Assembly (NCBI GenBank): GCA_027923505.1
Contig: BROI01000028.1
Span: 1-64,000 of the forward strand
Origin: Mayamaea pseudoterrestris
Lineage: Eukaryota
Direction of reading: 5' to 3'
Length of the DNA stretch: 64,000 bases
Part shown: piece by piece, positions 1 through 64,000 of the stretch
Numbering within the stretch: position 1 is the stretch's first letter
Layout: each line of letters starts with the position of its first letter
Translations under genes and position numbers: made by a program
Notes under the pieces: generated by a model
The model's database searches: none
Told to the model about the DNA's origin: nothing
The model's input: only the letters and a program-made list of their open reading frames with translations

Positions 1-1791
1 TGGAAAAGGATGGATGGAAGCGCTTGAGCGCATGGCAGGACGCACTAAACTGTTTAACCGCATGTGCAAGGCTGCAAAGAAGAACCTGTCCAAGAAGCGC
101 GTTTCAAGTTTGGCGTTCAGTTCCTAATACTTGGAAGGAAGCGAACCGCCTCGACGCTGCTAATGGAAACACCCTGTGGGCTGACGCCGTCAAGACTGAG
201 ATGGAGCAGCTACACGAGTACGACACTTTCATCGACAAGGGCATCGGTGCCTTCATGGAAAGTGATTGGAAGCGCATCAACGCGCATCTTGTTTTCGACT
301 GCAAGAACGATCTACGACGTAAGGCCCGACTCGTCGCCGGGGGACATTTGACCGCTCCGCCCAAGGACTCCGCCTACTCCGGCGTTGTATCTATGCGAAG
401 CATTCGAACCATAGCACTGTTAGCTGAACTGAACGACCTCAAGTTTTGGGCTGCCGATGTCGGTAACGCCTACCTCGAGGCCAAGACCAAGGAAAAGGTC
501 TACATTGTTGCCGGTCCCGAGTTTGGACCATTGGAAGGCCATACCTTGGTCATCTACAAGGCACTTTACGGATTGCGCACTTCTGGCGCGCGTTGGCATG
601 AGCACTTTGCCGACACACTCCGCGACATTGGATTCTACCCAAGCTACGCGGACCCTGACGTCTGGATGAAAGACTGTGGCACTCACTACGAGTACGTCGG
701 CGTGTTCGTCGACGATCTGGCTATGGCCATGAAAGATCCACAAGCCTTCACGGACCTCCTCAAGGAGAAGTACAAGTACAAGTTGAAGGGCGTCGGCGAC
801 ATCAAGTATCACCTTGGAGCCGACTTCTATCGTGATCCCGATGGAACCCTCTGCATGAGCGCGAAGACCTACGTCGGTCGCATGCTCAAGAACTACGAGA
901 CCATGTTTGGCGAGAAGCCACGCAAGCGCAAGTCACCGCTTGACGACGGGGACCACCCCGAACTTGACCTTACCGAAGAGCTGGATGCCCGTGGCATTCA
1001 ACAGTACCAGTCTCTTATTGGTGCCCTCCAGTGGGCAGTGACCCTATGTCGACTTGACATTCATTGTGCCGTAATGACACTTGGCCGATTCCGCTGCGCC
1101 CCGCGCCGCGGACACCTGGACCGAGCCAAGCGAGTCTGCGGTTACCTAGCTGAGTACCCTGATGCGGCGATTCGTTTCCGGACGAAGATCGTCGATCACG
1201 GGAACCTACCAAGTATGATTGGTTGCAACCGGCTCACGGCAACTCAAGCGAAGAGCTTCCGTGGAACATGCCGATCCCGAAGGGCAAGCCTGTGCAACTA
1301 ACTACCTTTATGGACGCGAACCTGTACCATGATTACACTACTGGACGTTCCGCAATGGGAGTCCTGCATTTCCTGAACCAGACGCCCGTCGAATGGTTCT
1401 GCAAGCGTCAGAATACTGTTGAGACTGCAACGTATGGATCCGAGTTCGTCGTCGCCAAGACCGCGACGGAACAGATTATGGATTTCCGATACTCCACATG
1501 TTGGGAGTTCCTTTGAGTGGACCAGCCTGGATGTTCGGCGACAACGAAAGTGTCAAGAAGTCGTCAACGATCCCGCACTCCACACTTTCTAAGCGACACA
1601 ATGCGCTCGCCTACCACCGAGTTCGCGAGGCCATTGCAAGCAATGTTCTGTACTTTGAGCACATCTTCGGCAAGCAGAACGTCGCCGACGTTCTTACCAA
1701 GTTCTTGCCGCATGCCACGTTCCGACCCCTGATCATTCCGATTCTTTTCTGGAAGGGTGATACGGCAAACCGATCGTTGTCACAAGCCTAG
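1..1791 (+). mobile_element. Ty1/copia LTR retrotransposon pol, 3' part (RT + RNase H), CoDi-like; runs off the window start and carries several frameshifts
   Basis: RT motifs RKARLVAGGH, ADVGNAYL, ALYGLRTSG, FVDD; RNase H motifs FMDAN, TATYGSEF, FGDN, NVADVLTK; pre-RT motif FKFGV..VP..EA..LD..NGNTLW. Frame changes near 120, 1200 and 1490-1500; stop TAG at 1789-1791. Confidence 0.97.
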
Positions 1792-1802
1792 ATCAAGGGG
1801 GA
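1792..1802 (+). other. Polypurine tract of the copia element
   Basis: ATCAAGGGGGA lies directly between the pol stop and the TG that starts the LTR. Confidence 0.85.
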
Positions 1803-2131
1803 TGACACAATATTATTGAGTTGAGTTGACCTGCGTCTCATGACAAGACGGTTAGCTACCTGTGTTTTGTATGCATTTAATCCTGTGCAGGGTTGAGTCA
1901 CACTTGTGACCGAATCCTCACATACATGAGTGAAATCGCTGACGATCGAGGCGTGAACCTCGACCGTGAACCCAGTGAGAACGAGAAAGAAGCGCACGAG
2001 TAGAGTAGCGAGTAACATGCACTATTCTAGCAATTGAGTTTGTTTGTTTGCTTTACGCTGGACGAAGAGGTTGATCGCTCCGAGTCCATTGTAGTCGCTG
2101 GAATAAAGGTTCGTCTGATATTATCGTGTCA
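1803..2131 (+). repeat. 3' LTR of the copia element (~329 bp)
   Basis: Starts TGACACAATATTAT after the PPT and ends ATATTATCGTGTCA (imperfect terminal inverted repeat, TG...CA); AATAAA at 2102-2107; satellite resumes immediately after. Confidence 0.88.
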
Positions 2132-5100
2132 CTCCAGGCAGTCCTTTTTGCACCATTTGAGACTATGCACCTGTCAATGGCATCCCCTGGACATGTTTTG
2201 CCTGACTCATTGGGTATTTGGGTGGCCAGGGCATGGGGCGTTTGACAGGGAAGAATCTGCAACTTGTGGTGTTGGCCATACCCACAGTGGAGGCCGTACC
2301 CATGTTTTCAGCCTCCAGGCAGTCCTTTTTGCACCATTTGAGACTCTGCACCTGTCAATGGCATACCCTGGACATGTTTTGCCTGACTCATTGGGTATTT
2401 GGGTGGCCAGGGCATGGGGCGTTGGCCACGAAACTTGGAGTGGCCTTGGTACCCACAGTGGAGGCCGTCCATGTTGTCAGCCTCCAGGCAGTCCTTTTTG
2501 CACCATTTGAGACTCTGCACCTGTCAATGGCATACCCTGGACATGTTTTTCCTGACTCATTGGGTATTTGGGTGGCCAGGGCATGGGGCGTTGACAGGGA
2601 AGAATCTGCAACTTGTGGTGTTGGCCATACCCACAGTGGAGGCCGTACCCATGGTGTCAGCCTCCAGGCAGTCCTTTTTGCACCATTTGAGACTATGCAC
2701 CTGTCAATGGCATACCCTGGACATGTTTTGCCTGACTCATTGGGTATTTGGGTGGCCAGGGCATGGGGCGTTTGACAGGAAAGAATCTGCAACTTGTGGT
2801 GTTGGCCATACAGTGGAGGCGTACCCATGTTTTCAGCCCCAGGCAGTCCTTTTGCACATTTGAGACTTGCACCTGTCAATGGCATACCCTGGACATGTTT
2901 TGCCTGACTCATTGGGTATTTGGGTGGCCAGGGCATGGGGCGTTTGACAGGTATGAATCGGTAACTGTGGGTGTTGGCCATACCCAAAATGGAGGCCGTA
3001 CCCATGTTGTCAGCCTCCAGGCAGTCCTTTTTGCACCATTTGAGACTATGCACCTGTCAATGGTTTCCTGGACATGTTTTGCCTGACTCATTGGGTATTT
3101 GGGTGGCCAGGGCATGGGGCGTTTGACAGGGAAGAATCTGCAACTTGTGGTGTTGGCCATACCCACAGTGGAGGCCGTACCCATGTTGTCAGCCTCCAGG
3201 CAGTCCTTTGCATTGCTGCCGACATGTTTTGCCTGACTCATTGGGTATTTGGGTGGCCAGGGCATGGGGCGTTTGACAGGGAAAGAATCTCACTTGTGGT
3301 GTTGGCCATACCAGGGATGTTTTCAGCCTCCAGGCAGTCCTTTTGCACCATTTGAGACTATGCACCTGTCAATGGCATACCCTGACATGTTTTGCCTCAT
3401 TGGGTATTTGGGTGGCCAGGGCATGGGGCGTTTGACAGGGAAAAATCTGCAACTTGTGGTGTTGGCCATACCCACAGTGGAGGCCATCAGCCTCCAGGCA
3501 GTCCTTTTTGCACCATTTGAGACTATGCACCTGTCAATGGCATACCTGGACATGTTTTGCCTGACTCATTGGGTATTTGGGTGGCCAGGGCATGGGGCGT
3601 TTGACAGGGAAGAATCTGCAACTTGTGGTGTTGGCCATACCCACAGTGGAGGCCGTACCCATGTTGTCAGCCTCCAGGCAGTCCTTTTGCACCATTTGAG
3701 ACTATGCACCTGTCAATGGCCTACCCTGGACATGTTTTGCCTGACTCATTGGGTATTTGGGTGGCCAGGGCATGGGGCGTTTGACAGGGAAGAATCTGCA
3801 ACTTGTGGTGTTGGCCATACCCACAGTGGAGGCCGTACCCATGGTGTCAGCCTCCAGGCAGTCCTTTTTGCACCATTTGAGACTATGCACCTGTCAATGG
3901 CATACCCTGGACATGTTTTGCCTGACTCATTGGGTATTTGGGTGGCCAGGGCATGCGTTTGAGAATCTGCAACTTGTGGTGTTGGCCCCACAGCCGCACC
4001 ATTTGTCAGCCACCAGGCAGTCCTTTTTGCACCATTTGAGACTTTGCACCTGTCAATGGCATACCCTGGACATGTTTTGCCTGACTCATTGGGTATTTGG
4101 GTGGCCAGGGCATGGGGCGTTTGACAGGGAAGAATCTGCAACTTGTGGTGTTGGCCATACCCATGTTGTCAGCCTCCAGGCAGTCCTTTTTGCACCATTT
4201 GAGACTATGCACCTGTCAATGGCATACCCTGGACATGTTTTGCCTGACTCATTGGGTATTTGGGTGGCCAGGGCATGGGGCGTTTGACAGGGAAGAATCT
4301 GCAACTTGTGGTGTTGGCCATACCCACAGTGGAGGCCGTACCCATGGTGTCAGCCTCCAGGCAGTCCTTTTTGCACCATTTGAGACTATGCACCTGTCAA
4401 TGGCATACCCTGGACATGTTTTGCCTGACTCATTGGGTATTTGGGTGGCCAGGGCATGGGGCGTTTGACAGGGAAGAATCTGCAACTTGTGGTGTTGGCC
4501 ATACCCACAGTGGAGGCCGTACCCATGTTTTCAGCCTCCAGGCAGTCCTTTTTGCACCATTTGAGACTCTGCACCTGTCAATGGCATCCCCTGGACATGT
4601 TTTGCCTGACTCATTGGGTATTTGGGTGGCCAGGGCATGGGGCGTTTGACAGGTAAGAATCTGCAACTTGTGGTGTTGGCCATACCCACAGTGGAGGCCG
4701 TACCCATGTTGTCAGCCTCCAGGCAGTCCTTTTGCACCATTTGAGACTATGCACCTGTCAATGGCATACCCTGGACATGTTTTGCCTGACTCATTGGGTA
4801 TTTGGGTGGCCAGGGCATGGGGCGTTTGACAGGGAAGAATCTGCAACTTGTGGTGTTGGCCATACCCACAGTGGAGGCCGTACCCATGTTGTCAGCCTCC
4901 AGGCAGTCTTTTTGCACCATTTGAGACTCTGCACCTGTCAATGGCATACCCTGGACATGTTTTGCCTGACTCATTGGGTATTTGGGTGGCCAGGGCATGG
5001 GGCGTTTGACAGGGAAGAATCTGCAACTTGTGGTGTTGGCCATACCCACAGTGGAGGCCGTACCCATGTTGTCAGCCTCCAGGCAGTCCTTTTTGCACCA

Positions 5101-7776
5101 TTTGAGACTCTGCACCTGTCAATGGCATACCCTGGACATGTTTTGCCTGACTCATTGGGTATTTGGGTGGCCAGGGCATGGGGCGTTTGACAGGGAAGAA
5201 TCTGCAACTTGTGGTGTTGGCCATACCCACAGTGGAGGCCGTACCCATGTTGTCAGCCTCCAGGCAGTCCTTTTTGCACCATTTGAGACTATGCACCTGT
5301 CAATGGCATACCCTGGACATGTTTTGCCTGACTCATTGGGTATTTGGGTGGCCAGGGCATGGGGCGTTTGACAGGGAAGAATCTGCAACTTGTGGTGTTG
5401 GCCATACCCACAGTGGAGGCCGTACCCATGGTGTCAGCCTCCAGGCAGTCCTTTTTGCACCATTTGAGACTATGCACCTGTCAATGGCATACCCTGGACA
5501 TGTTTTGCCTGACTCATTGGGTATTTGGGTGGCCAGGGCATGGGGCGTTTGACAGGGAAGAATCTGCAACTTGTGGTGTTGGCCATACCCACAGTGGAGG
5601 CCGTACCCATGGTGTCAGCCTCCAGGCAGTCCTTTTTGCACCATTTGAGACTCTGCACCTGTCAATGGCATACCCTGGACATGTTTTGCCTGACTCATTG
5701 GGTATTTGGGTGGCCAGGGCATGGGGCGTTTGACAGGGAAGAATCTGCAACTTGTGGTGTTGGCCATACCCACAGTGGAGGCCGTACCCATGGTGTCAGC
5801 CTCCAGGCAGTCCTTTTTGCACCATTTGAGACTATGCACCTGTCAATGGCATACCCTGGACATGTTTTGCCTGACTCATTGGGTATTTGGGTGGCCAGGG
5901 CATGGGGCGTTTGACAGGGAAGAATCTGCAACTTGTGGTGTTGGCCATACCCACAGTGGAGGCCGTACCCATGTTTTCAGCCTCCAGGCAGTCCTTTTTG
6001 CACCATTTGAGACTCTGCACCTGTCAATGGCATACCCTGGACATGTTTTGCCTGACTCATTGGGTATTTGGGTGGCCAGGGCATGGGGCGTTTGACAGGG
6101 AAGAATCTGCAACTTGTGGTGTTGGCCATACCCACAGTGGAGGCCGTACCCATGGTGTCAGCCTCCAGGCAGTCCTTTTTGCACCATTTGAGACTATGCA
6201 CCTGTCAATGGCATACCCTGGACATGTTTTGCCTGACTCATTGGGTATTTGGGTGGCCAGGGCATGGGGCGTTTGACAGGGAAGAATCTGCAACTTGTGG
6301 TGTTGGCCATACCCACAGTGGAGGCCGTACCCATGTTGTCAGCCTCCAGGCAGTCCTTTTTGCACCATTTGAGACTATGCACCTGTCAATGGCATACCCT
6401 GGACATGTTTTGCCTGACTCATTGGGTATTTGGGTGGCCAGGGCATGGGGCGTTTGACAGGGAAGAATCTGCAACTTGTGGTGTTGGCCATACCCACAGT
6501 GGAGGCCGTACCCATGTTGTCAGCCTCCAGGCAGTCCTTTTTGCACCATTTGAGACTCTGCACCTGTCAATGGCATACCCTGGACATGTTTTGCCTGACT
6601 CATTGGGTATTTGGGTGGCCAGGGCATGGGGCGTTTGACAGGGAAGAATCTGCAACTTGTGGTGTTGGCCATACCCACAGTGGAGGCCGTACCCATGTTG
6701 TCAGCCTCCAGGCAGTCCTTTTGCACCATTTGAGACTATGCACCTGTCAATGGCATACCCTGGACATGTTTTGCCTGACTCATTGGGTATTTGGGTGGCC
6801 AGGGCATGGGGCGTTTGACAGGGAAGAATCTGCAACTTGTGGTGTTGGCCATACCCACAGTGGAGGCCGTACCCATGTTGTCAGCCTCCAGGCAGTCCTT
6901 TTTGCACCATTTGAGACTATGCACCTGTCAATGGCATACCCTGACATGTTTTGCCTGACTCATTGGGTGGATTTGGGTGGAGGGCATGAGGCTCAAGAAT
7001 CTCACTTTGGTGTTGGCCATACCACAGTGGAGGCCGCACGTCATGTTGTCAGCCCCAGGCAGTTCTTTTTGCACCATTTGAGACTATGCACCTGTCAATG
7101 GCATACCCTGGACATGTTTTGGCCTGACTCATTGGGTATTTGGGTGGCCAGGGCAGGGGCGTTTGACAGGGTAAGAATCTGCAACTTGTGGTGTTGGCCA
7201 TACCCACAGTGGAGGCCGTACCCATGTTTTCAGCCTCCAGGCAGTCCTTTTTGCACCATTTGAGACTCTGCACCTGTCAATGGCATACCCTGGACATGTT
7301 TTGCCTGACTCATTGGGTATTTGGGTGGTCAGGGCATGGGGCGTTTGACAGGGAAGAATCTGCAACTTGTGGTGTTGGCCACCATGGAGGCCATGTTGGC
7401 CTCCAGGCAGTCCTTTTGCACCATTTGAGACATGCACCTGTCGCTGATTTGGTGGCGGGAGATGCTCGGAGGCCGCTGTCAGCCTCCAGGAAGTCCTTTT
7501 GCACCATTTGAGACTCTGCACCTGTCAATGGCATCCCCTGGACATGTTTTGCCTGACTCATTGGGTATTTGGGTGGCCAGGGCATGGGGCGTTTGACAGG
7601 GAAGAATCTGCAACTTGTGGTGTTGGCCATACCCACAGTGGAGGCCGTACCCATGTTGTCAGCCTCCAGGCAGTCCTTTTGCACCATTTGAGACTATGCA
7701 CCTGTCAATGGCATACCCTGGACATGTTTTGCCTGACTCATTGGGTATTTGGGTGGCCAGGGCATGGGGCGTTTGA
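2132..7776. repeat. Tandem satellite, 181-bp monomer, about 31 copies
   Basis: Near-identical unit (…GACTCATTGGGTATTTGGGTGGCCAGGGCATGGGGCGTTTGACAGGGAAGAATCTGCAAC…) recurs with a 181-bp offset (ORF echoes at 5163, 5344, 5525, 5706, 5887). Most homogeneous at ~4200-6950; indel-rich copies at ~2400-4150 and ~6950-7500. Confidence 0.98.
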
Positions 7777-8940
7777 CATTCAAACGCCCCTACAGCAAGC
7801 CCTGTAGGTGCCCAAAATACACCAGAATGGTGCCAACATCATTATTCAGGCTGCGCTGTAAGATGGTAGGCTTGGCTGGTGTCTCAGGGGATGGTAATGT
7901 ATTTGGTGACAACTTGTCACCAGTCTCAGCCCGCAGATGCCATGACATTCAAACGCCCATACAGCAAGCCCTGTAGGTGCCCAAAATACACCAAAATGGT
8001 GCCCAAATCATTATTCAGACTGCGCTACAAAATGGTAAGCTTGGCTGGTGTCTCAGCCTGGCAGTCCTTTGCACCATTTGAGACTCGCCCACGTGTCCAT
8101 GGCATAACCCCTGACATGTTTTGCCTGACCCAGTATGTGCCAGACACTTCAGGGTCAAGTGGAACTTGTGGTGTTGGCCATAACGTGGAGCTGCACCAGT
8201 GTCAGCCTCGCAGTCCTTGCACCATTCGAGACCCTACAGCAAGCCCTGTCAATGGCCAAAATACCCAGAATGGTGCCACTCATTATGGCTAGGCTGGTTC
8301 TCGTATTGGCATACAACTCACCAGTCTCAGCCCATGGTCACCTCCAGGCAGTCCTTTTTGCCCTTTAAATGCACCAGTAATGGCACCCACATTTTAGGCT
8401 GGCTCATGGTACTTTGGGTGGCCAGGCATGGGGCGTTGACAGGGCAATCAAACACCCCTTGTGGTGTTGGCCATACCCACAGTGGAGGCTGTACCCATGG
8501 TGTCAGCCTCCAGGAAGTCCTTTTTGCACCATTTGAGACTCTGCACCTGTCAATGGCATACCCTGGACATGTTTTGCCCGACTGTCAAACACCCCTTGTG
8601 GTGTTGGCCATACCCACAGTGGAGGCTGTACCCATGGTGTCAGCCTCCAGGAAGTCCTTTTTGCACCATTTGAGACTCTGCACCTGTCAATGGCATACCC
8701 TGGACATGTTTTGCCCGACTGATAGGGTATTTGGGTGGCCAGGGCATGGGGCGTTTGACATGTCAGAATCTACAACTTGTGGTGTTGGCCATACCCACTG
8801 TGGAGGCCGTACCCATGGTGTCAGCCTCCTGGCAGTCCTTTTTGCACCATTTGAGACTCTGCACCTGTCAATGGCATACCCTGGACATGTTTGGCCTGAC
8901 TCATTGGGTATTTGGTTCGCCAGGGCATGGGCATTGTAGT
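7774..8940. repeat. Diverged satellite zone: two 169-bp units resembling the inverted monomer, then degenerate forward monomers
   Basis: TGACATTCAAACGCCC.TACAGCAAGCCCTGTAGGTGCCCAAAATACACCA at 7774 and 7943; recognisable 181-type monomers again at ~8460-8930. Confidence 0.8.
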
Positions 8941-9475
8941 GGTATGATTCCATAATTTGGGGTGTTGGCCGCACCCATCCTGCAGACCATTCCATGGTGT
9001 AGGCATCCACGCGGACATTTTTGAACCGTTGTAGACCATCCTCATGTCAATGGCACATCCTGGACATGTTTTGCCTGACTCATTGGGATATTGGGTGGCC
9101 AGGGCACGGGGCATCCTAGTGGTATGAATCCATAAAATGGGGTGTTGGCCACACCATCCTGTAGACCATTTCATGGTGTACTGGTAGGCTTCCAGGCAGT
9201 CTATATTGCACCATTTGAGACCATCCTCATGTCAATGGCACACCCTGGACATGTTTTGCCTGACTCATTGGGTTGTTGGGTGGCCAGGGCACGGGGCATC
9301 CTAGTGGTATGATTCCATAAAATGGGGTGTTGGCCACACCATCCTGTAGACCATTTCATGGTGTACAGGTAGGATTCCAGGCAGTCCGTTTTGCACCATT
9401 TGAGACCATCCTCATGTCAATGGCACACCCTGGCAATGTTTGCCTGACTCATTGGGTTGTTGAGTGGCCATGGCA
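8935..9475. repeat. Variant satellite, ~185-bp unit, 3 copies, related to the 181-bp monomer
   Basis: TAGTGGTATGA.TCCATAA..TGGGGTGTTGGCC repeats at ~8937, ~9117, ~9302; shares GGACATGTTTTGCCTGACTCATTGGG with the main monomer. Confidence 0.85.
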
Positions 9476-10835
9476 TGGAGCATCCAATGAGCACCTGCAT
9501 GGCCAACCCTTGTCCTGTGTGTGCATTCGATGTGGCGAAACCCCGCCATGGCATTCAAGTAGCTCAGTGACGGCGAGAAGGAAAATCCTTCTGAGCGCCA
9601 GTTGAAGGGCCATCTGCCTAGAAGGCGCCACTGGTGCACCAATGGAGCATCCTATGAGCAGTTGCATGGCCAAACCCTTGTCCCGTATGTTCATTTGGTG
9701 TGGTGAAACCCCTCAATGGCATCCAAGTAGGTCAGTGACGGCGAGAAGGAAAATCCTTGTAAGCACCACTTCAAGGGACATCTGCCTAAAAGGCACCAAT
9801 GGAGCATCCAATAAACACCAGCATGGCCAAGCCCTTGTCCCGTATGTTCATTTGGTGTGGTGAAACCCCACCATGGCATTCAAGTAGCTCAGTGACGGCA
9901 AGAAGGAAAATCCTTCTGAGCGCCAGTTGAAGGGCCATCTGTCTATAAGGCGCCACTGCTGCAACAATGGAGCATCCTATGAGCAGTTGCATGGCCAAAC
10001 CCTTGTCCCGTATGTTCATTTGGTGTGGTGAAACCCTGCCATGACATCCAAGTAGCTCAGTGATGGCAAGAAGGAAAAAACCTTCTGAGCTCCAGTTGAA
10101 GGGCCATCTGCCTAGAAATCGCCACGGGTGCACCAATGGAGCATCCTATTAGCAATGGAGCATCCAATGAGCACCTGCATGGCCAACCCTTGTCCTGTGT
10201 GTGCATTCGATGTGGCGAAACCCCGCCATGGCATTCAAGTAGCTCAGTGACGGCGAGAAGGAAAATCCTTCTGAGCGCCAGTTGAAGGGCCATCTGCCTA
10301 GAAGGCGCCACTGGTGCACCAATGGAGCATCCTATGAGCAGTTGCATGGCCAAACCCTTGTCCCGTATGTTCATTTGGTGTGGTGAAACCCCTCAATGGC
10401 ATCCAAGTAGGTCAGTGACGGCGAGAAGGAAAATCCTTGTAAGCACCACTTCAAGGGACATCTGCCTAAAAGGCACCAATGGAGCATCCAATAAACACCA
10501 GCATGGCCAAGCCCTTGTCCCGTATGTTCATTTGGTGTGGTGAAACCCCACCATGGCATTCAAGTAGCTCAGTGACGGCAAGAAGGAAAATCCTTCTGAG
10601 CGCCAGTTGAAGGGCCATCTGTCTATAAGGCGCCACTGCTGCAACAATGGAGCATCCTATGAGCAGTTGCATGGCCAAACCCTTGTCCCGTATGTTCATT
10701 TGGTGTGGTGAAACCCTGCCATGACATCCAAGTAGCTCAGTGATGGCAAGAAGGAAAAAACCTTCTGAGCTCCAGTTGAAGGGCCATCTGCCTAGAAATC
10801 GCCACGGGTGCACCAATGGAGCATCCTATTAGCAC
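9475..10835. repeat. Second satellite family, ~157-169-bp monomers arranged as two copies of a 680-bp higher-order repeat
   Basis: ATGGAGCATCC anchors at 9475, 9642, 9799, 9967, 10136, then 10155, 10322, 10479, 10647, 10816; identical ORF echoes exactly 680 bp apart. Confidence 0.93.
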
Positions 10836-10984
10836 CTGTTCTGGCTTGATTTGGGCAAACACATGGCTCTAGGCCTGGTGTTTGAAAGGCATGGCAGCCG
10901 CTGGCTGAGACTGGTGACACAGGAACCAGCTCCATGGTGCTACAGCGCATGGCATTCAAACCTTACCCCAATTGCAGTCTTACA

Positions 10985-11530
10985 TTTTTTGGAGCATTAT
11001 CCAGAGCTTGGCCAGAGCCTGGTGCATGAAATCCATTATATGGTATGTAGAACAGACACAAACATATATGTTATGGATTTGTGGCAAGAATGGATCATTC
11101 CATGTGCTTGTGGATGCCAGACCAAGTGGCATATAGCAGGAACAATGGCTAGACCCATCATTTTATGGTTCATAAACAATGAAATGGAGACTATACCACC
11201 CTTGGCACCCTTCCACTACCATGGCAGGACAGCATTGGCCTGTTTGACTGATCAATAATGCACTGAAGCCTCCTTTGTCAAGTGGTGAAAGCCTGGTTGG
11301 TGTTTGGCAGTCAGCTGGTGTGGTTGTTTCCACACTGTTTCTGGAGCATTGCCACGCATTGGCCAGAGCCTGGAGCATGAAATCCATTATATGGTATGTA
11401 GAACAGTCACTAACGTATATATTATGTTTTTGTGCACAAACATGGATTATTCCATGTGCCTTTGGGTGCCAGAGCAAGTGGATATGTTCAATTGGCTTGT
11501 GTGAAACCCCTCCATGACATCTAAGTAGCG
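10985..11530. repeat. Degenerate ~350-bp duplication at the outer edge of the satellite block
   Basis: TTGGCCAGAGCCTGG.GCATGAAATCCATTATATGGTATGTAGAACAG near 11008 and 11360; a fragment of the ~168-bp monomer (GTGAAACCCCTCCATGACATCTAAGTAGC) at ~11500. Confidence 0.75.
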
Positions 11531-12720
11531 TCGGTCCGGCACAAATTGCTCACCACCAATTCTCACGTGCCGCATCACGGTCAGACGCAACAAAAAGGGA
11601 CCTTCATCACGACAAGCTGGTTATGATCCCGCTGTAAAAGCTGTTAATAGGTATAGCAGCAATATAAACTATACAGGCTTATACAGTACAATCATCCGAT
11701 GCTATCAAAGTTTCATATACTTCCTTTGGAGCTATTTTGACTTGCGTGAGACCCCTTGCAAGGTTTGATGGTCTTTCCGCTCACAACTATTGCCATCATA
11801 CAGAGCCATACGCTTTTATCAAGTATAATATGACACACAAGATGCCTCTGTTGTAATCAATTTGACGCAGCGTGATTGCGAAATTTGGAGATTCCACCCA
11901 TTAGAAGTCAGTTTAACCAAGGTGAATGGCACGCCTTTTGCCGCTGGCGCTTACATATGCAACTGAACCTCTTTCGAGAACGTCTACAAGTGCAAGACTT
12001 TCGCAATCAACTCTCTGTAGGTAAATTAATCCTAATCTGCAGGCTTTCAATCGTAGACTCCTTTCTATGGTAAATGGGGTTAGGCGGCGCCTTGGAAGTA
12101 GCGCTCGCTCAGACCGTTGATAGTGACGCACTAACTGTTCCTTTGCTTGTCAAATTGCCTGTTTATGAACCGATAGCATCAATTTCATCTATCTGGATCT
12201 TTGTGCCGGTGCTAAAGGGGTCTCTGGCTTTGCGATTTGCAAGCGCCGCCATTGTAGCGGTCCTGATGGCAATATGGCAATTGACCACCGCAAGGTATTG
12301 CTCATGAATCATGATAGTGACCACCACTCTTTTTTCTTATATTGCTCCCTCTGCTAGTTGAAATGTTTGAAGCAATATGAACGCTTGCGAATCTATTGAT
12401 TAGTCGATATTCGACTCGTGAAGTAGCTTTGTCGAATTATCGATCGATTTTAACACGGGAGCATGTGAGTGCCAGTACGATCATAAAAATGATTTCAGTC
12501 GTGCAAATCACATCTGTACCAGTCATCGTAGAAACCTACAGAAAGCGAGCCCAGCTTGTGAGCGCGGCGAGCCTCATCGGGTCACCGTAGAACTAGTACC
12601 AGTGGCTACGGGTCGAAACTTGCGCGAAGCGTTCGCGCAGCTGCAGGCAGCAGCGATATTCGCAAACTTTTGATCATTGCAGCCTGCTGCTTTTACATTG
12701 TAGTCATCCCTACCAGTATT

Positions 12721-14970
12721 ATGATTGAAAACGGTTTTGCACCCGAAGAGCGCGCCGAGAGTGCCGAACAGATGGAGCAGCGCGAATGCATGGTATTGGA
12801 GTTTGAATCGAAAGTTCCTTGGACGGAGCACCACAAGGCCTTCGTGGCGAAAACCTCCTGGGGCGGAGAGTTTATCACTCGAAGAATGAATGCCTATGAC
12901 ATTGCCACTTCCGCCAATGATCCGGCGAAGGCTGGACAACTCTATGGAAGCCTAAAAAGTGGGCCGAGGACAAGTCTTGTCGTGGATTTGAAAGATGTAA
13001 AGGAAGTCTTGGACGAGCTCAAGGAAAGCTGGGAGTCGATGGAGGAGGAGTTGATCTCGTTTATAAAGTCTCTTGGTCCTTTTGCTTTCCGAATTATATT
13101 CTTGGAACTTGCTAATATCGGACTTTCGACGCTGGACGTGTTCCGAATCAAAATGCGATGCAAATTCGATCTCGACCGCCGAACCTACAAGAAACGCGAG
13201 TCTGACAACTATATGCAGCTCAATTTGATGGAATCCGAGTGCACTGGTGTATCCTCAAACGACTTTTCCTTACGGGAAGGCAACTCGAATGATTGGTTTC
13301 ACCCTCGCGTTCACCTCACTTTTGAAGGCAAAAGATCGGTCGATGAGCTGTGGACGCGCGACCCCGGTGTGGCTTTCAGATTCAAGTGCTTAAACTTTAG
13401 CGAAGGAGTAGGATCGCTTGAATCTTTTGGTCTTTCAATCCTGCGTAGCCGCCTTTCCGGACTTGTTTTGGACGGCCTGACATTGCCATTGGATGAAATG
13501 TGGCCCAAATATTTTGGTATGTGCTTGGGCCGTTCCGCCATTGCCGCAATTGAAATTGCGTTTGACAATCCAGACTTTTTAATGAACGACGAGGGCCTCT
13601 GTAATTGCGATAGTCTGGCGTTCTTGGTCGGCTTGGCGGATGGCTTGACATACAATAACGAGCCCAAGTCCTTTATATTGAAGTTCAACATGACTCCAGC
13701 CATGGCGACGGCTTTCTTTAAACTTGATTCTGCTACTTGGAATGTTTGGAAGCTGGAGATTTGTATTTCTGGAGCGTTGGATGAAGGTTTGAAGCGCTTG
13801 ATAGGGAACTGTGTCCGTCTTAACGATAACATGGAGAAGTTTAAGTTGCATGTCACAACAGGCACAACAGAAGCGGATACTCTCGACGTATTTACTCACG
13901 ACCATGTCGCCGCTTGGAATCGCGATGGTTCAATGGTCACGTTGACGCAAGTCATGGTTCATGCCTCGGTGGAAACTGCCGCTATGGAAGAGGATGCGTC
14001 CAAGAATCCTACGCTGGAGGAAGGATTGACAGTGAGTCCAGCCAATGACCTTAGTGCGTCCGTGGAAAGTGCTGCTGTTGTCGAGACCCATGTTGCAAAC
14101 GGCCATTCTGCTGCCGAAGAAGCCAATGCAACTCACGATGGTGAGCCTGCTGCAAAAGCCAAGTCTTCTCCGAATGATGCGGACTGGTCGCACATGCTCA
14201 GCAAGCGCGGCCATGGTATAGATCCTAGCATGCCTCTGGCGAAAGCCACGACTGCTGCTAAGGACAAGGCTTCCGAGAGCGTCATGACAAGTACCAACGA
14301 CGAGCCTGCTGCAAAAGCCAATCCTGCAGCGAGCTACAAGACAAGTACCAACGGCGAGCCTGCTGCGACAGCCAAGACCACAGCCAACGGCGATCCTCTG
14401 GCGATAGCCAAAACGACTATCAGTGCCAAGCCTGCTGCCAGTGGCAAGTCTGCTGCGAAAAAAGCCAAGGGAATTGCCAGTGGCAAGGCCTCCGCGAGCG
14501 CCAAGATGACCAAAAGTACCAGTGGCGAGCCTGCTGCGAAAGCCAAGCCTCCGGTGAGCGCCAAGACGACCGGTATTACCAGTGGCGAGCCTGCTGCCAA
14601 TGGCAAGCCTCCGGCGAACGCCAAGACGACCGGCAGTACCAGTGGCGCGCCTGCTGCCAATGGCAAGCCTCCGGCGAGCGCCAAGACGACCGGCAGTACC
14701 AGTGGCAAGCCTCCGGCGAACGCCAAGACGACTAGCAGTACCATTGGCGCGCCTGCTGCCAATGGCAAGCCTCCGGCGAGCGCCAAGACGACCGACAGTA
14801 CTAGTGACGCGCCTGCTGCCTATGGCAAGCCTCCGGCGAATGCCAACGGTGAACAAGCGGCCATTGACAAGCCTCCGGTGAACGCCAAGCCTGCTCCAAG
14901 GGGCACCGCATCCCGGTTTCGCAAGCGTTCCCATGCTATGGATCCGGCGTTTAGCCTTAAAAACTGGTAA
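12721..14970 (+). CDS. Hypothetical protein with possible RNI/LRR-like central region and C-terminal tandem peptide repeats
   Basis: Long uninterrupted ORF (766 aa from 12670; first ATG 12721); leucine-spaced segments in the middle; repeats of ANGKPPASAKTTGSTSGAPA at ~14520-14900. Confidence 0.6.
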   Translation: MIENGFAPEERAESAEQMEQRECMVLEFESKVPWTEHHKAFVAKTSWGGEFITRRMNAYDIATSANDPAKAGQLYGSLKSGPRTSLVVDLKDVKEVLDELKESWESMEEELISFIKSLGPFAFRIIFLELANIGLSTLDVFRIKMRCKFDLDRRTYKKRESDNYMQLNLMESECTGVSSNDFSLREGNSNDWFHPRVHLTFEGKRSVDELWTRDPGVAFRFKCLNFSEGVGSLESFGLSILRSRLSGLVLDGLTLPLDEMWPKYFGMCLGRSAIAAIEIAFDNPDFLMNDEGLCNCDSLAFLVGLADGLTYNNEPKSFILKFNMTPAMATAFFKLDSATWNVWKLEICISGALDEGLKRLIGNCVRLNDNMEKFKLHVTTGTTEADTLDVFTHDHVAAWNRDGSMVTLTQVMVHASVETAAMEEDASKNPTLEEGLTVSPANDLSASVESAAVVETHVANGHSAAEEANATHDGEPAAKAKSSPNDADWSHMLSKRGHGIDPSMPLAKATTAAKDKASESVMTSTNDEPAAKANPAASYKTSTNGEPAATAKTTANGDPLAIAKTTISAKPAASGKSAAKKAKGIASGKASASAKMTKSTSGEPAAKAKPPVSAKTTGITSGEPAANGKPPANAKTTGSTSGAPAANGKPPASAKTTGSTSGKPPANAKTTSSTIGAPAANGKPPASAKTTDSTSDAPAAYGKPPANANGEQAAIDKPPVNAKPAPRGTASRFRKRSHAMDPAFSLKNW

Positions 14971-15648
14971 GCTGCTGGAGTCAAGTCTAGCTTTCAATTT
15001 TTTCAATGGCGAAACGCTTGTAGCTTTGCGCGGAGGAATGATAGGATTGGAAAGTTGTGATTGTAGTCTACATTGTGATGATAAAATAGAGCAGCAAGTC
15101 GAACATAATACTTTTTCCAACACGATCAAAATAGGCACGATCATCGTCAAGCATCATTTTAGTCGCACCGACTGTAGTCCAGACTCCGCCAAGTCGCTCT
15201 CTGTCAAGGTGATCCAAGCGGAGCGTACTTTGCATGGAAGGCCACGGTGTTTGCCAAGAATTATGCGCCAAGGACTTTCAGAAATGCGCTAAACAAGCGA
15301 CATGGAGCTGGAGGATGCCATTCACATACATTCACACAACGCTGCTTGTGCTTCGAGAAGGCTTTGAGGGAACAATGACGGCACACAAACATTGAAGTCA
15401 GTATTGTTCGCAAGGGAGGCAAGTTTGAAGTCTTGACGCCGTGTCAGATTCAGGACTACGGCGAACTAATACAAGTAGTAAGCATGCATTGATGTACGCT
15501 TGCAGTTCGAGCCTATGGATCTAGGTAATATGATGTTTCGTTGATGGTACGTGGGTATAAACATTCAATATATTACATTTTTTATGTGTCGTGGTGGTTG
15601 CGTATTGTACTTAGATCTAAGGAATAATATGCCTTGAGTTTGACGATA

Positions 15649-17790
15649 TCACTTCTTTCGACCAAACATTCGACCCATCAAGCCCTTCTTCTTGTCACTG
15701 CCACTAACTGCAGTAGATACATCATTCTGTGAAGGTATGCAAGAATGCGATAGATTTCCGGCCGCGTCAGTTGTCAATGGTGCTGAAGTTAATGGATCTA
15801 CTGAATTCGGGTCTGGCAAAAAAGCAGCTCGCTGAGCCTGTTGTTGCTGATAAATCGCATCTTCCATGCTTTTGATGTCGGCTTCCAGTAGTTGGCGCTC
15901 TATTTCCTTTTCCGTTGCTGCGGTCTCCGCTTCCACTCTCTCACGATCGGAAGGGGGTGATTCGTGGGACGCGGCTGGTTTTTGTGCACAATTTAATGGT
16001 TCGTTTGATAAATAGTGACCTGCAGCCGATCCGCCACCTCGAGCAGGTACTTTTGCAGGTGCCGACGCTCCATCCCGCGTCACTCGACCTCGTTTCACTC
16101 TCGGTTTTGCCCTTTCGATGCGCTCACGCTCCTCTCGAGCCGCCTTTTCGCGCATCTTTGTATAAAAATGCTGTTCCTTGTCAATCTCGCCCGTCGCATC
16201 AGCTTTAATGGCTCTTGTCACACGGAGTGCTCCTCCCTTGCCTTTCACCTTGTATTTCTTCCCATCGCTTGCACCGAGTTCGTGCTGCAATTCCTTGGGT
16301 ATGTGCACTCCTTTGACACGACCTTCCACCACACGGTAGGCGAATGTTTGATATGGGGAAGCAGTGTCGCAGTAGCCACAATTACAAACCGTCCTCATGC
16401 GAGGTTCCGCCTCTTGATCCTTGAGTCGTTGCAAACGGTCAATCGCTTTTTTAATGACATCATTGGATATTTCTGTAAGCGGGTTGGCCATTCTCTTGAT
16501 TTCTTCCTGGCCAATGGTTTGATCCCACTTTGGTAAGCGACCCTTGGGTAATACAACTTTGGTAATGTCATTGTACATATACATGGGCCGAACAATGCCT
16601 CGCGTCCCATCTTCTGCGTCGAGCATCTTCTGCAAGGCAATAAAATGTTCCACCTTAGATGCGCCTTCCGCCTGCGCCAATGCTCGCATGCGCTTGTACT
16701 GCGTTGCCTCGTCAACCAAAAAATCGTCCTCGTCCTCTTCGTCTTCAAAGTTGGCAGTCACATATTCGCGCATTTTTGTTTGATTGCCAAGAGCTGCAGC
16801 TTCGTGAATGATTGCCATGTGATTAGTTCGCCACTCAATTGCCATGAGACCTTTCGATTCCCATGCATCCTTGACTGCCTTTCGTTCCACAGCAATACCT
16901 TCCACAACATGCTCGTTGAGTCGCGTCAATCGTCCAAGCTCGGCTGCTTCAATGGCGACGTTTTTGAAATCCATTTTGTATTCATCTTGCTCCTTGATGA
17001 CGACTTGCTTCATGCGCTTTTCGCCACCTAGTGCTAGTCGCAACTCCCGTTCCGTTGCAGCATTGGCCACCATGGCCGCCAAGTCGATTCCTGTTGGTTT
17101 GCTCGGTTTTGGCGCTACTATTTGTGCGACGTTTTGCTGATGCAACTGACCAGTTTCGATGCGCTGGTTGCGTTGTCCGATGGCTGCCATCATGTCGCCA
17201 AACAAGCCAGCTCCTGCAGATGAAGGCCTGGCTGCCGCAGAAGTAGTTGCAGGACGAGTTGGATCAACAAGGCAAATTATGTCTGCTCGATCCGATATTG
17301 ATGATACCTCATGCAACGACGATTGCTTGTCGGCTGCCTTGGCAGTCAGTTCCGCAAACAATCCACCTCGCGATGTCGCCATAACAGGGGACGCTGCTAC
17401 GCCACATGCATGTTCACCCCCACCCTGAATATGCTCAACTGCATATAATGTTTCCTCATCAACAATTTCCTCTTCAATAATCTCTTCAATCACTTCTTCA
17501 TAATAGTTATTGTAGGAAGAAGTTGTCGGGTCGTCCATGTAATGTTCCTCGTCGTACTCCGTCTCATCTTCCACTGCAGCTTGCTCCCTTGCCATGGCGA
17601 GTCGCTCGGAATGTTTCGTCTGTACAGCTGACATACGGCGAATACTTCTTCCTTTCCGTTCCTCCTGGACTTGTTCCACTTCGTCTTGACGTTTGTCGTG
17701 TTCCATCTGGAGCATTTGCGCTTCGATCGCGGCAATCTCTGCTTCAAGCTGACGGAGCTGTTTCTCTTTAATGGATTGAGTTGGGCTCAT
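15649..17790 (-). CDS. Hypothetical coiled-coil protein with WH2-like short helices and a CxCxxC motif
   Basis: Uninterrupted ORF (likely start MSPTQ at 17790); N- and C-terminal coiled coils; GGLFAELTAK and AGLFGDMMAAI motifs; CNCGYCDTASPYQTFAY. Confidence 0.75.
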   Translation of the reverse strand: MSPTQSIKEKQLRQLEAEIAAIEAQMLQMEHDKRQDEVEQVQEERKGRSIRRMSAVQTKHSERLAMAREQAAVEDETEYDEEHYMDDPTTSSYNNYYEEVIEEIIEEEIVDEETLYAVEHIQGGGEHACGVAASPVMATSRGGLFAELTAKAADKQSSLHEVSSISDRADIICLVDPTRPATTSAAARPSSAGAGLFGDMMAAIGQRNQRIETGQLHQQNVAQIVAPKPSKPTGIDLAAMVANAATERELRLALGGEKRMKQVVIKEQDEYKMDFKNVAIEAAELGRLTRLNEHVVEGIAVERKAVKDAWESKGLMAIEWRTNHMAIIHEAAALGNQTKMREYVTANFEDEEDEDDFLVDEATQYKRMRALAQAEGASKVEHFIALQKMLDAEDGTRGIVRPMYMYNDITKVVLPKGRLPKWDQTIGQEEIKRMANPLTEISNDVIKKAIDRLQRLKDQEAEPRMRTVCNCGYCDTASPYQTFAYRVVEGRVKGVHIPKELQHELGASDGKKYKVKGKGGALRVTRAIKADATGEIDKEQHFYTKMREKAAREERERIERAKPRVKRGRVTRDGASAPAKVPARGGGSAAGHYLSNEPLNCAQKPAASHESPPSDRERVEAETAATEKEIERQLLEADIKSMEDAIYQQQQAQRAAFLPDPNSVDPLTSAPLTTDAAGNLSHSCIPSQNDVSTAVSGSDKKKGLMGRMFGRKK

Positions 17791-18229
17791 TTTAGAATGT
17801 CGATTACTTGGTCGGTACTTTGGTAAGCTGTAAAAAACAGCGTCTCGGGTCTCGAGGGCTGCGTGCGTTCCCACACTAAAGTTTGGATTTTGCTCTGGTT
17901 CCCGGATGCTTCTTGGTGCAACGCACGCTTCAGCGAATGTCGACTGCACGAACTTCTCTTCCACCTCGCTAAGTATATAGTGATGCTATTCAAGACAATC
18001 GCTTTCTGTTGAGCCTTCCCTTTGGCCGTCTCGGCGAAGCAACACGTACTAGTCCTCAGCAAGGTGGTTGATCATGCGTGATGGCGAGCGAAGTGAAAGT
18101 CATTTTGCAGTCATCATGAATGGGTCTTGCTGCGACATTGAAAAGTCATACCATGACTCGCCACGTGTCGAGAAATATGGCGCGACGGCGCGGCGGCTTG
18201 TAATTCTCACCGCAAAAATCGGCTCGACC

Positions 18230-19403
18230 ATGGCCAAGAAGGAAGCGGTGGCAAACCTGAGGGCCCCTGCTACTACTGCAATGACAATGACAGCTTCAGC
18301 AGCGACTCCCCCTACAATTTGTTACGGTACTCGTAAATCGAAGCGTGTAGTTCCCAAAATTCGTCGGTCTGCTCGGAAGCGAGCTCGCGATCAAGCCGAT
18401 TCCACCAAGTGGGGTGACGACTATGGCATTCTTCCAAGCGATTGATCCACGGTGGCGGCCTCGGCGATTCCAGGGAGGTGAGTAAACGTAAAAGCGCAAA
18501 TGCAAGAAGCGAGCAGATGGGATAATGCAGGAGTGGCTTCTATTATCGATTTGACTCGAGTGACGATGTGGCAAGTGAATGGCTTTTTCGCAACCAGTGT
18601 GCTTTCGGCTTACGGATTTTCATGTTAACCTAAATTTCAGGGTACCCTTGGGATTTGTTTGTGGCTATCCACTGAATGGAGGAGAGTTATACGGCGGAAG
18701 CATGTACATTGGGTCGGCGGCAACCGATACCCTGCAAGGCCAAGCGATGCAACGAATTAATACAAGATGGGGCGACGATGGAAGGCAACCAAAAGGCCGA
18801 GAGAGTCTAGCAGGTCCGGTCTGCAAGAAGAAGTACAAGCCATTCCTGTTTCGACTGGTGCGGCAAGGACTAGACTTTAGTATCGACGCCAGTACTGCGA
18901 ATGCAAGGGTTGCCAGTGACGGCAAAGTTAAGCCGCAGCCACATAAACCATTGCCAGATTCCAGTCCATCTACATGGCAAGTTCAGGTGGAACGCTTGTA
19001 TGGATGCGCATGTCATCATGAGCGGCGACGTCAAGTAATTTTCAAGTACGGCGAACGTCCCGGATGGGAACCTTTTGGACAATGGAGTTTGAAAAAGGCT
19101 ATGCTTCAAGCCAAGCAGGAGGCCACACGATTGAACGCGCTTGCTAAAGTAACGATGGAGGAGAAGCAACAAAATAGTGGCTTACGCAATATTGCTTTGG
19201 ATGAAATGGCTGCGTCGATTGTTCGAGAAGCCAAAGGAACGAGGAATGTTTTAACTCTTTCCTCTACACCGACGCCAAACATGAAGCTGCTTCCTCTTTG
19301 CTCCAATGGCGATTGTCTTTGGAAGGTTAAAACGGCATATGACGATATAGCGGAGGAAATTGAAGAAACAAATCGGCTTGAGAGTCGGAATGCTATAGTA
19401 TAG
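18230..19403 (+). CDS. Hypothetical basic protein, probably spliced; 5' structure uncertain, possibly frameshifted
   Basis: ATG at 18230 divergent from the previous gene; GTGAG donor ~18478 and TTTCAG acceptor ~18640 lead into the ORF ending 19403; the first ORF stops at 18445 before the donor. Confidence 0.45.
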
Positions 19404-19771
19404 TAGGAGAGAAGGCCTGAATATGACGCATTCAAGTTGCGCAGGCGAAACACACAGACGTCTTCATCAGTTTCCTATCTTATGGAGTGCCCAACTGTGA
19501 AGATTTTTAGAATCTATTGGCTTATTTTTGAATGACCGACGAGGAAAGGACTGGGACGATACTCTAGATCGTTTGCCAAGCGCCTCGTTGCGAACAAAAA
19601 GAGTTTCAGCTAATAGACTTGCCGTTTCAATTGCGATTTGTTCGACTGCCTATTCAAATTACGTGATTTTAGGTTAATTGTAAGCGTTATTTACATTTAG
19701 CAATGTTTGACTAGTACGTTGTGAGTGACTGGAGTTTTCTTGTGAGTGGCTGACAGGCATCCCATCTTTCT

Positions 19772-21959
19772 TTACTTTGCTTGACGCGATATCACTGGAT
19801 TGGGAATTCGGCTGGCTGATGCAAGAGCTGGGTTGGAACGCTGTCTTTTCGCTGGTGGAAAGTATTGTTGTTGTGGATCGACTGGTGGCGGTGCATACTT
19901 GTAAGCTACTGGAGCTGACAAAACTTGCGGGTTGCTCTGCTGGAAGCCCACGTTGCGAGTCGAAACAGCGCAGGCGACAATCACTGCATCATTTTCCAAA
20001 TTGAAGAAAGGCTCTACGTCTTGCCCATGCACGTCGAATGGTGGCAAGGCGCTTGTCGTATTGTCAGCTTGAAGATAGGGATTTGGCGTAAATGCGCTAA
20101 AGTTGCTGTTGGGTGGCTGACTTTCCACCATGCCAACGAGCGAGTTACTTGAGCTCGATGATGATCCTCCAGATGAGCCTCGCTGTTTTTGACAATCAAG
20201 TTTAACGCATGCCTTGTGACTGGTAGTACCGGGCGGAGGCATGCCTTTCTCGTGCGAGAATGCCTTATCCAACGAAATGCCCATGACAATGGCACGCACC
20301 AGTGCTCGCACCTGCCCCAGCATGGCGGGATTTGTCTCCTGCTTCATCAAGGTTGCGAGACGTTTCTTTGCGTTTTGAATGTGTGTCTTGTAAAAGCAGC
20401 TGTGCCAAGAGGAAGCATGCGCAAAGTGAGCTGACATTAGGAAACTATTTTGATCGATGCAATAAGACTTCGACGCACCGAATTCGATCACGCAAGTGCT
20501 TGTCGGAACTCATCAACTCTTGACTCATTTCAAAACCATGCTTGGCTGCTACGGCTCGAATAGTGTCGACCAGCGAGTTATTGTACGCTTGCTGCCGCTT
20601 GTACTGCCCCTGGTTCCGAGACGAAGCGTTGGAATGATCATAGTAGTCGGCCATGCTGTCATACAAAACAGTTTCGAGTGGAGGATAGTCGCGCCAAAAG
20701 AAACCTGGCTGCATAATGTTTGGAGGTGGATCCGAAACTGCTTTGGTCTTGCTGCTACCAGCGGCAAGTGCACAATTCCCGTCGCGCTGTAGCGCCATCA
20801 AAATGACAATCTGGCGCTTGAGCTCTGGGTTTTGCGCAATAAATCCAACAGGATTTAGGAAGGCTTCGTCCAAATCTAAGCCATTCAATGGTTTGGCCAT
20901 AGTTGTATCAATAGGAAGAAGCGCTCGCTTAGCGCGAGGTGGCTTTGGTGCGGCAAGCTTCTTGTCCTTTGGTTTGCCCTTGACTTGATTCTCCTTGTCT
21001 TTTGAAGCGGCTTGGACATTATTTGCAGCACCTGTTTCTATCTTTTCATCTTCTTCCTCTAAACTATCATGATGAGAGACAGGACTCGTCGCTTCCTCGT
21101 CAGGTCGATCGACTGTCGCAATCATGGAGGCTCCATGCAGCAATGCGGAAATGACCATTGATGTCGGCGACTTCAGATCCAGCTCGAATGAATCAAGCTG
21201 AGATGGCGCGAGTGAAATGTTTCCAATAGAGTCTCGACTAAGAGTACTGCCAATGCTGTCGCGATTCTTGTTGCGCATGTGGAGGTTCAATGTCGTTGGT
21301 GGAGGTGATGGAATGGTAGTTTTGGCGCCTATCTTTGGAGGAGTCAACTGCTGCTGCTGCTGCTGTAGCTGCGACTGATGTCTACTCTCGAGACTCTGTC
21401 GCTTGGACGGAACGACGAGTCGATGGTTTCTTCCAGCAGAAGCAAAATTTTGATGCTGCTGACTTGATTGCCGACTGTAGTCTCTCATGTACTCAAAATT
21501 GCTGTTGCTGCCGATGCTTCCGAGCGAGTTGCGTGGATTTGAGGTCATGGGCGGCAATGAAGGTCTAGAAACATAATGCTGCTGCTGATATTGACTTGGG
21601 TATCCGTAGAATTGATACATGTGCTGCGAATGATAGCTGTTGTTGTTGTTGTACTGCTGCTGCTGACTGGACGATGAACGCGCATACGCTTCTTGCGGAG
21701 GCGGATACGTAGGATACAATTCCAAAGAATGCCGCTTCTTGTCATTCTGCGCATACTGCTGTTGAGGATACTGCTGCTGTTGGTGGTAGTGACTAGCCTG
21801 CAATTGATGGTAGTTGGCCCAAGCTGCCATTTGCTGTTGCTCTTGGTGCGACGAGGAAGCAGCTGCTGCGACCGATCGATGCGTATCAGGCTGCAGCTGG
21901 CGTCCGGTCGACGATGCTCGCGACGGCTTCCACTCGTCCTTTGGTTCCTTGGAGCTCAT
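19772..21959 (-). CDS. Q-rich putative regulatory protein, 2 exons (intron 20400-20478)
   Basis: GTGCGT...CACAG intron joins LRDRIR to CFYKTHIQNAKKRL in frame; FFWRDYPPLE...RDRIRCFYK domain; poly-Q/N N-terminus. Confidence 0.8.
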
Positions 21960-22225
21960 GACTGTAGAAATGAATTGGAAGGAAATTACTGCAAGGAAAG
22001 CAAGAAAGGGACCGTAGAGGTGCAAGCGAAAGATGAATGTTGTGGCGGATGTCATGTGCGACAAAACGGTCACGCGCAAGCCGGCCAACGGAGAGATTCA
22101 AATTAATATGAGGCTCGGCTGGCGCGGATGTGCCACCGACGGACAGGAAAACAGCCATGAGCATGACACACAATTCAACGCAGCAGCGACACGAAAAACC
22201 GCTATCCTGATCCTGCAATTTAAAC

Positions 22226-25050
22226 ATGGACGACTTGATCGCAGCAACGCGGACCATCGAGGCAGAAGATACGACGCGGACGCTAGCCTTGACGCTTTCG
22301 CAAGAGTTTGCTGCAGCCATTCATCCGCCGCCACAACACGAGAAGAAGGTCGACTTGAATGATATTGGCATGGAACATTCCCGCAAGATCATGAATACCA
22401 CCATGCAGGAGAATGATGAAAATCAAATGCAACGACATATTTCCTTCTGTCGTCAAGGAACGCCCTTTCGAGTCCATCCTCGATCAAACCAAGGAATGCA
22501 GAAACAGCTCCAGCAGGCCGAGCAGCAACAGCAGCCAAACGGAGGATTGCGCATCACAGCTCCAGCTCGACTTTTTACCATACAGCAGAACCAATATATG
22601 AATGACGAAACGAGCCTGACGCCTCCAAAATACGGCTATTCGTACTCGGATCGAGCCCTCGCTGCGCAGGAACGACGAATGCTGCGTCGACAAATGCATG
22701 CGCGCGAGGAAGCCACCTTCTACGATGCACAGCAAGCAGCAAAGGAATTCCAGCAGTATCGAGAAATCGCAACGCAAAGCAATACTGCTGCTCGCATTCG
22801 CGCGTATCGATCGCTTTGTGGCTACGAAGAGTCTGCTGGACGAGCAAGTGTCGCGTCTGCTCCTCTATCAAATGCACCGCCGCGAAAGGGATGGTACGTC
22901 ACTGGATTATTGCCAGTACTTGCACTAACTTTACGATCCATTCTCACTCTATAAATTTTTTGACTCATTGACAGCCTCATTCGCAATAGTACTGCGACTC
23001 TTCCGTCCTCTCCATCGGTTATAAGGCCTGCCTTGGAAAATGCTGTCAACGTTTCCATTTCAAGCGACAATTTGCAGGCGCCAACAACAGTGGATGGATA
23101 CAGTACGCCGACATCATCGCCAGACCAGCCGAGTAACGCGAGCAATAGCAAAATTAAGCGATCCATCGATGACCTCGCGCTAGCGGCCGCCACCTTTTCC
23201 AAGCGCCGTGTGCGATTTGCACCACTCTCAGCAGCCGAGTTTGACGCTGATGCACCAGCGCATACATTGACGCCATTGCCTCCCAAGCAAGCTGCTCAAC
23301 TGGAACTCCAAATTAACAGTCGCAAACACTTGGCTGAGGAAGCGCAAAAGGTTGTCCAGCAACAGCGGCAGCTGGCGTTTGATCCAGATCTCCATCAAAC
23401 TACCTTGGAGAATGCAGCCATCCTGAGTCCATGGGAAGGGTTTGATCACGACGACGACAACTGGCAGCACGCCAAGCGACAAAAACGACGTAGCTCGGGT
23501 CAATTTGCGCCGTCGCCAGGTGGTCAATCGCTACTAGACGATGACAACAGTGACGAGGAGGAGGACGTCTACGATAGTGACGACGAAATGAATCAAGTCA
23601 CTTGCGGCTTGACTGAGCATACGGCATACTGCAGTAGCGAAAACCAATTTGATTTTGTCAGTCATAATGATTCGCTATCACTGGATGCTCACCAGGCGCA
23701 CATGTCAATGGGGTTTGCAACACATTTACCGCTTGGTCAAACGGTGCGTTACAACATGCATCGCAATAAACTTTTTTGGTACATCCATCTCACTTGATAC
23801 TCCCTTTTTGCCACATACAGCCCTCAGTCGCATGGCGCTCCCTCCTCACTGATCCAGGAAATATGGAAGTCTTCGATATGCCAGACATGGACGTTTGGAA
23901 TGACCTTGCGCTGCTCGCCAGCCATTTGCAGCCACCCCACGACCAAGACTCCTGGGTGTCGAGCTTTGCTGAACATTCGCCGATCTTACGAGTCTGGGAG
24001 CTCAGCCTCCAAGCCGTTCTTGCCAGCTCAACGCAGAAAGACCACGCGATGTCGCCATCGGACAAGTTTCGCCTTGACACTGAGTTTGCCATGGAAGAAC
24101 CATGTTTTCAGGAATCATGCGTTAAATCCGCAGAGCTGAATTGGGAAATGTGTGAAATGCAGGCACTAGAGCTTTTGGTTACAAATCTTCGAGCGGAAAA
24201 GGAGGAGCTGAACAGGACGTTGGTCAGACTGGATAAGCTCGAAACGTTGACGGAACAATGCATGTCCATGTTGCCATGTGAGCTTCGTTGCCAGTTGCTT
24301 GATGTTCGCACCAAGCGAGTCGAGGCGCTGGAGCAGGCCCTTGCTAATGAGGATGAGCGAGGTCACATGCTCGCGAGCCACTTGCACGCCATGCATGCCT
24401 TTCTCACCACATACCAGTTCTCTCTTGGTGCCAAGGCCACCATGATGCTGGCTCCCTGTGAAGTCGGTGAAGATGAGACTGGCGATATTATTTACTTTTC
24501 CAGCCCCATCCAAAACTTGTACATTCGTCTGTACCGAACCTTCGACGAGCAAAATTATCGCATCCAAGCTATTGACAATAATCGTGACGACGATACGAGA
24601 CAGTACGACATCGACTGCAAGCACAAGGTAGCTGACTTTTATCGATGGAATCTGGAAGCAATCATAGCCGTCGCTCAAGATCGCGACTACTGCGACGGCG
24701 ATAATGTATTGGAACTGGCCACGACCATCAATCGTCTTCGACTGGCAACACTCGACTTGATGTGTGTATATCATTACTACGCAGTGGCAATTCTCCATCC
24801 CGAACATAGTTGGCTTGTCATCGTCGACATAGAATTGCCGAACAGGCGCCGTTTGCATGTATTCTACGACATGAATACGACTCGGTGTTTGACGTGGTGT
24901 CTCCCAAGTTTAGTGCAAGTGATCCAGAGCGATGGTTTAGCCATGTTGGAACCGCCACCGATGGCCTTATACGCCATGAACGTTACTGGCGTAATCGCAT
25001 GTCGATTTATTCTCGCCCAGCTGTGTCATGCGTTTAGCGCCGAAGCCTAG
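22226..25050 (+). CDS. Hypothetical protein, probably 3 exons
   Basis: Three consecutive + strand ORFs bridged by plausible introns (GTACGT ~22894 to GACAG ~22974; GTGCGT ~23744 to TACAG 23820). Confidence 0.6.
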
Positions 25051-26251
25051 CGTCACTTCAATCTTGGTTGAGTTTTGGTGGCTTGCTTTTGATAGATACA
25101 CGGACACGATGAAGTAAAAGAATATATTGGCAAATCACACTTATATAACTATCCTTGCCACTCTTGCGGAAAGTGTCTAACATAGAACTTTTACCTACGG
25201 ATTGGCCAAGGAAACTACGTTGCAGCAGCTTTAATACAAGTGTAGCCATATATGACGGACAAGATACATGTGCCATATCTTCCGCAGTAGCGTGTCGCAT
25301 GCCCAGTGCATCGTCTACTACCCGGACTAGCCGACACCTATTGCACCGAGCCTTTATTTAATTTGGCCGACCAAAGCCTTCGGTCAGAATGGTCAATCCG
25401 ACGGTCCATCATCGCGTTGAATGTAATGTACCGAATCAACCACATGGTTTGATTGTCATGTTCGTACTCGTACCGCATTTGGCGATTGCTTCATAAGATG
25501 TATCAAAACCACCAGCCTACGTATCGCGACAGAGTAATACCAACACAAGCACTCCGGGTGAATAAGATGAGACAGTACCTCAATGCTCACTACTTCGTCT
25601 GTACAAAAGCCTTGTACTGAGCCGCTGCCATTTGCCGGAATCGTGAACACTCTGGCGTAGTCAAAGTTGAAGCAATCGGTAAGCGCTATGCTGTGTTCGC
25701 CCCTGCAGCAAGGTGAATGAGCGATTGGCGATTGAACGATCGTTTAGATACTTGGTGATTGGTGATGCGATGTGCGTCACTAATAAGCAAGTCCCTCGTC
25801 GTCGGGCGCCTCCTTGGCTCCAAACAAACTAGAGCATCTCAAGAAGCTGTGAATGTTCTCGAAAGCTCCAGACTGGTCGGAGTGAAGAATACATTATGGA
25901 CACTCTCATCCTCCTTCATCGGTTCGTGCTGCTGCTTTCTTGAGCGCTTGTCGGCTTGCTGCTTTCACGCATCTGAATTCATTAACGAACACGAACGGCT
26001 CCTGAATCCAAAATTTCTCAATTGATCATTTCCTTGCAGTTTGCGGGCAGATTTAACAATGGCCAAGCACTCATCCTGTCTAGTGAAGAAGAAAGGTGAC
26101 GGATGAAACATGGAATCGGATCATGGTGTGGTTGGACGCGTTGACGCCGCGAAAGGTGCGTGACATCAGTGAACCTCTAACCGTAAGTCTTTTCGTGACA
26201 TTTTTGAAGTCACAAGATCGCGAGGACTCCGCGTGATGCCAACATTCCACC

Positions 26252-27629
26252 ATGATGAAGATCCTTTCCACTGTACTCGTCGTAATTCTAGTAAAGGCAT
26301 CAGCCTTTGCACCTGTGACAAGCAGTAATGGACCAAAGGCTCTACTAACGCTGCATGCTGAGAAGCAGTCGTCATTTTCTGAGTCATGCAACGCTGCAAT
26401 GACCTCCGCTTTTGCAACACTGCTCGGATGGTCGCTTGCTGGACAAGTTGCGTCGGCAAGTCTTTTGGCAGTGAATATGGAACAACAGCAACAGCAACAG
26501 CAAGGTATGAAATGATACTCTCTTGCGTCAATTGATCCAACTATTCCATTTAATCTCTTCTCGACGGCCTCATTCTTTCATTTTCATCGCAGTCACATTC
26601 CTTCCAGCAACATCCATTAACCTTGCCGATAAGATTGTCGAAATGGACTTTTCACTTCCTTCATACTCGGAGTCTGTCAAGGGGTCTGATATCTCGCAAA
26701 GTAAGATTGGAGTTCCGCGGTTCAATCCCTTCGGAGACTTTGAGCCGTCGAAAATCGCCGAGCAAGATTCAAGCAACAGCAAGCAACAACCATTTGCTAC
26801 TGCACCAGCTGTCGTTGACGACGTCAAACCTACCATTGATAAGAGAGCAGCTGCAGCAGCAGAAAAGGCGGCTGCCGAAGCTAAGAAGATTGAGGAAAAG
26901 GCTGCGGCCGATATTAAGCGAGCCGAAAAGGAGGCGAGACTAAAGGTGGAGCGCGAAAAGCAAAGGGCGGCAGCGGAACGATCCAAACAGGAGGAATCTT
27001 CCACTCCAGCAGCATCATCTTTCAAAGCTCCCGATTTTAGTGACTTAAAAATGCCTGATACCAGTGGGCTCAAAATGCCCGACACGAGTAGTTTCAAGGC
27101 GCCCGACATGCCCAAGTTTGACTTGTCGGGTACGAGTAGCTTCAAAGCTCCAGCAATGCCCAAATTCGGCATGCCCGACACTGGCAACTTTAAGGCTCCC
27201 GCAATGCCAAAGTTGGAGATGCCAGATACGAGCAGCTTTAAAGCACCATCCATGCCAAAGTTCGATATGCCCAACTTCGAATTGCCGAAGAACGATTACA
27301 TTGACATGGATCAACTTCCTAAATTTGACGCACCAAAGATTAGCATGCCATCCAACTTGCCGTCATTTCCATCCTTTGGTGGATCACCGAGAAGCGATGA
27401 TGTCGTTCTTGATTCGCAGGACGCTCGTGACGGACGCGCCAAGGATGCGCGGCAAGTTTACCTTCAGTTCGACGCCAGCGCCAAGGAAATTGAGGCGCAA
27501 GCAAGAGAGGCTCGCAACTTGGCCAAGGAAAAGCAAAAGATGGCAAATGCTGCCAAGGATGAAGCCTGTCAGACCCGGCCGGGCGGCAAGTTTATCTGTC
27601 TGCGCAATCCATTCAATGTTGGCTACTAA
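26252..27629 (+). CDS. Plastid-targeted protein with Ala/Lys/Glu coiled coil and KAPxMP repeats (intron 26505-26592)
   Basis: Signal peptide ending ASA-FAP (diatom bipartite plastid targeting); in-frame GTATGA...GCAG intron; repeats of FKAP(D/A)MPKFxMPDTS; C-terminal CQTRPGGKFIC. Confidence 0.85.
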
Positions 27630-28756
27630 GATGTTGTAGAAACACCAACTTTTTGCGAATGAAGGTGCAAGCTATTCAAATGGCCATGATACGCTATAAC
27701 CATAAATTGTTGCTAGCTACCAGAGATTGTACCAAAATACAGTATGATTTAAAAGCACGTACATGTAACAAGTACGCACTAGAGTTCCACGACTGCCAAG
27801 GTTGAACAGCGTGAGCGGCAAGTCCAACATATCGACAGAGCTATAAACTTTGTAGCAGGCAATATCAGGTGTGAATGACGTCTCAACATGCATGTGAAAT
27901 ATGATGGCGCCAGTCGCCGCATGCCATGTCAATTTTCATGATCAAGACTCACAGATACCTCTTTCGGCTGCCGACATCTAAATCCTGCTGTATCTCGAGC
28001 TTTGTCGTCCGTCAAGTGTTTCAATATTGACCTTCTTGTCATTCTGTTCTAGCTTCAAGCCGAGCCGTCAGTAGAGGCACGAATGGCATTGTTGCTCTCG
28101 CCAAGTATAATCAACATAAACGTGCAGTCCATCACCAATACACCAGCGTTTGTAGACGTCGCCGTCCTCTGTTTCATCGTGTCGCGATTCGGCCGGTCGT
28201 TTGTACAATTCAATCGGAATGGACTGATCCAGCATCAAGTCTGTTGAAGCATGCATCCACCAAGGACGCCAATTTCGGCTGGAAAGATTTCCGCGCCAAG
28301 GGCCATCGAGTTGGACAAGGACGGCTCGTCGTCCGACAAAGAATGCTGTATAGAAGATTCTAGCTCGTCCATGATACTTGGTCGCTCAAGCTTCAAAATT
28401 CAATGGGAAGTAGCTCTTGCAGTGAGTCTACAATGATAGGCATGCGAGCGTCCCAAATGAAGGTGAGTGCCTTGACTGTCGTACTAGCACAAGTAATTGC
28501 ACGCTTGATGTACATATATACTTGGCCTCCTCCTCACCCGACGTGACGGCTCCGACGAACCACTTGCGCTGGAATCCAAGCTGCTCCAGCTTATCGAGGG
28601 CCTACGGTAGCTATTGCCTCATCGAAACAAAATAATGTTGACACAGCGCCAAACTGATCCAGGATCAAGGCGAGCGTCATACTACTTGGCGCAGTTGCTT
28701 GGTCGGCAAGGATTGGATCCGATCGTGCCAAAAGTTGCATGAGTACTATTTAACCG

Positions 28757-28991
28757 ATAGTGCCATTAACTTTGATTTTCAACGGCTATCATGGAACACT
28801 CTGGAGCACAGAGCCAAAAACTTTGATTTTCAACGGCTACAAATAGTACACTCCGGACGACATTGCCAAAAACTTTGATTTTCAACGGCTATCATGGTAC
28901 ACTCTGGAGGATAGTGCCAAAAACTTTGATTTTCAACGGCTGTCAATGGTACACTCCGGAGCACAGTGCAATAACTTTGATTTTCAACGGC
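28757..28991 (+). repeat. Five-copy 51-52-bp tandem array with invariant core AACTTTGATTTTCAACGGC
   Basis: CTTTGATTTTCAACGGC at 28770, 28821, 28873, 28924, 28975. Confidence 0.95.
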
Positions 28992-30260
28992 CGTCAGTCG
29001 CGCCACGGAACAAAGCTTGCGCTTTATCCATGGAACGAATGTGCACCACGGAACGAAAAGCATCAAGCTAACGACTATCCAAACAATACATACAACAAAG
29101 AGCTATATAGATTATCCCCTCACAGGTCAGGGTTGCTGGTGCAATCTGCAGCACGACTGCATGCGACATAGCGATGCAGCAACCAGTGACAACGCTGGAA
29201 AGGCTTGCTGCCATGCCTCGACGATGCAGCTGCAGCAACCAGTGATGCTAGCGGGCTAGCTGAAAACCTTGCCGACCGGCAGCAGCACGAACAACTTGAG
29301 ACGCTGGCGGAGCTGCCAAGGATCATCTGTGTGAAACGTGCAACGAAGCAGTGCGATTGGCAAGGAGGACAGAAAGGGCACGAGCAGCAACAGGCACGAC
29401 GTATCGTCAAAACGTCCATCGGAAGAACCTCACTGCAATGGCACGCAAGGCACCGGTGAATGCAAGGAACAATTCTGTGAATGAAGAACATGTCATCCAT
29501 GCCAGTACACAAGCACGCCATCATGTAAGCGGCACCTGGTCCTGCCATTTCAAGTGGTCCATTTGGCTGGCGCTTGCTTTGAAACGAATTGGTCGGCTTG
29601 GTGAATCCGCAAGAATGGAACGATACAGTCTTTATGGACCGTAGCTTTTGCCCAATTCCATGCAAATGAATGTAATTAGCAGCGCTCGAGCAAGCGTATC
29701 AGGAAGATTCGTTCCAAGATTTCAAACTGCAAGGGCGACCGTCTTTGGCCTGCGCAAGCGCTTATTGATGGATTTCAATCGTTCTTCCACGCGAAACCAT
29801 CCTTTATAAGTTATTGAAGCGATGTGTAATGGCATGTATTCATTAGCAAGAGTGGGAATAGCGCATTAAAGTGCGGCTGCAACTGACGTCGAGGAAGACA
29901 CGAATGCAATTCCAAAGAAAAGATGATGCGGCGGAACCGGTACGCCTCGTATGATAAAACCAATCAAACCAATACCGTAGATGCCGCTTGACTTGTTTAA
30001 TAAGCTTTAAAAGGCAAAAGGGATGATTTATGGTGGGTGGTGAGTCTTGTTAAAATCGCGCTATGACGCAGAAGGAACGAAAATCCAAGAGGTGTCTACG
30101 ATTAATGCTAGCAGCCCACCTCCCTGGCCCCTTCAATCAAATTCAATTGCATAAAGATACTATATTTAAATCAATCAAAAGATTAATTCATAGTATTTAG
30201 ATTTCGTGCAAAAGTACTCTTCTGGGACCGTCATTCGTTGACGTCGTCTCAATCGTTTGC

Positions 30261-33200
30261 CTACCGCAAAAACAGCAAGAACTGCTCCGGAAGAATGCGC
30301 TGCATTGGGTCGGGGTGCAGAAGACACATGAATGCATGAATTGCAGCTTTCTCCGACGCAAACGCCGAACAGCTGCGGAGACCCGCCCATTCGCTACCAC
30401 CATCCAGCGCGTACTTCGCAATATGGTCTCGAAAGACACCATTCGACATCAGTTTAATGTCAAGAGACTGAAGGCCCGGACACATCTCCATGATAACCTT
30501 CACAACCCATTGGTTCTTAGTGTGCGTCATCACGATGTGCTCCCACAAGCCCTGAGACATGCGCAGACGCTGGTCCGAGCAATCAGGACTGCCATATCCC
30601 ATGGCATGAACATTCGAGGCATGCATGAACAATTGGTGAAATTCATCAGGACAAGGAGCAGAACAGTTCTTTCCGTCGGTCCAGTTATCAAAACCCTTGT
30701 TTGCAACCAACGAGAAGAATCGAGCCAAAGCAAACGTGTCGTCGTTGCGACCGTCCAGAGGACCCTTGATCCCTAAAAGTTGATGAACGGAGTTGATTTC
30801 AGGCGATGAAGGTCCTCGAGTCGGCAACATGAGACAAGGAATGGAGCGTTTCATGTCAATAAGCAAGAACTGGTCGTCCGATTTAGGCTGCTCAAATTTC
30901 ATGCGCCCATTAATACCCATCTGCAGCCGACGTTTTCCGTCCGTCTCCTTGACGACAACCATGTTACTCGCCTTGAGGTTAAAATGAGTAATATTTACGG
31001 CTCCGTTCAATAATGTCAACGAGCGACAAACACTTTTGGCCATGTTGCGAAAACACTCTGCCGCATTCTTGTCATTCATTGTCTGCAGCTTTTTGACCCA
31101 CTGATCCGCTGGCGTCCCATACTGCGTCAGCCAAAGAATTTTCTTCTTCGTCGTCCTGACACAATGCAAGAGAACGCAAGTGCTGAGAGAGCCAACGTTA
31201 CATCGTCGGAAAAAAGTAGCGAAAAAAGACACGTACACCTCCTCCTCGTAAATGCCGTAAGAATAAACCTTGACAGAACACGATCCTAGGCTGCCAAGAA
31301 CCCTCTGTGGCAGCAACGAATAAACCAATTCCATGTACGAATCTTCGTCGTAGTCGCTGAAGCAAAGAAGCAGAGTTGGTTTGCGTAAGAACCAAATCCC
31401 AAACGACAGACACTAGCCTCCAAAAATTCACTCACCAAGTCGTCAAGACTAGCTGCTCTTTGGCACGGATATAAATCATTTTCGAGCCCTTGGCGTGCGC
31501 AACTTTGTCTTTGGACCATTCCTTAGCCAACTTGAAGCACTCCTTTGGCGACATGCGCCCCTCCTCCTCGACCGACTTTAGTGTTCGCTCCGTCGCCATC
31601 GCATCTAAAAGCTGATTCTTTGCCTTTTTAGTTGCTTCGTCAGATTTTGTGCCAAATAAGCTTGAGATTCGCTGTCGACTTTCCAGCAATGATGCCACAA
31701 TGAGCAATCGAGCAAGCATCTGACGGAGCTCCTCTTCTTGGACGGCATTGTCGATATCCTTGCCACTGCCGTCATTATTATCAACGTAAGAAACCTGATC
31801 GCCTACAGCTAGTTCTTCCAAGCCGGCTCGACTAAGCATTTGCGAAACCGCTCTTCGCATATCAGACATGCTCTTTTGCGCTGACCTCAGCCTCTGATGG
31901 TTACACTCGCTGCACCGGAATTGCTGCCATGTGATACTGTTCGGATCGTGCGGTTTATCCGTACATGACTTGCATGGCAAATAGTGTGACTGCTCCCGAA
32001 TGAGCATGTTCACTTCTGCACTCAATGAGCTCGTTGGAACAATAAGTTTGACGACGCCTGCATGCTTTGATGAGTATCTTGAAATTTCGTGCTGGTGAAG
32101 CGACAGTCGTTTGATCCGCAGCGGCTTCATCTCTTGGAGTAAACGCGAATGCAGATATCCAAGTAGAAAATGACTCTTCGTTGGCTTCGGAATAGACACC
32201 GCTTTCTCTTGCTTTCGTACGTCGAGAGCCGGTGCCAAGTTCCAAATTAAAGCCAGGCAATGACTATCCAAGGCAGCCCATGCAGGGCGCGACTGTTCGT
32301 CGGAAATGTACTCAGCAACCGATTCCAATAATTCCATCGGCTTCTTCATGTATGCCTCCTTCGCCTTGGCCTGGTTTCTGCTATTCGGTATCTTTGGAAA
32401 AGCAAAGCGTGGACCGACAGATCCATTGCCAACACGGTAATCATTTTCGAAGTTGTCCTTGGTATCGTCAAAATCGTCGTCCGTAACCGCGATAAAGAAC
32501 CGACAGTTAATGTATCTTTTGCGTAGCTCTTCAACGGATAGCTCTTTGACGCAATGGTCGCAATAGCAACAACCTCCGTGTCCGTCGTCGGAGTAATCAT
32601 CGTCCTCTTGGGTCGGAGGCGACGCGACACGACGAGCTGCATGCGGCGCATGATTCCGATTGGTAGCAGAGTTATCAGATCCAGGTGATGTAGGATTACC
32701 AATCATGAGGGATCTTGCGCGGTTGACTGTACTACTTCCTCCGCTTTGGCCACTGGATCCTCCAAAGTTTTCGTCCGAGTCATCATCGTCTGCCAAAGCA
32801 CGAAGAGCTGCATGCGGCGCTCGATTCTTCTTGACAATCCCAAATGATGTGCCAGCCATAACGCTTTTGACGTTAGTGATAGGGCTACTTCCTCCGCGTT
32901 GGCCACTGGATCCTCCAAAGTTTTCGTCCGAGTCTTCATCGTCTGCCAAGGCACGAAGAGCTGCATGCGGCGCTCGATTCTTCTTAATATCAATTTCGTC
33001 AATCCCAAATGATGTACCGGCCGATAGGCTTCTGACGTTAGTGATAGGACTACCGGTAGTAGCTTTTCCGCCTCGACGATTGCGCGGTGGAGGCAAATTG
33101 ATGGGTTTAAATGTTCGGCGGCGTCGGGGAAGAAAACGCTTGAAAGGCGAACCCCCTGGAGACAAATTACCATGAAGAGACGCCTGATTGGTATCCATTT

Positions 33201-33372
33201 CTTCAATACTAGACGCTGCACCAGCCATGAGAGTTGTTGCGCGTTTGATAGGACTTGCTTCTCCTCCATCTCGATCAGTGCGCGGTGGAGGCGATGAAAC
33301 ATTTCCTGCATTGCTGCGCCGTAAAACATTGCGCTTCAACGGCGAGCCGCCCGGATTTGACGCGCGATGCAT
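30261..33372 (-). CDS. Large protein with C-terminal divergent protein-kinase-like (probably pseudokinase) domain, spliced
   Basis: 646-aa ORF plus downstream ORF joined by intron ~31358-31435 (GTGAG donor) and probably ~31155-31201; kinase-like motifs VKVY, HFNLKASNMVV, LLIDMK, DDTFALA, LLHPDPMQRI. Confidence 0.65.
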
Positions 33373-33833
33373 GACTTCAATTTCGCTGCCTGTTTGATAG
33401 TTCGAATGAGGAAGATTGTAATTATAACAGCCGCGGCAATGGCTGCATTATTATTTGTGCCGTGGCTGCGGTTGCGGTGCGCGGCGGCCGCCAAGCGCGT
33501 GCAGCAGTCGTGGTGCGACATCATTGCGTCACGCAAGTTGATTCGAGCGGATCTTTCGGGCGACCCTTCGCTTGGATTGGACACGCAGCAACCAGCAACC
33601 CATTGAAAGTGGAGTCGGTATCAGTCATTCTGTTTGCTGCTCGACCAATTACTACGATAGCTGCATTACACAAGAACGCGTAGAGTGTAGAGAGGAGGAG
33701 TCGCACGGTAGAGGAGTGAAAAGGTGAGGCAGGAGCGACTCCATCGACGTGACGTTTGCAATGGTCTTGGCATTTATGTACATGCTCACTTGTATATTCA
33801 ATTCTCCATTTAGTCATTCACATAATTTAGACA

Positions 33834-36800
33834 ATGCTTCGACTTGCTGGAATTGGCGGCAGTCGCTTGTCTGTTTCGCAGCAAGTCCATCGAGCTCTTC
33901 GACCCTTTGTCACAAGCACAAGCATTTGCAACGAAAAGGCCAAGGAAGCAATTGCTACGGCTGCTACTGCTACTCCACTTGGCATTTCATACGATAAACT
34001 TACAGTTGGAGTACCCAAGGAGATTCTTGACTTGGAGAAACGAGTCGCAGCGACTCCAGAGTCTGTCGCTCGATTGGTAAAGGCAGGTTTCGCTTCCGTC
34101 CACGTTGAGTCGGGCGCTGGAGCCCAAGCTTTCTTTAGCGACGAATCATACCAACAGGCGGGAGCTAAAATTGTCGAAAATGCATGGAAGGAGTCCAATA
34201 TTGTTCTAAAGGTAAGATGATGGTCGTGTGTAATCGGAGCGGTTCATGTTGCATATAATGTCGCATGTCAAACCAATGCATCCATTCCTCCACGATACAG
34301 TCACTCACTCGCGCAAACACAGGTCCGAGTTCCAACCCTTGACGAAGCTAAGCAGCTCGGTGATCGTACCTTGATTTCGTTCCTTTGGCCCAAGCAAAAT
34401 GAGTCGCTCGTTAAACAATTGGCGTCGCAAAAGGCTACAGCATTTGCCATGGACTGCATTCCAAGAACTCTTTCGCGTGGACAAACGTATGATGCATTGT
34501 CCTCGCAAGCGAATATTAGCGGTTATAGAGCTGTACTCGAAGCATCCAATGAGTTTGGAAGATTCCTGGCTGGGCAAATGACAGCGGCTGGAAAGGTTCC
34601 ACCAGCAAAAGTACTTGTTATTGGCACTGGAGTGGCGGGATTGGCGGCCATTCAAACGGCAAAAAATATGGGAGCCATTGTACGAGCCTTTGACGTACGA
34701 CCCGTTACCAAGGAGCAAGTAGAAGCCATGGGAGCGTCGTTTCTGGAGGTTGACTATCAGGAAGATGGAAGTGGAGCGGGTGGATATGCCAAGGAAATGA
34801 GCAAGGAATGGCACGCAGCGGCTCGAGCCATGCTTACCAAGCAGTGCGAAGATTGCGACATTGTCATTACAACAGCCTTGATTCCCGGACGAGCGGCGCC
34901 TATCATGGTTACGAAACAAATGGTGGCGAAAATGAAGAATGGGTCCGTAACAGTCGACTTGGCAGCGGAAGCTGGTGGAAATATTGAAACGACAGTTAAG
35001 GATCAACGTATTGTCACACCCAATGGAGTAACGTGCCTTGGTTACACGGATCTGCCGAGTCGGCTGCCCACCACCTCGTCGAGTTTGTATGCGAATAACA
35101 TTTCCAAATTCTTGTTGAGTATTGGGCCGCAAACGACAAAGCAGCAAGGCTATTACTACATTGATCACGAGGATGAAGCGGTCCGAGGCATGCTAGTCTT
35201 GGAAGGGGGGAAAATGATGTATCCTGCGCCACTTCCGCCGGCGCCACCCGCTCCGCCAAAGACAGAGGAGAAGGTGCAAGCACCGGTGGTGATTGACTAC
35301 AAGAAACCTTTCGTCCAAGGAGCCAAGAATGCCGGTTACGTTGCCGGAGGCATTTTGGCTATGGGCACAGTTGCTCCGAATCCAGTCTTTGCCAGCATGT
35401 TGACCACCTTTTGTTTATCAAATGTGATTGGCGTTCAAGTCGTCATGGGTGTCACTCACGCTTTACACTCGCCGCTCATGGCTGTGACGAATGCTATTTC
35501 TGGAACCACGGCGCTTGGCGGACTTCATTTGTTAGCGCATTCATCGTGTGGATCAGCAACAGCACTTGCGGCGGCTGCAACGACCTTGTCAACGGTAAAT
35601 ATTGTTGGTGGCTTTATAGTCACGAAGAAGATGCTCAATATGTTTCGGCGCCCGGACGACCCACCCGAATATTATCACTACTATGGAGTTCCAGCAGGTG
35701 CAGCCTTGGCGCTTTATGGAATTGGATCCATGACGGGCAAATACCCAGAGCTCGACTCTGCCGCGTCCACCCTGTCGGGTTTGTTGTGCATTGGAGGTAT
35801 TGCCGGACTTGCCTCGCAAAAGACGGCGCGTCTTGGTGCAGTATCTGGGCAAGCAGGAGTTGCTCTCGGCGTTGTTTCGACGATTGGACATTTGCATCCT
35901 AGCTTCGGAACTCTGTGCAGCATGGCAGGATTGATGGGTGTCGGAGCTGTTGCTGGTAACTACGTTGGGAACCGTGTCGAACCAACTTCGTTGCCCCAGG
36001 CTGTTGCGGCTTTCCATTCACTCGTTGGTTTAGCGGCAAGTGCCGCCGCTATTGGCGACTACATCAATTGCGAAGACGTGACCAAGCTTGATGGTGTTCA
36101 CTTGGCATCAATCTACTTGGCGACGATTATTGGTAGTGTCACGTTTACTGGAAGTCTTGTGGCGTTTGGAAAATTAGACAATCGACTGGATTCGGCTCCT
36201 TTAAAATTGAAACAACGCGATCGAATCAACATGGGCCTTGGTGCTGCGACGGTGGGTGCTGGCGCCGTCGTCATGGGTGGACCAGAAGCTGCTACTGGAT
36301 TGGCGGCGTTGACGGGTGCTTTGGGTACATCTGGTGCACTGGGCATGCATATGACAGCGTCGATTGGTGGAGCGGACATGCCAGTTGTCATCACAGTATT
36401 GAACAGTTACTCTGGATGGGCGCGTAAGTTATTAATATCCGCTCCTTGTCGTCATGGCGTTGGATGATTTGGCTGTGTCCTTACATACTCCTACGAATCT
36501 TTTTATTTCTTTTTATACCTCCAATGCCGATTGTAGTATGCGCGGAAGGATTCATGCTTGAAATGCCATTGCTGGTTACGGTTGGTGCTCTCATTGGGTG
36601 CTCGGGTGCAGCGCTTACAAAGATTATGTGTGATGCCATGAACCGCGATTTAGTGAGTGTCATTCTCGGCGGATATGGTACCAAATCGACAGCCGGAAGC
36701 GGAGCTGCTAAAGTATTTGAAGGCGAAGCGACTCTTACAAGTGTTGATGCTACTGTTCAGCTCTTGACGGAAGCGGAGTCGATTATTATCGTTCCCGGCT

Positions 36801-37264
36801 ATGGTCTTGCCGTTGCTCACGCTCAGTATCCATTGAAATCCATGGTTGATGTTCTTCGCAAGCAAGGCAAGAATGTGAGGTTTGGTATACATCCAGTTGC
36901 TGGTCGCATGCCAGGTCAATTGAATGTCTTGCTTGCGGAAGCGGGCGTTCCGTACGATATTGTTGAGGAGATGGAGGAAATCAACGACGATTTTAAAGAT
37001 ACGGATGTGGTCTTGGTGATTGGAGCAAATGATACAGTCAATTCGGCCGCCGAAGACGATCCCAACTCGCAAATTGCCGGCATGCCAGTTCTTCGCGTGT
37101 GGACTTCCAAACAGGTAATAGTTTTGAAGCGATCGATGGCGGCAGGGTACGCTGGCGTCGACAATCCCGTCTTCGTGAAACCTAATACTGCCATGCTTCT
37201 TGGCGACGCAAACGACACTGTGGAGAAGCTGGATCTGGGAGTGAAGGAGTACTACGGAAAATAA
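33834..37264 (+). CDS. NNT: Mitochondrial proton-translocating NAD(P) transhydrogenase, single-chain alpha-beta type (introns 34212-34322, 36424-36536)
   Basis: [81 protein letters not shown]; Arg/Ser-rich transit peptide; both introns restore the frame. Confidence 0.97.
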
Positions 37265-37401
37265 TGCGATAGCTTGCCATTTTGCTACTATCGTACGCAT
37301 GATAATATGTAGACTCCATAGCTGTAGCAATGTAACGGCTTACGTACGTCGAAACTTCTCGACCAACAAACAGTCTTTTCAACACATATGCAGAGCTCGC
37401 T

Positions 37402-40400
37402 TTATAAGACGCCGACAAAGTACCTTTGGTAACGATCGTACCAATCGGTCCGCCAATTCTCTATCGAGTCATCAATTAAACAATTCACCAGCTCACGGCA
37501 GGCTCGATCGTTCAAATCGAGACGGAAGCGTTCCCTAAGTTGTCGGATTGCTTCATCTGGCCGCCCTCGAAAACAATTTAATTCTTCATTTCCTTGCTTT
37601 AGCATTTCGACCATCAGGATTATTTCCATGCAGTTACGACGCAGAGTGATAAAGCTCTTGTAGCAAAGCTCTCGATACGTTCGAAACAACCGGCTATGAG
37701 GCCCTCCTAACAAGTCAACAAAGTCACGCGTCAGCTTGAACGGCGCACTCTCGAAACCAACATTCGATCCTGGACTACTTAAAAAGAAGAATCCAAAATC
37801 AATATGAATAACGTGCCCTCGATTGTCCAATAAAATATTGCCATTGTGTCGGTCCTTGATTTGAAGGAGGTAACAGACGATGCTATATGCCGCCAGCGAC
37901 TCCACAAAATTGGCTTGTGCACCAGCAAACTCCTCGCTTCCCTCGATGCCGAAATGGGAGATAAAGAATCGTTTCAAAGTAGAAAAATTTATATCGTTCC
38001 GTTTCAGCGAATCGAGGGATATTGTGTCGGGTATCGCTTCGACGATGCCTCCGTTATTCGTCAGTGCAATTATCTCATAGGGACACAGCCAAACGTTGAC
38101 TTTTTCTCGGGCGAGTATGGCAGCCATGCGATATATCAACTGCGACGCAAGCTGCTCTTGACGCAGGTCGTCATTTGCTTTAATCAGAATGGGAAGTAGC
38201 CTCCAACCGGGTTTTGCACCAAAAGCACTCTTTTGTCGAATGCGACTCTCCTTGGCTTGCCAACTTTCGCGAAAGACAACAGGAGGTCGTGCCGCTGGAA
38301 GATTCGTTTGTAATGAATCTGCATGTGCTGTCATGCGAATTGACAGTTGAGACTGTGAGCGTGGGCTTGCTGTTGGTTCGCCTTCATGGTCTGATCCGTA
38401 CGGAAGCATCGATGACTCGGAGTCATCCAATACTCCAGTTTCTTGTCGTCGAATATTTGAACTCTTCTCCGTTTGAAGCTTTGCATGAGGCGACGACCAT
38501 TGTCCCATGGACGCTAACGAAGCGGAAGAATTATTTCGGGTAATGATGGGCGAAGCGGTGGTGCCCTGATTTTCTGGCATGTATGAATCAAGCGACCGAG
38601 CAGTCTCAATATCGCCTTGCTCGTCACTGCGATTCATTCGCTGCAATGAAGCACTGGCAATAGTATCAACGCCGTCAAGAACCGCTTCCGCCACTCTCAA
38701 CGATTTCAACTCGTCTGACGCTGATCGCTCGCGAAAGAGATTAATTTTTTCTCTCATTTGCGCCGACATTTTGTCCGTTGCACCCTTGACGGTTCCCGTC
38801 ACCTTGTCGAAGAACGTTGTGCGGCGAGAAGGATCTCTGCGTCCGTATCTCCATTCTGCCAACAGCTCACTCTCCGCTGAGTCCATTTCAAGAGTCTCTG
38901 CCAATGGACGTCGGCCTGGCGAAGGAGATTCGGTCGCTTCTGTACTCGCAGATTGTAGCGTTTGATGAGTGCGTTTTGGCAACAAGCTCCAACCAGCAGG
39001 TTTGCGCCGCCTCGGCTTGTAGGCAACAACTTCCATAGTAATGATGCAAGGTACTCGCTCTTTGGTTCCAAGCGAAATACTCTCTTCAGGAACGATGCGC
39101 CAGACTCGATGATTCGAATTACCGATCGGCATGTAAATGCTGCGTGAAGGAAAGTGGCAATGTTAAAAAGCTGCGAATACTAAACAATTTGTTCGAGCAT
39201 ATTTTGCTAGCAAATACATACGCATTATCCGGCAAAAGATCGCATTCAATTATTTGCAATTGCTTCCTCAACTCGTCTCGTCGCTCCGAAACCGGAACTT
39301 CAAACATTCGATCCGCCAAGACTAAAAGCGTATCCAAAAACCGAGGCGTCCTGTCAAACTGCTCCGTCGTGTTCAAAATCAATTTCCCATCATGCTTGTC
39401 GTCATTCAAGGAAAGCCGCGACTCGCCCTCATTCAGAGGCATAAACCCATACTTGTGATGCGAGGAAATGACATCCAAGTGACGGACGGAAGGGAATCCA
39501 CTCCTTGGATTAATTGGCACCAAACCCTTTTCAACAGCGTACATTAGCTTGGAGGGCGACTGGAACCACTCGTTCTGTTGGTTTTCAGCTACAAGTTCCG
39601 TCGGTTCGGTTACTAGATTGGACTGACATGACACAAAACTCGTGTCGGACGATGTCGAGTCATCATCGTTCGCATGGTGTTCACTATTCCACAAGCCGTC
39701 ACCATCCTTTGTATTTTGCAGCGGCGGACCAAAGGCAAGTATTTTCGCAGATACTTCACCGCACTCCTTGACGCGCATCATGAGCCGTTGGATCAGTGCT
39801 CGCTCTTCGGGTAGAAACCGTTCCGTCGCTGTTGCTTCCAATAATTGCTGCGGCATATTGGAACGTGATGCACGACGATGGTTGCATGTACTCATAGCTG
39901 TAGCGTCGGGCATGGCTGGTTCATCCAAAAATGGAGACAATGGAGACTCCGAGCTGGTGCGACTCCGGAGACTGCTTGCGGGTCGTGGCTGCATTGGTGG
40001 CTGCTGCTGTCGCGTTGACGCTTGCGCCGGTGCTTCCAAACACCATGCCCGCAGAAACCAGTAGCATCGGTGAGCAAACTGCACGTTGCGCCGGCACTTG
40101 TTCAATATCCACTCCTCGAGTTTTGGAGACGTTTCGAGTGCCCCATGTAACAAGAATGAAAGTAGTTGCGGCACCCAAAACGTCAATGAAACTCCATCGT
40201 CCATGTCAAAAACATGATCAAGTCGTTCATTATCCAACACGTCTTGATAGGCAAACAGTTGCAGCAGGACTCTAAATGGAGTCACTACTGTAGTCAGTGA
40301 ATGCTGCACGATGTTGGACGATGTCGTTCGTTGGTGGTGCTGCAGGTTGACTCCAGTTGCTGGTCCATTCGGACTGGTGAGTTGCAAAGGCTGCGACGAC

Positions 40401-41161
40401 GACGATACAGAAATGCGATTGGTAAAGTCTTCTAGTCGAGCCGACCATTCCGTCTTGGCGATTCTTAGTCGTGTCTGAATATCTTCCATGAAGTCAGTCA
40501 TGGTATGCAAAAATACATCGTCCGTGGAATGCGCATGTTGTTGCGAGGGCGAGGTTATCATGAACGAATTTCCATTCTGTTGATGCTGCTGATTGCTGAA
40601 TTGTCTCAACTGAAAGTAAAGTGACGGAGCCCTCCTTCCACTGCTCAACGCATTTCCATTTAACATGCTGTATGAATATTGTTGCAGTGGAGCTGTCGAT
40701 CGAACGTGAACCAGTAGAATCAAGTGACAAATGTTGCTCACCATCGTCAAAATGAGCATCCACCAGAGCCTTCGAAAGTCGTAGAACAACTCCATTATGC
40801 CATTATCGTTTTGACTATTGCTTGGCTTGTCCAAGGGAAGCAGCGATTCGATTGACTCTGGATTAATGAATGCCAATCCAATCATTTGCGCAAGTACCAG
40901 TAGCATTGTCGTCCAGTAAAGCAACGAGTAAGCCGTCGAAAATCTCAAGGCCGTTCCAGTGTAGGAGTGAAAGAGCATTGGAAATATTAACAAGATGACG
41001 CGAATAATTGCCAAGTATATGAGGTAGCGCGAACAGTAAATCCAAGAGTATGACTCGCCATTTTCCTTTTCGCGCTTGGAAAGGCCGTGAAATTGTCGGC
41101 CGAGGAATACCACGACGCCGTCGGAAGCGAGGGCGCTTAACGCTGGCAGCAGAAACGGCAT
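37402..41161 (-). CDS. PI4K: Phosphatidylinositol 4-kinase (type III beta-like), intron 39140-39221
   Basis: FWVPQLL and FAHRCYWFL helical region, TKERVP, KANDDLRQEQLA, LQIKDRHNGNILLD, HIDFGF, FESAPFKLT, YDRYQ; intron gives DNA|IYMP in frame. Confidence 0.95.
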
Positions 41162-41504
41162 GACTGGAATATCTTGCTGAATTATTTGACTCTCTGTTTT
41201 ATGTAGTTGTGGAGTCTTGGAGTATGGATAGAGAGGACAAGGATACGGAAGGGAATGAGTCTTTCTTGCATCGCTTTGTTTTGCATGGTTGCCGTCAGCG
41301 AGCAGGCAGTTGTCGGAGCGGTTATGGATGAGTACCGGTAGAGGTACCGGTACAGTAGCTTACATTTCACACTGTACAAGTACCTTCTTCGAACCAGTGC
41401 GTTTTGTTGTCCAAGCCAAAAAGGTTCCGTTGCATGTTTACATGATACAAGTACCGGTAGTTTATTGCTTGAGTTCTACTTTTACATTCGAACGCCATTC
41501 CTTG

Positions 41505-42799
41505 CTATGGAAACGTCAAGCCCGGTCGCTGCGAATTCTTGTTGTCCAAATAGTCGGCAAATGACTCGGGCGTCTTGCCAATCAACTTGTGCAAGTCGTT
41601 GGTGTACGATGATCGCAATTCGTCAATGCCGCTTGCCTTCATCTTTTCAAAGGCAGCAGAGTCGCGGACCAGCCACTGCGGCAAGCCACGACGCAATATA
41701 TCCTTCTTGTATTCATGGTAACCAAGAGAAACATGCTCAATGGTTTTATTATAAGCCTTGCTCAGCAGCTTGGCAACATCCTTGTCATAAGTTGGTCCTG
41801 GTCCAGTCAGATTGTAAGTCTTGTTGCGATGATTCGAGCGATTCAGCAAAACGACCACGGCGGCATCAGCCACATCGTTGGGACTCACGTAGTTGACTCC
41901 CATGCCGTAGCTTGCCGTGACAAACTGGCACTCCTCCTTGAGCAACCTCCCTTGATGAAGGAGCGGAGTGGACATTAAGTGCGAAGTGCAAAGGATGGTG
42001 TAACTCATTTTGGAAGTCTTTGGAGTTTGCTCGAGAATGTCGTCGCATGTTGAGTGAAAGTGGCTGTGACGTATGAATGAGACGATGGATTGTGTTAGTA
42101 AATCAGGTCACGAAATACTAACATGCTTCTGCATCTTCTATCGCACTTACCAAAAGGGAACCGCTTCTCTATACCGATCACCTGCATCCGTGTGACGCAA
42201 AAAGGAAATCTTGCAAAAGTGTTCGACTTTCAATGCCTTGCACTTGCTAAGAAAGGCAGGAAAGACTGACGCCCACTGATCCATGTGCGGTATGGTACAA
42301 AAGACGGTAGTAACGCCCTTGAGTGCATTCTCATAGGACGTTTCATCGTTCCAGTCAAAATCAATCACTTGTGCGCCCTTGGCTTCAAGTATGGAAGCAA
42401 TATTGTCGGCAAATCCCTTCATATTGGCACCGGCACCAAGCTTGCGCTCGCCACTCCAGATACCAACACTGACGCTCGTATGGCCAGCCTCTAGTAGCGA
42501 CATGGCGACGCGATACCCAATCACGCCAGTACCAGACGTGATGAAGATTTTTCCTATGTCGGCAGTGTCGGGAGTGAAGCGACCGAGTCCAGGAATGACG
42601 TCTGGTCATGGCATAACGGAGGAAGCGAAGAACAAGTGAGTGCGTTTACATAGTGCAATGAGTGTGTACGAGGCAAGCGTGACGAGGCATTCATTCATCC
42701 ATTCATTCATCCAATAGAAGGGACAAGGCCTCAACCAGCACGTAACAACGAATATGACGCACCTGCGACGGCCTTGCCGGTTGCTTTGATGAGGCTCAT
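41505..42799 (-). CDS. NmrA-like NAD(P)-binding atypical SDR protein, 3 exons
   Basis: KIFITSGTGVIGYRVA Rossmann motif, YVSPNDVADAA, YNLTGP; introns ~42065-42150 and ~42603-42762; start MSLIKATG. Confidence 0.88.
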
Positions 42800-43185
42800 G
42801 CTAACTGCGTTTAAAGTCTAACTAACGACAGAATGCAACTATAGGAGAAGCCCTGCACGGTAAGTCGCTTGGATGATGGATTAACAGCAAGCTTACGTTG
42901 CTTCGATGGAGGCAGCGTCGAGTGGAAGGCAAGGCTCTTGTTGGCCCGATCGAGCGGCTATTTACTTATGTACACTTAGGCGTACACTAAAAGTGTCATG
43001 GTCATTTTGATGAGTCATGGTCGACGCAGCTGTTTTCTTTGTTTGCTTGTCCGTGACACGACCCATGAGTTTTCGATCGAAGAACTCGTGGCGGAGGCGC
43101 GCCGGTCACTTGCTCCGACATGAATCTTGTTCACATTCTTTGCCATCAACAAGATCAACATCCTCGCTCCCACTATAGCTGCAAC

Positions 43186-44463
43186 ATGTTTCGATTATTG
43201 CATTGCCCTTCGACAGCAGCGACGTGCTTATCTCGTGCTTCGAGTCCAGCATATTTACGAGCATCATCCTTTCTAGCCGAACGAAGTCTTTCATCCGATG
43301 CAACAGCATCATCAAGCCAAACATCCGCGCAAGGAGGGGTCTTTGGAAAGATTGCTTGCCTTGGAACGGGTAAAATGGCCTCGGCAGTACTGACGCCAAT
43401 GGTTCGTCAGGGCGTTCAGCCAGCTCAAGACATTACCATTTTCGACGTCAATCTTGGCGTTGCCGAGAAGCTTGCATCCGATCACGGTTTCGAAATGGCT
43501 GACAATATTCCAGCACTTGTCGAGGACGCCGATTTGGTCATTTTGGCCGTCAAGCCACAAAATTTAACACCAGCTTTTTGGAACGAATTGCAAAAGAGTC
43601 ACATCTCCGAAGACGCCATTTGCTTGTCAATCATTGCTGGCAAGCCAATTGACTGCTATCGAGACGGAGGCTTTGAAAAGATTGTCAGAAGCATGCCAAA
43701 TACGCCGGCGACAATTGGGGAAGGCATGACGGTTTGGAGCTCGACGCCAAATCTAAACAAGGAGGAGCGGAAAAAGATTAGAAACATTCTATCTTGTTTT
43801 GGAAAAAGTGTGAGTCCTACCATCTTCCATGTATTTGCTGGTTGCTAGTGGCTCTTTCGTTTTGCATACTCACCCATCCATTGCTATACACGCAGATGTA
43901 CGTGGACGACGAATCCTTCATTGACATGGCCACTTCGATCAGTGGTAGCGGTCCTGCGTACATTTTCATGCTCATGGAGAGCATGATTGACGCCGGCGTT
44001 CACATGGTACGTGCGACGAATGGTGAACTACTACCGTAGGGTTGTAAGCACGGGACGTAACCAACGATTCATCACTCGTCTTCTTTTATTTATTATACAG
44101 GGCTTTCCTCGCGACAAGGCCACTACATTGGTATACCATACCATGCTTGGGTCAACACTTTTTGCCATGGAAACGGGCGAACATCCTGCCATTCTCCGCA
44201 ACAGTGTCACTTCTCCTTCCGGAACAACAGCTTCAGCCATTTACGAGTTGGAGAACGGGCGATTTCGAACCGTAATCAAGGATGCCATGTGGGCCTGTTA
44301 TCGACGAAGCTTGGAAATGGGCAATCATGATTCCAATGTCGGTCCTGGACGGTCCAAGGAAATTGCTCATAAAGTCTTGTTGGAGACGGCCGACGAGTCA
44401 GACACAGACGAGGAGGACAATGTCAAGAAGGTGTTCATCATGAAGGAGCGAGTGGGGCAGTAA
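43186..44463 (+). CDS. proC: Pyrroline-5-carboxylate reductase (introns ~43810-43895, ~44007-44100)
   Basis: LGTGKMA, VILAVKPQ, RSMPNTPA, SGSGPAYIF, VTSPSGTT; N-terminal extension resembles a mitochondrial transit peptide. Confidence 0.95.
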
Positions 44464-44685
44464 ATGCAATTGCCAAATGGGATGCATGAAGTAGACACAA
44501 GATTCATAAGCAAACAGCATGGCGATAATCGTCAAGCTACGGGTTAAAGTTACATATGTTGAATGACCTTGGTTTTACTACTGTATTTTATAACATTCAG
44601 CGTGACGCATTTCTTACATGGATAATAATGCTCATCCTCGTTTACTCGAGCATGTCGCTCCAAGAAGCGCGACAACATTTAAATC

Positions 44686-45354
44686 TTACTTGTTCATTTG
44701 CAGGTAACCAATTGCAATGGCAATCATGGCCACCAAGACAAGGACCAATGGCGCATTACTTGCTGATGCTGACGCCTGTAGTTGTTTCTCAGCATCCGCC
44801 TTTAACTTGGCGAGCGCCGCTGCATCCATTTTGAACGTTCCAATCAAGTATTTGGCCAGTTCCTCGCGAGCCTCCTTGGAATGTCCAATGTCCTCAAAGA
44901 ACTCATCGGCATTTGTTCCGGCAACGTCCAGCATGACTTCGGCTCCACCAGGGTGATCGTCCAAGTAGTCGGTCACGTCGTATACTTTTGGGCCGCCTAT
45001 TAGAAGAGGGAAAGGAGGAGATGCAGGGATGAGGCGATGGATGAGAAGGGAGCAAGCAGGCGAGCAGTAATGCAGTAATGGCTTGCTCTGCAATATATCT
45101 ACATGCAGTCCTTTCTTTTCGTTCCTTTCGCGAGATTATGACGGGACTTTCGCGCAAATACCCGTCATTCTCTCATCGTCAAACTCAAGGAACAGTCGTC
45201 ATTCCTCAATTGTGTCACAACTATGACGCAAGCAAGCAAGCGACGACTCACCATTACTCGCATTTCCAATAATAAGCCAGCAACTATCCGAAGTCCGATG
45301 CTCGGCTACTTCATCGAGTGTAAACTCTTTTTCTCCAGTGTTTACCTTCGCCAT
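44686..45354 (-). CDS. CYB5: Cytochrome b5, tail-anchored, one intron (~44997-45250)
   Basis: [37 protein letters not shown]-terminal transmembrane helix. Confidence 0.95.
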
Positions 45355-45798
45355 GGTCGATTCGTTGCTGTTGGGCGAGAGCGAAACGATTTGTGGTGAC
45401 GAAGGTTGGACGAGGCGAAAACGGGGGTGGAGGGGCGATGACGTCATTCCTCGTCATGAAAACTGAATCGAAAACGGCTGAAAGGAACAACTTTAAAACG
45501 TGAGGTGCGATGACGGACGACGGAAATAATGACCATGCCGTCATGGTGCGATCCTCTCGTCCTCGTCATGCAAAAGCATCTCTCTCAAACTACCGGTAGT
45601 CGACTCAAGTATTGCACGGGCCAATAAAAGACAGGTTGGAGAGGCTGCCATGGAATCGTTGAGTCACTGGAGGAACGAGGAGGTACATCGAGCCTGTCGT
45701 TGTCATACAGCAGGAGCACGAACGTTTAATGTTTGCGTTTTACTGTTAATGCAATCTAAAAATTACCAATTACTACCAGATACCAAATAACCTCATGT

Positions 45799-46644
45799 TT
45801 AGCTCCATGTCCGACCTCGCTTGACAGCTTTGTACGCAACTTTGATCTCCATTTCATGCATGGCAATCTTCTCGGCCACCAAACTTGCAAGTGTTTTGGT
45901 CAGTTCGGCTCGACGCGTCAATTCGTTCTTCTTCTTTTTCGCTGGATTCTTCTTCTTCTTGGTGCTGGCGGATGACGCGGTGTCCAATGAAGCGGACGAC
46001 GCGGAAGGTGACGGCAATGGCGACGTAGTCGTCGTCAAGGAGGCAGGAGCTGGAGTTACAGTCACTGCAGGAGAAACAACAGCCACTTCCTGGACCGGCG
46101 CAAAGTATACAACCTGCTGATACATAAACAAGGCATCGCGACGAGGATCCAAGAGAGTGGAATGCTTGGAAGTAGCCAACTTTGCTTCCGACGGGAGTGT
46201 GGCTTCGAATGAAACTTTGGCAACAAGATTCTCTCGCGGAATGACTGTGACGGGCGACAAACTATCGCTGGTCGATTCGGTCTGGCTATTCAATTCAAGC
46301 ACATCAACCGTCCATTTCTCCTCCACGTGTTCGTCCAAAGTATTGGTCAAAGACAGACGTGAGTGATCCGTTTCCGACAATGTCCCGTGCGAATTTGCCT
46401 CGATGGCGGTGGATGTAATGGCAAAATCAGTACTCGCCGTGAATGACTCCAGAAGTGGCAACTGTTGCAGGGCCTTGTCGAAATGACCAAGGACGCATTG
46501 AATCAATGGAAGACAAGTATCCATGCTTGGTAGAAGGAGTAACGCTTGTTGATGAGAAGGATGATGGTTGGATTGCAATTGGGTCGAGCCGCTCGCAGTT
46601 GATTGTCGTTTCGTTTCGCTGCCACAGAAGTAGCTTTCCAGCAA
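45799..46644 (-). CDS. Hypothetical Ser/Thr-rich protein with Lys-rich C-terminus; start uncertain
   Basis: 281-aa ORF with no recognisable domain. Confidence 0.5.
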   Translation of the reverse strand: MLESYFCGSETKRQSTASGSTQLQSNHHPSHQQALLLLPSMDTCLPLIQCVLGHFDKALQQLPLLESFTASTDFAITSTAIEANSHGTLSETDHSRLSLTNTLDEHVEEKWTVDVLELNSQTESTSDSLSPVTVIPRENLVAKVSFEATLPSEAKLATSKHSTLLDPRRDALFMYQQVVYFAPVQEVAVVSPAVTVTPAPASLTTTTSPLPSPSASSASLDTASSASTKKKKNPAKKKKNELTRRAELTKTLASLVAEKIAMHEMEIKVAYKAVKRGRTWS

Positions 46645-47029
46645 AGTTCGTAGGAGAAAGAGAGAGATAGGCGACGATTTGCAAGGTATCTAGTCTTGGT
46701 TGTCAAGAGTTGACAGTGAAGGGGTGTAAATGAACTGTCGAGGATGCAGAGTTGTGAGAAGGAAGCCATGTTCTTTTCGTCTATTCGTGCCGGCGGGTCA
46801 TTGTTCGGAGTCATTTTCGAGTTCCGATGTGCGACTTGATCGATGTGCGACCTAATCACAACCATAGCTAACGTTACAGTACGATTAACATACCGGTTGA
46901 AACTTGTGAAACACAGTTGATATGGCACAATTATGATGAGAGGTCTATTCGTTCTAGCTTGGCTGGAATGTTCTACAATGGGTGTTCTTGCTTTTTAAAG
47001 CCGCCGGCAACGTAAAGGCTGCCGCCCGT

Positions 47030-48084
47030 CTAGACAAGCTCGCTCCGTTGAGCAGGAACAACATAAGTATCCTCTGCCTTGTAGTAATTACCTGCATGGT
47101 ACGAGCCGTCATTCGCAGCATGACCATCGACTTGCTTCGTGGCGAATTGTTCGTCCAAGGTCCCATTCTTCTTGGCGCGACGCCAAATAATGAGCTTGAT
47201 TATGGCCAAGACGCCAATGAATGACAAGCAAAAGAGAATGTATGCAAAATCTTGGTAGACCATCAAGACTGCTGTTTGTCCGTACCAGCCATAGATGCTG
47301 TTTTCTATATCGCGATCGTCTGATTGAATGACGCCCTGCGGCAGCAGCACAATAATCATCAGTAGAAATTGACTCAAAACGGCCATGCTCACCACCAAAC
47401 CACTGTACGCCTCGCCATTGAGAAACACATATCCTCCATACAGTAACACCGCAATGAATACAAACATGGTGTAGCCATGGACAAAGGAAACGGCCGCCGG
47501 CGTATCGTCCGCACTTGTCAAACCATTCTCCTCCTGATAGCGCCGCATCTCCTCGCCTCCAGCAGACTGCCCGCCCAAAAATTTGTACCAGGTTGGTAAT
47601 ATGACTGCATTTTCGTCTTGATTGCCATTGTTCTGGAAGTAATAGTACTGTCAACGCCAACGGAAGAACGTAGGAATGTGAGATGTGGGTCCACCGGATG
47701 CAAGCGAGGTATCGATTGTCAACACTCCGCTTTATATCTTGCTTATACGAGACACACCATTTGCTTGCGACACTTCCATTGGTACCACGAGCAATTTGGA
47801 AGGTAATTGTATTCGTTATTGGCATCATCGTCGCCCTTGTCTTGCTGCCGCTCATATTGTCGTTGCTCATTTTCGTATTGAATATCGCGACCGTATGTAT
47901 TGTAGTAGGTGTTAGCGTTGCTGGACCATTTGATGCGAGGGATTGCTATAGCGGCAATGCCCGCGACGGTCCAGACGATGCAGAGTCCAAAGCCCAGCTT
48001 GCCGCCCTTGGGTCGATAGGCGCGCAGCTTCGTCGAGGACAATGGAAATGCGTCGACCAGGTTTTTTGGAATGGTGAATCGCAT
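47030..48084 (-). CDS. Hypothetical multi-pass membrane protein with N/D/Q-rich loop, one intron
   Basis: Exon 1 (MRFTIPK…TM…CSWYQWKCR) and exon 2 (NNGNQDEN… plus 3 hydrophobic helices); TTCCAG acceptor ~47632. Confidence 0.7.
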
Positions 48085-48416
48085 ATTTCCTTTAGCCTTT
48101 ATAAGCAGTACTGTAATTGAAGGAAACCGACAATGGTTGGGATCGGGATACCAACAAGTTGTGTCAAGCAGGAACGATGGGTGTGGTCGACATGAAGAGA
48201 CTGATTTGGTCGTGTATGTTGTTGTCGAGGAGGAAGCAATGCAGGCATGGCCCGCGTAACAGTCGTGACCGTTGCGACACATAAGTAGACGCGAATTTAC
48301 GTTGAAACGTCCCGAATCAAGCCGGGCCGTACCCGCTGTGACATCAAGCTGCGTGACGTCTCGTTCCATGATTCGACCATCGACCAAGATTTTGATCATG
48401 CACAGTAAGCACCGAC

Positions 48417-50186
48417 ATGGATATGCAGGAATCATTCGACGCATCAACAACATGTAGCAGCAAAAGCAAACAGAAAGCCGTCTTGGTACTGGCGAGTTCC
48501 GGTGGAGGAACCGCGACTCTTGGTCACACGGATCCAATTTCGCTGCTGCAAGCTATCGATGACGAGTTACGCAATATCCATGCACGCGTCGAACATGTTG
48601 TCTTTGTTAGTCTTTGCGATGGATCCGGAATGGATTTGGTTAATGCGAGTAAAAGTCAAGCCGTGTTGTATGAAGCGACCCGAACGAGTAAAAAAGAGCA
48701 AGACAAGCAGGAGCTGCAAGATCTTTTCCTTCACCCTGCAATCCGCGACTACATGGCCAAGCAAAAATACGACGAGCGATTCGCCAATATGATACAAATA
48801 TCAAAGATTGACGCAGTCATTTGTATCTCCTTTTCTCCAAATCAATTTCCAAAGACCTTGACGGCGGCCGCTCAGCGAAACATTCCAGTGACCGGTAGTG
48901 GAGGAACGTCACTGTCGCAGGCGGCAAGTTTGTACAATGTTCAGATCGTTGGAAACGCAGGTGGATCCGTTGCGACGACCTGCTGGACGAGAGCAGTATC
49001 CTACACGAGCTCATTGGCCAAGTATTGGAAGCGATCGTACACTGCAAAAGATCCAATGATAGCTCAAACGACATCGCCGACCATGTCGTCCGTTTTGAAT
49101 AGTTGTCTTGGAGCCTTTTGGGCTGTTTGTCTCTTGAAAACAATTATCATTCCATTCGCTGTTGCTGCAGTGTCAAAAGTCCTTTCGTATGACGCCAATG
49201 ACGATGTTAAATCGCTCCTTTACGCGCTGGAACACTGGTGCATTCCAGTCTTATGTTCTGTCGTCATGGCAACGTCTACATCTTGCCGCCAAGTCTCCAA
49301 TGCACCAGGACTAACCATGGCGGCAATCATTGCCAGTGCATCGTCGCATCAGTCCATGCTTGGTGGTCTGTTGGCTGGTAAACTTGTTGCCAGGTGGACA
49401 GTTCCCCTGCTTTTCGCCTGCGTCACGCGCAACGTTCCAGCTACCATGACCAATCTACTGACGAGTGGAGGTTTGGGCGCATTTATTGCCCTAATCCTGC
49501 TTCCATTGACGCCGTGGCTGCGCTACATGACAACCTTGATACGACTCGGCATCTATTGGACAGTTCAACAACCCGACTACCGCATCAACATGGTGATTGC
49601 AAGTGCATATGGAATGCTTTCCTGCTATGGGAGCAAAGTCGGCTGGTACCATTGCTGTCATTTGCCGCTCATATTAGTGGAAATGGAGCATGGCGACCCA
49701 AGTATCTTGGGCGCCGTCGACGAATTGACGCTGGTACTGGTGTGCTCTGGCGTTTGCCTTGGCAATCTGCTTGGCCGATCAACATGTTCTTCTCGCTACG
49801 GCCAAGTCCAAGACGCGGATGCGTCGCTCTGCTGGCGTGGCCTGAGGATCAATTTACTTTACGGAGATTTTGTCGAAGCATGCTATCCACTCATGGAAAA
49901 GAGTAGAATAATAAACGCTGCTTGCTACTTGGCCAGCGGGCTCTCATGCGAAGTTTTGTTTTACCCTTGCCAATCAACATCAGCAGCATCCGGTGACGCG
50001 GCAACCCTTGCTGTGACGAAAAGCATGGCGTATCTGCCTTGGCCGGTCTCTTGTGTTTTGGCTAGCGATCAAGCACTTCGATTTGTGGTCGCCAGTGCCG
50101 TCGCTGTCATCGTTCCAATGTGCGCCACCTTTCTGCACCATGCAGCGATCGCAACCCAAAGTCGTGAACAGAAAAAGGAGTGCTAG
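48417..50186 (+). CDS. Membrane protein resembling bacterial putative PTS sugar-transporter EIIC-like proteins, with a soluble N-terminal domain
   Basis: Uninterrupted 589-aa ORF; VLVLASSGGG, PVTGSGGTSLS, GGSVATT..TRAVS, GWYH..LPLILVEME.G, GLRINLLYGDFVEACYP; many hydrophobic helices. Family assigned from recalled motifs only. Confidence 0.6.
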   Translation: MDMQESFDASTTCSSKSKQKAVLVLASSGGGTATLGHTDPISLLQAIDDELRNIHARVEHVVFVSLCDGSGMDLVNASKSQAVLYEATRTSKKEQDKQELQDLFLHPAIRDYMAKQKYDERFANMIQISKIDAVICISFSPNQFPKTLTAAAQRNIPVTGSGGTSLSQAASLYNVQIVGNAGGSVATTCWTRAVSYTSSLAKYWKRSYTAKDPMIAQTTSPTMSSVLNSCLGAFWAVCLLKTIIIPFAVAAVSKVLSYDANDDVKSLLYALEHWCIPVLCSVVMATSTSCRQVSNAPGLTMAAIIASASSHQSMLGGLLAGKLVARWTVPLLFACVTRNVPATMTNLLTSGGLGAFIALILLPLTPWLRYMTTLIRLGIYWTVQQPDYRINMVIASAYGMLSCYGSKVGWYHCCHLPLILVEMEHGDPSILGAVDELTLVLVCSGVCLGNLLGRSTCSSRYGQVQDADASLCWRGLRINLLYGDFVEACYPLMEKSRIINAACYLASGLSCEVLFYPCQSTSAASGDAATLAVTKSMAYLPWPVSCVLASDQALRFVVASAVAVIVPMCATFLHHAAIATQSREQKKEC

Positions 50187-50760
50187 AAAAACGATGGACT
50201 TGTAACGAACTCTAGGATTAGCCCACTCTATCCGTACCGTAACATAGAACGCCTACTCCAAGATTGTGATGACAGTGAGTAGTATCCCGCGTGCTATAAT
50301 ATTATACATATCGGGGCTATTTTAGACCGTACTTCCGAGATGACATAGGGCAATGTAAAAATGTCAGTCTGACATTTTGTTGGCCATGCCGTTGATATTA
50401 AAGAGGAACTTTAGGTCATCGGACGTGTTCGCGTTAAAACTGTCTAGAGTCACCATAGTTCCGAGGCAATAATGTTTGTGGTCGATAGGCAATATAACAA
50501 AATTTATAAATGTCAATTCGTTCGAAGTGATACTATACCCTGGGACATTTACGGAGTAATTCTGTCATTGCCCAATGACGCGGCATCCGATTGAAACCGC
50601 GCCAGATGTGTCATCCATGTGTGTCATTCACGTGATTCGCCGCTTCCGGAGCGAGATGGTGGTGCCTCGCAAAAGTTCCCAGCGGACCATCGTCGTCGTC
50701 GACGTTCCACAAACGCAGCTTCGCTTTACAATTAAAACATATCCCGTTTACTCTGCTAAC

Positions 50761-51441
50761 ATGGACGAAAGCTTCTTTGCAAGCCTCTATTCAGAACAGA
50801 TGACAAACACGACAACGAGTTCAGCGTTGTCTTCATCCATCAAGATGGCAGCGTCCCCGTCGTCTCCTTCGAAATCTGTCACCAGTGAAATTGCTCCTCC
50901 CGACGATTTCATCTGCCCCATTTCGCTCCAGCCGATGGTTCACCCACTAACAACAAGAAGCGGCCTCAACTTTGAGCGGTCTGCCATTCTCAACTGGCTT
51001 CAGCAAGGAACTGGCGCCTGCCCGTTGACGCGTCAACCTCTCCGTCCATCCGACCTTATCCCAAACAAGCAGCTGGAAACACGCATTCGTTTCTGGCGCA
51101 TGCAGAATAACATTCCCGAGCCATCTGCAGATGACGACGACTTTGATGCTGTCGCATTTCTTGGTTTCCTGCCAGTGGGAGAATCAAAGACGATGGAGGT
51201 TGTTTCGCGTCACGAAGCTGCTCCAATGTCTCTTCGCGACGTGGCTCGGGCCGAGCTGCGAGCAAACCAGCGTACTGCCATTCACATGGCCGCGACCCGC
51301 ACAAGAGCTGTGGCTGCGGCTGCGGCTGCTGTTCCGGCGGTGGAGGTTGCATCCACCATGACGCGGCGACCAAAGGAAGGTCGTCGAAACTTTTTGAGCC
51401 GCATTTTAAAGCAAACAACGGAGGATTTAGAGACCCTATAA
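50761..51441 (+). CDS. U-box domain protein
   Basis: PDDFICPISLQPMVHP…G.NFERSAILNWL…CPLTRQPL…LIPN. Confidence 0.92.
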   Translation: MDESFFASLYSEQMTNTTTSSALSSSIKMAASPSSPSKSVTSEIAPPDDFICPISLQPMVHPLTTRSGLNFERSAILNWLQQGTGACPLTRQPLRPSDLIPNKQLETRIRFWRMQNNIPEPSADDDDFDAVAFLGFLPVGESKTMEVVSRHEAAPMSLRDVARAELRANQRTAIHMAATRTRAVAAAAAAVPAVEVASTMTRRPKEGRRNFLSRILKQTTEDLETL

Positions 51442-52021
51442 AGCCAATGCAAGCAGTAACTGTTATATAAAACTTAATAGAGAGAAATTTGCAACCAAAA
51501 TCATTCCGTAGCTTGGTTTATGTCCATACCCGTACCGTAGCAAGTTGCTGTCAATTGTCAACGTTAACGATCCATTCCGACGGGACATTAACAGCACCGT
51601 CAAGTCAAAGGAACACGCTGATCTTGACTCTCATTATAAAGGTGACTTTCAATGCTTTATCGTTGACAAAGTGACCACCTAGGGGTTGCTACGTTTGTCG
51701 AACGACAGGAATGTTGGGCAGGGGATATGGACCATGGACGCTCGCATCATCGGATCGAAAATCTTGCGGAAACCATTTTGGTGTTCTTGTAACCACAGTA
51801 AATGGCAAATTCTTACACTTCGAGAGAGTAGCTATTGAATGGCAGTTTTGACTGTCAGAAAGCCCAGAAAGATGAACGCAAATCCTGTTTCGGCGAGTCG
51901 TGGATATTGTGCATGAAATGTCTCATCGGTTTTGCAAAAGACGATTGCAAAAGATTTTGGACAAAGCTGCAGCAGCGCGGAGCGCAAAGGAAACTTGTGA
52001 TACACCAAAGCATTAGCAATC

Positions 52022-53551
52022 ATGTCCGTACTCTCCCTTACAAGCTTGCCGGAGGCATTCTTGCATCCAATCGCGTCGTATCTGGAAGGTCCCGAAGTCT
52101 TGAGCCTGCTGTCGTGCAGCAAAATGCTCCGCGACATGGGAATGAACGTTGCCTTTTGGAAAAGCCTCGCAGCTAGTATATCATTTCCACCTTTGATTTC
52201 AAATGCTGTAACACAAAGTAACATTGACTCCGTGGCTGACGCAAAGCAAGACTTTATGCAAGCAGCCTATTGCCGACTTTTACCAGCTGTGCGGTGGAAG
52301 AGGGAGCTGATCGTTTATTTTGGAGAAGCAAGACCGTCGGGCCGAGAAGGTCACATTGCCTGCCGACTGCACGGAGGAAATGATGAGAATGACTTGTTGA
52401 TAGTCACTGGAGGATTCACGGCTGACACTGCCATTTACGTGACGAACTTGAGCGGAAACACCTATACCGACTGGCGTGCCATGTATTCAACGATATCGAC
52501 ACCAATGGTCTATGGAGCAACGTTGACAACCCTTGATGCAACAAGAGCTCTCAGATTTGGAGGGTTTCTTTCTGGAGGATATGCAAACGAGACTCATCAT
52601 GTTGCAATCTTGACTGTCGATTATGATAATGGCTCTGCTCAATGGACGCCTCAGGAGACTAGCCACTACAATGTGCTTCCTGCATCCTTGGCGAGAGCCT
52701 ATCATTCAGCAACGCTACTACTGGGTCGGTATTTGATTGTGATTGGAGGAATGAAGTCGGGCGAATCGACATTGTACCCAGTGCTGTTGGATACCGTCAC
52801 TTGGACGTGGCACAATGTCGCGACGAATGGAGACGAACCATCTCCTCGCCATGGATGTTCCGTTGTTTTCGATGAAATTAACAACCGCCTCGTCTTGTTC
52901 GGCGGCGGTTCTGGATCGAACTTGCTTCACAGTGGAAATGACTTTGCAGAGGTATGGGAACTTGAAATGTCGGAAGGCTGGCGGAACAATCTTATCAAGT
53001 CATTTCCATGGAATTGGAACCAGGTGGTGAAGGACACATTACCGTCAGACGAGATTGCAGATGGTTCGCATGCTTCACTAGACAGCACCTTGACGCTGTC
53101 ACCCTCAGAGAAGCGAATTTTGGGCCGATGCCATATTGCCCATCACGTTTCTCCAACTAAAGTCGTCCTTGCCTTTGGTTCAGGAAGTCCATCGACGAAC
53201 GGCCTCATAATTTTTGACTTGGTGGCAAACACCTTTATGAGGCCTCGGCTCCTGGGATGTCTTCCTGTGGCTAGACTTTCGGCGGCATCTGTATACCTTG
53301 AAAACATGGGTTGTATTTTTGTGCATAGCGGTTTCTCGACGCAGCGTGAAGGTACTGTCAACGACGCACATCTATTGGACTTGGCGCCTGCACTGACTGT
53401 GAGTTCGCGCTTTGATGGTAGTTTTCAATTTACTGTTAGTCGTTCGAGTTACATTTTGAGGGCCCCGAGAAGGAGAAGGATTTGGGTTGTTCGGCCAATA
53501 AGACAGCGACGCAGACAACCACGCCCCTCCCATGGTGAAATTGACGATTGA
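52022..53551 (+). CDS. F-box plus Kelch-repeat protein (3' end may be spliced)
   Basis: N-terminal LTSLPEAFLHPIASYL; Kelch-like repeats REGH..GG, RAYHSA..IVIGG, PRHGCS..LFGG. Confidence 0.85.
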   Translation: MSVLSLTSLPEAFLHPIASYLEGPEVLSLLSCSKMLRDMGMNVAFWKSLAASISFPPLISNAVTQSNIDSVADAKQDFMQAAYCRLLPAVRWKRELIVYFGEARPSGREGHIACRLHGGNDENDLLIVTGGFTADTAIYVTNLSGNTYTDWRAMYSTISTPMVYGATLTTLDATRALRFGGFLSGGYANETHHVAILTVDYDNGSAQWTPQETSHYNVLPASLARAYHSATLLLGRYLIVIGGMKSGESTLYPVLLDTVTWTWHNVATNGDEPSPRHGCSVVFDEINNRLVLFGGGSGSNLLHSGNDFAEVWELEMSEGWRNNLIKSFPWNWNQVVKDTLPSDEIADGSHASLDSTLTLSPSEKRILGRCHIAHHVSPTKVVLAFGSGSPSTNGLIIFDLVANTFMRPRLLGCLPVARLSAASVYLENMGCIFVHSGFSTQREGTVNDAHLLDLAPALTVSSRFDGSFQFTVSRSSYILRAPRRRRIWVVRPIRQRRRQPRPSHGEIDD

Positions 53552-53758
53552 AACTCTTGGTTTGTCTCTCCCCGAGACGCGAGGCTGGCAGCAGAGCAAT
53601 GGCGCCTACGTATACCTACGTGTATATAGCACTTTGAACAACTGCAGTCATTGTTCTAAAAATGGGACCAAGACCTGTTGATGGCGACAAAATATAATCA
53701 TTTATAGGTTACGTTTTTCATTCCATTCTATAGTTACATGGTCGCTGCATATTCACAT

Positions 53759-54880
53759 CTATTCAATCACCGCCAGGCCGGCTAGCGATGGATCGCCTAG
53801 TACAGCCGTCAGTAACCCATCCGTTCCATACCATAGCAAAATTCCTGCCGTGAAGGGGGTCACCCAAGGAGCAATCTTGCCGTAGAAACCCGAGTTGGAC
53901 TGTCGCAGTTTGGCCAAGGCTTGTCCACCAGTCGATGCAACAAGCAGCAGCGGCGTCGAATATCCAACTGTGTAACCAAACAAGAGTGCTGCGCCAAGCA
54001 ATGGGCTCTTGCTTGACGCAACAAACGCTAAAATGGAAGTTAGCACAGGAGTCGCACAAGGAGATGCGACGAGGGCAGATGAACCACCGAGTAAAAAGGT
54101 TCGCAGCAAGGATCCAGCTTCGTCCTTTTCCGACTCGTCTTTCATGATGCGGCCAGTTCCATCAATCAATATTGGCTTGTTGTCACTATTGATTCCGCTG
54201 GTACTTTTTCCTGTAGTCAAACCTTTGAATGAGGGCAATGGAAAGTTGACAAGCTCCAGCAACTGAAACCCCATGATCAAACAAATGACGTTCGAAACAA
54301 CCGCCAAGATTATCCCACTTGCTCCTGCGGTTCCACCAAAGACGCCTCCAATCTCCGCCGCAGCTACTCCCAAGCTGCAAAAGACGACAGCTAGACCTCC
54401 AGCAAAGGCCAAGGTTGGCAGCAAGGCTTGTTGATCGTTGCGTTCACCCGCCGCCGTGCTAATGTAGGACATTGTCAATGGCAGCAAGCCCCAAACGCAG
54501 GGCGAAAAGCTCGTCAGCAAGCCAGCGCCATACATGATGGGAAGGCTTGTCATGAGATTGGACGGATCTTGCTTGAGAGAAAGGTTGGCAAGTGATCCAG
54601 CGACAGATTGGGCGTTGTAGACGAGTTCTTCCAGATTCACTGCGGCGGCTGCAAGTGAGGTTGATGAAGTTGCTGCTGCTCTGCTCGGTGCTACAAGACT
54701 GCTCTCTGATTGTTTCATTTGATTTTCTGCTGTCCTTGCCAGGTATGCATCCATCTGAGTATATGTATATGCGGGTGAAAAGGCCATAGAAGAACTTGCA
54801 GCCGACAGTAGCAGAAACGGAACGAGATGCGTACGTCGAGCCGGCCTCATTGTCGTCGGTATTCTTGCACGGCTTCCCAT
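53759..54880 (-). CDS. ccdA: Cytochrome c biogenesis protein CcdA (DsbD-type transmembrane domain), likely plastid-targeted
   Basis: AGLLTSFSPCVWGLLP and LVASPCATPVL redox cysteine motifs; signal peptide followed by AF (SSMAFSP). Confidence 0.92.
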   Translation of the reverse strand: MGSRARIPTTMRPARRTHLVPFLLLSAASSSMAFSPAYTYTQMDAYLARTAENQMKQSESSLVAPSRAAATSSTSLAAAAVNLEELVYNAQSVAGSLANLSLKQDPSNLMTSLPIMYGAGLLTSFSPCVWGLLPLTMSYISTAAGERNDQQALLPTLAFAGGLAVVFCSLGVAAAEIGGVFGGTAGASGIILAVVSNVICLIMGFQLLELVNFPLPSFKGLTTGKSTSGINSDNKPILIDGTGRIMKDESEKDEAGSLLRTFLLGGSSALVASPCATPVLTSILAFVASSKSPLLGAALLFGYTVGYSTPLLLVASTGGQALAKLRQSNSGFYGKIAPWVTPFTAGILLWYGTDGLLTAVLGDPSLAGLAVIE

Positions 54881-55270
54881 TGCTCTCGTGGATTTCAAGT
54901 CTGCGCTTTGCAGTTTGGTCTCAGTCAGAACGTTATAATCGCGCCAAAGGCAATGATCTGACAATGAATGCATCAATCGTCGCCATGCTGATGGTGGCGG
55001 CAAAAGAATCGCGCGATGACGCCGAAGAAACGTCGCGACGCCGCGCCGCCGCGCCGCGCTGAGGTGCAGTATAGTTGCGTCATTGGTTACCGCTACGACG
55101 TCCGTTTCATCGCATGCTGTCATGACGATGTTTCAATTGCCAGCTCCAGCTCTATGATAGCGACGCAGACAACACCGCTCCGGCTCGAACAAAGGAAGGA
55201 AAGGAATAGAGGCAGCTTATCCCAATTGCCTGATTGCCAACGAAACTTTAAGGTGAATGAGTTGGAGAAA

Positions 55271-56602
55271 ATGCGGTCGAGCTATTGTCTACCGCGATCG
55301 CGTTTGACGATCAGGTCGGAAGGCAGCCGACAAGGAAACAATCTGCATCGGTCGGGAATTGAACGACGCGTATTGCTCTTGCAAAGTCTAGCAATCTGTC
55401 TGCTTGTCGTTTTTACTTCAGGATTCTGTATAAAGAGCGCTTCTTCGGTATTAATACAATCGAGAGCTTGGCGCCGCTGCGAGGCCGCAAGGACAAGAGC
55501 CAGCTACCTCGCTACAAGCAACGACAAGAGCAGTGACAACAATGTCGATGCATCACCCACTCAGCCATCACTCGACAAGGGCTTCAACTTACTGGAACTC
55601 GCATCCGGTATTGTTCCACAAGGAACCATTGTCAAGACGGTTCGACAAGGCTGGCGCTTTGTGTGGCGACGCATGATGGCAGAGCTCGCGCCGCAGGATG
55701 CGCAAGGCAACTATCGCCGACCAACCTACAAGTTCAAAGGATGTATTGGACAAGCTGACTATGCTGACGAAGCAGGGCGGTATCATTTGTACGTTGGCAA
55801 TCCTTGTCCTTGGTGTCATCGCTGTCTGCTGGCTGTAAAGTTGATGGGTTTCACGTCGGACCAGGTTGGAGTGACGCGTCTTTTGGACGAACCGACAAAG
55901 GCTTCGCGGGGAGGGTGGATCTTCACCGACGAGCAACCAGATCCGCTCGGAAGCTACGACTTGCGCGAGCTCTACGATAAGCTTGATCCGGGCTACAAGG
56001 GGCGATGCACGGCTCCATTGTTGATTGATAAAAGGACTCGCAAAATCGTATCTAACGAGTCATCCGACATTGTTCGCATGCTTGACCTAGCAAGACTTGG
56101 CGGTTCTGCAACAACAAATCGTTTGCGTCTATACCCAGAGCACCTTGGCGCAAGTATTGATGCTACCAACGAGTGGGTCTACTCATTACTCAACGACGGA
56201 TGTTACCGATGCGGATTCGCAACAACTCAGCAAGCCTACGACCAAGCGTCAGCCGGTGTACGCCAAGGACTGGCAAAATGCGAAGCAATTCTGGAGAAGC
56301 AAGCATTTTTGTGTGCCGACGTCTTTACCGAAGCAGACTTACGCTTGCTGCCAACAATGCTTCGCTTCGACGGCGCCTACGCGCCACTGTTTCGAGCCGG
56401 TGGTGCTCACTTGAAATTACAAAGTGATTATCCGAACATACACCAGTGGATGCGCCGCTGTTGGAAGATGCCTGGTGTGAAAGAGTCGATTGATCTGGAA
56501 GATGCAACATCAAGCTACTTTCGACAGCTCTTTCCCTTGAATCCAGGTGGCTTGGTTCCGTCTCCTGTATCCGCATCATCTCTTGGTCTTGACGAAGAAT
56601 AA
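55271..56602 (+). CDS. Glutathionyl-hydroquinone reductase (YqjG/ECM4 omega-like GST) with N-terminal targeting extension
   Basis: GRYHLYVGNPCPWCHR, YKGRCTAPLL.D, IVSNESSDIVR, NDGCYRCGFATTQ.AY, ADLRLLPT..RFD, LNPGGLVP. Confidence 0.92.
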   Translation: MRSSYCLPRSRLTIRSEGSRQGNNLHRSGIERRVLLLQSLAICLLVVFTSGFCIKSASSVLIQSRAWRRCEAARTRASYLATSNDKSSDNNVDASPTQPSLDKGFNLLELASGIVPQGTIVKTVRQGWRFVWRRMMAELAPQDAQGNYRRPTYKFKGCIGQADYADEAGRYHLYVGNPCPWCHRCLLAVKLMGFTSDQVGVTRLLDEPTKASRGGWIFTDEQPDPLGSYDLRELYDKLDPGYKGRCTAPLLIDKRTRKIVSNESSDIVRMLDLARLGGSATTNRLRLYPEHLGASIDATNEWVYSLLNDGCYRCGFATTQQAYDQASAGVRQGLAKCEAILEKQAFLCADVFTEADLRLLPTMLRFDGAYAPLFRAGGAHLKLQSDYPNIHQWMRRCWKMPGVKESIDLEDATSSYFRQLFPLNPGGLVPSPVSASSLGLDEE

Positions 56603-58824
56603 CAATCCTTGTGTCTTTGTGCCCATGTCAATACAACAAACTATGGGACCAATCAGCACTGCAAATGCAATTGAGCGATACTTGAGTCTCAGGCTACTCC
56701 TAGGCGCGTACAAGTGAAACACGACACAAACGCCCTACCGGTAAGCCATTGTATACTAGAAGCAGCTTACTGGAACAATAGTTGCAGGACTTCTACAATT
56801 TGTACATAGCATACGCGCATGCCGCAGGCTCGCCCGCGTAAGCTACTACTCCGCATATTATGTGATACACTAAAAAGGTATCGGCGAAACCTTTACACTG
56901 GCGTCGTGCACAAGCTGCGTGGTCGAGTAGTCGAGTTGACTGACAAGAAAAGCGCATGCGGCGTACGTACGCGAATCTTTTCGATCGTGTATTTTACAGG
57001 GGCAATATTTGTAAATGACGTTAATTAGACATTTATAATGAAAACCACAGCCCCTCCACGAGCCATTGACTCATATTTGATATCAATTGGTGCATGGTGA
57101 CGAATGTGGCGCATGAATGGTCGTGTCTGGCGTCCATTTTTGGACAATTTCTCCGAATCATCGCTGAGTCAACCTCTTCTCGGGTATGGGCTCTTATGGC
57201 TCGACCCATCACACGAACCACTGCATTTTCTTTCGCCCTTGCTATTTACAAAGTCAAGTATACATAATGAACTATTTTCATCAACGCAATGGCGCTTCTC
57301 CACCCAGAATGCCTAGGAGAACTATTCAAGAACCATACATTCCTGACATTCCTGTTGACGACGCTGAGTCCGAAGAGTGTCCTCGCGATGTGGCTCCTCG
57401 CCAGCCCCGACGGTACATTGATACTCAACCTGAGCATCCAAGAATCAAGAGCGTGATGGGACCGTCACGTCAAGAGCCTCACAGAGATTTTCCGCAGAGG
57501 TCTTACTCACATACTGGGAGCTTGGGCACGAACAATGCTATTACTCTAAATACGCGTTGCACTCCTTCACGAGACAGCGTCATTCTGAACAAGTTGGCCA
57601 TTCCAGGACAAACGCACCCAAACTCAAAGCAAGACATGGACGTTTTCAACACGCTTCCATTTACAGTTACGCAACTGAAACTCATACTCCAGCAGTGTAT
57701 GCCTCGCCAAGCGTGATGGGAGATGGAACAAGCGATGATTGACAATGATCTCGTCGCGAGTTGCTCTACCTCAATTGCAGTTACAGCTACCAGATTATCA
57801 CAATCATAAATGAACATATTGGCACTGCAAATGTACATAGCAAAGTAGTAGGTACACCAGCGATGACTAAATCGTAATCCTGCTACTATAGAAAGTGTAC
57901 TCGATACAGTTGTAGCCGGATGCATTTACTACCACACTTGAAGAAGGTCGAGCACCAACACTAATAACGGACGTAGTGTACATGGCACTGTCTACAGGAC
58001 TTCGATACATTGTAGCTGTGTGCACAACTCCTCTCTCGGAGTGCCTATAGCAAACTAGCAAAAGGCCTAAGCGCTAGTGAAAGCAGCTTGCGCAAAAGCT
58101 TAATTCATTCTCAATGGACACTTCTTGTCGACGGTACATCAATGGTAGGGCATGACAGTAGAGGCGTCCATTTTGTAGGTCATGTGAAACGTGTTGGTCG
58201 TTCATGCGAGTGCTGATGACGGAAATGTGAGCTGTCTGTCGGAAGCATGAGAAGAGCTCACGCAGACTCGAAGCTTCCTCGTCGTAGTTTTTGAGGGGTC
58301 GTCAAAGGATTGGCGAAACATCTTCACTAATGACAACACGCCTTCCTTGGCACTGCGTCGATGCGTCGGCTTTGTGTACTGCTGCGTTGCTGCATCCATC
58401 GTCAAAAGCATCACAGATCACAGCCTTTTTAAGACATGCGCGCTGGCAGACCATGGACGCAATCAAATCGATTAAATATTGAACACTTAGCATGTTCGGT
58501 GAATGTACCATTAAACATCAATCAGCCGGTGGCTCCCTCGTTCAATTTCGTCGAGGCTTGCGGCCATGACTCACACAAGCCTGCCACTCACAGTGGACTC
58601 CAAGAAACTGATTTAAGCGTCATCCTGTGCGCTTTAAAAATCTCTCACGCTCGGAGGCTATGTTAGAATGCATCGAATGGGCTCCATGCTGTGAGATGTT
58701 GGGTGGATTAAAATACTTGTACGTCGTGGTGGTGATCGCATCAGATTTCGTCCGCAACGCGGCCCACGCACGACCACTTATGATTCCTCCAATCAGACTG
58801 AATGAAGCTTGTTGGGCCTTTTTT

Positions 58825-59080
58825 CAAAGTTTCTGGTAGTACTGTTTGAGCCACAGTCGACGTACGTTGAACATCAAAGTTATTGGCACTACTTTTTGGG
58901 CAAGAGTCGACGTGCGTTGAAAATCAAAGTTATTGGCAGCAACAGTCGACGTGCGTTGAAAATCAAAGTTATTGGCAGTACTGTTTGAGCAACAGTCGAC
59001 GTGCGTTGAAAATCAAAGTTATTGGCACCACTCTTTGGGCAACAGTCACCATACGTTGAAAATCACATTTATTGGCACTA
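58825..59080 (-). repeat. Five-copy ~50-bp tandem array; core is the reverse complement of the 28.8-kb array core
   Basis: CGTTGAAAATCAAAGTTATTGGCA (or close variants) at 58865, 58915, 58954, 59004, 59054 (periods 50, 39, 50, 50). Confidence 0.95.
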
Positions 59081-59242
59081 ATCTTTGATCTACAGTCTCT
59101 TTACTTTTGCACGACCGCCATGCTTCAGCCGTCCATCCCTTGTCATTTACAATGCACTATTGATCCATCCGTCAGAATTCAATTCGAAAGGACGCGGATC
59201 CCGGAGACCACAAAGCTCCCAGAAACACAAGACAGCGCCAGT

Positions 59243-60943
59243 ATGGCACCGCCAAGAAGCAAAAGGCAGCGCATTAGTGAGCAACCTCTGAAAATTCTTG
59301 GTACATCATGCACACCATCAGCTGCGGTCATCAAAGTCGGCCAAGTCTGCTCCGATTCCGGAATCGCCTTTGAACAGCAAGTAATTGAGTCATACATCAC
59401 TTTGGGAAACATTTTGTCCCCTCTTGATGCAGACGTCTTTCTCGCAGAATGTTTTCGCAAATGCGCCGTTCATGTACCCGCCATGTCCAATGGCAAGGCT
59501 CGCTTCCAACTCTTGCTCGAACAATTATTCCACTTGAATCCAGAAATGCTATTGCGAGAAACGTCATCGGACAATGTTTTTGTCTGGCTAAAGCAGTCGA
59601 ATGGTTTGATTCGATCGATTGAAGTTTCGGATCCGGATGCGGCGCTCGCTTTGCTCAAAAGCGGACATTCAACCTACTGTCGCGCTCCACCAAGTGTAGA
59701 GCAGCACTTGGTGTCGTCGCTTCTTTCACAGACTGGTCTTGGTTGCGGACAGTACGATCCAACTGGTCAATCTGCATCATGTCTTGGCCGTGGTGAAGTA
59801 GAAGTGTTCATATCTACAGCAGGTCACGAAACGAATTGGCATTACGACTTTCAGGAAAACTTTACACTGCAGCTAAGTGGAGTAAAGAAATGGACGCTAC
59901 AAAAGGGAGCAGTCAAGCATCCACTGCGGGCGTGTACGCCACATTATGCTTCGCCCGAATCTGTCGAGGCACAGCTCAAGAGCGCGCATCTATCGAATCC
60001 AGACTTCGTTTATGGATACCCTCAGGAAGGAGTGAATGCTGTTGGTAGCGTAGAAGAGGTGACGCTTCGGCCTGGAGATGTTCTTTATTTTCCCGCCGGC
60101 ATGTGGCACAAGATTGATGTTATCGAGCCTGGTGTTTCCATCAACGTTTCTCTCATGGCAAGCAGCTACGCCAGTGTAACTTGTCAAGCTTTGCAGCACG
60201 TGTTGCTCAAGGATGAGCACTGGCGCGCGTCGGTCTCCCACAACTCGGCAACGAATGTAGTCGATCAACTACAGGCCCTCCTTGGCAAGCTTCCGGGCGT
60301 GATTGAAGTGTTAAAGCGGAATTATGGTGCCGAGGCAATTATACCTCCTGTAATGCGAGCCGGTCGAATCATTCCACTGGAAGGTAATGACGACGACGAC
60401 GACGATGACTATGACGAGGAAATGGACGAAACAGATGGCGAACGAGGCAGTGGCCGCGATGATGCTCCTGTAGAGCTAGATTCGCAATTCATTGAACAAT
60501 TCGACATGTCTGAGACTAAATTGCGCGACACGTTGATCCTCATGAGGCTGTCGATCAATCCTCTGGCGAGTATGCTACGCAAGGACGAGATAACTAGCTT
60601 CTACCAGAATATCAACCGGTCAGCCATTACCAATGACGAGAATACTTCTTTTGAGGACGCTTCTAATGTCACGAACGCCAAGGCGCAATGCACCTACGTG
60701 TTGAATGTCAACTACGCAGGAAATGACATGCACGAGAGTTCCGTCCGACGTTGCATTCGGAGCAATGTTCAGCTCTTGCAGCAGCTCTACTTGCTGTCAA
60801 AGCAAAGAAACTCAAACGATGCAAGCCTTGTCAATTTTGACACGAAATGGCTGATAGACGAAGAGGAACGAGCTACGTTGGGATTTCTGATTCATTGTGG
60901 TTACCTGCTGTGGGTCCCATTAGACAAAGACTCGCAAACGTGA
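59243..60943 (+). CDS. JmjC / cupin-4 2-oxoglutarate-Fe(II) oxygenase
   Basis: WHYDFQENFTLQLSGVKKW (HxD) and LRPGDVLYFPAGMWH (distal His); basic N-terminal PPRSKRQR. Confidence 0.9.
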   Translation: MAPPRSKRQRISEQPLKILGTSCTPSAAVIKVGQVCSDSGIAFEQQVIESYITLGNILSPLDADVFLAECFRKCAVHVPAMSNGKARFQLLLEQLFHLNPEMLLRETSSDNVFVWLKQSNGLIRSIEVSDPDAALALLKSGHSTYCRAPPSVEQHLVSSLLSQTGLGCGQYDPTGQSASCLGRGEVEVFISTAGHETNWHYDFQENFTLQLSGVKKWTLQKGAVKHPLRACTPHYASPESVEAQLKSAHLSNPDFVYGYPQEGVNAVGSVEEVTLRPGDVLYFPAGMWHKIDVIEPGVSINVSLMASSYASVTCQALQHVLLKDEHWRASVSHNSATNVVDQLQALLGKLPGVIEVLKRNYGAEAIIPPVMRAGRIIPLEGNDDDDDDDYDEEMDETDGERGSGRDDAPVELDSQFIEQFDMSETKLRDTLILMRLSINPLASMLRKDEITSFYQNINRSAITNDENTSFEDASNVTNAKAQCTYVLNVNYAGNDMHESSVRRCIRSNVQLLQQLYLLSKQRNSNDASLVNFDTKWLIDEEERATLGFLIHCGYLLWVPLDKDSQT

Positions 60944-61165
60944 GCTTGAAGCGCCGCAGAGATACCTGCTAACAACCTGATTTGTTTATTTTTGTCATCG
61001 GTAGATATATTATTGGCAAACTCCCGAGTACTCTACTGTAATCATTGCAGCTGGTGCAATGTAGATGCCATCGCATCGGTACTCGATCGTGATGGGCGAC
61101 GATTGTGCGGTCGTCCGAAGGCTTTGCCATCATTATGAACGACACTTTTCATCACGACCAACGCA

Positions 61166-62395
61166 ATGATGATGCTAGCAGCTACGATAACAGGTCGTCA
61201 TTCGACTTTTATAGCCACCTTCATCATGTTCATCTTGATCTGCATGAGTCATGGCGCTCTGGCGCGAACCTTTTTCTTGAAACAGTCGCCAACATTCGCC
61301 ACGCAGTGGCGAGGAGGAAGCAGCAGCATTGCCAATCCTTCCTCGACAATCATTCAAGCTCCTCAGACTGCTGACAACTCTACTCTGACATCAACTGCTG
61401 CAATAAACAGTACTGTACTGTCGCTCAACGCCAGCAATACCGTTAGTCCTTTTGTACCAAACATTCCAGACTCGCTCCGCGGAAGGCAAACGCTCAAGAA
61501 GCTAAGACTCGGCAATGTTGACATTTACCTGATTGGGACTGCCCACGTTTCCAATGACTCGAGCGCCGAAGTGAATTCGCTTCTGCATGCCGTTCGACCA
61601 CACGCCATTTTCGTCGAGCTTTGCGACGCGCGAACGGCGCTGCTGGAGACTCGTCAATTAGATGATGAATCTGCGGCAGCAGCGAATAACAAGACGCTTT
61701 CCTTTACGCAAAAGCTGCAAGCGACGCAGCAGCAACAAGGAGGGAGTCGCATGCAGACACTTAGTACGGTCTTGTTGACATCGGTCCAGGAAGATTACGC
61801 AAGTACACTGGGAGTGGAGCTTGGTGGAGAATTTCAGTGCGCATCGCGCTACTGGAAGTCGACGTTGCCGCAACCGTTTCTACTGCTAGGAGACCGGCCA
61901 CTGCAGCTTACACTTGTAAGAGCATGGGAGTCACTATGGTGGTGGCCAAAAGTTAAAGTCATGGCTGGTTTAGTTTGGAGTAGCCTCTTCAAGCCAAACA
62001 AGGAGGAAATCCGAAAATGGCTCGCGTCAGTCATGGAGGATGGATCGGACGTGCTTACAGAATCTTTTAAAGACTTGCAGAAACATTTTCCTACCTTGTA
62101 TACAACAATTATCGATGAACGCGACGCCTGGCTTGCCGCGAAATTGACGCAAACGTGCCGAGCACTTTACCGGCGACCAACGCATGAACCCTTTCGACTC
62201 GTGGCCATTGTCGGCGCGGGCCATGTTCCAGGAATTTGCGCCAAGCTGACTGCGTCGTCGGCAAACCAGACCGTCGAGCAAGTGTTGCTGGATCTTTGCC
62301 AGACGAGAAAATGGGCCAAGGATCCAGTCGTTCAGAAGGAAGCCATTCCAATGTGGGTGCACGACATTACGCAGCTGCAGGACGTTGACGCATAA
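61166..62395 (+). CDS. TraB/PrgY domain protein with signal peptide
   Basis: IYLIGTAHVS, FVELC..R, GGEF, LGDRP, IIDERD, VAIVGAGHVPGI. Confidence 0.92.
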   Translation: MMMLAATITGRHSTFIATFIMFILICMSHGALARTFFLKQSPTFATQWRGGSSSIANPSSTIIQAPQTADNSTLTSTAAINSTVLSLNASNTVSPFVPNIPDSLRGRQTLKKLRLGNVDIYLIGTAHVSNDSSAEVNSLLHAVRPHAIFVELCDARTALLETRQLDDESAAAANNKTLSFTQKLQATQQQQGGSRMQTLSTVLLTSVQEDYASTLGVELGGEFQCASRYWKSTLPQPFLLLGDRPLQLTLVRAWESLWWWPKVKVMAGLVWSSLFKPNKEEIRKWLASVMEDGSDVLTESFKDLQKHFPTLYTTIIDERDAWLAAKLTQTCRALYRRPTHEPFRLVAIVGAGHVPGICAKLTASSANQTVEQVLLDLCQTRKWAKDPVVQKEAIPMWVHDITQLQDVDA

Positions 62396-62448
62396 TCGTT
62401 GCGCCATGCAGCAACTAGCGATGGCGGCTTCACTGCGCATTACTTCCA

Positions 62449-63960
62449 TCAAGTGTTTTGACAGCGGACGAAACTGATTTCCTTTGACCATTTGTATAAC
62501 TCAATGTCCAAATAGTTTCGGCGCAGCAAATAGTCGTAAATTTGAGGGAATGGAATTCTTTCAGAGACGGGAGGGCGGGCGGCATGTGCCAACTCACGCT
62601 CCTTCATGTCCGTGGCTTGATTCTCAAGTAAACGTCGTGCACGTAATTCTATGCCGAGACTCTGAGCAACGGCGGCGATGCCATGGTCCAAGCATTCGAT
62701 ATCCAAGACGAAAGTGAATCTGCGCAGTAAACGCTTGGCGCGAGTCAAGTGAACCAAGCTTGTGTTTTCTCCCTGGCAGCAACCTCGGCCGGCGAGGATT
62801 CGCAGGGCAAAATTGTTGGTACTTTTCGAATTGGCAAAGTCCCACCATTCATCTTCCGATGCGTTTCCCTTGAGTATGTTTGGAAACTTGATGCTAGTAA
62901 TACGGTCTCCAGCAAGTAGACGAGACATTGGATCGCGCATGACAATGATGGATACCAAATTTGGGTTTCTCCAGTCTGTCATTGCCAATGAAGGGTTTGG
63001 CGGCGACCTGAACTCCCATGCAATCATGTGAAAAAAGCTCGAAAAGAGTTTGACATTGGCGTCTGTTTCTTTTCTCTTCCACGGTCGCTTGTGCTGCTCA
63101 AAGTATTCGTGTAGCGACGCATTCTCTTCGGCCTTGACGTTGTTGCATGCAAAGGATGGAGCGCCCTTTTGGTTCGGAGCCTTGCCAAGGGCTCCGCACA
63201 TTGTAGTGCCTGTTATATGAGGTGAAGATTAGTAGCAAGTTAGTTTACAGATAATCGCTCTCACAGCAATCATCCATTTTAAGGTTGTAGAGAATCAAAC
63301 ACTCGTCGTACCAGCGTGGTGAGTAATGTGCTGTGAAATAGAAAAATGTGACACGATCAGTATGATGAGCGTTTACGGTTCTCTCGATTTCCCGCCATGT
63401 TTACATCCCTACACTTTTAATGCAGTTGTTACATGTCACCACCAACTTACAATGTTGATGATCAAGCCGTTGCCTTGACGAAAGTTTGAAATTTGCTGAG
63501 CCGCCTTTGAGTTGACTATGTACACAACTTTTTGTGTTCCATTATCAATAGTGAGCGATGTTGTTCGCTGCGCCAAAACATTTTGTACGGCGAGACCCTT
63601 GACTAGCTCCGGCATTGCTGATGCATCGTTGATTTGTATGAATGGTGTTGCAGTCGAGTTTGTCGTCCGACGAGCTGTCACTGTAGAGAAACCCTTCACC
63701 TGCCGCGCACCCGAGTAGAGAAGGTTGAAGCATATTGCGACTAGAACAAGGCTGACACCGAGAACATACTGGAAGTAGCGGCTCGAGCTGTATTGCCAAG
63801 TAAATATATGCTGCTGCCGAGGACTATCGACGATGCTGCCGCGAATGATGGGCGAATGATGAGGACCATCATTGTCGTCATAACTCGCAGCAGCCGACTT
63901 TTGAGTCACGCTTAGCTGCTCGAACTCGTCAACTGCCTTGCCTTTCTTGACAACAAGCAT
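62449..63960 (-). CDS. Type II membrane sulfotransferase-like protein, 3 exons (63451-63960, 63312-63330, 62449-63209)
   Basis: N-terminal TM; the spliced product reads LIINIHITHHAGTTMC (5'-PSB-like), IVMRDPMSRLL (3'-PB-like), NYLDIELY. Confidence 0.8.
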
Positions 63961-64000
63961 ACTTTATCGCCCAGATGTTGCGCATTACTCGTCCTTTCTA

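Follow-up and report, generated by a model that had tools for sequence, protein, structure and literature searches.

Among described systems, the closest to the sequences analyzed here are the m1m2 germline promoters of Caenorhabditis, which derive from the MITEs CERP2 and CELE2 and are bound by HIM-17; for these promoters, the parent MITEs have been identified, with thousands of copies outside promoters, and both binding and function have been shown (10.1101/2022.01.21.477252). Also in Caenorhabditis, clusters of heat shock elements are borne by Helitrons, which carry repeated binding sites upstream of genes (PMC6927752). In Arabidopsis, the SIRC are dispersed short-repeat cassettes whose spacers vary; they have been proposed to represent the interiors of MITEs deprived of their ends, and they peak in pericentromeric heterochromatin (PMC10342631).

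We report here on two short arrays in the diatom Mayamaea pseudoterrestris that are locally amplified members of a genome-wide cassette family. They lie in the window, i.e., the whole 64-kb stretch of DNA that was analyzed, which opens contig C28 of a genome of 30.6 Mb in 41 contigs. Like the m1m2 promoters, the cassettes combine two motifs, arranged divergently or in tandem, are repeat-derived, and are enriched at many promoters (here through an ORF-start proxy). They differ in that no parent MITE was found, in their few non-promoter copies (4/73 in convergent gaps), and in forming multimers of as many as nine units, spaced at about 4 or 5 turns; moreover, they are known here from sequence alone. 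By analogy, the cassettes would work most like m1m2 promoters, yet they would fall outside the MITE-derived two-motif class. The two other parallels are looser. Like the Helitron-borne clusters, the cassettes group repeated, putative sites upstream of genes, but no Helitron ends or Rep/helicase were found and the motif is unrelated. As with SIRC, they are dispersed, made of short repeats, and variable in their spacers, but they adjoin gene starts, and their two-box grammar, which includes inverted pairs, is fixed.

Bacterial REP/BIME are mosaics of few boxes in both orientations, and the bipartite general regulatory sites of yeast (Abf1) have a variable center and lie at divergent promoters. 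Likened by description only, the cassettes are also few-box mosaics in both orientations, with no RAYT-like mobilizer seen, and their Y box is bipartite with a variable center and lies at divergent promoters. The two boxes also bear what we presume to be a resemblance to TCF/LEF, CHR, E2F, Myb, and ZNF143 sites. Our literature search, with most subscription journals outside its reach, returned no paper on such a diatom cassette family. The main text of PMC9724779, in its accessible part, contains neither "promoter" nor "motif," and its supplementary repeat table could hold the family unnamed.

Two arrays of one cassette family

Array A (28742..28991, plus strand) consists of five units with a period of 51 to 52 bp, each made of a reversed Y box, an X box, TTT, and a decayed second X arm. 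Array B (58824..59096, minus strand) has six X boxes and five Y boxes with a 50-bp period, one unit being cut to 39 bp. The two five-core arrays noticed in the first-pass annotation were recovered, with plus-strand cores at 28768-28989 and minus-strand cores at 58865-59070, as was the TTGA-N3-TCAA dyad of the core; at three mismatches or fewer, the window holds 10 core matches versus 0.26 expected, and none of 100 shuffles reached 10. The count of five copies per array is correct for the cores, array B having an additional sixth X box at 58824, and the reported spacing of ~50 to 52 bp holds in A (51, 52, 51, and 51 bp) and breaks down in B (50, 39, 50, and 50 bp). The inter-core sequences had been described as unrelated, but both arrays carry the same 20-bp Y box. 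This box is reversed relative to X in array A and forward in array B, so that the spacers of the two arrays are related and, by their Y boxes, A and B both point to the minus strand. The match noted between the outermost units is present, but it is simply the Y-X junction found in other units too.

The left flank of array A (28695..28741, plus strand) is common to the type-A subfamily, where it provides an anchor in six loci, and is without the outward ATG that four relatives carry. Its right flank (28992..29020, plus strand), common to L032, L041, and L055, reads ACG where these three loci have ATG. Array B is followed by a trailer (58225..58823, minus strand) without intact ORF, common to L031, L038, L050, and L061 at 67 to 75% identity, of which the first ~60 bp (with the GGCCC and GATTGG words) recur in about 15 cassettes. 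On its other side, a leader common to the B subfamily (59097..59147, plus strand) contains, at 59120 and 23 bp from the array, the first ATG and putative start codon of the adjacent JmjC-domain ORF (59120..60943, plus strand). Ordinary host genes outside the family lie between the arrays (30261..56602; transhydrogenase, PI4 kinase, U-box, kelch, DsbD, and GST). The inner flanks are indeed poorly coding, their ORFs at 29123-29698 and 57168-57713 being without Pfam match, and the outer side of array A is also without long ORF for about 1.1 kb.

A and B are not special as a pair: the 17-bp core has 109 exact matches genome-wide (reversed control, 0). The 14-bp X box, GCCAA[A/T]AACTTTGA, has 282 exact copies (reversed control, 0) and usually occurs as an inverted pair with arms 3 or 6 bp apart; the form X-N6-X' gave 45 matches at two mismatches or fewer, some counted on both strands. 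For the 20-bp Y box, ACT[G/A]T-N4-[C/T]AAA-[G/C][T/A]-GTA[G/C]T, the strict pattern has 125 matches genome-wide (reversed control, 0). A cassette comprises 1 to 9 Y boxes, between which the linkers hold one X box or an inverted X pair. The full unit reads Y, X, 3 or 6 bp, X' and measures 51 or 54 bp, and the core originally seen corresponds to X followed by the first part of a decayed X'. The decayed X arm precedes a forward Y in the 50-bp unit of type B and a reversed Y in the 52-bp unit of type A. At least 98 cassettes were mapped on 29 contigs, 91 of them by matrix, and neighboring Y boxes have the same orientation in 236 of 240 cases. Among the first 100 of the 125 strict Y matches, 16 fell outside known cassettes. 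Fourteen extra Y sites were fetched, of which 2 proved to be new cassettes and 12 were without X; 8 of these 12 have an outward ATG no more than 300 bp away, and one resembles a decayed cassette.

Some other features of these regions were recorded. Lone Y boxes head intergenic short repeats of 40 bp (L055:7665-7768) and 71 bp (L158). Inward of array A and close to a lone Y box, 197 bp of the window (29767-29963) are 72% identical to L113:4147-4338 and represent an unnamed dispersed repeat. Near the contig start, window positions 2132-10834 hold satellite arrays of 168 to 185 bp.

Most cassettes lie near outward-facing ORF starts

Cassettes are placed near outward-facing ORF starts, which were used as proxies for gene starts, without annotation. 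Of 84 nonredundant cassettes (91 minus 7 duplicates or weak ones), 69 lie at most 300 bp from an outward ATG, versus 42 to 64% of controls (pooled, 49%). The 73 classifiable cassettes occupy 47 divergent, 22 tandem, and 4 convergent gaps, versus 23/90 divergent and 18/90 convergent among control gaps (P = 7e-7); an earlier gap background (23/116 gaps, 37%) was dropped as biased to 3' ends. The orientation of Y showed no relation to the nearest start (35 versus 34), and no shared function was seen among cassette-adjacent genes in the scanned flanking ORFs. Array B probably serves the JmjC gene. Array A departs from this pattern: its gap is ORF-poor and one of the four convergent ones, the two outward ATGs of its relatives are missing, and it looks like an orphan copy.

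Position-specific conservation and spacing

The boxes are conserved position by position. The Y box has conserved ends, with non-symmetric conserved positions, and a near-random 4-bp center, positions 6 to 9 carrying 0.03 to 0.26 bits versus 1.2 to 1.7 bits at the best flanking Y positions (40 boxes). Within B-type arrays, differences affect 44/688 conserved positions versus 59/473 positions of the Y center or tail (P = 0.0005), and within A-type arrays 45/432 versus 57/351 (P = 0.019). The same two classes separate in four host segmental duplicates (conserved positions, 14/375; Y center, 8/51; P = 0.002), but in these young duplicates the conserved positions did not differ significantly from the flanks (24/403; P = 0.18). 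In six older pairs, conserved positions differ at 45/476 versus 109/518 in the flanks, a contrast inflated by ascertainment through X: the loci were found through this box, and its conservation is thereby biased upward. Changes accumulate faster in the Y center than in the flanks; this points to conversion between units, and gene conversion can mimic constraint.

The units are spaced in two modes. Once nine cassettes (duplicates or weak) were dropped, 163 of the 208 Y-Y spacings of 80 bp or less measured 49 to 54 bp and one measured 45 to 48 bp. The short spacings, from 25 loci, belong to units minus one X arm; although these units end at some 30 distinct junctions, 30/32 of the spacings are 41 to 44 bp long. 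The two modes correspond to about 4 and 5 helical turns, and lying 10 bp apart they are compatible with helical phasing without being proof of it; the 49- to 54-bp mode is wider than half a turn and is a consequence of unit length, and six spacings of 55 to 58 bp are out of phase. Conservation by position and these spacing modes support, by inference, the initial suggestion of phased protein-binding sites in an undescribed family.

A proposed model of bidirectional promoter cassettes

We propose, with moderate confidence, that these are repeat-derived, protein-bound bidirectional promoter cassettes spread by duplication and recombination. X and Y would be putative binding sites for one or two host proteins, which may act on one helical face and hold the bidirectional promoter open. 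Spread would occur via promoter-fragment duplication plus recombination or conversion between cassettes, while growth in place would proceed through unequal exchange, the cassettes presumably being maintained by conversion and selection. Such spread would fit the 52 cassette pairs that have only one flank in common, versus 11 that have both (these counts being non-independent), and the long duplications that end at or near cassettes (see below). Their origin in an extinct DNA transposon is plausible. An unlikely extension would be a self-propagating promoter: 100 or more bidirectional promoters would carry phased X/Y cassettes bound by a host protein, and these would double as recombination points, copying themselves, swapping the genes to either side, and rewiring divergent gene pairs without a transposase.

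Diatom promoter grammar is poorly known, and ~100 cassettes with two defined boxes, a site with a variable center, and a spacing rule offer a cis-element that can be tested directly; they are also candidates for compact bidirectional promoters in diatom engineering. If the cassettes were also rearrangement points, promoter turnover would be linked to gene-order change. If inert, they would still represent a repeat family split into unrelated pieces by standard tandem-repeat tools.

A transposon relic and other explanations

Alternatively, the cassettes may be inert relics of DNA transposons or MITEs, with X and Y as former sites of a transposase or a partner protein, conserved only for as long as the family was mobile, and with promoter placement reflecting an insertion preference; we regard this as possible but on the unlikely side. 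Such relics would fit the flanks, which form many small subfamilies with 30 to 100 bp in common, often through an ATG (78/178 flanks are unique), the B subfamily having a common leader and trailer with up to 1.2 kb alike for L031/L061. They would also fit local clustering, since 25 neighbor pairs lie within 35 kb versus 10.3 expected (maximum of 20 in 2,000 draws), four of these pairs being tandem duplicates. Nonetheless, around 89 cassettes no terminal inverted repeats were found above chance (mean, 15.5 versus null 15.6; maximum, 24 versus 28), and no target duplication was seen at eight B-type and six A-type ends, which are ragged. The initial reading of A and B as subterminal repeats of one element with a linked transposase or recombinase found no element ends, only ordinary genes between the arrays, and no such enzyme among the 30 window ORFs scanned. 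DDE, Helitron, and recombinase domains were equally missing from the 92 of 177 long ORFs scanned around the first 37 loci, where the only three matches of mobile type were all Copia-type, and from the 78 scanned among 81 outward ORFs of the later loci. Searches with flank DNA for a parent element gave known copies only, and the shared flanks contain only broken short ORFs. Moreover, the two-class substitution pattern persists in host duplicates and few copies lie outside promoter-like gaps, which also argues against relics.

The Harbinger-type elements of this genome would fit a relic, as they have arrays followed by GATTGG and an ATG, and a Y-like box stands beside their 30-bp arrays in L049 (score, 19.3) and L078 (score, 12.5). 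As a source of X, Harbinger loci gained no support from three DDE_Tnp_4 loci, where no X scoring 13 or more was present; DDE_Tnp_4 was the family covered by the genome-wide transposase search. L049:2659-4825 (G000:C13) contains two tandem ~1.08-kb nonautonomous Harbinger-type elements, one of them with the Y-like box, inserted inside a Y box with a CTG duplication, and its paralog L054 represents the empty site. The Harbinger-type element L078:976-6076 (G000:C1) measures 5.1 kb, its terminal inverted repeats being 43 bp long and its 30-bp arrays subterminal. An inverted cassette pair around a 472-amino-acid ORF on C26 was also considered as an autonomous element and rejected, the ORF being without Pfam match and reading like a membrane protein rich in histidine. 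The 472-amino-acid ORF at L059:2748-4166, beside a cassette, has hydrophobic segments, a long histidine-rich tract, and no Pfam match, and is possibly a metal transporter.

An ordinary dispersed minisatellite, spread by conversion and breakage at AT-rich palindromes and with no binding protein, is in our view distinctly unlikely. It would account for the 50- and 52-bp head-to-tail arrays seen at many loci, A and B included, but most loci are mosaics rather than tandem arrays of one consensus unit. The X-N-X' palindromes could correct one another, but Y is conserved at non-symmetric positions and also stands alone, and different deletions converge on 41 to 44 bp. Duplication breakpoints do coincide with cassettes: four of eight long duplications have an end inside a cassette or at most about 40 bp away, which may also be due to selection for complete promoters. 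A 42-bp repeat family that abuts two cassettes fits a minisatellite as well. This family also occurs within a few kilobases of several more cassettes (L062:3525-3695, L129, and others), and within its unit an apparent, weakly Y-like stretch exceeds Y by one base.

That the cassettes are iteron-like replication origins or chromatin organizers, rather than transcription elements, is very improbable. As phased, intergenic direct repeats with AT-rich dyads, next to genes without functional theme, the cassettes would suit this role, but there is about one cassette per 300 kb, unevenly distributed, with none of those mapped on 12/41 contigs. The iteron reading raised in the first-pass annotation also found no linked initiator gene or initiator domain in the scanned window and flanking ORFs, and the plasmid collection gave no cassette match. 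Rfam gave none either. In metagenome and viral contigs, the X-dyad pattern had 0 matches and the Y-X pattern had 1 isolated match without array, taken as chance; the searched collections include few diatoms, and zero matches thus give no proof of species restriction. No RNA sequencing run with cassette sequence appeared among the matches listed.

Finally, it is hardly credible that a single 30-kb block, mobile or invertible, has A and B as its inverted ends, as their reverse-complementary cores 30 kb apart might suggest, given that the two arrays belong to different subfamilies with different flanks, are co-oriented by Y, have 24 other neighbor pairs within 35 kb as counterparts, and enclose housekeeping genes, and that the contig pieces listed for two public runs (X1 and X2) keep the reference junction at B. 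In each run, the right junction of B occurs in two versions, which both connect to the JmjC side, and no empty site or inversion joint of array B was present among these pieces. Summed contig depth at B is about 50 times that of the flanks, which is not a copy number. At window positions 55154-55319, an allele in both runs swaps 164 bp for 165 other letters.

A noncoding 1.5-kb element, with a GC-rich terminal hairpin and an A run, was encountered in six copies, including G000:C26:219500-220993 (L060, L151), C38:193143, and the C3 copy at L034; two copies contain a nested LTR element. All six left junctions end in TTTTC, and in the X cores of two different cassettes two of the six copies sit at the identical base, the right junction at L034 being a third at that base. 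This landing in the X core is consistent with accessible DNA and equally with the ATTTTC target of the element. Among other neighbors of the cassettes, a palindromic TACCGGTA-like word occurs within ~15 bp of L046, L047, L052, L091, L110, and L135, the GATTGG and GGCCC words stand at a fixed distance past about 15 B-type cassettes, and a 169-bp satellite directly adjoins cassette L041.
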